Below are positions 1 to 64,000 of a DNA stretch of 64,000 nucleotides, piece after piece. Each line of letters begins with the position of its first letter. The stretch's first letter is position 1. The DNA comes from Centroscyllium fabricii (lineage: Eukaryota). A program made the translations under genes and the position numbers. The notes beneath the pieces are model-generated. The model was given only the letters and a program-made list of their open reading frames with translations. It was not told the DNA's origin and searched no databases. The stretch lies in assembly GCA_051313645.2 (NCBI GenBank), contig JBNRSN020000029.1, positions 40,982,001-41,046,000 of the forward strand, read 5' to 3'.

Positions 1-746
1 AGACCGCAGTCCTCCCGCAGGTGGAGGGCTGCGACCTGGGGAAAATCTGCGCCCTTACCTGAGGGCTCCCGGGAGGCGCAGATTTCCGCTGCTTCGCCTA
101 TCGTAACGGCCGGTGCGCAGGGCCCACGTATCCCAGAGGTGCAGTTAGTTCGCACCCTGGGATCACGTGGGCCATGGGGAGACAATCAGAGAAGGGAATC
201 TCCCTTTATAAATTTGACCGGAAGACCAGTCGAATGTATGAAGGGCGATCACCCACAAAAACAGAGCCAAACATCAAATAAATTCATTAAAAAAATCAGA
301 TTTTTAAAATGACTTGACATTACATAAATTAACTATTTTTAACAAAGAATTATATTTTTAAAAAAAGTAATTAAAGTTTTCACCGGGGTTAAAAATAAAC
401 AACTTTTTTAAAAGTATTTTTAAATGATAAATCAGTGGACAGAAATGATTATATTACTTTATTCAACTCTTATCCTGGTAAAGGCAGGTATCACACCTAC
501 TTTTACTAGGCAGAAGAATTGTAAGTGTTTTCTGCGGGTGGAGGGTCTCCAAAAAGCGAAACTCTCCGCCCGCAGAGGCCCTTCTCACGGGCAGCCGGAG
601 GATCTGTTAAGAGCTTTCTTGACAGATCGAAAATGCCGGTTACTAGCACATGCGCAGTGTATGCCTGAAGCCGGCATTTCCCATGTCCCGAGGGTGGGGG
701 TGGAGAGGGTGCGGGGAGCACCCGTAGGGATCGGAATACCCGGCCC
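1..746. mobile_element. MITE-like non-autonomous DNA transposon (left end outside window)
   Basis: Ends in GGAATACCCGGCCC, similar to family termini. Shares GATCACGTGGGCCATGGGGA, an AT-rich core and the GGTAAA(A/G)GCAGG..CCT(A/G)CTTTTAC hairpin with copies at 25690, 58926 and 62877. Confidence 0.6.
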
Positions 747-1013
747 ATAGTAAAATAATCGGCAACATAAACATTCCAAAGTCCATTGTAGAACATTATT
801 GTGTGAAACTATAGGTCATTCTTAAAGGGCAACAACATTAACATTGATGGAGCGCATTTCAAGGAAGCCCTTGTAGAATACTTCAAGTGATTCAATGGTT
901 AATTTAATCCAGCATTTTAAACTCAGGTCTTTAGTGTTATATTAATAGATGAGGGAACGGAAAATCCTAATCCTGTCTCTATGCACGAACAGCAATGAGT
1001 TTGGAAACACAAT

Positions 1014-1467
1014 GGGCAGTAATTTGCGGGCCCTTCTGGTCCGTACACGCTGTGTACGCGCCCGTAACATCGGCACATGTTTAGGGTTTAGGCATGCGCT
1101 CCACATTCGCTAAAACCCGGAACTTGCAAACTGTCAAAAATGTTCTAAAGCGATCCTACGAAACCACGGGGAAAGGCAACAGTGGTCGGAGAGTTGGGAT
1201 ATTTGCCCAGCTTCTGCCCAGGGATTACGAAGAAATTCTTAAGCTTGGTAAAAGCAGGCATAAGGACTGCTTTTACCAACGCAAGAGTTTGAAAAACAGC
1301 AAAATAAAATGTTATCATTAATTTATATTTTTAAAAACTTGCTAAATGAGGTAAGTATAATTAGCCCCTTTAAAACATGAATATTTATTTTTCAAAAAAT
1401 TATATTTTTGTTTTAAATATTTAATAAAATGCAATTACGCAGTCATATGTCCCAGAAAATCCGGGCC
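1014..1467. mobile_element. MITE-like element, internally deleted copy
   Basis: Starts aat|GGGCAGTAATTTGCGG and ends AAAATCCGGGCC|att. Internal TGGTAAAAGCAGG/CTGCTTTTACCA hairpin at about 1247-1279. Confidence 0.55.
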
Positions 1468-1659
1468 ATTGTCACCGGCCAACACAATTACGAAGAAGAT
1501 TAGCCAGCAGCTGTGTCTAGATTAAGAAATGCATAGGATACATATATTCTGCGATCCTAATGCTTCGTCATTTATTCTTTAATAAAAGCGAGCAATCGAT
1601 ATGTTTGTTTGCCAACGAAATGTCATGGCTGCATTACTTCAGTTTTATAATGTATAGCA

Positions 1660-4045
1660 ACATAGAAAGAGAAGATAGGGACAGGATTAGGCCTTTCGCC
1701 TGCTCGAGCATTCCCCGCCATTCAATGCGATCATGGCTGATCATCCAAATTCAGTACCCTGTCCCTGCCTCCCCCCCATATCCCTTGATCACTTTAGCAT
1801 TAATAAATATATCTTGTTGAATATGTTCAAGGAATTGGCCTCAACTGCCTTCTGTGGTAGAGAATTCCACAGGTTCACCACTCTCAGGTTGAAGAAATTC
1901 CTCCTCACCTCTGTACTAAATGGCTTACCCCTTATCCTTAGACTGTGACCTCTGGTTCTGGACTCCCCCGCCATCGGGAGCATCCGTCCTGAATCTAGTC
2001 TGTCTAGTCCTGTTAGAATTTTATAAGTTTCAATGTGATCCCCTCTCATTCTTCTAAACTCCAGCGGGTATAAGCCCAATCAATCCAATCTCTCCTCATA
2101 CGTCAATCCTGCCATCCCAGGTATCAGTCTGATGAATCCTCACTGCACTCCCTCCATGGCAAATGCATCCTTCCTCAGATAATGCGAGCAAAACGGCACA
2201 CAATACTCAAGATGTGGTCTCACGCAGGCCCTGTACAACAGCATCAAGACGCCCTTGTTTCTGTACTCGAACCCTCTCGTTACAAAGGCCAACATACCAT
2301 TTGCCTTGTTAACCAGCTGCTGCAACTGCATGCTTACCTTCAGTGACTGGTGCACAAGGACACCCATGTCTCATTGCACTTCCCCTTCGCCCAATCTATT
2401 GACATTCAGATAATAATCTGCCTTCATGTTTTTGCCACCAAAGTCGATAACTTTGCATATATCCTCCTTACACTGCATCTGCCCAATCAGCCAAAAGTCC
2501 AAAACATACCGGAGTTTCTTGGCATTCTCCTCACAGCACACATGTCCACCCAGCTTTGTGTCGTCTGCAAACTTGGATATATTACATCTAGTTGTCTCAT
2601 CCAGATCATTAATATATATTGTGAATAGCTGCGGTCCTAGCACCTATCCCCGCGGTGCCCCACTAATCACTGCCTGCCGCTCGAAAAAGGACCCGTTTGT
2701 TCCAACTCTATGCTTCCTGTCTGTAAATCAGTTCTTAATCCAAGTCAGTACATTGCCCCCAATCCCATGTGTTTTAACTTTACACGCTAAGCTCTTATGC
2801 GTGACCTTATCGAAAGCCTTCTGAAAGTCCAAGTCCAAGTACACCACATCCACTGGTTCTCTCTTATCTATTTTACCGGGTTCATCCTCAGAAAATTCCA
2901 GTAGATTATTCAAGCACGATTTACCTTTTGTAAATCCATGTTGACTTTGTCCGATCCTCTCACTCTTTTCCGAGTGCTCTGTCATTACATCTTTTATAAT
3001 GGACTATAGCAATTTTCCCGCTACCGTTATCAGGCTATAATTCCCCGTTTTCTCTCTACCACCTTTTTTGAATAGTGGGGTAACATTAGCTTCCATCCAC
3101 TCCACGGAAGCTATTCCCGAGTCTGTAGAATTTTGGAAGATGTCCAGCAATGCATCTACTATTTATAGGGCTGCTTCCTTAAGTACACTTGGATGTAGAT
3201 TATCAGGCACTGGGGATTTATCGGCCTTCAATCCTATCAATTGCCCTATAACCATTTCCCTACAAATACTGATTTAATGCAACTTCTCCCTCTCATTAGA
3301 CCCTATGCTCCCAGACATCGCTGGGAGGTTATTTGTGTCCTTTTTTGTGAAGGCAGAACCAAAGTAGGTATTTCATTGGTCACCCATTGCTTTGTTCCCC
3401 ATTATCAACTCCCCTGATTCTGAATGCAAGGGACCTACGCTTGACTTCACCAATCTTTTTCTGTTCACATATCTATAGAAGCTTATACAATTAGCTTTTA
3501 TGTTCTCTGGAAGCTTACCATCATACTCTATTTTCCCCCTCTTAATTAATCCATATGTCCTCCTTTGCTGCATCCTAAACTTCTCTTAATCATCAGGTTT
3601 GCTACTTTTTCTGGCCATCAACCCTTTGATTAACATTCGCTAATCAATCCTGCCCAACTCACGGCTCATACCGTCGTAGTTTCCTTTATTTAAATTCAGG
3701 AGCCTAGTCTGAGTCAAATACTTCACTCTCCATCTTAAAGAAGCATTCTAGCATATTGTGATCGCAATGCCCCATGGGGCCTCGCACAACACGATTGCTT
3801 AATATTCCTTTCTCATTGCATAATACCCAGTCTAAAATGGCCTGATCTCTAGTTGGATCCTCGACATATTGGTTCAGGAATCAATCCCATATACACTCCA
3901 GGAATTCCTCCTCTACGTGATTGTTACTAATTTTGTTAGCCCAATCTATATGTCGATTAAAGTCAGCAATGATAGCTGCTGTGCCCCTTTCGCACTCATC
4001 TGTAATTTCCCGGTTATGAGATCCCCAACCTCCACATACTATGCC
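1660..4045 (-). mobile_element. CR1-clade LINE, 5'-truncated, decayed ORF2
   Basis: Minus-strand fragments QHGFTKGKSCL, VDVVYLDLDFQKAFDKV, LGPQLFTIYINDL, SKFADDTKLGG, RPHLEYCV, RGHSLRIRG. CR1-type 3' tail near 1660. Many stops and frameshifts. Confidence 0.92.
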
Positions 4046-5043
4046 TTCAGCTGCATTATTTGAACTGTTATATATATTGACAAGTGACATTTCGAATATT
4101 GTTCTAGCACAATAATAACGTTATAAACGTTGAAATTACACGACGGTTCTCACTGTTTTCGGGAATGAGGGGTAAATGTGTACATTTTCAACTTGAGCAT
4201 AATACGTTTAATTACGATGGGCTTTCGGACATTTAGCCACTCGATTTCCATTTTCATTGACTTTAATTGAATTATTAATAGTGCATTTCCTTTAACTGCA
4301 GCCGATCTGCAATATCATTTTAAAGCACAGGTGATAAGCTGGGTAATATAGAAGGTTTAACGTAGAAAATCTAACTAAACAGAACTGTATAACTAGCAGA
4401 GTGTATAACAGGAAACCAATGCAACAATGTCCGTTTTGCCCGCCAATGTCCATTTTTTCCGCCCCACGCCGTCAATTTCTAATGTAGGTCAATCACTTGG
4501 AGATGGAAAACAAATGATAGTTTGTTAAATTTGATGACAATACCTAATAGGGAACGCCGTAAAATCAGAATACGCATCAAAGGATTTGCAGAAGGATGGT
4601 GATTCAACTGGGCTATCAAATGAAGCACTGAATTTAACACCAATAAATACGAAGGATCGATATTGCGTGAAATAAATATGGGTTAGAATAAACAATACAG
4701 TGAAGTAATTTATCAAAGGAATCGAAATTGCTATGTAACATTCGGTTAACCACGCCATACACAATATGTATGCAGATGCTAAAGGGTGTGAACCTGCACT
4801 GGGTACCGAGATTAACAACGCTGATCAAATATTAAGCAGATTATAAAAGTGCTCACCTCACAATCTAACAACATAGGTAGAGAGGATCTTTTTTACTCAA
4901 ATAATTATATTGTTTAGAACTTTCTTTGAAGAAGGGTGAATAGCGACAAAACGTTTGTGAGTTTTGACTACTGGAAACAGCTTTTCTCCTTCCAGGCCCT
5001 GATATATTCCTATGCAATGTGGTCAGGAGCCTGGGTTATTTAC

Positions 5044-5070
5044 CTGCATTTTTTATGAGGATCTGTCTCA
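5044..5070 (-). CDS. candidate 27-nt micro-exon (xRQILIKNA)
   Basis: gatttgccttacag|TGAGACAGATCCTCATAAAAAATGCAG|gtaaat; open in phase 1; 3' end resembles exons at 32613 and 43686 (..TGCAG|gtaa). Confidence 0.45.
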
Positions 5071-5189
5071 CTGTAAGGCAAATCAACAACTCAAAACATT
5101 GATACGGTTAAGATTCCGGTTCCGTAAATGGACATGTGTTAATGATGTGATGCCAGATTAATTAATTATATTCGTCGCTGGATCAGCAA

Positions 5190-6270
5190 TAACAAAAATA
5201 ATTTGCATTTATAACACGCCTTTAACGTAGCAAAACGTTATCAAAATTAATGTGACGTCAAACTAAATAACAGGATTTTCGACAGGTGACCAAAAGCTTG
5301 AAAAAAGAGTTAGATTCTAAATACCGTCTTGAAGAATGAAAGAATGCTGGAGGGGAGAGGTTTAGGGAACGAATTGCAGAATTTATGGCCTCGGCAGCGG
5401 AAGGCACGGGCGTCAATGGTGGAGTGTCTAAAATCGGGGGTGCGCAAAAAGCCAACATTGGAGGAGCGCAGATATCTCGCAGTGCTGTAAGGTTGGAGGA
5501 ATTTATCAAACTAAGGAGTTGCGAGTCCATGAGGTACTTGAAAGCAAAACATGAATTTAAAATTGAGGCGTGGCTTAAGTAGGAACCAATAAAAGTCAGC
5601 GAGTGCAGGGATGGTGGGTAAACGGAATTCTGTGCGAGTTTGGATACGGGCAGCAGGGCTTTGAATGAACTTAACTTATGGTGGGTGGAAGACGGTAGGC
5701 CGGCTAGGAGAACATCGGAATCGTCAAATCTAGAGGTAAGAAAGACATGGATGAGGGGTTCAGCAGTAGATGAGATGAGATGAGGCAAGTGGCGGAGTCA
5801 GGCGGTGTATCTGAGGTCGATATAGGCGGACTAAGTGATGGTAGGGACGTGGGTGGGAAACTCATCTCGGGGTCAACAGTGACACTAAAATTGTGAACTG
5901 TCTATTTCAGCCTCAGACAGGGAGAGATTTGATGGCTATGCAATGGAGTTTGCGGCGGGGACCGAAGGCAATGGCTTCAGTCTACCCAACATTCAGCTGG
6001 ATGAAATTTCTCATAATCCAATACTGGATATCAGAGGAATCTGTCAAATTAGCGGCATGGGGAGGGTCAAGAGCGGTAGCGGTGAGGTACAGCTGGGTGT
6101 TGTGAACTTACACGTAAAACCTGACGTTGAGTTTTTTAGATGATGTTCCTGAGGGATAACATGTAGCTGAGAATTCGGAGGGTGCTACGGATAGATCCCA
6201 CGGGGCACTAGAGGTATCGGTGGGACGAACATCTGCAAAGCAGATTAACTGGCCATTGCTCAATAGAACG
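5190..6270 (-). mobile_element. L2-clade LINE 3' fragment
   Basis: ORF 5258-5788 reads PHLISSTAEPLIHVFLTSRFDDSDVLLAGLPSST, matching the L2 C-terminal LIHAFVTSRLDYCNxLLxGLP motif. L2-type tail near 5190-5240. Confidence 0.8.
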
Positions 6271-7099
6271 TAATGAATGTCATGTTTGGATACTAATAGA
6301 AATCTCTGACCCGCAATTAATTGTTCGCCAAACTTCTCAGTTTGCTGCAAGTTAATGCACGGTTTGATTATAGAAGACCATAATCTTATTTAGCGTTGTG
6401 ATGAACTTTAGCTGTGTTTCTGTTTGGAAGTCGGTTTGAAACTCAAAATAATTCAAATCTGCGTTCCATGTCTTTATTATATGAACAGTGGATTTGTCGG
6501 TTGCTACCTTGCTGGATTCTTCTCCGCCACTCTTCATAAAGTTAGGTTAACCTAGAAATCTGCCACCTGAGACAAGGTTGCAACGCCGTCCATCACTGTC
6601 CTTTCCATCATCCACTCATTTTCGTCGCGCAGCGTATCAATTTCTAGGGTTCTGGCTATTTCACATTCATTCCTATTCTCGCTCCACTTTAGAAATCTTC
6701 CCCAGATACGCTGCGCATTTTGCATCCTCCGTGGCTCTAATATATTGCTTGTGCCGCCAGCTCTGCTGCTTGGTTTTAAGACACTATGGGGAAATTTTCA
6801 CCTAACGCACCTGCAAGATAAATTCAGTCGTCAGATGCAACGCTTGTTTTAAGCCGAGCCCAAGTTAATAATAGGTGAAGTGTAAACCGAGCATTCAACA
6901 AGATATCGTGGTTTTGCCGACGAGCAGGTTAGGTTAACATGATCTGCTTGTCACTGCGCTTTCAGACTGTACCCCTTCTTTTGCCTGTGCTGCATGTGTT
7001 TTTTCGATCAATTACATTTTAAATAAACTCTGTTCTCTGTGTCGTGGTTGCGTAGCTTAATTATGTCCGCCTCCTGTGATTAACCTTATGAATGTTGGT

Positions 7100-9287
7100 G
7101 CACAAATAAAGAAATAACTGGAGGACCTGGCTCCAAGTAAATCTCCATTCTCAGAGCCAATCAATTAAGTGCAAAAGTCACTGCCGAAGCGATTGCAACC
7201 ATTTTCAGTCAGAAGTGCAATCACCGTCTCGTCCTGATATCCCCATCTTCACTGAAGTCAGTATTCAGCTAATTCGATTCAATCCATGTAATCTTAAGAA
7301 ACGGCTTAGCCCACTAAATACAGCAATGGCTATTGGCACCGGCAACACCCCAGCTGTAGTGCTGAAAATTCATGCTCCAGAACGAGCCATGACTCTGCCC
7401 AAGCGATTCAAGGACAGTTACAACACTGGCATCTACCCAATAAATTGGAAAAATGACCAGTTATATCCTATCGATAAAACGGAGGACATATCCAATCCGG
7501 AAAATTACTGGCTCATCAGCTGACTCTGATTAATCAGCAAAGTGATGGAAGGTGTCGTCGACAGCACTATCAAGCGATACTTATTCACCAATAACCTGCT
7601 CAAATATGCTCAGTTTGTGTTCCGCCAGGATTAGTCGGCTCAAAAGGGCATGAAAGCATTGGGCCAATCATGAAAAAAGGTGCTGAATGTCAGCGGTTGT
7701 GAGTGAGTGACTATCCTTTACATCAGGGCACCATTCGATCTAGTATGGCATCAGTGAGCCTTGTAAAATTTAAGTCAATGGGAATCAGGAGGAAATCACA
7801 CAATTGTGGCTGTAGTCACAATTTGCACGAAAAGAAGATGGTTGTGGTTATTGGAGCCCAATCATTTCAGCCCCAGTCCATCGCTGCAGGAGTCCTAGGC
7901 TCAACCATCTTCAGCAGCTTGATTAATGAAGTTCCCTCCAACTTATGGTCAGAAGTGGGGATTTTGGCTCATAATTGCACTGTATTCAAGTCCATTCGCA
8001 ACTCCTCAGATAATGGGCCAGAAATGCCAGTATGCCGGTTTGTGTGGGTGCAAGGACCCAGCGGACACCTATAGCACCGCACCATCATCTCACATTTTTT
8101 ACGTCCAGACCTTCCTCTTGGCTCTGCCCCGTTCCTGCAGTCCAGCCACGCTAGGAGCGCAGTATATGCGCTGCCGTCGTTCGTGCGTAGCAGTGATGCC
8201 CCGCCCACAGATACCTAATTTAAATAAAAAACGCCCCCTGCTTCACAGTCGGACCTCTTAGAGCGCAGGGACTTGAGGCCGTTATTAGGACCACGCCCAC
8301 TGCTGCACCCACAGACTCGGCAGTGAGCATCGCTGCCAGAGCAGCTTTTCAATATCGGTAAGTCTTAGCGATTTTTTCTCTTAGTTTTTTAAATTAAGGA
8401 AAGAGTTAAAAAATTCTGATCTTTAAATTTAAAAATAAGCGATTTGGAATAGGTATAGCAATTGAAATTTGGATTTTTAAAATTAAAAAAAAAACTTTAA
8501 CAGCAAAATTTAATGATAACCATCTGGCCACATTACTCCAAAAAACTTAAAAAACTTAAAATTAAAGGTAAAAAAGTCAATTACCTGTGTTTAGGAAGGC
8601 ACTGCTCACACCAACGCACAGGTTACGACTCCTATTTTCTCGTGCAGCCCCAGGCCCAGTTGCCCACAGATTCACGCACAGAATCACACCCAAAAACATC
8701 GGGATTTTTGGGTGCAATTCTTTTGTGTGTTCCATGCTGAGGCCTCTTCTCCCTCAGCATCGGAAAGCTCCGATCCATGGGCATGCCCCGTGCGATCATC
8801 GCACAGGGCATATTGGCCCCCTCCATGCGGGTGCAGCTAGTCCCAGGCACCCGAATTTCTGGCCCAATGAGTCTCCACCCGCCTGCCTCAAGACCTGTCC
8901 AACCTTCAGGCTCGAGTTGCTAAGTGGCAAGTATCATTCATGCCAGAACAGTCCAAGCCAATACCCATCTCCAAAAAGGGTGCATCTGGCCATCTCCCCT
9001 TAATATTTAATGGGATTAGCATCGCCAAATCTCCTACCATCAACTACCTGTGGTTCACCATTGACCAGCAATTTAATTGCTGGAGCCGCATAAATGGTCT
9101 GGCTACAAGATCAGATCAGAGGTTGGGTATTCTGCGTCAACTGTCTCACCTCCTGAATCCCGCAAATCTTTCCACCAACTATAAGGCTTAAGTCAGGAAT
9201 ATGATGGATACTCTATACTTGCGCGGACGATTGTAGCTCCAACAACACTCATGAAGCTCGTCACCATCCTAAAGAAAGCAGCCCGCC
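7100..9287 (+). mobile_element. CR1-group LINE fragment (second family), interrupted by a MITE
   Basis: SYNTGIYPINWK..SNPENYWLIS, GVLGSTIFSSLIN, QRLGILRQLSHLL. The sequence reads through the MITE at 8015-8865. Confidence 0.8.
8015..8865. mobile_element. MITE with 11-bp TIRs and 3-bp AAT target duplication
   Basis: AAT|GGGCCAGAAAT ... ATTTCTGGCCC|AAT (TSD at 8012-8014 and 8866-8868); inserted inside a LINE. Confidence 0.85.
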
Positions 9288-9733
9288 CGGTCTCATTCAC
9301 GGGATGTGGGCGTTGCTGACAAGGTCAGCATTTATTTCCCATCCCTAGTTGCCCTTGGCATGGGCTAGTGAGCTGCCTTCATGAACCGCTGCAGTCCTTG
9401 AGCTGAAGGTACTCACACAGTGCTGTTACATAGTGCGTTTCTGAATTTATATCCAGCAACAATGAAGGAACGGCAATATATATCCAGGTCAGGCTGGTGT
9501 GTGACATGGAGTGGAACTTGCAGGTAGTGGTCTTCTTATGCATCTGCTGCCCTTGTCCTTCTAGTCGTTTGTAGTCGTCGGTTTGTGAGGTGCTGTCGAC
9601 GAAACCTTGGAGAGTTGCTGCAGTTCAACCTATAGATGGCACACACTCCAGCCATGGTGCGACGGTTTTAGAGGGACTGAATGTTTAAGGTGGGTGATGG
9701 GAATGAATCAATGATGCTGATTTATCCCGGATG

Positions 9734-10231
9734 TGTCATAGGTTGGATTCCCCTTTAAATCCTAGGTGGGCTCTTCTCCTTTAAACTGGCCAGCACCTCG
9801 TTAACTACTGCATACACCTGATTGGACAGCCCAAATTAACCAGTAGTATCTTGAGCTGTATATAAGCTCCCACTTTGCACCATGAGTTTGCCAGATCGTT
9901 AAATCTCTTACTGTGATACATGTGTTTTTGTTCCTAGCTCTCTGATCCTGTCTATTCGTGATACTGACCTGCTTACCGGAAATTTCGATTTTATTCTGCT
10001 TGAACTCTGTGTTGGATTTGTCGCTCCCGTGAACGGACTACCTGGAAAATTACTGCTTCTGTATTTGGATTCTCTCCTACCTGAACTCTGTTTTGGACTT
10101 GTTGCCTCCGTGAACTTTCTGCCGTTATTGACTTACTGTTTCTATATCTTCTGACGACTCAGAAATAAAGGAATTTATTTCTACGCTGGTTTTCGGTGTT
10201 TTGCATTTGGGCCCAACCTACAACCGTTACA
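9734..10231 (+). repeat. 5' LTR of sushi-type element
   Basis: Direct repeat of 14754-15251; TATATAA at 9859-9865; AATAAA at about 10164. Confidence 0.95.
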
Positions 10232-10232
10232 G

Positions 10233-10243
10233 AACGATCTGGC
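10233..10243 (+). promoter_or_regulatory. self-priming primer-binding site
   Basis: AACGATCTGGC is the exact reverse complement of GCCAGATCGTT at 9890-9900; no TGG tRNA-type PBS follows the LTR. Confidence 0.85.
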
Positions 10244-10248
10244 CAGAA

Positions 10249-11217
10249 ATGGACCCAGCAGACACACCGAAGCGTCTGGCACAGGTCGAGTGCGCCCTAT
10301 TGCACCAGGGGCAGGCCTTGGGGAAGATATTCACTCAATTGGAGCAGCTAACCGCCGCCTGGATCCAGCGGGCAGCTTCAGATCCGGCAGAGATCCCACC
10401 ACCACCAGTCCCTGCTTCAGCATCGGTATCGGCACCCATGCCTCACCCACAAGGTCTCACACCCGAACCCCGGGTCGGGGTTCCGGAACGTTATGTCGGT
10501 GAACCTGAGCAATGCAATCCCTTCCTCACTAACTGTTCCATTCTGTTTTCTTTGCAGCCCCACACCTTTGCCAATGAGACGGCAAAGGTAGCCTTTGTTA
10601 TTAACCACCTTACAGGAAGAGCTCGTATTTGGGGAACCGCCGAGTGGGAGAGAGAGACTCTGGCTTGCTCTTCCTTCCAAAGGTTCGCCATCGAATTAAG
10701 AAGGATGTTCGGCATGGTGACCTTCGGCTCTGAAGCAGCTCGGGGACTCATGAATCTGAACCAGGGCAATCAGACAGTGGCTGATTACTCCATAGACTTC
10801 CGAATCAGAGCTCGGCAGAGTGATTGGAACTCTGCTGCATTATGTGACGTTTTTCTTCATGGGCTTGCAGAGTACATCAAGGATGAACTGGTCTCCTATG
10901 ATCTCCCTTCAACCCTGGATGAACTAATTAGTCTTGCCACCAGGATCGATCTCCATATCCAGGCGCGTCGACGTGAGAGACGACTGGGAATGACTGGTCG
11001 ACCTCCTCCGAAACGGACTCAAGAGATATTGGTGGCGCCCAGGTCTACTGCAACAGCAGGGTCAGAGTCAGTGGGCCCCGAACCAATGCAGTTGGGTCGC
11101 AGCAGTCTCTCATTGGTGGAGCATAAACGACGCCACCAGGGGAATCTCTGTTTGTACTGCAGCCAGGCCGGCCATTTTGTTTCCCTATGCCCAGCAAAAG
11201 GCCGGACTCACCAGTAG
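10249..11217 (+). CDS. gag: Gag (PEG10/sushi-like capsid with CCHC knuckle)
   Basis: MDPADTPK..., [51 protein letters not shown]; uninterrupted frame. Confidence 0.93.
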
Positions 11218-14200
11218 AGGGAGTCGTACTGGTGAGTCGAACTCCTACAAGACTCTCTCCCAATCCACAACCCTTGTGCCAGGCCAGACTTCTTCTTCCT
11301 AGGGGATCCCAGACTCTCGTCACCTTTATTGACTCTGGAGCGGACGTCAACATTATTGATGAGGATCTGGTCACACAGCTGGAGATTGACCGGGTTCCAT
11401 TGCCACAGCCGGTTCCTGCCAACGCCCTTGATGGCCACCTCCTGGGAACGGTGACACATCAGACCTCACCGGTTCATATGCTTATGTCTGGAAATCATCA
11501 TGAAAGCATTCAATTTCATATCGTGAAATCACCTCGGCTTCCTTTGATTCTGGGACACACTTGGCTTCGCCGCCACAACCCCCACATTGACTGGAACACG
11601 GGAGCTATTTTAGGGTGGAGTTCCTCCTGTCACCAGGTCTGTCTGAAACAGGCTACCGTCATCCGACAGCCATTAACACCTCTTCCCGCTTCAGATCTTT
11701 CGGTGGATCCAACTGAATACCATGATTTTAGGGAGGTATTCAGCAAAGCTAGAGCCACGTCACTACCTCCACATCGCCCCTATGACTGCGTCATTGATCT
11801 GCTGCCAGATTCTTCCCCACCCAAGGGACGTCTGTATTCTTTGTCTGCACCTGAGAGGGAGGCCATGGAAACGTACATCAGTGACTCTATGGCGGCGGGG
11901 ATCATCCGTTCCTCTTCATCACCTGCTGGGGCTGGATTCTTTTTTGTGGGCAAGAAGGATGGGTCGCTGCGACCATGCATCGACTACAGGGGCCTTAATG
12001 ACATTACGGTAAAGAACCGGTATCCTCTTCCTCTCATCTCTTCTGCTTTTGAGCTGTTACAGGGGGCGAACATCTTTACAAAGCTGGATCTTCGCAACGC
12101 CTATCATCTGGTCCGGATACGAGAGGGCGATGAATGGAAGACTGCTTTCAACACACCCTCTGGACATTACGAATACCTCGTAATGCCGTTCGGGTTAACC
12201 AACGCCCCGGCGGTATTCCAAGCCTTGGTTAATGATGTTTTAGGAGACATGCTGAACCGTTTTGTGTTCATGTACATGGACGACATTTTAATCTTTTCTA
12301 AGTCTCGTGAGGAGCATGTTCACCATGTCCAGACTGTCCTACAATGGCTTCTGGAGAACTCACTATTCGTGAAGGCAGAGAAGTGTGAGTTTCACGTCAC
12401 TACCGTTTCTTTCTTGGGGTACATCATTGCGCAGGGGAGCGTGCAGATGGATCCAGAGAAGGTGTCAGCTGTCGCGTCATGGCCTATTCCAGAGACACGT
12501 AAACAGCTACAGCGGTTTCTGGGATTCGCCAATTTCTATCGACGGTTCATTCGCGGCTACAGCACGGTAGCGGCCCCGTTATCGGCTCTTACCTCCTCTA
12601 AGGTGCCGTTCCTGTGGTCCTCTGCAGCGGAGGAGGCTTTTCGCGATCTCAGGTCCCGGTTCACCTCTGCTCCCATTCTCCAGGTGCCTGATCCGGATCA
12701 GCAGTTCGTGGTAGAGGTGGACGCATCAGATGTTGGAGTAGGGGCTATTCTGTCCCAATATTCGGCTTCCAACCAAAAGCTACATCCTTGTGCCTATTTT
12801 TCCAAACGCCTGTCCTCGGCTGAGATGAACTATGACATCGGGACCCGGGAGTTACTGGCGGTCAAAATGGCATTGGAGGAGTGGCGCCATTGGCTAGAGG
12901 GGACCAAGCTGCCGTTCCTAGTATGGACCGACCACAAAAACCTTGAATAGATTCGCATGGCCAAGAGGCTGAATTCACGGCAGGCTAGGTGGTCCCTCTT
13001 TTTTACCCGTTTCAAATTCACCCTCTCCTACAGGCCTGGTTCTCGCAATGTCAAGCCTGATGCTCTGTCCCGCGAGTTCCAGAAGGAGGAGGGTTCCACT
13101 CCTGGATCTGACCTCATCCTTCCAGCTCCTTGTCTTATTGCTGTGGTTACGTGGGAGATCGAGGAGAGGGTGAGATCAGCCGTGGAGGATCAGGCTGGAC
13201 CCAGCGGTTGTCCTCCCGACCGTCTATTCGTTCCCACGAACCTTCGACCTGATGTTCTCCTGTGGGCCCATGCTTCCAAGCTTTCCTGCCATCCGGGGGC
13301 TCAAAGGACCAAGGAGGTTATATTGCGGAGGTTCTGGTGGGATACGCTGGAAGAAGATACCCGGCAGTTTGTCAACGCCTGCTCGGTATGCAACCAACAC
13401 AAGCCGTCTCGTCGGGCTCCCGCTGGTCTCCTGCAACCTCTGCCGATACCACATCGTCCTTGGTCCCACATATCCTTGGACTTTGTTACCGGTCTGCCTC
13501 CATCCAAGGGACTAACCACGATCCTGACTGTGGTGGACCGATTCAGCAAGATGGCCCACTTCATACCTCTGCCTAAACTGCCCTCAGCGAAGGAGACAGC
13601 TGAACTTATGCTGCAACATGTTTTCCGGCTTCATGTGCTTCCTTTAGACGTAGTCTCTGATCGGGGTCCTCAATTTACGTCTGTATTCTGGAGGGAGTTC
13701 TGCAGTCTGATTGGGGCCACAGTCAGTCTGTCGTTGGGTTTTCATCCGCAGTCCAACGGGCAGTCAGAACGTATGAATCAGGAGATGGAGAAGGCGCTCC
13801 GATGCATAGTCTCCCAGAATCCCTCTTCCTGGTCCCAGCTACTCCTATGGGTAGAGTAAGCTCACAACACTCTGTCCAGTTCCGCCACCGGACTCTCTCC
13901 GTTCCAGTGCGCCTATGGATTACAGCCCACATTGTTTCCGGACCTGGAAAGGGAGGTTTCCTGTCCGTCCGTCCAGGCATTTATTCATCGTTGTCGCCGG
14001 ACATGGGAGCAGGCTCGGACTTCATTGCTTCGCTCGGCGGATCGCTACTCGGCTGCTGCCAACCGTCGTCACTCGGAAGCTCCTAAATATCAGGCTGGGC
14101 AGAAGGTGTGGCTCTCCACTAAGGACCTGCCTCTCCAAGTGGAGTCGAAGAAGCTTGCTCCCCGTTTGATCGGGCCCTTCGAGGTCCAGAAGATCATCAA

Positions 14201-14669
14201 CCCAGCTGCTGTGAGACTCAAGCTTCCTCAATCCATGCGGGTTCATCCCACGTTTCATGTTTCACGAATCAAACCAGCACGTGAGAGTGCTTTGGTTCCT
14301 GTTGCCACGCCCCCTCCACCTCCTCGTATGCTCGACGGTGGGTTGGTCTACGCTGTGCGTCGCCTGCTTCGCTCCCGTCGTCGAGGAAGAGGACTTCAGT
14401 ACCTGGTGGACTGGGAGGGGTATGGTCCAGAAGAGAGGTCCTGGGTTCCTGCTCGCCACATAGTGGATCCTCAACTTATAGTCGATTTCCACAAAAGGCA
14501 ACCCGACCAGCCAAGTAGGAGGACTGCGACCCCTGGGGAGTCTGGACAAGGGTCCGGTTCCGTGCAGTCTCTGGAAACCCTGAACGAGGAGGTACAATCT
14601 GCTAATGATGAAGATTCCCTTCATTCTTGTGATGAGATGGACGTGGATGAGGGCCCCGAGGAATGTTAG
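11187..14669 (+). pseudogene. pol: Pol (PR, RT, RNase H, IN, chromodomain), one reading frame with two premature stops
   Basis: FIDSGAD protease; YMDD RT; VEVDASDVG and TDHKNL RNase H; HHCC and DDE integrase; GPF motif; chromodomain [15 protein letters not shown]. ORFs 11187, 12957 and 13932 share one frame, broken by TAG (12948-12950) and TAA (13857-13859). Confidence 0.93.
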
Positions 14670-14753
14670 TCCCTCCTCCGCACCCCTCCGCCCACCCGAT
14701 TCTGGCATTTGGGGTTTGGGACGTCAGGAGTCGGCCCTTGAGGGGGGGGGTTC

Positions 14754-15251
14754 TGTCATAGGTTGGATTCCCCTTTAAATCCTAGGTGGGCTCTTCTCCT
14801 TTAAACTGGCCAGCACCTCGTTAACTACTGCATACACCTGATTGGACAGCCCAAATTAACCAGTAGTATCTTGAGCTGTATATAAGCTCGCACTTTGCAC
14901 CATGAGTTTGCCAGATCGTTAAATCTCTTACTGTGATACATGTGTTTTTGTTCCTAGCTCTCTGATCCTGTCTATTCGTGATACTGACCTGCTTACCGGA
15001 AATTTCGATTCTATTCTGCTTGAACTCTGTGTTGGATTTGTCGCTCCCGTGAACGGACTACCTGGAAAATTACTGCTTCTGTATTTGGATTCTCTCCTAC
15101 CTGAACTCTGTTTTGGACTTGTTGCTTCCGTGAACTTTCTGCCGTTATTGACTTACTGTTTCTATATCTTCTGATGACTCAGAAATAAAGGAATTTATTT
15201 CTACGCTGGTTTTCGGTGTTTTGCATTTGGGCCCAACCTACAACCGTTACA
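14754..15251 (+). repeat. 3' LTR of sushi-type element
   Basis: Direct repeat of 9734-10231, preceded by a poly-G PPT. Confidence 0.95.
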
Positions 15252-15411
15252 GGATGGGGTCGAACGTCATAAATGTTGTTGGAAGTTCACTAATTCAGGC
15301 AGGTGGACAGAATTTCATCACACACCGGACTTGTGCCTTGTAGAACGCGGCGAGGCCTTGGGGATTCATCTGGTGTCTAATTAGCTGCAGCATACCCAGT
15401 CTCTCTCCTGC

Positions 15412-15810
15412 GGCATGGTGGCATAGTGATTAGCACTGTGACATAGTGGTTAGCACTGTTGCCTCACAGCACTGGAGACCCGCATTCAAATCCGGCCTCA
15501 GGTACTATCTGTGGGGAGTTTGCACATTCTCCCTGTGTCTGCATGGGTTTCCTCCGGGTGCTCCGGTTTCCTCCCACAGTCCAAATATGTGCGGGTTAGG
15601 TTGATTGGCCATGATAAATTGACCCTTAGTGTTAGGGGGATTAAATATGTGGGGCTACGGGGATAGGGTGGGATATGTTTCGGTGCAGGCTCGATAGGGA
15701 TATAGGGACAAGGTGCTGGGTTTGGATGATCAGCCATGATCTCATTGATGGCGGAGCAGGCTCAAAGGGCCGAACGGCCTACTCCTGCTTCTATGTTTCT
15801 ATGTTTTTCT
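15412..15810 (+). mobile_element. tRNA-derived SINE (HE1/V-SINE type) with CR1-like tail
   Basis: A/B-box-like head, core GGGTTTCCTCCGGGTGCTCCGGTTTCCTCCCACAGTCCAAA, tail GGCGGAGCAGGCTC..CCTACTCCTGCTTCTATGTTTCTATG shared with the CR1 3' end. Confidence 0.88.
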
Positions 15811-17091
15811 AGCCACAGTATTTTTGTTGCTGGTCCAGTTAAGTTTCTGGTCAATGCTGACCCAGAGGATGTTGATGGTGGGAGATTTGGCGATGATAAT
15901 GTCATTGAATGCCAAGGGGAGGCGTTAGGTTTTCTCTTGTTGAAGACGTTCATTACTAGCCTAAGCCTGAATTTTCTCGCGGTCTTGCTGCACGTGCACA
16001 CTGAATGCTTCATGTTCGGAGGAGTTGTGAATGGAACTGAACACTGTGAAATCATCAGAGAACATCTAAATTCTGCCCTTTAGAGTGACGGTAGCTCATT
16101 GAAAGTAGCTGAAGATGGTTGGGCCGAGGATACTCTCCTGAATAACTTCAGCAGCGAATTCCTCTGGTTGAGATGGTTGACATCTGCAACCACAACCATT
16201 TTCCTTCCTGCTAGTTATGACTATTGCCGATGGAGAATGTTCGCACTGATTATCATTGACCTCAGTTTTATTAGGGCTCCTTGATAACACACTCGATCGA
16301 TTGCTGCCTTACTATCAAGGGCAGTCAAACTCATCTCACCTTCGGATTTGCGCTAATTTCTCAATGTTTTGTCCAAAGCTGTAATGAGACCTGGAGCCGA
16401 GTGGTCCTGGCCAAATCCAAAATGTGCATCGGTGAGTAGAATATTAGTGAGCAAGTTTCACTTGTTCTACTGTTGACGACATTCCATTACTTTGCCAGTG
16501 GTTGAAAGGAGACCAATGCGACGGTAATTGGCTGCATTTGATTTGTCCTGCCTTTGTGAACAGGACATACCTGTGCAATTGTTCACATTGTCGTGTAGAT
16601 GCTAATATTGTGGCTGTACTGCAAATGCATGGCTAGCTCTGGAGCACAAGACTTCAGAACTGCAGCTGCGTTGTTGTCGGGGCCCAGAGCCTTTGCTGTA
16701 TCCTGTGCGCTCAGCGTTTCCTAATAGTACATGGGTTGAATTGAGTTGACCGAAGACTGGCTTCTGTGATGGTGGAATTTTAAGAGCAGGCCGAGACTGA
16801 TATCTACATATAATGGATCTCAAAAGAAAACCATATTGGAATACCAAGCTTCTATACTTCCTCGGTGGGAACCTATATAAGCACTTCTAATATTTTCTTC
16901 TTTGGCTGGGTGTCCTACTGATGTTGTCAACCTTTCTAAAGCGTCTTATAACGTTTGTCTACTTTAAAGTCCATTTATGCAGCTCATGTTGTTCTTCTTT
17001 TGCAGCAATCATCTAATGGATCTCAGGATTTACCCACCACGTGAATGCAGCATACAAAAAACACAAAAAAGCAATAAACGTCTGTACTCAC

Positions 17092-17148
17092 ATAGCACGG
17101 CTATCTCATTGCTCAGGACCTCGCAAACATCTGTTAATTGTTTTGACT
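17092..17148 (-). CDS. candidate 57-nt exon (xSKQLTDVCEVLSNEIAVL)
   Basis: tctatcttcag|...GCCGTGCTAT|gtgagt; canonical sites, multiple of 3, open in phase 1. Confidence 0.5.
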
Positions 17149-17707
17149 CTGAAGATAGATCCGGTGTCTAATGCGGACTTCATTGCAGTAATTGATAGAA
17201 TGTCATTAACTTGCTGATGGACTGTATGCCGTTCATTTCATATGCTTATTTGGCTAAAACATTGAAATTATACGTGATATATCCAGCAAGTGTATACACG
17301 ATGTAAAGATAACATGTTTTTACACTTGTTCTTTACGCCTGCAGCAAGACAGAATAGATACCCTTCCAATCTGTTCTTCGGAGTGCCTTTTGGAATGTTC
17401 TGCCTGCGGTTTGTGGACATAATTTTTGTGCAAATGTGATATACATAGATGCCAGGCGTTCAGCCATTTGAAATCCGAAATTTCGAATTGCGGGAATAGT
17501 TTAGACAGTTTGCAATAGCAACTAATGAATTAACGTAATCCCCTTCGAATGGCAGAATTAAAAAGAACAACTTATTTGATCGAAATTATTCAACCTACAC
17601 TGTGGATTTAAGTAATGTTCAGTGTTGCAAATATTCTGTTAGTGTTCCAAATTCTGAAAGTCAAAAGCGCCAAAACAAAAAAATGTAAACTACCCTATGT
17701 GACTTAC

Positions 17708-17734
17708 TGCTTTTTTGGAGAAGTTCTTTGCATT
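17708..17734 (-). CDS. candidate 27-nt micro-exon (ECKELLQKS)
   Basis: tattttttttaag|AATGCAAAGAACTTCTCCAAAAAAGCA|gtaagt; paralogous to 40940-40966 (DCKQLLRKS). Confidence 0.6.
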
Positions 17735-17954
17735 CTTAAAAAAAATAAATGATTATATACATATATATATATATTATTTGAAAGTAATATGAAAAGAACA
17801 GACCCAGGTTTCCTAAAACTTGTCAAGCCGAGTTTATAATTGAATAAATACTGCTATTACTCTGTTAAAGTTTACGGTATCTATGAGTTAGCTTTTGCCA
17901 GTGAGGCAGTATTATGTAAGTTAAAGTATGCTGGATTTGTTTGCCAAATGTTAT

Positions 17955-18418
17955 GGGGCAGAAATTCCGATCCCTACGGGTATGTTGGAAATATCGGTAT
18001 CAGGCAAGCACTGCGCATGCGCTGGAAACTAGCATTTCCGATCTGCCAAGAAAGCTCTTGACAGATGCTCCGGCTGCCCTGGAGAAGTGCCTCTGCGGGT
18101 GGAGAGTTCCGCTTTTTGCAGACCCTCTGCACGCAGAAATCAGGTAGCCCTGTCAAAAGTGTGAATGATGGTCACTGAAAAAGCACACGACAGCATTAAA
18201 TATATTTCAGCGGGCGGAGGTTCTGCAGAAAACGGAACTCACCACCGGCAAAGGCCCTTCTTCTGGGCAGGCGTGTGATGTATAAAGAGGATTCTTGACA
18301 GATCGGTTGTGCCGGTTTGCAGTGCATGCTCATCGCATGCCTGAAATCGGCACTTGCGAGGTCCCTACCAGTGTGTGCACAGCTCGAACACACACCTAGA
18401 CATCCGAAATTATGGGCC
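17955..18418. mobile_element. short, quasi-palindromic MITE copy
   Basis: tat|GGGGCAGAAATTCCG ... CCGAAATTATGGGCC|aat; both halves resemble the 500-746 terminus. Confidence 0.65.
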
Positions 18419-18703
18419 AATGTCTTATTATTTCAATAGTTGTACCTCACTTCAACTGCATAATAAGCAGAAATACAGTAAACATGAAACAAATATGTAA
18501 ATGATCTAAAATTTACAACACAAGGCGAGAGATACTGTTCAATATGCAAAGTTGTCGCTTTCTGTACAGTCGGGAAATTGTGTACAAATGCGCCGACATT
18601 GTGCCGGATATGTTACATTCAAATTTCTGTTAAAAATCGATTGCTTAATAGCAAACGTAAAATCTGTTATGAACCAGCGCAATCAGGCAGAATAATAGAA
18701 CAT

Positions 18704-21700
18704 TGTAGTGCATGCAGGCCTGAAGAACCGCGCTGGAGACAGTGAGATTGGATAACACTCATTTATTGCTTTACTCTGCAGGAGCCAGGTAGCGAAGAGA
18801 GTGAGCTACCTGGAACGGGCTTATTTAAAGGGCCCGCGATTGGTGACGTCACTACGCCAGAAGTCGCGGTGACGGCATCACGCTGGAAGTCGCAGTGACG
18901 TCATCACGTCACCCGATGGGCGGGGCCGTGCCCCGCAGTACTCCCGAGGCGGATTCGATGGTCCTGGTGGGCGTGTCGCCACACAGCTCCCCCCCAGAAT
19001 CTGTGAGGGAGAATAAAGTAAAAATAAAAAAAGGGAGCATAAAGTTAAAATAAAAAAAGGGAGAATAAAAGATGAGTCTCAGGCGAGGCATTGAGGTGGC
19101 CGGATGATGTGGCCGGCACATGTCGTGCACTGCTCGTTGTTCTGCGTGGGAGTGTGGGCGGGTTTTGGTGCGGTAGGGCGTCCGCATTTTGGTGGCTGCG
19201 CGGGGAATATTGTCTCACCCGCCATTACATGTGCCGGTTTGAGCCGGTCAATCGAGACAGTTTCAGTTCTGTTGCCCATTTTGATTTCGAATGTCTTAGG
19301 TCCCGCCCGAAGCACTCTGTACGGTCCGTCGTACTGTGGCTGTAGTGGTGGTCGATGTGCATTGTGGCGGACAAACACAAATTCGGCATTCTTGATGCCC
19401 TCTGGAACACGTGCTGCCGGCTCTCCATGCCGGGCCACCGTTAGTGGTTTGAACGATCCTGCCTGGTTGTTGAACTCTTTGAGGCACCGGTCAGCTGACC
19501 AGGGATCGTTGGGGTCTGCGAGGAACACGCCTGGCACGGTTAGGGGTTGGATGTAGACGAGTTCCGCCGCTGAGGCATGCAGGTCTTCCTTGGCCGCTGA
19601 GCGCAGGCCGAGAGTTACCCAGGGCAGGCGGTCGGTCCAGGTTGCATTCTTCAGAATGGCCCGTAGGGAAGCTTTGATGCAGCGGTGGAACCGTTCGCAG
19701 AGGCCGTTGGCCTGTGGGTGGTAGGCAGTGGTTCGGTGCAGGGTTACCCAGAGGTCATGGGCGATGGTCGCCCATAGTTTTGAGGTGAATTGGGGGCCCA
19801 TGTCCGACGTAATGTCGGTGGGTACGCCGAAACGTGCGACGCAGGTGGCGAAGAAGGCCCTGGCCAGGTCCGCAGTGGTGGTAGCGATGAGTGGGACCGC
19901 TTCCGGCCAGCGGGTGCTGCGGTCGACCATTGTCATGACGTGTGTACAACCCCGTGATGGCGCTAGTGGTCCGACCAGGTCGATGTGGACGTGGCCGAAG
20001 CGTCTAGCTGGGATGGTGAACGTTTCTAGTGGTGCCTTGATGTGTTGTATGTCGGTGGTAAACTCCGACATGGCCGCGAGCTGGCGCTGCTGCCTGGCCA
20101 ACCAGGGTTCGGTGATCTTAGCCATTGCAGGCACAAGTGGCTTGTGATCCACGACGGCTGTAAAGTGGCGGCCCTCTAAGAGGAAGCGGAAGTGGCGCAC
20201 TGCGAGGTAGGGAGCGAGTCGAAGGCGCTGTACTTCGCCTCCGGGGGCCGGAGTTGCTGGCTGAAAAAGGCCAGGGGTTGCCAGGAGTTGCCTGTCCACT
20301 GCTCGCAGACTGCTCCGACAGCGTGGTCGGAGGCGTCGGTGGTGAGGGCTACTCTGGCATTGGGCCTAGGGTGGGCTAGGAGCGTGGCATTGGCCAGGGC
20401 GGTTTTGGTTGCGCTGAAGGCGGTGGTGGCTTCGGCCGTCCACTCGACCGCAGCCTTGTTGGACTGCCCGCGGGTGGCCTGATAGAGGGGTGCCATGAGA
20501 ACGGCTGCTCCTGGGATGAAGCGGTTATAGAAATTAACCATCCCAAGGAATTCCTGCAGCCCCTTGATGGAGTGCGGGCGGGGGAATTCCTGGGCCACCT
20601 GCACCTTGGAGGGCAGGGGTATGGCCCCGGTCTGGGAAATGCGGTGGCCGAGGAAGTCGATCGTCTCGAGGCTGAACCGAAATTTGGAGGGGCTTATTAT
20701 TAGGCCGTGTTCGACCAGGCGTTTGAACAGGGTCCTGAAATGGATGAGGTGTTCCTGGGGTGAGGTGCTGGTCACGAGGATGTCATCCAGGTAGACGAAC
20801 GTGAACTGCAAGTCCCGTAGGACTGAGTCCATGTGGCGTTGGAAGGCCTGGGCCGCGTTTTTGAGTCCAAAGGGCATTCGGAGAAACTCGAAAAGGCCGA
20901 AAGGTTTAATGACCGCTGTCTTAGGGACGTCCGCCGGGTGCACTGGTACCTTGTGGTAACCCCGTACCAGGTCGATCTTTGAAAAGACCGTGCAGCCGGC
21001 TAGCCTTGCTGAGAAATCTTGGATGTGGGGGACGGGTTACCTTTCTGGGGTGGTGGCATTGTTGAGGCGGCGGTAGTCTCCGCAGGGGTGCCAGCCACCG
21101 CCAGGCTTGGGGGCGATGTGGAGGGGGGAGGCCCAGGGGCTGCTGGAGCGGCGGATTATGCCGAGTTGTTCCATGATGTGGAACTCGGTATGCACGTTCT
21201 CCAGCTTGGCCGGGTCCAGCCTGCGTGCGTGGGCATGGCCTGGAGGGCCTGTGGTGGTGATGTAATGCTCCACCCCATGCTTGGCCATGCGGGCTGTGAA
21301 GGAGGGGTTGGTGAGTGCTGGGAACTCCATGAGGAGCGTGCCGTATGTGCCGGAGTTCCGGGTTCGGCAGTGGGACGCTGCGTGGGCCTGATGTGCCGGC
21401 CCTGTGGAGCACGGGATGGTCGACATGTAGTGGATGTTGACCAGGCGGCACCGGGTCACGTCGACCAGTAGGCCATGGGCGCAGAGGAAATCCGCCCCGA
21501 GGAGGGGTAGTTTTACTTGGGCTGTGATGAAGTCCCACAGGTACGTGTGGCCTGCTAGCTTGATGGTGAGCTTGCGGGTGCCGTACGTAACTATCTCGGA
21601 GCCGTTTGCGGCTTCGAGTGGTGGGCCTTGGGTGCCTTGCTTGGATTCGGGGGGGGAGGCTGGCACGATGCTGTGCTGCGCGCCTGTGTCGCAGAGGAAG

Positions 21701-22869
21701 CGGAGGCCTGAGCCGCTGTCCGTGACAAAGAGCAGTGCTCCGGAGTGGCCTACGGACATGGTGGGGCTTGAGCTGGGCTGGGGTTTGAAGGTGCAGGGCT
21801 GGACCCAGCGCTGCGCTTTAGCTTCAAATCTGGTGTGATAGTAACACCAGCCGGGGCCTGTTGTGTGCGGCTTTTTGCGGTGTCGCGCTGGCCTGTGTTC
21901 AGACTTGGGGTCGGACCTGGGGTGCGCATGGTGGTGCTCCGGTGCCGTGGCAGCGGGCTCACACGTGGCGGAGCGGGAGCGCTTGGCCCTCATCAGCTTG
22001 TCGGCCTCCTCAGCCAGTTGCTCTCCACTGTAGTGGTAGAGGATCGTCAGAGCCGGTCTGATGGAGGGAGGCAGTTTGAGGAGGAACAAGGTGCGCTGAA
22101 TCGTGGCTGGGTCGCAATTGAGCGCTTCCATTTGGGCCCAGAGCTCCGATGGGTCTGAGTCCCCGAGTTCGAGGAGGTTAATGAGCTGGCAGTGGCGCTC
22201 AAACTGGGAGGGGGTGAATTTCTTTAGCAGCACAGCCTTAAGGAATTCATACCTGCCTGCGGTTGGTGCATGCTGTATCGTTGGCCACATTCGGTCGACC
22301 ATGGTCTGTGATAGGGCCGCGAAGAGCAGGTTGTAGCAATCGTCCCCCTGTACGCCATGGATGCGGTAGGTGTTCTCGATGCAGAGGAATCAGGCCGCTG
22401 GTCGTAGCTCCCAGAACTCTGGCAGAGTTGGTTTTTGGCCAGCGTTCTGGCCCAGTCTTTGAGGTCGCACTGTTTGGCTCCCTGATGGCATGTTGGTTTT
22501 GAGTGTACTGAGGCAGCTTGGCCCTCAGTCCTGCAGCATCTGCTTCATTTTGTTCCCTTGGAAGTCGTTCCAAGTATCGAGGTCACCACTGTAGTGCATG
22601 CAGGCCTGAAGAACCACGCTGGAGACAGTGAGATTGGATAACACTCATTTATTGCTTTACTCTGCAGTGGCTAGGTAGCGAAGAGAGTGAGCTACCTGGA
22701 ACGGGCTTATTTAAAGGGCCAGCGGTTGGTGACGTTACTACGCCGGAAGTCCCGGTGACGCCATCACGCCTGAAGTCGCGGTGTCGTCATCACATCACAC
22801 GATGGGCGGGGCCATGCCCCGCAGTACTCCCGAGGCGGATTCGATGGACTTGGTGGGCGTGTCGCCACA
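18704..22869 (-). mobile_element. Ty3/Gypsy LTR retrotransposon, CsRn1/Kabuki-like, decayed
   Basis: 280-bp LTRs at 18704-18983 and 22590-22869 with about 19 differences by eye; 4-bp TSD ACAT; PBS TGGTGACCTCGA (tRNA-Trp-like, 22577-22588); PPT is the reverse complement of 18987-18995. Confidence 0.93.
19079..22491 (-). pseudogene. gag-pol of the CsRn1-like element
   Basis: LPEFW..PAA*F Gag N-terminus; CYYHTRFEAKAQRWVQPC (CHCC knuckle with C>W); LCDTGA protease; YLDD RT; LTTDAS RNase H; HVHIDLVGP..D..E integrase; YDGPY. Contains stops, frameshifts and an internal deletion. Confidence 0.9.
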
Positions 22870-23449
22870 ACATAATTGTTTCTATTTTATTTTAATTAAA
22901 ATATATTCGTTGACCTATTTAAGTGTAACAAACCGGTGCATTTCTATTAATACAGCTCAAAATGGGTTTAAAGGAAACAATAAGTTATATTGAACCATTT
23001 ACAACCTCTATTGATGTGCACCAATCAGTTTCATATTAATTAAATATTTTCATTAGAATCGTGCGTTCTTGTGCCTGTGTGCCAATGAAAATAATCTCTA
23101 TACATAGGCAATTTATAGAGACTTCCTTAACTAGCACAGTCAGCAAAATGCCTCGATCGACCTGCGGCAGGGTAGAATTTTTCGGCCAGATACGATATTA
23201 CAAATTGATTACGAATGGAACGTAAATGATCATGGATGGCACTGAGGTGGTGTGGGCGTAACTCGATTACATTTGAGGTTCCCGATGTCTTGCATGCCTT
23301 CAGCAGAATCTGCCAGGATTGCGTTGCCATTACTGGTGTAGAGTACCGGAAAATCTACATATGCATTAGCCCATGACCATTATTGGGTGACTTTTGTTAC
23401 CAACGCAGCCCCATGAAGCAAGAACTGAAAATTATACAGCATAGTTTAC

Positions 23450-23476
23450 CCAAATATTTGTCTGTCGCAGGCGTTT
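23450..23476 (-). CDS. candidate 27-nt micro-exon (ETPATDKYL)
   Basis: atttttgttttgttag|AAACGCCTGCGACAGACAAATATTTGG|gtaaac; DKY motif shared with the 43686 exon. Confidence 0.5.
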
Positions 23477-25199
23477 CTAACAAAACAAAAATGCAAATCA
23501 GACTCTTTCTGATATTTTCACCACAGTTGCATAATTTCTGATGAAAGTGCTTTTGATTAATCAGCCGCCTGAACGTAGGCGGGAAACTGGAAAGGACAAA
23601 CAAGCAGGACGTGTATGGAGCAGCCGAGCTGCCACAGGAGTTGTGCCCGTAACCAAACAGAACATTGATGGATACGACCATTTTACAGTACAGAACATCT
23701 TTCAGATTTCAATAGTAACAAATGCTGCCTTAAAGTTAAGAGTTTTCATTTTGGAATCAGGTTCTATATTATGTACAACGGCGTTCCTCAAGGGCTGTCT
23801 GGGATCTGGAGCACCATTATTATTTTTAGCTTCCAAGAAGGATCTGGACATAATTTAACATTTGCCCGATGGTGGAAAACTGGTGCTATTGAATTCATTG
23901 AATCCGCTTGAATGTCCTGTGCATTGAAGTCAATGGAAGAGGAAATATGGCGCGGTGTATATAGGGTGGCTAATTTGATATCACCCATTTTACTCCAGTG
24001 ACCAAATTTAAAATGACTCCCATCTGTGATTACCGTCGCTTGTGCCTTTGTTAGTGTTTGTGAGGAAATATTTTGGATAATTTGAAACTAAATCGCCCAG
24101 CAGTAATGGAGTGGTTTTGCTTCATTCAGTTATTTTGAAACCCGCCCGACAGTATGCTCCATTGAATTAAAAGAATTGGTAAATGAGGTTGAGCTGCAGG
24201 TCATCTATCATCTAACAGAATGAAGGAATACGCTTTTTTGGCTGTGTGGTCTCCGGTTCTCTTCTTCCTATGTTTTAACAACCATTCTAAAACAAAGTTG
24301 AAGAAATGACTTACTTCAAAAGATTGTGGACTAAAACGGTTAATTGTTGGTTTCATTGAATAACTCCAGATTAGCAACTGAATTTAACGCGCCCTCATTA
24401 TTTTCATAATAGCCAGTGGGCAACAGAGGGTCTTTCGCCGACAAGAAATTAACAAGGCTATAATTGGCCTAATCAAAATAACATAAAAACACACGAGCGA
24501 ATTTGCTTAATCATGTGGTTACTTATTTGAAGTGTGGAACACAGAGATTAGTCCATAAACCAAAGTGCTTTTGATTACTAATGACGAAGAGAGAAATAGT
24601 TCATTTGTTGTTAGCTCGGGTATGTATCTGAGTGACTCGGGCCTGTACGATTTCGTTGGAAATACCGAATGAGGAAGTTTGCTTCAATGTATTAATGATG
24701 TTTTATGACATTGTGACAACAGGAATTATCCTCCTTTTCGATCCTGTTTTTTTGTCTCTGATATCTCATATTAACTTTTGCTGAGTGACTAGTCTGTTTA
24801 TTGCATTCGTTTCTACCAAAAATGCAAAACATAAAACTCGAAGTGCTTTTATGTCATTACCCGATTTTATTTCTGCCAACATTACTGCAAAAAAAAAGAC
24901 AAATTTCAGAAATATAAAGAATATTGAACAACCTGTAACTACCACCAATATTATTGCTTCTCTTTCAGAGAATTACATAGAAAGGACAACATGGAACATT
25001 TTTGATGGGCACGTTAATTTTTTCAGTACTTATCCTACACCGTGGCAGTAATCATCATCTCATGTGCCCGCCACCCACCTAATTTAGTCATCAATGCTGA
25101 CACTGTGATGGACATTCAATTTTGTGTCCCGGGATAGAACTGCTGTTTCATATAGAAACCAGTGGGAAGGATAATCCGGCAATTTCTAAAACGAGTGAG

Positions 25200-25680
25200 A
25201 ATAAAAATATAGAAATATAGGAACTGGAGTAGTCGATTCTGATCATCGATCCAGCTCTGCAGTTAAAACTGATGATGACTAGCTGTGCCCAACTCCTTTT
25301 GCTAGCCTTTGCTCCATATCCCTTGATACCTTTACCGAATATAAATCAATCAATGCCAGTCCTGAAGTTTCAAATTAACCAAGCTTCACAGCCTTTTGGG
25401 GAAACGAGATCTGAATTTCCCTTCCCATTTGCGGGAGAAAATGCTGTAAGATTTCAGTTCTAATTGCCCTAGATCTAACTTTAAGATTATATCCACTTAT
25501 TTTCGATTCTCCCAATAGAGGAAATAGTTGTTCTTACCAAATGCAGTGATCATTTCAAATAACTCGATGTGGTTACTGCTCAAACATCAGACCCATCATG
25601 CCAAAATATGTAACATGTTCCATTGATTTAGCCCAGTAATCCCTATAACTACTCTGGTGAATGAGCGCTGTAAACCTTCC
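25200..25680 (-). mobile_element. old CR1 3' fragment
   Basis: Degenerate match to the 1660-2100 CR1 3' end. Confidence 0.6.
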
Positions 25681-25689
25681 AAAGTTAAT

Positions 25690-27300
25690 GGCCCTGAATT
25701 TCCGATCAGAGACTTCATGCGTGCGAATGCCTCGGATCGGAAGAAATCTGCGCACCTTCCCGCTGGCTCCGTCGGAAATGAGGCTTTCGATCCTGTGCCT
25801 CTGCTCCCCGAAATGCAGTGGCCCAGGTATCCCAGGGACGCATCCGGTTCGCTCGGGGTCACGTGGGCCATGGGGAACCAATCAACGAAGGGAAACCCTC
25901 TTTACACTTTTGACAGGTCTGAACGCGCAGATCTGTCAAAAGCAAGAACCGGGCTCACATTTAAAAACAGTTAAAAATTAAACATGTTTTTATCTCACGT
26001 ATTTAAAATGAGTTGAAATGACATTAATTTCAATATTTTAAACAAAAAATTATGTTTTGAAAAAATTAAAAATTTTAAGAGGATAAAAATGAAGTTTCCT
26101 ATTCAAAAAGTATTTGTGCATTAAAAATGAGTGAAATTACTTTTTTTTAAATTTTTTAAAACTCGTATATTGGTAAAAGCAGGCCTTATGGCCGTAGATC
26201 AAGGACCGGCCCCAGGATATCTCCAAGTTCACTCCCAAGGCGCGGGAGACTTTCGGTCGTTTTTGAGGTGCCGTGGGCGGGGGCAGTGGATCGAGGACCG
26301 GCCCCGGATCTCTCCAACTTCACCCCCAAGGTGCGGGAGACTCTCGGGTTTTTTGAGGTGCCGTCGGGGGGGTGGGCATAGATCGACGACTGGCCCCAGG
26401 ATCTCTCCAACTTCACTCCCAAGGTGCTGGAGACTTTCTTCAGTTTTTGAGGTGCCGTCGGGAGGGCCGTAGATCGAGGACAGGTCCCGGATCTCTCCAA
26501 CTTTACTCCCAAGGCGCGGGAGACATTTGGCACTTTTGCGGTGCCGGGGAAGCCGTGGATCATGCACCGGCCCCGGATCACTTCATCTTCACTCACAAGG
26601 CGCGAGAGACTTTTGACCGTTTCGAAGTACCGTTGTTGGAGTCGTGGGTCGAGTACCGGCCATGGATCTTCAAAACTTCACTCCAGAGATGCAGGAGCTC
26701 TGTGGCAGTTTCTGTGGTGTCGTTGGTGTGGCCGTGGGTCGAGCACCGGTCCCGAATCTTCACTCTCGATGTGCGAGAGTTCTGCGGAGGTCTGTGGTGG
26801 GTCTTTTTTTGAAGGACGGTGGAGTTGGAAAATCTTGGATGTCACTGGTTTTTGATTGGTCCCGTAGCCATCGGAAATCCAAATTCAGCAGTGCATTGCA
26901 GTGGATGGTATGGCGGAAGGAATACAAGGTCGCGCTGGCGAGCCAGAGCATCTGCCGACCCACAACTGATGGCGCTGGAGAATGGCTTGTCGTCTTGCGA
27001 GTTTCACGCATGCTGTGTATCTCTATGTTCTTTTGTTGCGCGGTTTGATGTATAGCACGTGTGGAAATAGCAATAAGCATTTCACTGTTCGAATTTTCTG
27101 TTCAATTCATGGGACAATAACATTTTACTTACTTACTTACTTATGCCTGCTTTTAGCAGTCGTCAGATTTTTAAAGGTTTTGAGCGGGCGGAAGTTATGC
27201 AGAGAGAGCCCAACTCCCTGCCCGCTGAGGCCCTTGACAGATTGCAAGTACCGTTTTAGCACATGCGCTTCGCCCGCGTGACTCATATGCACCTGTGGCG
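25690..27300. mobile_element. MITE copy carrying an internal insertion of about 950 bp
   Basis: Starts aat|GGCCCTGAATTTCCG; homologous to 1-746; hairpin TGGTAAAAGCAGG..CCTGCTTTTAG is split by 26190-27140. Confidence 0.65.
26190..26800 (+). repeat. GC-rich tandem array, unit about 90 bp, about 7 units, progressively diverged
   Basis: Units start near 26190, 26281, 26373, 26465, 26551, 26640 and 26730 (GATCGAGGACCGGCCCC..GGATCTCTCCAACTTCACTCCCAAGG). Confidence 0.85.
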
Positions 27301-27316
27301 GAGGAAAAAAAGGCTT

Positions 27317-27985
27317 AATCAATAGATACACTTCCTGAGTTTTATTGTTAAAAACTGGAAGACGTACTCCAGATTGGGCCTGAGGAAACCTCTGTACAAC
27401 TGAAACATCATTTCCTGACTTTTGAATTCAAATCCCTTTGCGAATAACGGCAACATTTCATTAGTCGAACTGTTCACTTTTTGAAACTTAACACTACCTT
27501 TCCGTTCTCTGTGCACAGGGATACCTAAATTATTGCGCTGCTCCACAGCACATAGACTTTTACTATTAAGAAAATATTCTGACTTGCCTTTCGTAGATCC
27601 AAAGTGGATGATATCACTTTTCCATTGATGCAAATCAATTCAAACCCATTTCCCACAATTTCACCCACTCAGTAAGCCTGTCTATATCCTTATACAACTT
27701 ACTGCTCCTGTCTACACAACCACTTTGCTGCCTAAATTAGCTCTGTCTACAAATTTGGATGTACAACTTTCTTTACCTTAATCAAAATCATTAATATATA
27801 CGGTGAAAATGTGACGGCCGAGTCGAGATCCTTTGCGAACACAACTTGTGATATTCCACCAATCAGAAAATGTAGCATATAGCCCTACTCGCTGAACCCT
27901 ACCATCCAACCAGTTATCAACACATGGCACAAGATTACCTACAATTTCAAATGCTCTCATTTTTTCTAATAGTCCATTGATGTCA
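27317..27985 (-). mobile_element. old CR1 RT fragment
   Basis: GSRLGRHIFTVYINDFD and LYRGFLRPNLEY on the minus strand. Confidence 0.75.
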
Positions 27986-28049
27986 ATGGAGATAAGATCG
28001 GGAGATATGTAAAACGGACTTCCGATTCGCAATTACCTCTTTTACAATC

Positions 28050-28768
28050 GACCGTAATTTACAGCCCCTACATGTGTGTACGATGTCCGCACGTGCTCCT
28101 AAGGGCCGTGCAAGTGTGGACTTAGGCATGCATTCTGCGTGCACTATGACACTGAACTTGCGATCTGTCAAGTATCTTCTTGTGAGATATAGTTGTTAGA
28201 GTTGGGGGTGTCGGGGATATGTAAAGAGGGTAGGAGTGGGGCTGCTGGGGTTCGATGATCAGCCATGATCTCGTCAAGATGGCGGAGCAGACTCGAAGGG
28301 ACGAATGGCCTACTCCTGCTCCTATCTTCTGTGTTTCTGTGTTTTCTTGACAGATCGTCCAAATCCACAGGAAAAGGGCATTCAAGAACATATTGTTTGC
28401 CGAACCTCTGCCCAGTGATTGCCCACTAAATTCATACGCCTGGAAAGAGTTTAAAAAATAGAAAATAACATTCAAAGAATCATAGAATCATAGAATCCCT
28501 ACAGGGCAGATAGAGGAGAGAGGGAAACATGTTAGCAATAATTTATTTTAAAACCTGTGAAATAAGATAAGATTCTTTTAGCCTCTCTAAAACTTGTACA
28601 TTTATTTTTCAAAACTTAAGCTTCTGTTTTAAATATGATGATTATTGACAGATTGGAAGTGCCGGGTTTTAGTGCATGCTCTTCGCATGCCTGAAGCCAG
28701 CACTTGTGAGGCGCTAACGGGGGCGTACACACCTCGTACGCACCCGTGGGGTTCGGTACATCCGGCCT
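28050..28768. mobile_element. MITE copy with a SINE tail fragment inserted at about 28190-28345
   Basis: Halves resemble 1014-1330 and 620-746; SINE tail GGCGGAGCAGACTCGAAGGGACGAATGGCC inside. Confidence 0.55.
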
Positions 28769-30359
28769 GACTTCTGCATAGTTAAGTTTTATTATTATTG
28801 TATTCTAAACTTTGTTACAGTCTGTACTCAGCTCTCCGGTACATCTAAAGATTACATCCAACTTTTAGTGTTTATTTAGTACTGCCTCACAAAGGAACAG
28901 ACGTATATATTTGAACTCCAACCATAATGGTTCTATCTGCAGCAGGTGTTTCTTTACATCAGTCCTGTTAGCTTTTACTTCTTTGTCAAGATGTGAACTC
29001 CTCATTCTATCTTAACTTTTATGTCCCTTGTAATAATATTGTGCAGTGCTTGCCCAGTGTCTCGACACGTTTCTGCACGTCTAATTGAATCCATGTCTTC
29101 CTGTTATATTATTGCCAAGTCTATTTCCCAAAATCTGCAGATAGCAATGCATGCACTTAATTTGTTTTATTGCCTGGAAATAACATAATGGAACATTTTC
29201 AGAAAGTCATTTATAAAAATGCAGCATTGGAAAGGCCCGCAACTTTCGGGTTTTCACATGTGCTTGCCCATACGCCAAAACCGAAACTTTCAATCTGTCA
29301 AGGTAGATGTACTGATTCGAATGTAAAATCAGCATCACAGGCGGGGAGTTGGGCAATTAACCAAACAACTGCCCAGTCGTTGCTCAGAAAAATCAAAAGG
29401 CTGGTAAAAACAGGCGGCAGGCCTTCTTACATCAGTTTAAGGGTTCTTACATATCTTCACTAAACTTTTAAAAATAAAATTGATGCACAAAAACTGTAAT
29501 TTAGCTTATGCAAATATTATCCCGGGCTATGCTGTTTCACATTGTTTTTCAAGAAACTAATTTTTTATTGTATTATATGAAATCAAGGGACTTCTGAATA
29601 ACATTGAAATTCAGAAAATTTGTATTTCGCATGCGACTGCTACCAACGGATCGGAAGTAGATGCGCAATTCCAGTGTTTTTTTGTTCGCTCTCGCCGGAC
29701 GTCCTGCAGATTAGAGAGAGAAAGGCGCGGGGTGGAAACTTCAAATATTTCTGAGGTCTGTGATGTCAGTGAAGGTGATACTAGGATGTGCTCAGCTTCT
29801 GTAAGTTTTATTGTACTCTCACGGAGTGTGTTTATCGCTATTGGGTCCACTATCTCTTGTGGTTTGAACAGGCGTCTCGTGAACAGAATGCAGATGCAGG
29901 ATGTTAGGATTTAATCGCCTGGTAAAAATATAATTGAGTATGAGAGTAGAGACAGTCTGTAGACATAGAGAGAGCAGCGGTAGAGAAAGAGATTGGAGAA
30001 GTAAACGACAGGGAGGGCGGTGAAGGAATTAAAGGAGGGAGATACTGGAAGCAGTGTGATTAATTTATCAGAATGAACTGCTAAATCGTCTACTACAATT
30101 TGAGGACGATGCTGTCAAATTGTTGGAGTTAGAATCTGCTCTCGTTGAGTGTCCTTGTCGCTCTGAGCTCCTCCATCTATTGTGGTGAATGTTGTCTTTT
30201 CTTATTAGCGACCTCACATTTAAGCTCAGAATGATTCTGCTCAGGTTCCGCTTCGTTGGCAGCAGACACTCCGTTATATTTATTGGAATTGTGTAAATTG
30301 TTTTATCATTTGAGGAATCCATTGCATGTCATTAAGGAATTACTTTGGGAAATGCCTGC

Positions 30360-30692
30360 AATGATAGGAGGATTCCTCGTGGGGGAATCTAGAACTAGGT
30401 AGCATAGTTTCAGAATAAGGGGTCACCTATTTAAGATGGAGATGAGGGGGAATTCCTTTTCTCAGGGGGTCGTGAATCCTTTGGAATTCTCTACCTCAGA
30501 CAGCTATGAAGGCTGAGTTATTGAATATATTCAAGGCTGAGATAGACAGGTTTTTGCACTACAGGGGAGTCAAGGGATATGGGAAAATGGCAGAAACGTG
30601 GAGGTAAGGCCAATATCAGACCTGCTACATACTTATTGCAATGCAGAATTGAGGGGCCGAATGGTGTATTCCTGCTCATATTTCTTATGTTC
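30360..30692 (+). mobile_element. CR1 3' fragment
   Basis: GGGGAATCTAGAACTAGG..GAGGGGCCGAATGG..CCTGCTCATATTTCTTATG. Confidence 0.75.
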
Positions 30693-30889
30693 CTCTGACT
30701 TGGCCCACATTATGCCAGCGACGCTTCCAAACTGCCTGCCTTTCCGCATCACTGGACCTTTATGCATATATACGTTTGGAGGCCCGAGAATCGAACAATC
30801 CACAGCCTGGGAACCTGGAGGTAGGTTCAGAAATATTTCGCAGGTTGGAGGCGTAATCCGGAGTTATGCCTCCAAAAACAATTCCTAGA

Positions 30890-30995
30890 AATAACAACAG
30901 AATACGTTGGAGAAACTCAGCAGGCCAGGTAGCATCGGTGGAGAGAGAAACAGAGTTCACTTTTCAGGTCGATGACCTTTCTTCAGAACTGGAGA
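30890..30995 (-). mobile_element. Penelope-like element terminus with degenerate hammerhead core
   Basis: Minus strand CTGAAGA-A-AGGTC-ATC-GACCT-GAAA (about 30962-30986). Confidence 0.6.
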
Positions 30996-31101
30996 AACCG
31001 GGAGGGGGGATAGATTTAAAGCTTGTAGAGGCTGGGAAATGGGGGGAGGGGGGCTGACAGAACAAACGAGAGGTCAGCGGCAGGCTCGAAGGCGGGGGAA
31101 A

Positions 31102-31494
31102 CAGAATCATAGAAACTAGGAGCAGAAGCAGGCCATTCAGCCCTTAGAGCCTGCTCCGCCATTCAATGCGATCTTGGCTGATCATCCAAACCCATTACCC
31201 CGCCCCTGCCCTCTCCCCATATCCCTCGATCCCTATCGAGCCTGCATCGACACATATCCCACCCTATCCCTGTAACCCCACATATTCAAGTCCCCTAATA
31301 CTAAGGGTCAATTTATCATGGCCAATCAACCTAACCCGCACATCTTTGGACTGTGGGAGGAAACCGGAGCACCCGGAGGAAACCCACGCAGACACGGGGA
31401 GAATGTGCAAACTCCACACTGATAGTACCCGAGGCTGGATTTGATCCCGGGTTTCCAGTGCTGTGAGACAACAGTGCTAACCGCTGTGCCACCG
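31102..31494 (-). mobile_element. HE1/V-SINE-type SINE
   Basis: Reverse complement of 15412-15810. Confidence 0.88.
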
Positions 31495-32612
31495 TAAGGG
31501 GAGGTAAGGTAAGAGACAATATTAATTTCTAGAACATTGGTTCAACAGGGCAATGCTTTAAAGGAACCGTAGTTATGTTTGTAAAGCTTTCTGACCAGCC
31601 TTTCTCAGTCGATCCAGTTCTGAAAGAAGGAGTACAAAACAGGAGGTGATGCCATTGTAAGGTCAACTTATTGCAGATGAAGTAAGAAGAAAACCGCTAT
31701 TGCTGGAAATCTGACAAAAAGAATAAACCGAAATTCCTGGAATTGCACGGAAGATCGATGAAGCCCTGAGTAAACGATAGGCCAAAATGTCAGACGCCAC
31801 CTTTTGAAAGAGATACATATATCTCACAAATAACTTTAAAAAACGATCGTGCCTTATCGTGCCACATCTGGTGAAGGGCAACTTTGCAGTTAAATAGAAT
31901 AGTTTACCATAGAGTTTTATTCATAATTGGGTACGTATTTCTCCGGAAGAATTATATCTTCAATATTCGGGTGGCGGCAGGCAAACTATATCATTCGCCG
32001 GTTATATGCCCGTCTAAGTTTCATTTTATTTATTTCTGTGCAGATCGAACATCTACATCCTTGAGACATGTGATAATGAGGCAATAGTGTCACCAAATAT
32101 TGATTTGCAATGAAATGGAAATACGAAGCACCAAAAGATTCCCATAGGTACAGTTGTGCTAAGTAGCTATCTGTGCAATTATTATTTCGAAAGGAAGCCA
32201 GTAAATTACAATATAAATTCTCGTTAGCTACCATAAGGTTAAAATATAACGATTTAATCGAAATTTGATAGAGCGTTTAATTCTGACGAATGAATTTGAA
32301 CATTTTGCTCTGGAACTGTTAATTTGTTGCGGTCCTTTCCTTGCATTTTGGGGTTCCCATTCAGAATGAGAACTGTCTTTTGGAGTGACAGCTCCAATGC
32401 ACGGTAGGTTTTGTACAGAACGCATCAGACACGTGTTATAAGGGCCTAGAGATTTATTGCTGCTTAGCCTGTGAATGACCGGTAAGATTCAGTTCAGGCA
32501 AATCAAAACGTCCTGTGGTATTTCCGGGCAAAATAGCCGATATTAAAAGCAATAAAATGGTGACTTTGATTATTAAAAAAACGAATACACATAAAATTTA
32601 AATTTAGATTAC

Positions 32613-32639
32613 CTGCACTTGTATCAAGCAACTGTTGAA
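32613..32639 (-). CDS. candidate 27-nt micro-exon (xQQLLDTSA)
   Basis: tttgtattacag|TTCAACAGTTGCTTGATACAAGTGCAG|gtaatc; open in phase 1. Confidence 0.5.
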
Positions 32640-34479
32640 CTGTAATACAAATAAATTGCTGATCATCTTAGCAACAATTAATGCTGTACAAATAAAAGTT
32701 ACATTCATAAACGTATTACATGTAAAACAAATTATTCCGTCATATTTGGACAAGTAAGTGAATCGAAGCAAATCTCAAAAATGGCGTTTAAAATTGTTCC
32801 ATAGGTAAAGTAAAGCGCATTTAACAAGTATTTTAGATTTGTTCTAGTAAAGGTAAGGTATAGCATTATTAAAGGCTAAATAGCTGGCACAATAAACACG
32901 ACACGTTTGTTGTTTGGCAAATACAGTTGCTGTCACAGTTGAAAACTCATTAAAAAAGACATGTGAAGGGATAAATGTCAATAAATACAAACTTCCTTTG
33001 TTTATTTCTTTAGTTTGTACATTTTATTGATAACGAATCCGGCGTGATATGTGTTGATAACTTAAGGTCAAAGAAATAAGATTTAAAGGCTCACTTTACC
33101 CCTTCAGCGTCCTGGCGGAAGCCTGGAAAACACATCTGAAATCCTGCACCTCCAGCTTACAATTTTCCAGTTTGAGAATCGCTGAAGCTTAAATCCAGGT
33201 TAACTGGAATAATCTTGATCTCGTGCGATAGTGGAAAATGGGTGATAACGATTTGGTAGCCCATTTTACATAAATGGAAATAAAAATTGAGGGAGATGTA
33301 GAAAATTCTACGCGATTACCCATTTTGCACTCTCACGCAATGTTAAAATCGCCCTCAACATTACGAAATTGGCAGTACTACTATACAGGAGTTTTAGTTT
33401 CTCACTGTGTAATTCACAGCTTTGCTCTGTCACCAACTTCTCCCATGCAGGATACTAGGCACGTGTTTATTATTCATATTTTGCTTGCATCGGTTTTTCT
33501 ATCTCTCCAGTGTATCGTTAGCTGTAGTAAAATTAACTGTGTTTAAAAGTAAGTACAGAAGATCTATTGATTAGGTAAATGATGTTGCCCTTTATGTTCA
33601 TTTATTTCGTTATCTAACTGAAATATACAAATATAATAGTTGCTTAGGTTCCAGATCTCCGCCTGAAAGTTTAGAGAATTTCGTCAATTTTTAATTCTAT
33701 CACTTAACATTAACGGACAGGTAAGCAGCCTCGAAATGGGGTTGGTAGCATAATTTCCCCAAAACAGGAGAACGTCTGAAATTACGCCTGTCTGTGGTGG
33801 TAGGCATTTTTTTACCAGGTAGCTCAAGGCCTTCGGACATTAAATATTAGTTTACGTCGGTAGAACTCATAAGGCCGAGCCAACCTACGTTTGCCAATAT
33901 TTATATAGATCCTGAGGTACCCTGCTCCTCCACCCGCCCCTCCTGCCAACCCCGAATTAATCTGGTCACCAGCCACCACTGTCGTTAAAAGAAACGTAAA
34001 TTGTGTGGTGCACGATACGTGCTGCCCGTATGCTGTTGCGGGTTTTGGCCGACAGAACAAGACTAGTTTCAACCCCAGGGTGCTAAGACCAAGGGCAGTT
34101 TTCATGTTATGGCGAGAGAGAGGGAAGCAGGAGGGGGAAGACAGGATTCAGCCAAAGGAATCAAGGATAGAAGACAAGGATGTGAGGGTAGGAGAGCAGA
34201 TGAGAAGGAAAGAAGACGGGGAGTGGATTTGGGATAATCGGGAGGTGGATACTGAGCCGAGCGAAGAATAGAAGAGTGGAGAAGTGAGCTAGAGAGGATA
34301 AAATGAAGTTTGGTTATAGGAGCAAAAAGGAAAAAAGCAGGACAAAGGAGATAATCAGAAAGTTTGCTAGAGGAGTTAGGGATGCGGCAGAGAGGAGAAC
34401 TGACAGAATGCAGTAATTGCGTCAGAACTGGGGAGATGTGAATGTGGCGGGGGAAATTGAGAGGAAAATTTGGGATCAC

Positions 34480-36865
34480 AACAAGGAATAGAGAAACACT
34501 TATCCCTTAGGCTCTGAACTGAGTAACGCCTCGCCCACCGTGAAATCTCAATCTGAACACATCTTGCTTTTTCTTCTCGGTGGTCACGGTCCCTGTCATA
34601 CTTTATCCTCCATGAACGACCACCCTGTCAACCTTGCCATTTCACCAAGCCGCTATGTCCTCATCGTCTCAATCAAGACAAAGCCATGTCTGAGCACTTC
34701 CATCTAACCTTCACCACTCACACCACCCCATTTAAATCCCACTTCCTTCAGTATCCACCGATGCAGGAAACAAAACACTTTTGCCTACGTCACTTACAAC
34801 AACAATTTTCAAAACTTCATGTTGCCTAGCCTTTGGCCAGGATAATTTTGCTTTCGACGATGTGCTCAATCAACCTTTTCCCATTGACATTGTTTCTCTT
34901 GACTCTGTAATAGTTGCTTTTTTCCACCTAGTCGTTCCACTGCAACAGCCCTCGTCTTTGCACACTGAAGTGCAGACATTTAGTGATTCATCGTATGATT
35001 GGACTGGTCCACATCCAGCAAAGTTAAGCAAAGCTTTCCTGCAAACGAAAGAAAACACCAGCTTATTTTTTTCCATAACCAGCAGCATTTTTTATCCCTC
35101 TGCCTTGCCTCCTCCATCCTCATCTCCGAAAATTGAGAGGAGCTTATGGACATGTTTTCATTATTAAGATAGAGAAATCTGCTCAGCTGACACTGCAGTA
35201 CCCAACCTCCATTTAACAACCAAGCCAAAGTTCTCCCAAGGATCACAACCCCCCGCCCTTGCCATGAATCAGCATCTTTCCCTGATTTCTCTACTCTCTC
35301 GTACCTTGGAGATTACGTACTCATTTTCGTGAAACCCAACTTCTGCTCTCTTTCGCCTCATTCCACTGAAAGGCTGAATATTAGAAGTATTTTTCTGGCC
35401 CCCACAATAGCCGTTCGCAGCCTCGGCGGCCTATGATACCACTGCAGAGGTGATTTCAACTTCATTTTCAAAACTGCCGTGAGCACCCACTGCTCAGAAA
35501 ACATCACTCTCTGTCCTTGAAAACTGTCGTCCGATCTCCAAATCTTCATTTCCACTCCAAAGTCATTCAACATGTTGTCGCCTCCAAAACCATTTCCATC
35601 TTTCCTGCAAATGAATCTTTTAACCTCTCCAACAAGATTACACGGCCCTGCAAAACGCTCACACTGTTCTATTCAACGCATAAATGTCCTCCTATGTGAT
35701 TATAAACATGGAGTACAATTCATCCTCGTTCTTCTCAACCTCACTACAGCATTTGACATCGTCTGCCAGACCACCATCCTCCGCCAGCTCTATGCCGTTG
35801 TTCCACTGACTGGGACTGGCCTCGCGTGGAACCAGTTAAGTCTATCCAAAGGTAGCCTCCAATGCCTTCCTATCCTACACTCGTACCAATATCCATGGAG
35901 ATCCGTAGGATCTCTCTTTGGCCTCCCCTATTGCTCATCTGCCAATTGTCCCTTTCTAACGATTCAAAGATTATATCCAGATTTACCTCTACAAGCCCTC
36001 TCTGAACACCTCTACTGTCTTTCCATTTTCAGCCTGCTTGACCGCTTTCTATTGCTGGATTATGAGTACTTTCTCCGAATAAACAGTTGCCGTTCAGAAA
36101 CCACATGTTTAGCCCCACCTTCAACCTCACTACACAAACTCCATTCCCTATTACTGATTCCAACCCATTGCCGGGCCACAGTCTCAGGCTGAAGGAGTCT
36201 GTTAGCAACCTCGACGGCCATTCTGACATTGAGTTGAGTTTCCAATCTTATATCCATAACAATGACGCTCTTTCACCACTTCTGTAACATTGGCGATCTC
36301 GGCCTCTGCCAGATCTCTTCAGCAACTAGCGACCCACAGCCATCCTTTCCGCATCTGCAGCTTCGAATATTGTAATGTCCTTATGGCCGGCCATCCATCA
36401 TCTACCCTGCAAAAACCCGGTGCATCTAAATGTTTGCTGCTTGTATCCTAATCATCATTAAAAGTTGCGCTCTCCCAAAATCATTGTGCTGATTTAACTA
36501 CCTAGGCCACCGGTTAACCTCGATATAAAATGCATATTGCTGTGCTAAATTCCTTTCATGGTCTTAGCTGGAAAGTCGTCTGGGTCGGTGGCATAAAACA
36601 GGAGGTATCGCATTGGTCATCCCTTACTCAGAGGGCCTGATATTAATTTATGCTGGGCTCTGGAAGACAAACTCTCTGTCTATCCCTCTCTCGCCATCTC
36701 CTGTTAAACCCTTCTTAATATCGAGCTGTATGATTATGCATTTAATCACCCAATCTACTGCTCTTCTTTGCCATGGCATCTATGTTTTTCTGATTAAGCT
36801 TCTGTGCAGCACCTACAATCATTTCATATTTGAAAGGCGCTTTTTCAAAATCAAGTTGTTGTTTG
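34480..36865 (+). mobile_element. very old L2 LINE
   Basis: ILVLLNLTTAFDIVCQTTILRQL resembles L2 LVLLDLSAAFDTVDH; L2-type tail near 36835-36865. Confidence 0.7.
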
Positions 36866-37059
36866 CAAAGTGATGGGGTGTTCTAGGGAGCTACAGTGGG
36901 AGGAGAAGGGGGGCGGGATAATATTGATTTGGTTAGCAGCTGGAATGCAAAGCGAAGGAGAGATGAGAGAATTCAGAAAAAGAAAGGTATTTTAAAGTTA
37001 TAGCTAGGCCATTTAGCGGTGAAATCAGCAAGCTCTTTCTCATAGGCAAATCGGAACTT

Positions 37060-40000
37060 AGAGGAATAGAGGAACATAGCAATAGAAGTAGGCAATTCAG
37101 CCCATCGAAGCAGTTTCGCCATGTAATGTGATCATGGCTGACTAGCGATCTAACTCATTTCCACCGCCATTGGCACGTATCCCTTAATACCATTGGTTAA
37201 AATCTATCATACTCAGATTTAAAATTAACAATAGATTTGGCATCAATTGCCATTTGCGGAAGAGAATTCCAAACTTCTACCGCACTTTGTATGTTGAAAG
37301 CTTTCCTACTTTCACGCCTGAAACATCCGCTTCTTATTTTTAGACTGTTGAATCCCCAACCAGCAGAAATAGTTTCTATCTATCTATGCTATCTGTTCCC
37401 CATAATTTCTTGAAAATTGCGATCAGTTCACCTCTGAACGTTCTAAAGTCTAGGCAATGCAACCCTAATTCGTGTAATCACTCCACAGAACGTAAAGCTT
37501 GAAGCCCGTATATCTGGTTAAACATATGTTGAGCTCCTTCCAAGACCAATATATAATTCCTAAGGTATGGTGCCCAGAGCTGCTGACAGTATTCTAGGTG
37601 TGCTCCAAGCAGGGTTTTTTCTAGCTGCAGCATAACTTCTACCCCGTTGTATCCATGTCCCCTAGACTAAAGGTCATCGTTTCATTAGCCTTTTTGATTA
37701 TTTTCTGTACTTGTTCCAGACATGTTAATGATCTATGCACCTGACCCCACAAGGCTCTTTGGGCATCCATTGTTTTTAGCTTTTCACCATTCAGAAAGTA
37801 CACTGTTCTATTCTTTTTAGGTCCAAAGTGCACTGACTCACATTTGTTTACAGTAAAATTCATTTGGCACAGTTTTGCCCATTCACTTAATCTATCAATA
37901 TTGCTTTGTGATATTATGCTTTCATCTACACTTCTTACAATGCTGCTTATCGCTCCAACAAGCGATAGCCTAACAAACTCCGCATGAATTTCATCGACAT
38001 TAACATTGCCGAATAACCCACTATTAACATCCTGGGGGCCATCATTGATCATAAACATAGCTGGGACAGCCACATAAGTACTGTGCTAACAAGAGCTGGT
38101 CAGATATTAGGTATTCTGCGGTCAGTGTCTCAGCTCCTGACTCCTGATTCCTGACTCCTGATTCCTGACTCCCCAAACCCGTTCCACCATCAGCAAGGTC
38201 GGAGCAAGATGTGCGATGCTATACTGTCTACTTGCCTGGATGAGTGCAGTTCCAACAACTCTCAAGAAGCTACACACCATCCAGGGCAAAGCAGCCCGCT
38301 TGATTGGCTCCCCATCCACCACCTTAAATATTCACTCCCTCCACCACCGGTGTAGCTTGGCTGCAGTGTGTACCATCCACAAGATGCACTGCAGCAACTC
38401 ACCAATGCTTCTTTTGCAGCACCTCCCAAATGCGCGGCCGCTTCCACCTAGAAGGACAAGGGCAGCAGGCGCATTGGAACAGCATCACCTCCAAGTTCCC
38501 CTCCAAGACACGCACCACCCTGACTTAGAAGTATATCGGCCATTCCTTCATCGTCGCTGGGTTAAAATTCTGGAACTCCCTACCTAACAGCACTGTAGGG
38601 GTACCTTCACCACACGGACTGCAGCAGTTCAGGAAGACGGCTCACCCCTACCTTCTCAAGGGCAATTTGGGATGGGCAATATATGTTGACCTTGCCAGCG
38701 ACGCCCACATTCCATAAACGAGAAAAATTATCTTTGTGCCATTGGCAAATTTGGATACATGACATTCCGTGCCATCATTTAAGTCATTCATACATATTCT
38801 GAATAGTTGAGGCTTCAAAACCGATCCCTGCGAGACGCCACCAGTCACATCAAGCCATTTTGATTACCTACCCATTATCACTACTCTCTGTTTCCTGTCC
38901 CTGAGTCAATTTTCTAACCCTGTTAATAATTTTCCCTCAATTCCGTGGGATGCTACCTTAGATAACAATCTCTTATCTGTGACTGTATCCAATGCTTTCT
39001 GGAAATCCATATAAATAACATCCATAGACATTCCACTGTCCACTAATTTAGCGATATCTTTCAAAAAATCAATCTGATTTGTCATTCAAGTCCTACCGTT
39101 CACATATCCATGTTGGCTTTCTCTAATTAATCGAAATTTTTCAAGGTATTCAGTCACCCTATCCTTAGTTATAGACTCTAGCAGTTTCCCGGCAGCAGAT
39201 GTTAAGCGAACTGATCTATAAGCCCCTGGTTTCAATCTCTCATCATTCTTAAGAAGAGGAGTGACGAGCACAATTTTCGAATCTAAAGGGATGGTTCCTG
39301 AATCGAGATACTTTGAAGGTTATCGTTAGGTGATCTGTAATTTCCTCAACTACTTCCTTAAAACACTGGGAAGGAAACCATCTACCCCACCGGATTTGTC
39401 ACACTTTAGTTACATTATTGTCTTCTGTACTGTTATTTAACGTTAATTTTATTGCGTCCCTGTCCCCGGTGCAATATTAGCTTTTTTCGGATTTCCGGTA
39501 TGCTTTCCTCTTTTTCGACTGTAAATACCGATGCAAAGTAATTATTCAACTTGACCGCCATTTTCCCATTGCAATTGACAATATCTACACTTTCAGTTTT
39601 TAAGGGGCCATCATTGCTCCTGACCACCATTTTGTTCCTAATGTAACTTTAAAAAATATTCCTAATGATTTTGATATCATTAGCAAATTACTTTTAGTAC
39701 TTTTTCTAACTCTCATTGCCAATTTTGTGACCCTTTGCTGTTCTTTATTTCCCATTCGCCAGGATCTGTGCTACATTTTGCATTTTGTTTAACTTTTCCT
39801 TTAATTTTATGCTGTCACTTACCTCTTTAGTTCTACTTGTTTCTCTGGCAAATAGAGCTCCTGCCCTTCAGGGCTATCAACTTGTTCTGTATCATGTTTA
39901 ATTCTTTAGAAAAATCTCCCACTGATCTTCTATTCTGTTGCCCATTTACAGATTTGCCCAGTCTCTGCCTCATCCAGTTGCAGTCGACCTTACCTAAACC

Positions 40001-40320
40001 TGGAATCTTAGTAGCTGTCTCACGTTTCTCCCTTTCAAACGTGACATTCAACTCGATTATGTTACGATAGGTATTGGGTAAATGTTCGCGCACAGCTAGG
40101 CTGTAATATTATTTGGTTCGTTACTCATTACTAAATCTATTGTGGCTTGTCCCCTTGCTGCCGGTAAGACATATTGTTGTAGAAAACTGTCCCGGACACA
40201 CTCAAGAAGTTGGCTACTTTTCTCATAGGTGCTCGCCTGCTTTTCCTAATCAATAAAAAAATTAAAATCGCCCACTAAAATTACATTGCCTTTGCTAAAC
40301 GTTTGTCTAATCGTGCGCTG
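37060..40320 (-). mobile_element. CR1 LINE, decayed, with nested opposite-strand LINE
   Basis: YRSVRLTSAAGKLLES..IRESQHG, GGVSQGSVLKPQLF, DRLSEWAKLCQMNFTVNKC on the minus strand. Confidence 0.85.
37980..38725 (+). mobile_element. nested LINE 3' fragment (family of 7100-9287)
   Basis: LAWMSAVPTTLKKLHTIQGKAARLIG..HSLHHRC; 3' tail at 38660-38720. Confidence 0.8.
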
Positions 40321-40939
40321 ACTAATTATTTTGAATGTGGAGGAGGGGGGAGTAATTAATGTTGGGCTTAGTTACGGGGTGTGCCTGGTGGGAACTTCTG
40401 ACGTTTAAGTGCTGGTACGGTACAGGTGATCAGAATTTTTAAGGATAAGTAGAAGGGAAGTGGATGGGAACAATTGGGGCAGAAGCGACGAGCTGAGAGA
40501 AGAGGGAGAGGGGAGCGAGAGGAGGACATATTTTGAAAGGAAAAGAGGAATGGAGGAATGGTGGAGAGAGGGACAGAGTTGAGCGAGGAGAGGAAAGGAA
40601 TGTGGAAGGGGGAGAGTTATGGAGTGATGGGCTGATTGGGAGATGGTCAGGGAAAGGACGGAGAGATGAAAGCCTAAATAGATGAGAATACATGGGAATG
40701 TGAGGTAAAATGTCAGCTAAGGTAGGGGAGAGCAGAGCAGCCGATATGTGTCATACCTATATGTATATAAACCTCTGGTAGCTTTGTCTCATCATATAGA
40801 CGAAGTCCACGTAATTAAACTTTCATCTCATAGCTCCAGTTACGAAATGTTCGTATGATTCTGCCTGAACTTCGACAACTGTATACAGCCAAAATAATCC
40901 AGACCTTTAATTAGTTGTGAATAAGTCTTTCTCACTTAC

Positions 40940-40966
40940 TGCTCTTTCTAAGAAGCTGTTTGCAAT
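40940..40966 (-). CDS. candidate 27-nt micro-exon (DCKQLLRKS)
   Basis: ttccgtttaacag|ATTGCAAACAGCTTCTTAGAAAGAGCA|gtaagt; paralogue of 17708-17734 with synonymous and conservative changes in phase 1. Confidence 0.6.
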
Positions 40967-41332
40967 CTGTTAAACGGAACACACCACATCATGTTACAGT
41001 CTGTAGAACCGTTTTTATCTCATTGTGCCAAATGCTGTTTCGAGCATTGAATGTGCAAGTGAAACGTACAGGATGCAATGTGCAATTCTAATTCGTAAAG
41101 GGTGATGCCTCCTCCATAGGCAAGCAAAACAATATATGTCAGTGGATTTATACACTAATCTTTCATATTTTAACATCCACAATAAGCAACTGCTCTTCGG
41201 GTTCCCACATCACAATCGGACATAACTCGACATAATTATAAAATAAGGTAAATTATATTCAACAGAATTATAGGCCAGGGTATGTAAGCACACACTGATG
41301 TTCCACTTCGAACATCGCATCACAGCTATAAT

Positions 41333-43626
41333 TGTCACAGGGTGCCTGTCCCTTTAAGAATTCAAAACAGTTTTGTTGTGTTTCACACCTGTTTTGAGGA
41401 CTGGGTTCCCCTGTTATTTCATTATTTATTCTATTATCTGTGTCAATTGCTTGTTGGGTTCCTGTTCTCATTGCCTTCAGGTTATTGGCTATCACCAAAT
41501 TGTATGTTGGCTGGTTTTAGTTCATAAGCTGGAGGTTGTGATGAGAGCAGGGCGGGATCATTGTGAATGTACTGGACTTCTATTACACATTCTACAAGCC
41601 ACTAGAGGGAGTGGTTGCTGCTTCTGTGCTCCTGGAGGGGCTATGGTTTTGGACTTTCCCTTGCCCGATTGAGGACGGATTCCCTTTGGACCACTCGGCT
41701 AGGGTGAGACTAGCTGGAGCAGCTAAAGTGAGACTGGCTGTTGAGTAGTCTCCAGTGACTTTCTAGTTGTCATCTGTCGGGACATTGAGTTCAGCCACCG
41801 GCAGCACAGGCTGAGTTGCTTAAGAGGGGCAATGGGGTTGGAGCTCAGATCACTCTGCCTTGACATTGCGCCCTGCTATCTGTAACTCAGGCATGGACAA
41901 TTCATATGTTGAGTAAGGGCGTTCCCCTGCTTGTGGATCTGAATCTACTACTTGGACATTTGTTTCATTTTCATCCGAACCTAGGTTTGGACATTTGATA
42001 CCTGTTATGCAGAAGCTGTTCCCAAATCCTCTACGGGGAGTTGTATTGTGATGTCCTACTCGCAGAGGAGAACTTGTTCGTTTCTCTTAAAGCAGTTGGA
42101 TTGTGATGTCCTGCTTATAGAGGAAGACTCGTTTAAGTTGGACAGTGATGCCTGGACTTATATTCCTAGGGAAAATGACGCGCTTTGTTGCGTGGCACCC
42201 CTCTACCCATTTCTCACTATTTTGGGAAGTTCTGTGCCAGTCTTTAGTTAGACTTGTGTTTAATATGTGTACTATATATTTGTATGTTAATACTATTCTA
42301 TGTGGTTTTGTTATAAAGGAGTTTTGTTATAAAAGACGTTTCAGTGTCTCTGCATTTGGGCCCCGCCCTCATTCCGTTTCACCAATCCGTTTACAGAATG
42401 ATCCCGCCAAATTTGGGGCTCAGCAGACACTGTAGCGTCTAAACACTCCTTAAAATTTTTTCTTGAAGACTGTTGTCTCTTCTCCGTACCCCTCCGCCCA
42501 CCCTATTCCGGCATATTGGGTATTTGGCCCGTCGCAGTCGTCCCTTAAGGGGGGGGTTCTGTCACAGGTTGCCTGTCCCTTTAAGAATTCAAAACAGTTT
42601 TGTTGTGTTTCACACCTGTTTTGAGGACTGGGTTCCCCTGTTATTTCATTATTTATTCTATTATCTGTGTCAATTGCTTGTTGGGTTCCTGTTCTCATTG
42701 CCTTCAGGTTATTGGCTATCACCAAATTGTATGTTGGCTGGTTTTAGTTCATAAGCTGGAGGTTGTGATGAGAGCAGGGCGGGATCATTGTGAATGTACT
42801 GGACTTCTATTACACATTCTACAAGCCACTGGAGGGAGTGGTTGCTGCTTCTGTGCTCCTGGAGGGGCTATGGTTTTGGACTTTCCCTTGCCCGATTGAG
42901 GACGGATTCCCTTTGGACCACTCGGCTAGGGTGAGACTAGCTGGAGCAGCTAGAGTGAGACTGGCTGTTGAGTAGTCTCCTGTGACTTTCTAGTTGTCAT
43001 CTGTCGGGACATTGAGTTCAGCCACCGGCAGCACAGGCTGAGTTGCTTAAGAGGGGCAATGGGGTTGGAGCTCCGATCACTCTGCCTTGACATTTCGCCC
43101 TGCTATCTGGAACTCAGGCATGGACAATTCATATGTTGAGTAAGGGCGTTCCCCTGCTTGTGGATCTGAATCTACTACTTGGACATTTGTTTCATTTTCA
43201 TCCGAACCTAGGTTTGGACATTTGATACCTGTTATGCAGAAGCTGTTCCCAAATCCTCTACGGGGAGTTGTATTGTGATGTCCTACTCGCAGAGGAGAAC
43301 TTGTTCGTTTCTCTTAAAGCAGTTGGATTGTGATGTCCTGCTTATAGAGGAAGACTCGTTTAAGTTGGACAGTGATGCCTGGACTTATATTCCTAGGGAA
43401 AATGACGCGCTTTGTTGCGTGGCACCCCTCTACCCATTTCTCACTCTTTTGGGAAGTTCTGTCTGTGCCAGTCTTTAGTTAGACTTGTGTTTAATATGTG
43501 TACTATATATTTGTATGTTAATACTATTCTATGTGGTTTTGTTATAAAGGAGTTTTGTTATAAAAGACGTTTCAGTGTCTCTGCATTTGGGCCCCGCCCT
43601 CATTCCGTTTCACCAATCCGGTTACA
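41333..43626 (+). mobile_element. non-autonomous, non-coding LTR retroelement (TRIM-like, long LTRs) related to the sushi-type element
   Basis: LTRs at 41333-42395 and 42560-43626 (about 9 substitutions plus a 4-bp indel); TG..CA ends; 5-bp TSD ATAAT; 164-bp core with self-priming PBS at 42397-42408 and poly-G PPT at about 42547-42556. Confidence 0.92.
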
Positions 43627-43685
43627 ATAATTCAAAACTCCACGCCAATGATTCAGCAGAAGCAGAAGTTTACTATGTCATTTAC

Positions 43686-43721
43686 CTGCATATTTATCTG
43701 CCAGGTAACTATTATCCTCCC
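43686..43721 (-). CDS. candidate 36-nt micro-exon (xEDNSYLADKYA)
   Basis: atatttttgcag|GGGAGGATAATAGTTACCTGGCAGATAAATATGCAG|gtaaat; open in phase 1. Confidence 0.55.
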
Positions 43722-43909
43722 CTGCAAAAATATTGCAAGTAAATATACAAGCTGAGAAAAAAACACTTTAATGTTTGTAAATAATACAGCGTGGTAAATG
43801 CTGACTTTGCGCCAAAATATAAATCGTGTGATAGCGAATCAGCAGCCCGTTTTAGATCTCTCACGATTTAATTGATATTGAAGTGAATTCGGGAGGGAAT
43901 TCCAGAGCA

Positions 43910-44720
43910 CAATGCATAAATGTCTGAAGGCACTGCTGGTAAAGGAAATGGATGACGGACAAGAGGCTAGACTCAGAGCAATGAAGACTTTAGGACGGGG
44001 AGTTCTAGTGTTGGTCAACGTTACAGAGATTGGGTGAGAGAAGGCCTTGACACCATTGAAGCACAGGAGGATGAAATTAAATTAGATTCATCAAGCGAAA
44101 TGGAGAAAATTGAGATCAGCAAGGACAGGCGGAATGGATGAACTGGACTTGGACAAGGATAGAATAATACCAGTAGAGGTTTGGATGAGGTGAATTTTAT
44201 GAAGGGTATGATGTCATTCAAGAGAGCATTGGAGTCGTTGGCCCTGAAGATGGAAAAAGCATGAAAAAGTTCCAAAATCAACTGAGCTTAGGCACCTGCA
44301 GAGGCGAACAATATTCACGAGTTGGATATATGCAGTGTTTGTGATGAGGAGGATATGGTTTCAGTAGCTCAGGTAATGATAGGTATAGGTACCGATGTTG
44401 TAGACAGTCTGGTTGAGCCTGAGTCAGCAGGTGTGATGGGGTGCAATTAATAAAAATGTGGATCGTGTGGCTGGGGGCGAAGACAATGGCTTCTGTTTCC
44501 CCATTGATTAACTGAAGAAAATTGTGGCTTTACACCGACTGGATGCTCGACAAGTAGGCAGGAAACACGAAGGGAGTGGAGGAGACCCAATGTCGAAGAG
44601 GTAGAACTGGTTCCTGTAAGCACACATAAGGAAGCTGTCCCTATGTCTTCAGAATGTAACGGCAGAATGCATATGAACAGGAGGATGGGGAAAGAATAAA
44701 TTTCGGGGAGCCATTAAATC
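43910..44720 (-). mobile_element. very old L2 fragment
   Basis: Degenerate similarity to 5500-6200. Confidence 0.5.
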
Positions 44721-45039
44721 GATTTTCAGAATTGTAATTAAGCTTGTTATCTGCAAGGGTCTAGAGTAATGTGCAGAACATCAAGGGTAAAATATCAGCA
44801 TTATTACCTGAACCACATGCAATATTACATAGTGTCAAGCAGAACAGAGAGTTCAATGCGTGGCTCAGAGAATCGTGTTGGAAAATGCGGTTTCAATTCA
44901 TAGGGCACTGGCACTAGTACTTGGGAAATAGGGAGCTGTTCCAGTGGACGGGGTCCACTCAAGCCGGACTGGGTTCGGTGTCCTGGCGAATCGAGTAACT
45001 AGAGCCGTAGGTACGGCTTTAAAATAAACAACTGGGCGG

Positions 45040-46360
45040 GAAGGTGTGCTGTGAGGAGGATGTCGTCAAAACTCCAATGCGATTTGGACAGGTTGGGGTA
45101 TTGGGCAAATACCTGGCATTTGCATTATAATATGGATACATGTGAGGTTATCCACTTTGGTGGCAAAAACAGGAAGAATATTATTATTTGAATGGCAATA
45201 GATTGGGAGATGGAGAAGTGCAAAGTGACCTGCGTGTTCTTATGCACCGGTCACTGAAGGGAAGCATGCAGGTGCAACAGGCGGTTAAGAAGGCAAATGG
45301 TATGTTGGCCTTCGTAGCAAGAGGGTTCGAATATCAGAACAAGAATGTCTAGCTGCAGATCTACAGGACCACGGTGAGAGCACACCTCGAGTATTGTGTG
45401 CAGTTTTGGGCGCCTCATCTGAGGAAGGACGTTCTTGCCATTGAAAGAGTGCAGCGAAGATTCACCAGGCTGATATATAGAAACATAGAAACATAGAACC
45501 TAGGAGCAGGAGTAGGCCATTCGGCCCTTCGAGCCTGCTCCGCCATTCAATGAGATCATGGCTGATCATCCAAAACCAGCATCCCGCCCCCTCCCCTTAT
45601 CCCTCAATCCCTATCGAGCCTGAATCGACACATATCCTACCCTAGCCCTGTATCCCCACATATTCAATCCCCCTAACACTAAGGGTCAATTTATCATGGC
45701 CAATCAACCTATCCCACACATCTTTGGACTGTGGGAGGAAACCGGAGCACCCGGAGGAAACCCACGCAGACACGGGGAGAATGTGCAAACTCCACACAGA
45801 TAGTACCCGAGGCCGGATTTGAACCCGGGTCTCCAGTGCTGTGAGGCAACAGTGCTAACCACGATGCCACCGTGCCGCTAGGGATACGTGGGATGGCAGG
45901 AATTACATATGGGGATAGATTGAGACGACTGGGCCTATACACACCGGAGTAGCAGACAATTGAGAGGGGATCTCATCAAAACTTCTAAAATTCTGTCAGG
46001 CCTGGACAGACTGGCTGCACGATGGATGTTTCCGATGAAAGGGGAGTCCAGAACCAGGGGCCATAGTCTAACGATAAGGGGAAAGCCATTTAGGACTGAG
46101 ATGACGGGGAATTTCTTCACCCAGCGAGTGGTGAAGCTGTGGAATTCTCTGCCACAGAGGGCGGTGGAGGCCGGTTCATTAAATAAATTCAAGACGGAGT
46201 TCGACATATTCCTTCAGACTGAAGGGATCAAGGGATATGGGGAGCAGGCAATGGCAGGCGCAGGGTACTGAATCTGAAAGATCAGTCATGATCTAATTCA
46301 ATGGCGGAGCAGGCTCGAAGGGCCGAATGGCCTACTCGTGCTCCTATCTTCTATGTTTCT
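45040..46360 (+). mobile_element. nested CR1 3' fragment
   Basis: RGDLIKTSKILSGLDR..RGHSLTIRGKPFRTE; close to 1660-2540; tail CTCCTATCTTCTATGTTTC. Confidence 0.85.
45477..45877 (-). mobile_element. HE1/V-SINE-type SINE inserted in CR1
   Basis: Reverse complement of 15412-15810; interrupts the CR1 frame. Confidence 0.9.
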
Positions 46361-49300
46361 GTGATGTGTCAGTTGTGGGAAACTTAGAAGTCTAAGGAGA
46401 AAAGTTAAGTTAATAGAGCAGTGTAGCGTTTTGGGTAAAAATAAGCAGAGTGTGACAGGAAGGGACAGGGAATGTAATGCGTGCAGTCCCGCAGAGAATT
46501 AGTTCAAAGCAGGCAAAAATGTTAAAACATTTTAATTAAAGGCGCTATATCTGAATGCACGAATTATACCTAACAAGATAAACAAGCTATATGGGACAAA
46601 TAGAGATAAATGCGTTTGAGATAATAGCCAATACAGAGACATAGTTGCAAGGTGGCCAAGGTTGGGAACTACATTTTGCCGGGTACGTGACGTTTTGAAA
46701 ATATATTCAGAATGGAAAAGGAGGGGGTGCAGCCCTGATAATAAAGGTAGACATTACGCCAGTAGCGAGATAGGATCTAGGCTCGGAGATTCAGGAAGCA
46801 TAATCAGTATGAATGGAGATAAGGAATACCAATCGGCAGAAAATACTGGTAGGAGTATTATATAGACCCCCTAAGAGTAGGTTTAACGTTTGACGGAATA
46901 TTCATCTAGAAATATTAAGAGTTTTCAATAAAGGTAATGCAATAATCTTGGGGTCTTTAATCTTCATGTAAACTGGAAAAATCACATTGGCAGAATCCGT
47001 CTGGAGGACACGTTCATGGAATGAATGAGAGACAGTTTATTAGAATAATATGGCATGGAACCAACCAGTGAACCAGCTATTTTAGACCTTGTATTTTGCA
47101 ATGTGACAGCGTTGATTAACAATCTCGTAGCAAAGGATCCTCTGTGTCAGAGTGAACAAAATGATAGAAATGCACGTTAATTTTGAGAGTGACTTGGCTA
47201 CGTCCGAAACTAGAGTCTAAAACTTAAACAAAGCCAATTAAATAGGTATTAGGGGCAAGATCGCTAAGGTAGATTGAAAACCAGATTAAAAGGTATGGCC
47301 ATACATAAGCCGTGGCTACCATTTAAAGAAATATTTCATAATTGTGAGCAAAAATATATTCCATTGAGAAACAAAAACTCCACGGGAGAAGTGCTCCAAC
47401 CGTGCTAACTAAAGAACTTAAGGATCTCACTTGATTAAAAAAGAAACTTACAATGTTGTAAAGAATAACAGTAAGTCTGAGGATTGGGTGAGTTTTAGAA
47501 ATCTGCATAGATTGACCAAAATATTGATTTTAAGGGTAAAAATACAATATGAGAGAAACGTAACAGGAAATATAAAAGCAGTTTGTTAGAGTCTCTACAA
47601 GCCGGAAATAATGAAAAGATTAGCTAAATTAAATGTTGGTCCCTTAGTGGCTGATACAGGAGATATTATTATGGGTAATAAGGAAATGGCAGAAAAGTTA
47701 ATCAAATAGTTTGTGTCAGTCCTCATAGTAGAAGACACAAAAACATAGCAAAATTACTGGGGAACCAAGGATCTAATGAGGGTGACGAACTTAACATAAT
47801 TAATATAAGTAGAGAAACAGTGCTAGATAAACTAATCGGACTAAAATCGACAAATTCTCTGGACCTGACAACCTACATCTTAAGGTTCTAAAATAGGTGA
47901 CTGAAGAGGTAGTGCATGCGTTGGTGTTGATCTACCAAAAATTCCTAGATTCTGGAATGTTCCCAGTAGATTGGAAAGTAGCACATGTAACACTGCTATT
48001 CTAAAAAGGAGAGAGAGAGAAAATAGGGAACTGAATGCCAGTTTGCCTGACATCACTCCTCGGGAAAATGCTGGAATCCATTGTTATGGAATTGGTGTAA
48101 AGTCACTTAGTAAATCATAACATGATCAGGCAGGGTCAGCATGGTTTATGAAGTGGAAACCGTATTTGAAAAATGTATTAGATTTTGAGCCTGTAACTAG
48201 CAGGGTAGAGAAAGGAAAACCAGACGATGCAGAATATTTGGATTTCCAAAAAGCATTCAATAAGATGCCACATAAAAGGTTATTGTACCAGATTAGGGCT
48301 CATAGGGTTGGTGGTAATAAAGTAGCAAGGTTAGAGGATTGGTTAACGGACATAAAAAAAGGGTTGAACGGATCGTTTTGAGGTTGGCAGGCTGTAATTA
48401 GTGGGATGCCACAAAAAGCAGTGTTGGGGCCTCAGCTATTTACAGTCTATATTAATGACCTAGATTAAGGCACGGAGTGTACTGCATCCACATATGCTGA
48501 AGATACAAAGCTTGATCGGACAAGAAGCTGTGCAGAGAACACTCTGAAAAGCGATATAGATAGACTATGTGAGTGGGCAGTAAAGTGGTAGATGGAGTAT
48601 AATGTAGGGCAATCTGACGTTATTATCTTTGGTAGGAAGAACAGAAAAGCTGAACATTTTTTAAATGGTGAAATTCATTCAAATGTTCAGTGTGACTTGG
48701 GTGTTATCGGGCAAGTAACACAGAAAGCAAGCATACAGTTACAGCAAGCAAGCAATACAGAAGGCAAATGGCACGTTGGCCTTTATTGAAAGAGGGTTGG
48801 AGTATAAGAGCAAGGGAGGCTTGTTTCAATTTTGTAGGGCCTTGGTGAGACTACTGTGCACCGTTTTGGTCCCCTTATCTTCGGAAGTATATACTTCTCT
48901 TCACGGCATTGCAACGAATGTTCACTAGGTTGATTCCTGGGATGAGAGGGCTGTCCTATGATGAGAGGTTGTGTAGAATGGGCCGATGCTCTCTGGAGTT
49001 TAGAAGAATAAGAGGTGATCTCATTGAAACATACAATATTCTGAAGGGTACTGACAGAGTAGATCCTGAGAGGTTGTTTCCCATGGCTGGAGTGTCAAGA
49101 ACTAGGGGCATAATTTCTGGATAAGGGCTAAGCAAGTTGTGACTGAGATGAGGAGAAATTTCTTCACTCACAGTGTTGTGAATCTTTGAAATTCTCTGCC
49201 CGAAGGGGCTGTGAATGCTGAGTCTTCAAGTATGTTCAAGTCTGAGATAGATAGACTTTTGGACACTCGGGGAATCAAGGGATAAGGAGCTTGGGCGGGA

Positions 49301-50109
49301 AAGTGGAGTTGAGGTCGATGAGCAGCCATGGCCTACTCCTGCTTTTTTTAAACATGGTCTTATAAAATACCGCAGCTTAGCAATTTGTATCTGGCTTCCT
49401 CTTGCGAATGTGTTTTCTTTTATTTTTCACACCACCTGCCCAAATGTTGGAAACGTACACGACAGAACACATGAAAAAGGCACAAGGTTGACATTTCTTT
49501 TTGTCGGTTTTTGGGCATCCTTGTCAGCAGAGCACATTTGTTTGATAGTGGCTAAAAGAGCTGACCAATTATAAGAGCCAGTTCTTATTAACTTATGGCC
49601 AGCCGCACGCCAGTGGCAAAGTAACAACTCCCGAACGGCGCGGCCAGTTTCCCGGCGGGGGAAAATGAAAATCAGGTTGGTGGCGCTCTCTGGAAGCCGG
49701 TAAAGCAGTGAAACTGCATGTCAGTTTATGTTTCTACAACCAAGAGTTGGACTCCTTTCCCTCCTGGTTCCTGTAACATAAATGAATTACTTTCATTTAA
49801 GCTCCTCTTAGGGTGAAACTAAATTGAGTTCTCACTGACGTCAAAGCACCGCGCTTTAGTTACGCTTTAGTTACCTAAATTACCTGTGCACTTGGTTTAG
49901 GTTTTCCTTCCGCCATATCTTCTGAGAACCCCCGTCAAATGGGTATAGCCACTCAAAATGCAGCAACCCGGCAATGTTCAGAGCACTATCGCCACAAGTG
50001 TGTCGAATTGATTTTGGCGACAGTATGCTATTGCACAATTCATTTCGGGGGACAAAGTGGACTAGTCTGAACTTAATATAGTCCAACTGTTTGCAGAACC
50101 TGTGAGAAG

Positions 50110-50565
50110 AACAGTACATAGGAACATAAGAGTGGACGAAGCCCCTTCAGCTGCTCTAAACTTCCGCCATTCAATTAGATCATAACTCCATTTACACACC
50201 GTGTTTCCTTAGCTCGTCATATCATTGCCTAACAAAAATCTTTCAATTTCAGTTTTGACATTTTGCAATTTTCCTAGCCGCAGCGACATTTTTGGAGCGA
50301 GAAGAGCAGATTTCTCCTAGCCATTCTGTGAAGGAGTTCTCCTTGACATCACCAATGAACGGCCTGTCTTGAATTTTATGTTTATGCAATCTTGTTCTGG
50401 ATTTCCCCAACAGAAGGAATAAATTATCTCTCTCTACGCTATCAGCTCCATTGGGTATGTAATACACCGCAGTTAGATCACCTAAAATTCTTACATACTG
50501 AAATGAATAATTAATCTCTTTCAACCAGGTATCATTCTGCTGAATCTCCACTGTACCCGCTCCAA
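50110..50565 (-). mobile_element. old CR1 3' fragment
   Basis: RILGDLTAVY..GKSRTR on the minus strand. Confidence 0.65.
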
Positions 50566-50573
50566 AGCCAAAT

Positions 50574-50780
50574 GGCCGTATATTCCAATCCGTACTGGTG
50601 TATACGCACCGTGTGCACACCCGCAGATACATCGGAAATGCCGATTTCAGGCATGTCAAGCGCATGCGCTGAAGACCGGCAATTCCGATATGTCAAGAAT
50701 GCTCTTGACTGATCGGACACCTACCCGAGAGAAGGGCTTCTGTGGGCTGATGGTTTCGCTCACTGCAGAACCTCGGAGGA
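50574..50780. mobile_element. truncated MITE end
   Basis: aat|GGCCGTATATTCC.. followed by the reverse complement of the 520-746 terminus. Confidence 0.55.
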
Positions 50781-51750
50781 ATCATTATGGTTTCATTTTA
50801 ACTGTTTTAAATGTTATATATTATTGGATCGCACTTTCATAAAACCGTAAACACGGTTAAATCTTTAAAATTAAGCCTATTTTCAATTAAATACTGCGAT
50901 ATTTTATGCTACTGTCATTGAAACGAAACGTGAAGGCCTTCTGCAACTGTTTGCACTTATAAACGTTGTGAACAGGGTCCTTGTAATTGATTTATTTTAT
51001 TAAGATCGATTTCAAATAATGTGTAAATTATTTGGTATTACCATCTATGACTAATAAGAATACATGCATTAATAGGAATAATATCACAGCTTACGCTGCC
51101 ATTACTGAATTTTGTATATTTAATCAATTAATTAAGTGAACAAAAGAGAGCAGCAAATCGCTGAGAGTAGACATGCACAAAATGTTGAAAATATATATTG
51201 TTGGCATAATGATGTGAAGCCTTCAATATGAGAACATTCATAGATGCATTTTGAAGGAGAAGCAATTGAAACACACTAGAAGTAATTGGAGTGATGGTAG
51301 GTGACAATTTCAAAGTTATCTGCGATGCATGAACCAATCTTCTGGGGAACAGTTAGCTAGTGGAGGTGTTGTGGGGAAATAGCTTTGCGTGTGCATGATT
51401 TGGTTAATGATGTTGTCAAGGCTCCAGAACTCGAAATAGAGGCCTGGCATCGTGGGAGTTGTGAACACAGGAAAGAAAATATAAATTGAGGTGGAATGTT
51501 TGGATGATTACTTCAATATTAGCTCACGCTGGACCCACCAATAGTACTAGAGAGGAGAGATACAGAAAACAAAGTAAAACAAAAATGTACTGAAGGATAT
51601 TGAACATTAACTTATGTGTATCTAACGCCCGTGTGCACACATGGACATTTCTGTAGCAACGCCTGACTGATTGACGACACCGGCTGTACCAAATCTAGTT
51701 TTCAAGTCGTGCTGTAGCAATAAATGATATATTTATTTATCTTTACTCAC

Positions 51751-51765
51751 CACTGGCTCCACCTC
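51751..51765 (-). CDS. candidate 15-nt micro-exon (xGGAS)
   Basis: tatttattttaacag|GAGGTGGAGCCAGTG|gtgagt; strong sites, multiple of 3. Confidence 0.45.
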
Positions 51766-52149
51766 CTGTTAAAATAAATAATCATTATCATAGCAACATA
51801 TTCAATAATATCATGGCTGATCTGTACATCAAATCAATTTGTCCGCATTGCTTCCATATCCCTTACTAACAATGATCTACAGAACTCAGAGATAGAAATT
51901 GAATTAGTCCCGAAAACGGGCGGTATATCGTGCCAGCGCTATTTGCCTGCAAATTTCATGCTGCCTGCTCATTATAATGATTGGAGTGCGAATCTCAACG
52001 CCAAATGTGCTGCTGATGGGCTTAGCGCTAAATGGGGGGCCCAATATCTGGTACATTCTACTAGCCGGTAATGCTTGGCCGAGGCTCTTTAAACTACTTA
52101 AAGTGGAGGTCCGTTGTTACAGCAGCACCTCATTGTAAGTCTGTGTGAC

Positions 52150-53430
52150 GCTATGTCTCAGCAACCAAGGAAGTGAGCTCGAAAGTTATTGGAGGCTGCA
52201 CTGCAGGCCTTTGTCAAGGCCGTTAAAGGCAAGCGGGTTGTCCTATTCCTGCAGGTTGGCCGGAGGCCATCAAATGGTACATGCAGAAGGCTATGGGAGG
52301 AGATTGGTAACACCGTCACGGCCACCAACGTGGTCCCAAGGACGTGGATCCATTGCGGCAAAATGTGTAATGACCTCACGCCGCTGGTCAAGGTGAGTGA
52401 AGGCTTCAGCAAATACTATTCCACCAATTGCACCACACGCCTCATACATTGTTCAATGCACCACAACTCATTCACTCATTCAGCAATCTCCATCTATATC
52501 CACTCATACCTCAGAATCGTAGTTTCACTTCATGCTCACAACCTTGACCCTGCTGCAAAACTCAAACCTACATCTTACGCCTTGAAAAAATGGTTAGCTA
52601 TTCATCTATGGCAGGCAACGCACTGAAACCCATTGCACGTCACTATCTGACATGCATCACTTTCTCTTGAAGGCAGAAGTGGCACATAACAGGAGGGTAC
52701 AGCGGAAGACAGGGGCTGGCTAATGCAATATAAAGAATCTCACCAACTTGCAGGTTGCGTCCTTGACATAGTGGGGTGGGGCCTGGGGGTGGGGGGTGGG
52801 CGGTGGTAGTGAGGGAGACCGTGGTCTTGGGAAACTTGAAATCTTTAGCGATAGTGATGTTATGGTCATACTTAAACCTACTTTTCACATCCCATTTCCG
52901 CTGATCACAAAATCTGTTCCCACTACAACAATGACTCCACTCCAAAAGTACTTCATTAGCTGCGAAGTGCTTTGAGACGTCTGCTGGCCGTGGAAGGTGC
53001 TATATAAATGCAAGTCTTTCTTTTCTAACAAGCTGCTGATGGTGTATGGATGGATATCTTGCTTCCCCTACTCCCCTCACCACAACCCGACCCTTGTGTT
53101 TTTGTCGACTCTGATAATCAATAACTGCCAGCAGGTCAGCCTGTCCCTTAAGTTGTGGAGGAGCGTGATGGCATGGAAGAAGAAGACCCGCCATCACTAC
53201 AGCTGACACTCACAGACACCAGTTCAGAAAATGGCATAGCGTAGAATTTAGATGCCAGTATAGAGGTGGAATCTGATCATGATGAGGCAGCGGGCACGAG
53301 TGCGCTGAGCAAGGCCATGTTGAAAAGATAGCATGTTGCCAGCCCTCCCAGGGGCGATTTCATGCATGGGGTCTACTGCACACGACGCTGATGATGACCT
53401 CGATGAGTCGGCCTTCAGAAGAATAGTGCT
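52150..53430 (+). pseudogene. Harbinger-type Myb/SANT (trihelix) gene relic, spliced, with no adjacent transposase
   Basis: ALQAFVKAVKGKRVVLF..RRLWEEIG..PRTWIHCGKMCNDL..VK|gtgagt (52393); next exon after tttctcttgaag reads AEVAHNRRVQRKTG, NAIF1/MSANTD-like. Confidence 0.75.
52900..53025 (+). mobile_element. SINE 3' end with L2-type tail (Deu-SINE-like)
   Basis: CAAAAGTACTTCATT..GCTTTGAGACGT..GGTGCTATATAAATGCAAGTCTTTC. Confidence 0.55.
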
Positions 53431-54164
53431 GCTCCCTTAAAGAACACAGAAACGGTACTGGTTTGGGTAGCGCTTTCCATATGTAAGGGTGAGATATTCC
53501 TTTTGTTGCGTTGAGTGAATCTGAATGTCTGGGTGATCACAGTTTGGAATCTAGTGCGCCAGGGTCACAGGCTGATAGCAATGTTTACTCCATTTTCAAC
53601 TTTTAATTAAATTAATAGAATGCCAAATGGTACCGTCGCGATGACCCATCTTCCCCTCTAGATTGTTCTGTGTTTATTTCTCAAAAGAAGCAAATATTCG
53701 ATTGAAGTCAATGGGAAAGAAGATTTGCTGGAATGAAAAATAGGCGGCCGGTCACTTGCGCATATTATGCGCCCATTGTTGCTGCAGCCTACTGAACTTT
53801 CCATCCAGTAATATGAAGCAGCCAGTAAATTCGGCCAGGCTCTTTTATTGATTTTCTTCTCGTGCAATGTGCACGATACTGCGTGATCAATGCAGCAAGA
53901 ATGAAAACTATCCCATAGCTTCTTCAAAAGTTAAACTTAATTCATTTCAATGTTGGACTGGGCAATTGTCCTTACTGAGCAAGTAAAATAATTTTAACAG
54001 TCAGCGCAGTCATAAAACAAGGATATTGAATTCGCAGCCTAATTGATGCCTCATCTGACCACCACCCGCCCCCCTTCCATTGTGTTTGATGCAATGGAAA
54101 GTCGGGCAACGTGATAAGTGGCCAACCAATAGAAGATCACTCGGTTTATGCCATTGTGGAAAGT

Positions 54165-54865
54165 GGGCCATAATTTGCGGCCCATAAGGTTGTGTACGAG
54201 CAAGTTTCTGGGTCAGGCATGCCTCGGAGCTTGCGATCATGACAGATCATCCACATCCAAGGGAAAAGGGCCTCCATGGGTGGTGAGTTGTTCTTTTTGC
54301 TCAATTTCTGCCCAGTGAATGCCCGTGAAATTCCAACGCACGAGGCTTGGTTTTACCAGCATAAGTCCTTCATAAAACAGAAACAAATAATTCTTAGCAA
54401 TAATTTATACATTTAAAAACATGCAAAATATGATAAGTTTATTTTAGCAGGTTTTAAACATGGAAATGTATTTTACAAACAATTGCATTTTTGTTTTAAA
54501 TACTTAATTCAATGCAATTTAATTAATTTTAAATATGTGATGGATTTTTGTTTCGTTATTTGATGTGAAGGTGTATTTTTGTGGTTATTGCCATTCATAC
54601 TTGTGGCGTTTCCATACATACGGAATCCCCATAAGTCAGAATGAGGATCCCCTTCTGTTATTCGTTGGGCCGGTCCACTTGATCTCAGGGGCGCTCGCGA
54701 ACCGCCTAGGCCACTTTTATACGTGGGCCTCTTCCCGCAGGTACCCAGAGAACCCCAGGATCGGGATTCTCCGTAGATACCGAGAAACCAGGTACGTGGG
54801 CATTTTGTTTACAAATCATCGTAAGCGTTTCCCCTTGGGAAGCCTCCGACCGCAAATTCAGAGCT
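54165..54865. mobile_element. MITE copy
   Basis: GGGCCATAATTTGCGG ... CCGCAAATTCAGAGCT; internal sequence is the reverse complement of the 1-746 and 62877 copies. Confidence 0.6.
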
Positions 54866-55251
54866 AATATGGTCACTCGTGCTCTTTTATATTTTATATG
54901 CTGACAATGAAACATAGCCCAGGCCGCCGAGAAAATGGCAGGCCTCTGCTGAGATGATATATATTGGCCGAGATATTGGATATGGCCACAGAACGATGTT
55001 AAGCTGCATCAGGTCAAAATTATTTAGGTTGCTCGGGAAACTCGTACACAATCTTCATTAACATGATTTTCGTCTTGATATCAGCGCTGACACCGCTCCG
55101 TTTTGGCTTACCTATGAACAACTGAACTAATGTTGGTCCAGTCTAATTTCCAGTCATGATTGGCACAGGCTTTATTCTGTACTTTAAGGGGAGATGCACT
55201 GAAACCACAGCACCACATTGTTAATCCACTTGCTCCTTCACCTGGAAGAAG

Positions 55252-57540
55252 ATGGCATTGGAAGCGCATGACTGAGCCTCAGAGAAAGGGACGGGTCTGC
55301 AGATTCTAACATACAGCTCTTGAGACATTGGTCGCGACCGTGCAGCTGAGCTGTGCTGTCCTGTTCCAGCATACAGGTATCAAAATGTCACAACAGAATC
55401 TTGAAGATTCTGGCTGTAGCTATCTGCCGACCGCCAACACTGGGATCACCAGGTCGGCTATCCCGTGCGAAATGACGTTTACTGTCCCCACACGGGAGGT
55501 CAAGTTGTGTGAAGGTTTCAGCAAATGCCAAACCTGTCTATAAGCACCAGACGCCTCACACAGTGCTCAAAGTATCAGGCCACCAGAACGCACCTTCGAA
55601 TAATCTCCTCCTATCTCCAATCAGTCCTCAGAACCAGAGCTTCACTTCATCCTCACAAACGTGCTACTGTTGCAAAACTCACACTCACATTTCACACGTT
55701 GCACAGAATGAAAGCTATTCAACTATGGCAGGAACATCACCAAACCACATTGCGCCACACTCACTCACACACTTCCCTTTCTCTTGCAGACCTAGGTCGC
55801 GTATAACAGGAGAGAACAGTGGCATACAGGCCAGATGAGGAGTGTGGCGGGGGGAGCTGCTATCCAGGACCTCACTTACCTGGAGGAATGATTGCTGGAG
55901 ATAATGGAGTGCCAGATCTTGGATGCTGTGGCAATCGGCGAGGTTGACGCGCCTGGGGACCAGTCAATGCACGTTTCTAATCCTTCTTGTCACCTCCACG
56001 TTCCTGCTCATCCCACGATCTCTTGGTACTTCCAATCTGCTGATGTTGTGGGCATGCATATATTGCGTTCACCCTCCCCTCACCATAATCCTGTTCTTGG
56101 GACTAGGGACAGGGCCACTGGCAAGGCTTGGAAGCTAAGCAGAGTCAGGCCTGGTTAGTTCTTGGATGGGAGACTACCAGGTGCAGAAGGTCACGAAAGG
56201 AGCCTCGGGGAGGGGCGGTTGGCTGAAGATTGTTGGAATGATGGAAAGATGGAATGGCGGCACGCACAGACGCAGCGGCTTTGCTGGACTCTTGGGAGCT
56301 TGCAAGATCACATTTCGTTGTTCATGTACGTGTACATTATATAATGACAATAAAGTTGAATTATTATTATTATTAATAATCTGTTCTCTTGCGCATATCG
56401 GATTTCAGCTAAACAAAACAAAGCACCCGATAAACCTGTCCCCGAGGCGATGCAGGAGAGTGAGGGGTCAGGGGAAGACAAAGATGAAGAAGACACAGCC
56501 TTAACCTGTCTCCTGCAGCTCAGAAGCGGGCGCTGCGCATACATTAGAGGCTGAAAGAGAAATGGGATCTGCACAGATTGAGGCACCGTGCATCAAGTGG
56601 GCTGCAGCAAGGACAGAGGGAAAGGGTAGCTCGTAGCCAGCTTGCCGAGGCACGAGTTCGTGCATGGGTTCGGCTGCAAAGTACTGAGAAGGGGATCTAG
56701 ATGAGGCAGCCTTCAGCAGAAGGGTGATGGACATGCACACCGAACTACTAGGTGCAATGGCAGGCCTGCCACTGAGCCTCTTGACTATATCAAGGAGCAT
56801 GGAGGAGTCGCACTCCAACAATACATGGGGCTTTGCACAGAGCTCGGTGCTCAGGATTTCCAACCTGGAAATGATGGAAATTCCCGAAGATACTGTGTTG
56901 AACCAGACGTGACGCTGTGTAATGGGTGATGTTTTGGCTGCCATTGCAGCACAGTCGGAAACAACCCAATGTCTTAGTAAAGCAGCGTAAATGAAGAACA
57001 CTCTCTGGAAGACTCAACTTGCTCAGACTCAAGATCAGACTGCTCTCAAGTAACCTCAGCTTGCTGCTGCGCAAGGTCAGACAGAAGCTTTCGTGTCGGG
57101 GTTTACCTGTGTCGCCCAGAGCTTACGTGGTGTCGTTGCAGTCGAGCAAAATGTGATCCAACCGATTTCTAAGAATTCTGTGGCGGTACTCCGGGTAATG
57201 GAAATTGGTCAGTGGAACAGGGGCCTGCTGTCCTCTCTCAGGATGAGAGCATTCCTCTTCCCATTATTGCCACCACAACATTGCTCTTGCCACTGCCTGT
57301 CATCCAGCCAGCCCAGACTCCCACCGTCCATGCCGTGATATACCAGTCTACAGTTGGACTTTCTAGGGATAGAGCGGCTGAAGGCCGTCCTGCAAGGCAA
57401 TATGAAGTCTCCCCATGGAATTTCAGCAGCCTTCTACCAGCCATGCTACAGCACAGGGCCAACACTTCGTTGGAGCACTAGATCACAAAAGGACACCCTG
57501 ACTACAGGCACTAAGGGATTGCACACATATGATATGAAAT
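55252..57540 (+). pseudogene. Harbinger Myb/SANT-like gene relic
   Basis: RF..TALETLVATVQLSCAVLF exon; exon after ttctcttgcag (about 55789) reads VAYNRREQ..TG; later MDMHTELLGAMAGLP..ISRSMEES. Homologous to the 52150 relic. Confidence 0.65.
56127..56190 (+). pseudogene. 5S rRNA-derived fragment (internal control region)
   Basis: CTTGGAAGCTAAGCAGAGTCAGGCCTGGTTAGTTCTTGGATGGGAGAC versus vertebrate 5S CTCGGAAGCTAAGCAGGGTCGGGCCTGGTTAGTACTTGGATGGGAGAC; 5' part of 5S absent. Confidence 0.85.
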
Positions 57541-57673
57541 AATTGATTTTGCATACAAATATTAATTTTGTTTCGTGGCTTACATTTCAGCTTTGTGCCC
57601 CGCAGGACGGGTTGATACTCTCTGACAGAGAGATGATTAGGATGTTGGGAGCAACGGGGTTCTTGGGTTTCAT

Positions 57674-58824
57674 TCATTGGAATCGGAGTCTAAAGCGGCG
57701 TTCACGGAGAGCCTGTCCAGAGGGGGGTTTGGCTGCCTGTCTTACCCTTTCTTCCTTGTCCTATTCCTCTTCATCCTCCTCCTCTCCTTCGATCTCCTCC
57801 TGACGTGATCCCGTGAACCTTGGTGGCAAAGGCTGTGCAATCATGATGGCCAAGCTGTGTAAGATGCAGCAGACTACAAGAACATTTGACACCCGCTCCA
57901 CCGAGTACTGGAGCTCACCGGCAGAGCGGTCAAGGCAGATGAACAATTGCATCAGCCACCGCATGGTCTGTTCTAGGTGAATTCTGGTGATGATGGCTCT
58001 CATTATATAAGTGCTGGACACGAGTGGTGGGGGGTTGCTGAGTGGAGTACTTAGCCAGTGAATATGGGATAGCCCTGTTTTCCGAGCAACCAACCTCGAG
58101 TTGTTTTTGGTGGCTGGATGATTTTTGGCTGGCACACGGCACTGAAGCAGGGTGTAGGCTTCATGACTCCTGCCAGGATAGCAGGCGATGACCAGCAGGA
58201 ACCGGTGGGCGTGGTCGCACATAAGCTGCACAATAATTGATTGATAGACTTTGCAGATACGGAAGTTCTCAGGATTGTTATGCAGCTTCTGAAAAACATC
58301 GTGGGCGCAATTAATGATGCCCAGCCCGATGTGAAATTCTGCTATCCTGCCAAAGTCACATGTTCGCTCCTCTTGCTTCTGTCTGCTCAGAGAACAAAAT
58401 GTTTTGCCTTCTCCTGTGTAGAGAGAGCCGCTGTCCTCACTGATGCAGCGATGGATGGTGAACTGGGAAATATTAGCATGCATCCTGCGGCAGACTGGTA
58501 GGATCCACTGGTGAAGAAATTAATTTCCACAGTGTCCTTAACTATCTTTGGTCCTGTTCTGTTCGCCCTGCTCTTGGGCTGCAGGTCTGGTTGCAGCACA
58601 TAGCAGTTCTGTGTCCACCTTCTGGCTGAAGTGGAACCACCAAATTCACTGGTTTTCTTTCAAATGGATATAAGACAAGTGCTCTCGGAAACCCGTAACT
58701 GTGTATGGCCTCGTTATAGCAATCCTCCTCCATCCTCTGCACGTATTTTCTTGTCTTCTTCACTACCTTAACTTCCTCTCCCGAAGGTAACCAAGCACGA
58801 AGGGAAAGCAAGTATAGCCCCCAT
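57674..58824 (-). pseudogene. Harbinger (HARBI1-like) DDE transposase relic
   Basis: FFTSGSYQ..ISQFTIHRCI, GIINCAH (GAIDCTH), YQSIIVQLMCD, YPGRSHEAY (PGSxHD), WLLGKQGYP (LLGDxGY), EQTMRWLMQLFICLDRSAGELQYS, CCILHSLA. Frameshifted; catalytic Asp residues changed. Confidence 0.9.
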
Positions 58825-58925
58825 GACTGTGAGCAAGGTTTTTGATCAGAAGCCTTAAAATAACAAAGGCGTTCTCCACTTGCAACAACACTCCCACATA
58901 CCCAAGAAACTTGAAAAAAGTTAAT

Positions 58926-59672
58926 GGCCCACAAATTAGGTTGCCAACGCATGATTACCCGCTGAATACTCATGCGTAGACCCAAGGAAAGTGCCGGTTT
59001 TGTACATGCACTGCGTATGCGTGGGAAACGGGAACTTCCGTTCCCCTAAAAGAAGGCATTCAGAGCTGGAACGCTTGCACGGTAGAGGCAGTGTCTGCAC
59101 ATCGAGCTTACATTTGTTTACAGGTTTTTCTGGGACGGTAAGCCTGCAGAAGTTACACAAGTAAAAAGCAGTCCTATGGCCTGCTTTTAACAAGGTAAGT
59201 TTTGAATTCATTTTAATTAAAGCATTTTCCACAGGTTTATTATGTCTAAATTTATTAAGGAAAGGTAACTTCATTTTTAGCTCCGTTAGAAAAATTAATT
59301 AGTTTTTTCAAGGATTAAAATTTTTCTTTAAATATTTATTTCATGTAATTTAGAGTTACTGTAAAGTTGCGATTTTTAAAATGTATTTGAAGTGTTTTGG
59401 GGCTTATAGAATTTCGTATTTTGACAGCTGTTCCTGTCAATTTTATGAATCGGCACTTCCCTGCTACCATTGCCTCTCCATGGCCCACGTGATCCCAGGG
59501 GAACGCATGGAACTAACTGCGCCGCTGGGATACGCAAGCACTGCGTGCCGGCAGTTGGACAATGCCCCAAATCGCAATCCCACACGGGCCCAATGCACAA
59601 CGGCCGATGCGCTAGGTACGTGCAGGTCGGATGCTTGTACCTGCGGGAATCCTCCGACCGAAATTCTGGGCC
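58926..59672. mobile_element. MITE with AAT target duplication, inserted in the Harbinger element
   Basis: AAT|GGCCCACAAATTAGG ... CCGAAATTCTGGGCC|AAT. Confidence 0.78.
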
Positions 59673-60414
59673 AATATAACTGCTGAAGTTGCAGAAAGTT
59701 GCACAGAGCCAGTCAAATTACACACCCATGTCATGTGCAAGTTGTTGCTGATGATCGCACTTTTAACAGCTGCTGGAGCTTCCTTCCCTTTTGCCAATGC
59801 TTACTCAGCTCGTCACTCTTAAGGCAAGCCAGTAAGTGGAGCGGTGAAGTCGCACATCACTGACGTCGTCATGTGGATTATCTCCATAACTGTGGTGAGC
59901 GCTAACTTAGGCATCGCAGCGGCTATCTGAAAATGACGGCCACCGTGGGACCCGCCTGCAGCGGGCGGAAGTATCCCTGCTGCCATCTCTCCCTGAATCT
60001 GGTTGTAATGGTGGAGCTAAACCCCCAAATTTCTGAAAGCACTTGTTCACTGTGGGACAGCAGAGTATATTACAGTAAGAGGAGGAGAGAGCCAACACAA
60101 ATTCGAATTGGTTCTGTCTCACACCCTTCTTCGACTTCCGGTCTATTAGTAATAAAATTAAGAAAAGAGTGTAAAATACTGAAACTGAAGACACTAAGGC
60201 CTAGAAATTCCACGCGGGCGGTGGCGCACAATGTGCGACATTGTATCTGCCACGTGTTATCGTCAGCGATTGATATTAAGTTGCATTGCACTTCAATGTG
60301 TATGGTCGCAGTTGATGTAGTTCTGCGGCCACCTCCAAAGTGATCAAAACAAGGTACACAGTGAAATGTCGAATGTTTCAGAAATTATTTTTAAGAGAAA
60401 TATTTTAGTCTTAC

Positions 60415-60438
60415 CTGACGTCGATGTTGACTTCAGTT
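60415..60438 (-). CDS. candidate 24-nt micro-exon (ELKSTSTS)
   Basis: tgttcattttcag|AACTGAAGTCAACATCGACGTCAG|gtaaga; strong sites, open in phase 1. Confidence 0.5.
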
Positions 60439-60766
60439 CTGAAAATGAACATTGGGCTGATTTGTTTTGGTTATTTCGGTAGACCTTGTCATTTTGCGCT
60501 CGGTAGTGATACCGAGTCGACACCCACGTTATCGCTTTTCGGACTTTTCTTTCCATTGCTTTCCATTGAGAGCAATGAAAATATAAATCGGGAGAGATAT
60601 ATTCGCTATGATAAATGGCTGTACATTTTATTTCTCAACAAACCACATTTGCAAATAATACGTATTTAAAACAGCACTTAAAAAAAATAACAATATTGAT
60701 AAAGATAATAGCCCTGAATTCATAATTGAAATTATGTCACAATTTCAGAATAAGCCATTATATCAC

Positions 60767-60808
60767 CTTTCAGATTGACCGCATGTTCAGAATTTCCGCA
60801 ATAGTGAT
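60767..60808 (-). CDS. candidate 42-nt exon (xHYCGNSEHAVNLK)
   Basis: aatttaacag|ATCAC..CTGAAAG|gtgata; multiple of 3, open in phase 1; weaker sites. Confidence 0.3.
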
Positions 60809-61309
60809 CTGTTAAATTTCTAATAAACAAATGGTTCGCTGCGCCTTTCATCTCCTCATAAAAACACACATGCTGGGGAAACTTGGGATAATTTCCCACC
60901 TACTTCGAAGTAATTATTTTGTTTTTTTTTACATCTGCTGAAAACAAGCACAGGATGCCTGCTGCACAGGCCAGGAGGTTCGGATGAGAATATTTTATAA
61001 CAAAAGGATCTGTAACAAGGTAATTCTATAATGGGAGATTTCATTTAAGAGGTTATCAAAGTTAAGTGTTTTTCAGCACAAAAGCATTAAGTGAATGTTT
61101 AGCAACCTTTTTTAATGAGAAGTTAATGATCTGCATGTGTTTCTGTGTGTGTGCGCATTACACACGTCCACAGTGTTCTCTATTCCTCTCACGTTGTTAT
61201 TCTTCAGGAACTACAGGGTTTTCCAATGTTAGCCCTTTCATCTTCCCCTCCCCATTTTAGCAAATGTAAATGCAGTAAAAACTATTTGATGCAGAAATAG
61301 ATTTACCTC

Positions 61310-62160
61310 ACAAATATAAACCTGGGAGATTCAGGAAGGATATATTGGCCGTGGAGGGAGTGCAGCATCGTGTTACCAGATGATACCCGAGCAATCGTGG
61401 AGAGATTACACAAATTAGGGTTGCATTACTTAAAATTTAGTAATGCAAGAAGTCACACAACACCAAATTATCGTCCAACAGTTTTATTTTAAATCACAAG
61501 CTTTCGGAGCTTTTGAAATCTCTTGAAACATGTTGATACACCTCTGTGTGCTCTGTCTGTCTCTGCTGAGGTGAGATGTGGGAGATATCGGGTTTCTCCC
61601 TTCGTCCCATATGTGCGTTCTTTAGGCCAGTCTCTCTTTCGCCTGACGAAGGGGCAAAAGCTCCGACAGCTTGTGATTTAAAATAAAACTGTTGGACTAT
61701 AATCTGGTGTTGTGTGACTTCTTGCATTTGTCCACCACAGTCCAACACCGGCACCTCCACATCATAGAATTTAGTAAGGGGTGATTTTATTGATGTTTTC
61801 AAGATATTGAAGAGAACAGAAACGACCGATAGAAAGAAACGATTTCCGCTGACTGGGGAGTATAGGACGAGGGAGCATATCCTAAACATTAGAGACAGAC
61901 CTTTCAGGAAAACAATTGGAAACACTTCTACACACAAGCGGTGGTAGAATTTTGGAACTTTCTCCTGCAGATGTCAGTTGATGCTAGGTCAATTGATGAT
62001 TTTAAATCGGAGATTGGAAGATATTCGTTAACAAATATTATTACAGTTTATCGGCCATAGGCAGGTATATGGAGTTAGATCGCAGATCACTCGTGATCTG
62101 ATTGAGTGGCAGAGCAGGATCGAGGGGCTACAAGGCCTAGGCCTTTTCCTATGCTCATAT
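61310..62160 (+). mobile_element. old CR1 3' fragment interrupted by a Penelope-like insert
   Basis: GGAGGGAGTGCAG..GGGGTGATTTTATTGATGTTTTCAAGAT..GGGGAGTATAGGACGAGGG..CR1-type tail. Confidence 0.7.
61442..61763. mobile_element. Penelope-like inverted-end insertion with hammerhead motif
   Basis: About 74-bp inverted repeat (61442-61515 versus 61655-61728); CTGACGA-AGGGGC-AAAA-GCTCC-GACA at 61643-61668. Confidence 0.7.
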
Positions 62161-62876
62161 GATTTTGTCTGTATTGTTTCGTAGCAGTACCTCGAATTTA
62201 TAAGCCAGGTGTACCGCTTTTAAGATGACAAGTAATGAATGTTTCAGTATTCAAAATATTGCTGCTATCAGACAAAAGGCCGATTTGTATTTACTCCTCC
62301 ATATACAGTATATCGAGGGAGCTCTTTCAGTCGATCACATGACATATATTGTAAATACGTGTTTCCAGCAGATTAGGTTATTCATACAGGAAGAAAGCGA
62401 TCGTGTTCTTTATCACAGCTTTTCTTTGCTTTTCGAAATCGTGGTAACTTCTTATTTTTATTACTGGGATGAAAAATAGATTCAGAATATGGAATTGGAC
62501 TATTATCGCCGCTAGAATTTTTTTTAATATACTTTATATCAAATACGTCATTTTATTTTATTTGTATAATGAACTGTTCTTTTATGTAACTGAATGGTAT
62601 GTATGTTGTTAATCCTTTTAAAATGAGTTGTGGGCAATACAGCAATGTCCTCTGTTCCCTGATTCCCTATGAGTGAGGAAGTCAAAGGAGCACCGCCCCA
62701 CGTGATCCCAGGTTCACATGTACACAGCGGTGTTCTCTGTGCACAACTCCTCAGCATTTGATTGCAAGTTATCGACGCAGGATTCTGATGATTCTTACGA
62801 AATATAGCGGCGTATTCCGTTTCTATGCTGCCAGCAGCGAACCCAGTGCCGACTATAATAATGCCACCTAGATAGT

Positions 62877-63690
62877 GGGCCTGATTTTCCGAACGGAGGC
62901 TTCCTGCGTCCGGAGGCTTCACAGAATCATGGAACCCCTACAGTGCAGATAGAGGCCATTTAGGCCCATCGAACCTGCATCGACACATATCCCATCCTAT
63001 TCCCGTAACCCCACATATTTAATCCCCCTAACACTAAGGGTCAATTTATCCTGGCCAATCAACCTAACCCGCACATCTTCGGACTGTGGGAGGAAACCAG
63101 AGCACCCGGAGGAAACCCACAAAGACCCGGAGAGAATTTGCAAACTCCACACAGTCACCCTTGCCGGATTTGAAACCGTGCCCCTGGCGCTGTGAGGAAA
63201 CAGTACTAACCACTATGCCACCGTGCCGCCCACTTCAGATCTGGAAATATCTACGAATTTACCTGAGGGCTGCCGAGGTCTGGACACTTCTGCTCCTGGG
63301 CCTCTCCAAACTCGAACTGCACAGGGCCCACGTTTACCAGGAGCCGATGGAGTTCGCAAGTGTCCCTGAGATCAAGTGGGCCTAGGAGAACCAACAGGAG
63401 AAAGGAATCTCACTTCATCAACTTGACAGATCGAACTGTCTAATATATGAATGGAAATCGCCCCAAAAATACAATGAAACATTAAATAAATTTAAGCACG
63501 TTTTTAGAAGAGTTGAAATTACAATACATTTAATTATTTAAATAAAATTTTAATTTTTGAAAATAATTAAAGATTTTTACGGGTCTAAAATCAGCCTACC
63601 TCTTTCAAAAATATTTTTGAATTATAAATGAGTTGAAAACATTTTTAAAACATTTTTTACCAACTCTTGTGTTGGTAAAACCTTTTTTTA
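62877..63690. mobile_element. MITE copy (truncated) split by a SINE
   Basis: GGGCCTGATTTTCCG start; resumes at 63231 with similarity to 30-480. Confidence 0.6.
62921..63230 (-). mobile_element. HE1/V-SINE-type SINE (variant tail)
   Basis: Core GGAGGAAACCAGAGCACCCGGAGGAAACCCAC; head CACTATGCCACCGTGCCGCC. Confidence 0.85.
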
Positions 63691-64000
63691 AATTGTTACG
63701 ATAGAAAAGAATCAGCGGAGCAGGATTGAATACCTTTCGCTGCTTAACGGTAGCAGTACGTCTACAGGACGAGAAACGAGCACAGAGTCAGTTGATGAGC
63801 TCAATGCGCTTTACTGGGACTGACTACATATTATGACAATAGCACAAAGCAGACTTCAAAGAATAACTAAAGTGAATGTGGGGAAAGTTAACTAAGTATA
63901 TGTGTGAAGAAATGCTTTCAATTACATTGATGTTAAGCGTTGTTGGTAGGATGTTACTGGTAATTAGGATTTTAAAAGCGTATTGAGCGCTATAAGGAAG

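Follow-up and report, generated by a model that had tools for sequence, protein, structure and literature searches.

A candidate rod-only member of an MHC-linked, micro-exon-built B30.2 gene family in a shark

Butyrophilins (BTN/BTNL) are MHC-linked and encode a few heptads from small exons, followed by a terminal B30.2 exon, in proteins that also possess IgV, IgC2 and a membrane segment; TRIM-B30.2 proteins combine RING/B-box domains with a cytoplasmic coiled coil and a C-terminal B30.2. The mammalian enterophilins join soluble heptad repeats to a B30.2 in a cytoplasmic leucine-zipper rod. Enterophilin-1 interacts with SNX1 (PMC13749957). Two accounts of chicken BG and a soluble ‘zipper protein’ (PMC4046983, PMC8813856) portray MHC-linked tandem genes on the same strand, with an IgV domain and a membrane segment followed by 13–36 exons that measure 21 or, at times, 24 nt, and a long, alternatively spliced heptad tail made of many tiny exons and devoid of B30.2. 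Among teleosts, XP_057189581.1, XP_062260885.1 and XP_017276390.1 are long coiled coils ending in B30.2, and their listed Pfam families include neither RING nor Ig. Here we report a gene of the shark Centroscyllium fabricii whose construction resembles the tails of butyrophilins, BG and TRIMs, but which belongs to none of these groups, as no Ig, membrane segment or RING was found.

With butyrophilins the shark family has in common the MHC linkage and the design of heptads followed by B30.2, which is intact in the neighbouring genes B and C and broken in the gene described here. It differs in its 40–100 micro-exons and in the IgV, IgC2 and membrane segments, none of which were found. Compared to BG as described in those accounts (PMC4046983, PMC8813856), the shark exons have 27 or 36 nt in most cases and spread over hundreds of kb, the head is short and soluble, and B30.2 is kept in the paralogs, although the predicted product of our gene lacks it as BG does. 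The coiled coil, here a matter of predicted helices, and the C-terminal B30.2 recall TRIM proteins, but the family members scanned and the upstream ORFs contain no RING or B-box, and there was no TRIM_CC match. Enterophilins are alike in overall design. The best solved-structure match of the B30.2 is human BTN3A1 (E 2.8e-23); in an unrooted tree of 61 domains, sampled from search matches and cut with a family profile, the cartilaginous-fish family forms its own clade (100/100), apart from the sampled butyrophilins and from the teleost clade (100/98). The initial annotation had also pointed to triadin and TSBP1-like genes, neither of which is among the named matches.

The window, by which we mean the whole 64,000-nt stretch analysed (1..64000, minus strand), appears from its sequence to be the interior of a single minus-strand gene of ~245 kb. 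This gene is composed of a likely untranslated exon of 62 nt (contig 41102599-41102660), an ATG exon of 39 codons plus 1 nt that ends in phase 1 (contig 41099669-41099799), ~40 micro-exons of 15–36 nt, ~30 of them outside the window, and a last exon with a broken B30.2 (contig 40855520-40856029), all on the minus strand. The ATG exon, with its ATG and both sites intact and an in-frame stop three codons 5′ of the ATG, encodes an acidic, hydrophilic head of 39 residues without signal peptide or membrane segment. It is conserved in gene B, where 51% of the amino acids are identical and the part 5′ of the ATG differs by 1 nt in length; the paralog’s head is its only match in this genome, and it is absent from all relatives’ RefSeq proteins compared. 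A curated chain of 40 exons is open for 438 codons and only 10 of its 780 possible skip junctions create a stop; the automatic chain meets a stop at codon 241, for which false or alternative exons are probably responsible. The last exon retains a strong acceptor (11.9) but carries a stop and frameshifts, and the reading frame ends 30 residues into it. Its identity to the intact B30.2 exon is 70% (72/72/67% by codon position), which suggests that it diverged almost neutrally. This gene yielded no counterpart of the penultimate exon that precedes B30.2 where the latter is intact, and no further B30.2 remnant was found across 2.06 Mb. Long open frames in and near the window are mostly retroelement remains. 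Four sequencing runs gave even intron cover and no splice joints; they behave as DNA and have no bearing on expression.

The initial annotation had proposed ten exons within the window, and all ten are indeed minus-strand segments bounded by AG and GT and open in phase 1, with coordinates and translations correctly given; they sit in unique or two-copy DNA. In its list the order of 17092 and 17708 was swapped. Using as reference an old paralogous copy ~0.5 Mb downstream, we find that eight of the ten behave as real exons. The 24-nt exon at 60415..60438 has its AG and GT conserved in the paralog, and so do the 36-nt exon at 43686..43721 and the 27-nt exons at 40940..40966, 32613..32639, 23450..23476, 17708..17734 and 5044..5070. 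The 15-nt exon at 51751..51765, a Gly-rich linker with strong sites, is 18 nt long in the paralog owing to a 3-nt insertion that leaves both AG and GT in place. The two remaining segments are probably no exons. For the 57-nt segment at 17092..17148 the paralog has neither AG nor GT and contains a stop, the segment is missing from relatives’ models, and its inclusion lowers the score in all four alignments; joining 17708 directly to 5044 restores the Met that shark and ray models have at this point. The 42-nt segment at 60767..60808 has an acceptor score of 0.0 and no conserved splice sites. The initial annotation cautioned that some exons might be false and others missed. Two phase-1 micro-exons of 24 nt, 31596..31619 and 24861..24884, had been overlooked and are conserved in the paralogous copy. 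All these features lie on the minus strand.

Several lines of evidence indicate that the micro-exons are real. Candidates of 24, 27 or 36 nt in the window number nine on the minus strand and none on the plus strand, compared to a mean of 1.68 and a maximum of 5 in 100 local shuffles, a count for which thresholds and lengths were set after the exons were known and for which the splice matrices were approximate. Across 2.06 Mb the same lengths yield 256 candidates on the minus strand against 27 on the plus strand. On the minus strand phase 1 is open in 262 of 275 (95%) and the other two phases in 115 and 139, whereas the plus-strand control is open in 28, 27 and 26 of 44, and suggests ~10% false calls overall. 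Candidate lengths peak at 27, 36 and 24 nt, and those of 21 nt do not rise above background. Aligned 24/27/36-nt candidates retain AG, GT and frame in the paralog in 30 of 33 cases, compared to 17 of 84 other minus-strand and 9 of 66 plus-strand candidates, and the reverse test gives 28 of 31 against 11 of 65 controls. Thirty exon pairs show a splice-site identity of 92–94% (introns 74%), no stops where 7.6 are expected, and a dN/dS of 0.61 (0.42–0.89), which agrees with the earlier proposal that the symmetric phase-1 micro-exons are part of a large and rapidly evolving gene. Several window exons share only 52–62% identity with their paralogs, below the flanking introns (69–78%), and purifying selection on the exon residues is, by these sequence comparisons, weak. 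Leu, Ile, Val or Met occupy positions 1, 4 and 8 of the 36-nt exons in 74, 81 and 69%; the micro-exons spell a predicted heptad coiled coil.

The gene is one of a cluster of several such genes with ~230 micro-exons that adjoins nurim (exon at contig 40198297-40198695). Gene B has its ATG exon at contig 40837106-40837237 and an intact B30.2 exon at 40270088-40270605, and gene C an intact B30.2 exon at 42045245-42045760, all on the minus strand; only four of ten runs mapping modules to gene C exceed the best shuffled score. Many other B30.2 exons lie on the same contig, as do 29 of 30 MHC class I matches. An MHC class II beta query matched nowhere, in a search that was uninformative. An upstream array, +990 to +155 kb relative to the window, revealed no first or last exon, and given this the gene boundaries may differ. 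In the published gene lists of other elasmobranchs, white shark has a blank of 1.83 Mb upstream of nurim (NC_054485.1:92.35-94.17 Mb) and sawfish one of 0.96 Mb (NC_067438.1:7.52-8.48 Mb); in catshark this stretch is fragmented, with same-strand models over ~4 Mb, and the relative LOC119975528 precedes NRM on the MHC chromosome. By synteny, we infer that the white shark and sawfish blanks hold the rod-B30.2 family.

Conservation in other sharks and rays, anticipated by the initial annotation, is borne out by proteins that include the same exon motifs. Relatives that share both the motifs and the B30.2 clade are found in catshark (XP_038671249.1, XP_038671246.1, XP_038672306-10), ray (XP_069775384-90, XP_069775425.1) and chimaera (XP_042191566-8), and also include XP_078422387.1 and XP_043533988-9. 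All are partial automatic annotations under unrelated names (‘zinc-binding protein A33-like’, ‘TRIM39-like’, ‘TRIM58’), and several of their ends resemble intron read-through. Catshark XP_038671249.1 maps collinearly onto the exons of gene B; its single-sequence structure model consists of long helices, at a mean pLDDT of 55 and with the B30.2 left unfolded. The suggested potential for exon skipping is reflected in RefSeq isoforms of relatives, which differ by whole blocks in all seven pairs compared, with clean blocks of 6, 9, 16 or 18 residues in ray, catshark, chimaera and bamboo shark. Searches for longer homologues gave two matches in one and none in another. Literature searches, with poor coverage of subscription journals, found no description of this family.

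The flanks had been proposed as a place to look for IgV, membrane or B30.2 exons. The B30.2 exon was found downstream; an IgV/membrane receptor front end was not, and an ATG exon heads the array instead. Among 292 of the 381 low-copy minus-strand ORFs in four upstream gaps, Pfam revealed no Ig and no RING, only transposon-type or sub-threshold families. A motif search for Ig, RING, B-box and membrane segments gave no credible match, and no membrane-type frame occurs on the gene’s strand across 1.66 Mb. Signal-peptide-like ATG..GT exons turned out to be mostly read-through of T-rich acceptor tracts and were rejected; the same seems to apply to the hydrophobic starts of several RefSeq proteins. 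BTN queries over 2.06 Mb matched B30.2 only, among the 80 matches listed.

How the locus is to be read depends on the weight given to these observations. That these AG/GT-bounded segments arose by chance within AT-rich intron DNA has a next to negligible probability: this holds for 17092 and 60767, and the plus-strand control does leave room for false calls, but paralog retention, the exon-pair statistics and the excess in strand, length and phase all contradict it, the exons match shark and ray proteins, and for eight of the ten segments the explanation is refuted. Heptad micro-exons, B30.2 and MHC linkage, together with BTN3A1 as the best structural match, would fit the cytoplasmic tail of a butyrophilin- or BG-type membrane receptor with Ig and transmembrane exons further upstream, for which there is room at the 5′ end of gene C and beyond +1264 kb. 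We regard such a receptor as very improbable in view of the ATG exon with its upstream in-frame stop, the lack of an Ig family in the 292 ORFs, the separate B30.2 clade, and the failure of any of 32 butyrophilin IgC (PF22705) matches to fall on this contig.

Could an old tandem duplication instead have left the window’s gene behind as a pseudogene? Its broken and near-neutral B30.2 exon, high dN/dS and seemingly lost penultimate exon are what such decay would leave, yet the retention of AG, GT and open frame in the reverse test far above controls and the intact start exon make this improbable. A further possibility, which we consider unlikely, is a single giant transcription unit that comprises the arrays from +990 to −712 kb and contains promoters of its own within. 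Splicing of the window’s exons would then bypass the broken B30.2 and a second ATG exon and continue into gene B, to give a rod of ~2,000 residues ending in an intact B30.2. All arrays do share one strand and phase 1, the upstream array revealed no terminal exon, the catshark models run along one strand for ~4 Mb, and a giant unit would account for exons that were kept while the B30.2 decayed. The strong acceptor of the broken exon and the conserved ATG and upstream exon that each unit has of its own argue against it, as does, weakly, the finding of no family member of at least 1655 residues.

With moderate confidence we favour the window’s gene being a rod-only, B30.2-less member of the family and a likely partner of the neighbouring B30.2-bearing paralogs; its splice sites and frames are conserved while its B30.2 exon has decayed. 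Once transcribed and spliced, as we presume it is, the frame-preserving micro-exons would encode a predicted cytoplasmic coiled-coil rod of ~440 residues without the B30.2 binding domain, and the message would escape nonsense-mediated decay because the premature stop resides in the last exon. The rod would dimerise through its heptads, and exon skipping would tune its length. By analogy with TRIM and butyrophilin proteins, the B30.2 heads of the paralogs may bind ligand, and the B30.2-less product may pair or compete with the full-length products. Alternatively, the rod might attach to the cytoskeleton, for which the chicken BG ‘zipper’ tail provides the analogy.

Reconstructions of the ancestral MHC draw on the shark MHC. 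The cluster would account for the blank upstream of nurim in shark and ray gene lists, and would add an overlooked B30.2 family to a region where other vertebrates have TRIM and BG/butyrophilin genes. For chicken BG, it has been asked whether B30.2-less tails cooperate with separate B30.2 domains (PMC4046983, PMC8813856), and the adjacency of B30.2-less and B30.2-bearing forms in this shark bears on it. In practical terms, micro-exon genes of such design escape annotation. Expression of the family in the shark is presumed, and its function is predicted by analogy only. As a tentative proposal, soluble rod-B30.2 proteins may constitute a hitherto unnamed family that dates back to the split of sharks and chimaeras or beyond. 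This family may occupy megabases of unannotated sequence in the elasmobranch MHC with pairs of B30.2-bearing and B30.2-less genes of splice-tuned rod length, and may preserve the ‘heptad micro-exons plus B30.2’ half of butyrophilins and BG in free-standing form.

All ten of the minus-strand, AG/GT-bounded, phase-1-open segments in the initial annotation were found as given. A splice-matrix scan of the window (G000:C811:40982001-41046000, on contig C811 of the 7.2-Gb C. fabricii genome) for candidate micro-exons of 24, 27 or 36 nt returned nine, all of them on the minus strand, with a mean of 1.68 and a maximum of 5 in 100 local shuffles; the equal density on the plus strand or in shuffled DNA that had been named as speaking against the gene is not observed. 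The matrices are approximate, and because candidate lengths and thresholds were picked after inspection, the paralog and wider-region tests are stronger than the shuffle count. In ~2.0 Mb scanned around the window the minus-strand excess extends from +1229 kb to -702 kb (values beyond 1-64000 are window-relative; contig position = value + 40982000), and non-overlapping candidates across 2.06 Mb number 256 on the minus strand versus 27 on the plus strand, so that ~230 micro-exons are likely genuine. When stops are not filtered out, 262 of 275 minus-strand candidates in the same 2.06 Mb are open in phase 1, as opposed to 115 and 139 in the remaining phases, and the plus strand has no phase bias (28, 27 and 26 of 44). 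Lys, Glu and Leu abound in the encoded peptides, and Pro and aromatics are almost absent; Leu/Ile/Val/Met occupy positions 1, 4 and 8 of the 36-nt exons, and 27 + 36 nt correspond to three heptads.

A collinear duplication of 65-80% identity, pairing +107 to -110 kb with -327 to -600 kb, provides an internal control. AG, GT and frame are kept in the copy by 30 of the 33 24/27/36-nt candidates that align (out of 45), compared with 17/84 other minus-strand and 9/66 plus-strand candidates; in the reverse direction the figures are 28 of 31 aligned candidates (of 53) versus 11/65 controls. Eight of the ten annotated exons (60415, 51751, 43686, 40940, 32613, 23450, 17708 and 5044) withstand this comparison, 17092 and 60767 fail it, and two more, 31596 and 24861, join the set. 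The 30 exon pairs compared comprise 249 codons; identity is 92-94% at splice sites and 74% in introns, and no exon contains a stop where 7.6 are expected. That the segments are chance AG/GT pairs is barely conceivable. The same pairs have an amino-acid identity of 61% and a dN/dS of 0.61 (bootstrap 0.42-0.89), and several window exons are more diverged than their own introns; judged from these sequences, residue-level selection in the micro-exons is weak.

The window also contains an LTR retrotransposon-like element (9729-15048; plus-strand pol-like frames, 300-nt terminal repeats, 99% identical) and a second, minus-strand LTR-type element (18701-22869; 283-nt terminal repeats, 93% identical), frames related to which recur across the region. 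A degenerate tandem array of ~91-nt units lies at 26190-26760, and a ~1.2-kb tandem duplication (41333-43626, 99% identity), whose element is also present elsewhere in the region, stops ~60 nt short of the exon 43686 donor. Further tandem duplication at -276 to -300 kb (12.3-kb offset, ~100% identity) is either very recent or an assembly artefact. Some 255 kb at +621 to +876 kb, largely repeats and nearly without micro-exons, divide the upstream array, and an AT-rich repeat (27-29% GC) lies at +601 to +613 kb.

The flanking B30.2 exons that the initial annotation had suggested looking for are present: the downstream end of the array is an exon matching SPRY (PF00622, E 4.6e-9), whose best solved-structure relative is BTN3A1. 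The region has three such exons: those at -711 kb (gene B) and +1063 kb (gene C) are intact, and the one at -126 kb (the window's gene) is broken by a premature stop and two frameshifting indels. Upstream of both duplicated units stand two conserved exons of 62/63 nt and then 131/132 nt. The latter, at 117799-117669 in the window's gene with its paralog at -144.8 kb, opens a 39-codon frame at an ATG and has a phase-1 donor; the 1-nt difference falls upstream of the ATG, which in the window's gene follows an in-frame stop three codons upstream. The 39-residue head is acidic, and its sole match in a genome search is its paralog; both paralogs keep two tyrosines, speculatively phosphorylation sites. 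By its exon anatomy the window's gene consists of head, rod and truncated last exon; gene B has a head, ~100 exons and a B30.2, and gene C, in the part traced, ~40 exons and a B30.2. A further B30.2 exon at G000:C1233:1629917-1630423 (37%, E 1.1e-34), nearer the rod family than most B30.2 hits, is a possible fourth member.

We consider it unlikely, if still worth weighing, that the arrays form one giant spliced unit: start and last exons punctuate the region. Another array, spanning +990 to +155 kb, yielded neither a start nor a last exon. Its exon at +155183 ends in A with a GTAAGT donor, resembling exons that precede intact B30.2 exons; no B30.2 remnant follows it in the scanned region, and it is possibly the end of another gene whose last exon was lost. 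The broken last exon could mark the window's gene as a pseudogene, which we hold to be improbable. It is 70% identical to the intact exon and its identity is flat across codon positions (72/72/67%), which suggests long decay while the preceding micro-exons stayed conserved; the curated chain of start exon, 40 micro-exons and broken last exon is open over 438 codons and 244 kb, and 10 of 780 possible skip junctions introduce a stop. Slightly less probable still is an array forming the tail of a membrane receptor. The head has no hydrophobic stretch, a profile scan found no RING, B-box or Ig (the last also sought following the initial annotation) in 292/381 low-copy upstream ORFs, and all 32 butyrophilin IgC matches lie outside C811.

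Conservation in related sharks, whose absence the annotation had also named as refuting the gene, is borne out, as the window's chain aligns with a long catshark protein, XP_038671249.1, and with ray and catshark fragments. That protein, the nearest long one (945 aa, 56% in B30.2), has SPRY as its sole family above cut-off and maps in order onto the exons of gene B, some almost identical; in a single-sequence model (mean pLDDT 55) it is predicted as long helices joined by short linkers, and the B30.2 is left unfolded. Members also occur in Scyliorhinus, Narcine, Hemiscyllium, Chiloscyllium, Cetorhinus, Leucoraja and Callorhinchus; their labels include A33-like, TRIM39-like, golgin-like and butyrophilin-like. 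The hydrophobic N-termini of three RefSeq models would appear to come from translation of acceptor tracts and not to be signal peptides. All seven isoform pairs compared, from automatic annotations, differ by a single clean block of 6, 9, 16 or 18 residues, as micro-exon skipping predicts. In an unrooted tree of 61 rows chosen from search hits, the family's B30.2 domains form one clade (100/100) that excludes the butyrophilins, TRIMs and teleost coiled-coil-B30.2 proteins sampled. These teleost proteins, long and named e.g. myosin-like or GRIP-like, form their own clade and are likely convergent.

Of 30 MHC class I matches, 29 fall at 0.7-21 Mb of C811, a contig that also carries many more B30.2 exons; nurim lies ~60-70 kb beyond gene B on the same strand. 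In the portions of PMC10751288 covered here, catshark LOC119975528 belongs to a run of large same-strand models at 22.2-26.2 Mb of the MHC chromosome, directly preceding NRM, RPS5, DHX16, POLR1H, VARS2, PPP1R11, GTF2H4 and GNL1. On the same side of NRM its lists are gene-free for 1.83 Mb in white shark and 0.96 Mb in sawfish, the largest gaps in supplement parts 5, 9, 17 and 24; these parts list no B30.2 fragment within them and no matching gap in reedfish. We infer that both gaps harbour the rod-B30.2 family. 'TRIM' and 'butyrophilin' do not occur in the covered main text of that paper, and the literature searched held no published description of the family.

The rod family is real, partly annotated under wrong names and a variation on a known design: it would function much as the cytoplasmic half of butyrophilin/BG proteins does, or as a TRIM lacking RING and B-box, although by their membership tests it belongs to none of the three. 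For the window's gene, anatomy, frame, conservation and position are shown at sequence level. The predicted protein would be cytoplasmic, its segmented rod dimerising and varying in length through skipping of symmetric exons, and the B30.2, where kept, would bind ligand. The product of the window's gene would be a B30.2-less rod, its message predicted to escape nonsense-mediated decay. Such a rod may pair or compete with the full-length paralogs or, like the BG-derived zipper protein, bind the cytoskeleton.

Follow-up and report, generated by a model that had tools for sequence, protein, structure and literature searches.

The window, by which we mean the whole 64,000-nucleotide stretch of Centroscyllium fabricii DNA analysed here, contains on its forward strand a 2,294-bp element that consists of two long terminal repeats (LTRs) and little else, and that we call a mini. 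Its 5' LTR (1,063 bp, 41333-42395) and 3' LTR (1,067 bp, 42560-43626) enclose an interior of only 164 bp, and the target site duplication (TSD) ATAAT is present on both sides (41328-41332 and 43627-43631). The LTRs differ at 9 of 1,063 aligned positions (99.15% identity) and by one 4-nt indel, so that the near-identical LTRs of ~1.06 kb, the 5-bp TSD and the short interior described in an earlier note on this DNA are all borne out. Within the 5' LTR, the hexamer at the TATA position (CATAAG in this copy, 41523-41528) lies 29 nt upstream of a predicted 11-nt self-primer (41552-41562) that probably forms the first bases of the RNA. From the variation of the primer among copies and from the aberrant junctions described below, we infer a U3 at 41333-41551, a long R starting at 41552 and a short U5. 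R contains a hairpin beginning with a splice-donor-like GTAAG (41913-41930), and further downstream are the position of the putative poly(A) signal (TATAAA in this copy, 42312-42317) and one arm of a U5-leader duplex (42334-42364). One G past the LTR end is the primer binding site (PBS, 42397-42407), followed by a conserved C at 42408, by the leader arm of the duplex (42415-42440), a gag-start remnant without a gag frame, and by a block at 42464-42559 that is homologous to the pol end and 3' UTR of chromodomain elements and has the polypurine tract (PPT, 42547-42556) inside it. A perfect 10-nt palindrome at 42542-42551 overlaps the PPT, with a near-palindrome there in full-size elements; it is possibly a dimerisation signal.

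The stretch 42397-42408 is the exact complement of 41551-41562, no longer match exists, and the 11-mer is present anywhere in only 8 of 20,000 base-shuffled LTRs. The 12-nt PBS match described previously therefore stands as a pairing in this copy. We set the conserved primer at 11 nt from 41552 because the base preceding the 11-mer differs among subfamilies.

A full-size element with 498-bp LTRs, the TSD GGATG and the order gag, protease, reverse transcriptase (RT), RNase H, integrase and chromodomain is found on the same strand at 9734-15251 and is likely to represent the helper type. It has the same layout with a different 11-mer. Its pol is in pieces, interrupted by stops, and hence this copy itself is no working helper. 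The distance from TATAAG (9861) to its primer (9890) is 29 nt, equal to that from CATAAG (41523) to the 11-mer (41552) in the mini, and the three compensated differences between the two primer/PBS pairs reported earlier are real. The large element has counterparts of the opening 45 nt of the mini interior in its leader and gag start (10232-10277) and of the closing 95 nt in its pol end and 3' UTR (14658-14753), as had been noticed, and the LTR bodies, described as unrelated by eye, align only gappily except at the U5 end. The mini leader, U5 end and pre-PPT block are homologous to those of chromodomain elements of the same genome, which we label as putatively sushi-type on the basis of their domain order, chromodomain and self-complementary PBS. 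On the minus strand, the window also carries a second LTR element (18701-22869, with an LTR segment 93% identical) whose RT, RNase H and integrase frames are broken and for which no chromodomain was matched, and at 26190-26632 there are five tandem ~90-bp units that are 64-83% alike.

The mini belongs to a multi-copy family and is not a one-off deletion product: an exact junction pattern found 5,226 junctions in the 7.2-Gb genome (none with the reversed-pattern control), a figure to which tandem arrays contribute several junctions each and from which mutated copies are missing. An independent U5-side pattern gave 4,920 sites genome-wide; a further count of 13,872 includes some LTR ends twice and is not a copy number. 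Searching with the mini interior returned 1,985 candidates, and the best 40 of these, the ones scored, were all at least 96% identical. From 100 matches listed for a single contig we took 60 loci, of which 55 were the first new ones in list order and 5 were selected as PBS variants. The interior measured 152-190 bp in 59 of them, the remaining one having a decayed PPT and an interior that is short by eye. All 54 copies with both ends in view had distinct TSDs (5 bp in 50, 6 bp in 4), and their LTR pairs were 96.0-100% identical (median 99.5%), which agrees with the recent mobility proposed before. The 52 copies that we aligned are 70-97% identical to the window copy. Such diverged subfamilies with near-identical LTR pairs imply that many subfamilies moved recently and that the lineage is much older than its copies. 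All of them have one common short interior. In several, TATAA stands in place of the CATAAG of the window copy and AATAAA in place of its TATAAA, and the poly(A)-signal position reads AATAAA or ATTAAA in most other representatives. At L006 / L051, a window-type copy carries, inside its 3' LTR, a copy from a diverged subfamily (72-78% identical).

The family has many solo LTRs, which made up 16 of the 20 loci taken from the best LTR-body matches, the other 4 being minis, and there are tandem arrays with up to 8 mini junctions, such as the one at G000:C1:561421734-561429727, where 8 junctions are spaced ~1,140 bp apart. Both features point to frequent recombination, and with it to an alternative in which the primer-PBS match is inherited and no longer primes, some other RNA or DNA end does, and the family has spread mainly by DNA recombination or tandem amplification. 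The distinct TSDs at 54 of 54 dispersed copies need integration, and we return to this alternative below with two further results.

A second alternative keeps the self-priming and attributes the movement of the family to a coding parent that has these long LTRs too, the minis being repeated deletion products of it. We found no coding element with this PBS or LTR by exact patterns or among the best 40 of 1,300-1,985 candidates scored, a scope that leaves some room for such a parent, given that the patterns need exact junctions. A pattern search for a gag start after the mini PBS found none, and the best LTR-body loci were the 4 minis and 16 solo LTRs mentioned above. Sixteen further loci with unusual leaders had no coding interior either. 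Several candidates for a parent were discarded. Four matches to the mini PBS with a non-mini start codon were all mutated minis, as were minis all 20 checked of the 269 PBS+ATGG junctions; of two seemingly long interiors, one was a tandem and the other a miss in calling the PPT; and an LTR spacing of 5,672 bp came from a solo LTR inside a tandemly repeated, unrelated gypsy element (at L150 and L151, a family solo LTR with TSD sits in this element, whose tandem unit is 5,672 bp). Considering these results and the single short interior shared by all subfamilies, we judge a coding parent of this kind very unlikely.

Mobilisation in trans by the chromodomain elements of the same genome appears far better placed. 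Of 20 gag-start loci examined, 11 gave both LTRs, corresponding to 7 full-size and 4 short elements, with LTR identities of 94.5-99.8% in the full-size ones. Of the 11, 8 had a 5-bp TSD and 1 a 6-bp TSD, and for 2 no TSD was called. The ages, the TSD lengths and the cis-acting ends fit a presumed mobilisation of the minis by such elements.

Primer and PBS change together in three subfamilies. The minis show five pairings. In two of them the primer is GCGGGATCATT, facing either a fully matched PBS or one that leaves a G-U pair at the end; the other three are double-sided variants, in which the third base is T, the third and sixth bases are both T, or the third base is C. Over 649 primer/PBS cells, 623 were Watson-Crick, 20 G-U and 6 mismatched. 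In a tree of 53 copies with the primer and PBS sites masked, the first two double-sided changes formed nested supported clades of 15 rows (98/93) and 6 rows (100/100), neither with a half-changed row. The third class lies outside this tree and was found at 10 of 16 further loci, 8 of them with perfect pairing. These are three events and not hundreds, and the count of paired cells is partly circular because each primer was picked as the stretch that best matched its PBS; the spacing of 29 nt after the TATA-position hexamer, seen in 52 of 59 copies, is separate from that. Gag-start elements (10,816 gag-start junctions by pattern) carry their own matched primer/PBS pairs. In one of their families (L056, L066, L072 and L084), both bases of the eleventh pair have changed to a mismatch, which suggests that this family uses a 10-nt primer. 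The mini PBS is not tRNA-like, as had been claimed: the TGG that would match a tRNA 3' end is absent from its first 8 nt and the site co-varies with the LTR 11-mer, while its longest tRNA match is 4-5 nt in a weak comparison with the Lys and Cys isotypes only. The minis have at least 10 nt, located 0-5 bp past the 5' LTR, that are complementary to the 5' LTR, which is the criterion for Tf1/sushi elements given in PMC6317226 (in part).

A U5-leader duplex is predicted alongside the primer-PBS helix. In 19 minis and 13 gag-start elements, 89.6% of 809 cells were paired, against 30.5-42.6% when the arms were slid. For two covariation measures, none of 500 shuffles attained the observed value, two of the five measures fail to beat the shuffles (170/500 and 314/500), and the relatedness of the copies inflates the others. 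The helix has a predicted energy of -35 to -48 kcal/mol in mini RNAs and usually wins nested folding with the leader. With the leader omitted, the primer-PBS helix had a mean probability of 0.85-0.99 in 15 of 15 mini RNAs; with the leader included, it fell to 0.00-0.10 in 13 of 15, since nested folding cannot hold both helices and they could coexist only as a pseudoknot, which the folding program cannot model. For the primer-PBS helix of the large element of the window the mean probability was 0.99. A third duplex, in which the U5 end would pair with bases downstream of the primer, is predicted at -3 to -13 kcal/mol; it is weak in 3 of 15 minis and its register varies among subfamilies. According to these models, the U5-leader stem of the Tf1 'pretzel' is kept in the minis without the gag frame. 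The loss of the gag start reported earlier holds across copies, for the leader ATG, where present, opens 6-13 codons at 19 of 20 loci and 44 at the other.

The loop between primer and PBS spans ~740-940 nt in minis versus ~260-520 nt in gag-start elements, and the length and content of R vary through internal duplications and deletions. In 15 of 15 subfamily representatives, the stem of the R hairpin is unchanged and its loop differs; our guess would be that it blocks polyadenylation in the 5' LTR. Apart from local hairpins, we found no global conserved structure in R (structure conservation index of at most 0.49, with unreliable column-shuffle z values), and a search of the LTR against Rfam (E up to 1) and for tRNAs gave no match, hence no hammerhead and no 5S- or tRNA-derived piece. 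It is conceivable that R encodes a protein and that the element is a cargo carrier instead of being purely non-coding, as 10 of 53 copies, all in one clade, have open frames of 200-272 codons just past the primer, a length that none of 100 dinucleotide shuffles attained. Such a frame is missing from the window copy, no Pfam match was found at E 0.1, and pN/pS was 0.64-1.32 over 12 comparisons, with no consistent third-position excess and many 1-nt indels, all of which makes a protein in R highly improbable. To judge from these comparisons, the long R is not a conserved protein. The open frames of L088, L108, L123 and L131 (261-272 codons) extend from just past the primer through R, U5 and PBS, and in the clade of these copies, close relatives included, both other frames have more stops than this one.

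Besides the regular copies, the genome holds aberrant insertions, first seen at two loci in which a PBS is followed by the reverse complement of U3. A pattern search with four primer classes gave 29 aberrant junctions pivoting on the primer/PBS pair. Twenty-three of these read LTR-G-PBS-inverted own U3, the inverted arm being 98.6-100% identical to the own U3 and ending at the LTR start. The full-length class (7 of 7 with the order LTR-interior-LTR-G-PBS-inverted U3) always lies within an exact TSD. Among the 16 loci of the one-LTR class, the TSD is exact in 14 (12 distinct insertions, as three loci represent one duplicated site), has a one-base mismatch in 1 and is absent in 1. The other 6 junctions are of a reciprocal kind, in which the primer is followed by a U5-R piece in inverted orientation; 3 of them have a TSD and in 3 none was callable. 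At L254, L255 and L257, the order inside the TSD is U3, primer, inverted U5-R piece and the remainder of the element. The TSDs around the two-U3 insertions indicate that these were formed before integration. Among gag-start elements, 7 of 10 matches to the aberrant pattern were the same two-U3 product, 3 with an exact 5-bp TSD, so both types of element pass through the same chemistry.

These insertions also bear on the recombination alternative left above. A relic primer would not account for fresh double-sided changes after the loss of coding, nor recombination for two-U3 insertions that carry TSDs and so predate integration, and together with the TSDs of the dispersed copies they make this the least probable of the alternatives weighed here, despite the arrays and solo LTRs. 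Self-priming has its best evidence in the aberrant insertions. Normal genomic RNA holds no template for a PBS behind the 3' LTR, which would be expected from the copying of a retained primer and fits it, although a tandem donor could have supplied it too. In 3 of the 7 full-length cases, the PBS of the element itself ends in T and the terminal copy in C, as complementarity to the primer demands; the same C could come from a switch, 10 nt in, to a DNA copy of the primer. At junctions whose primer is preceded by a base other than G, the 11-mer was followed by the U3-templated base in 4 minis and by an unmatched C in 5, the corresponding numbers in gag-start elements being 2 and 3. Both types together give 14 informative junctions, 8 of which have an extra C past the eleventh base. 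The unmatched C may be a copied cap, with the conserved C after the genomic PBS as an alternative source. Cap copying is not mentioned in PMC3035444 (in part), and a literature search covering sources other than subscription journals found no report of the two-U3 product.

Taken as a whole, the data describe a large non-coding LTR retrotransposon family whose PBS is complementary to 11 nt of its own LTR, and we are confident in reading it as probably primed by the 5' end of its own RNA and as probably packaged, copied and integrated in trans by the sushi-type chromodomain elements of the same genome. Polymerase II would start at 41552 and produce an RNA of ~2 kb (R-U5-PBS-interior-PPT-U3-R). 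Its first 11 nt and the PBS, ~830 nt apart, would form one helix, and U5 and the leader would form another at the same time. By analogy with Tf1, the RNase H of the helper would cut after nucleotide 11, and RT would then extend from the G preceding the PBS. In Tf1, the 11-nt primer and the RNase H cut are known (PMC7175516, in part), three duplexes forming a 'pretzel' are needed (10.1101/2022.12.06.519325, in part) and about 50% of the cDNA keeps a single-stranded PBS tail (PMC11042837, in part). The primer would likewise remain on the minus strand of the mini and be copied into a PBS tail at the plus-strand 3' end. On rare occasions this tail might pair back with the primer sequence at the U3/R border and be extended through U3, giving a cDNA with two U3 ends that integrase could still insert. 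With priming in cis, the parasite would not have to match the primer of its helper, and its own primer would be free to drift. The family may have originated when an internal deletion, long ago, removed the part between about codon 12 of gag and the final pol codons; a long independent evolution and growth of R would have followed.

We give even odds to a more detailed proposal. It holds that the two-U3 insertions are fossil RT products recording a retained 11-nt capped self-primer in a vertebrate, which would fix the RNA start to the base, the extra C being the copied cap; and that a gene-less, tRNA-independent lineage with 1-kb LTRs could rise to thousands of copies, and its primers evolve separately, because self-priming spared it any need to match the primer of its helper.

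Neither self-priming nor the non-coding LTR element is new in itself. Tf1 and Tf2 of Schizosaccharomyces pombe, sushi-ichi, Tj1 and Tosmo1-3 resemble the minis in having a PBS complementary to an 11-nt LTR stretch and a pretzel-type U5-leader duplex (PMC7175516, 10.1101/2022.12.06.519325, PMC11042837 and PMC4600332, all in part), and the PBS tail at Tf1 cDNA ends has a likely counterpart in the aberrant junctions of the minis (PMC11042837, in part). These elements encode gag-pol with an integrase chromodomain, which is absent from the mini and present in the element at 9734, and the primer sequence is family-specific. The mini probably acts like a Tf1/sushi element and derives from one, but it is not a coding member. 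Its organisation recalls that of TRIMs, described in plants, ants and bivalves and including Cassandra, Helenus and Ajax, which also have two LTRs, a short non-coding interior, PBS, PPT and TSDs, and which share with it tandem arrays with common LTRs, solo LTRs and mobilisation in trans, the latter presumed for the mini (PMC6934838, PMC10886601 and PMC13570524, in part). However, TRIMs are below 1 kb with repeats of 100-250 bp (PMC6934838, in part), as opposed to 2,294 bp and LTRs of ~1 kb in the mini, and PMC13570524 (in part) applies the term more broadly. Their PBS is complementary to a tRNA, that of vertebrate Helenus to tRNA 3' ends (PMC10886601, in part), whereas the mini PBS has no TGG and co-varies with its own LTR; nor does the mini LTR have the 5S- or tRNA-derived segment of Cassandra, Helenus and Ajax. 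LARDs are non-coding LTR elements with long LTRs as well, but they exceed 4 kb with a long non-coding interior (PMC13570524, in part), unlike the 164 bp of the mini. Retrozymes have a hammerhead ribozyme in the LTR, for which the mini gave no Rfam match at E up to 1. They depend on gypsy-type helpers. Like the mini, they are non-autonomous LTR elements (PMC4918200, in part). The mini combines probable Tf1/sushi-like priming with a TRIM-like lifestyle, and lacks both the size and tRNA PBS of the original TRIMs and the coding features of Tf1/sushi elements.

Self-priming has been demonstrated in yeast Tf1 and implicated in other hosts up to vertebrates (PMC4600332, in part). In the literature outside subscription journals, Repbase and Dfam, our search found no reported self-priming non-autonomous LTR family; the supplements of PMC6317226 (in part) list predicted self-primers and may bear on this. 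What is new here are the aberrant junctions pivoting on the primer/PBS pair, which offer a test of self-priming that needs nothing but DNA and can be applied to any assembly by searching for them. The family also offers natural compensatory mutants that arose without coding constraint, and a minimal map of the cis signals for helper recognition (~45 nt of leader, ~95 nt before the LTR and the LTR ends). Annotation pipelines that demand a tRNA PBS or LTRs below 500 bp would overlook a family of more than 5,000 junctions and many more solo LTRs.

Other shortened elements occur at the gag-start loci. The 4 short ones among the 11 resolved (L178:876-2708, L179:886-2733, L186:849-2696 and L188:4353-6200) are a second non-autonomous kind, with interiors of 1.9-2.0 kb, no RT or integrase match in the two that were scanned, and a single frame of 611-616 codons for gag and protease, to which L178 adds a chromodomain; their LTR pairs are 99.7-100% identical. 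At L060 and L085, the PPT follows ~710 bp past the LTR end, and these are shorter deletion derivatives that keep the parental LTR.
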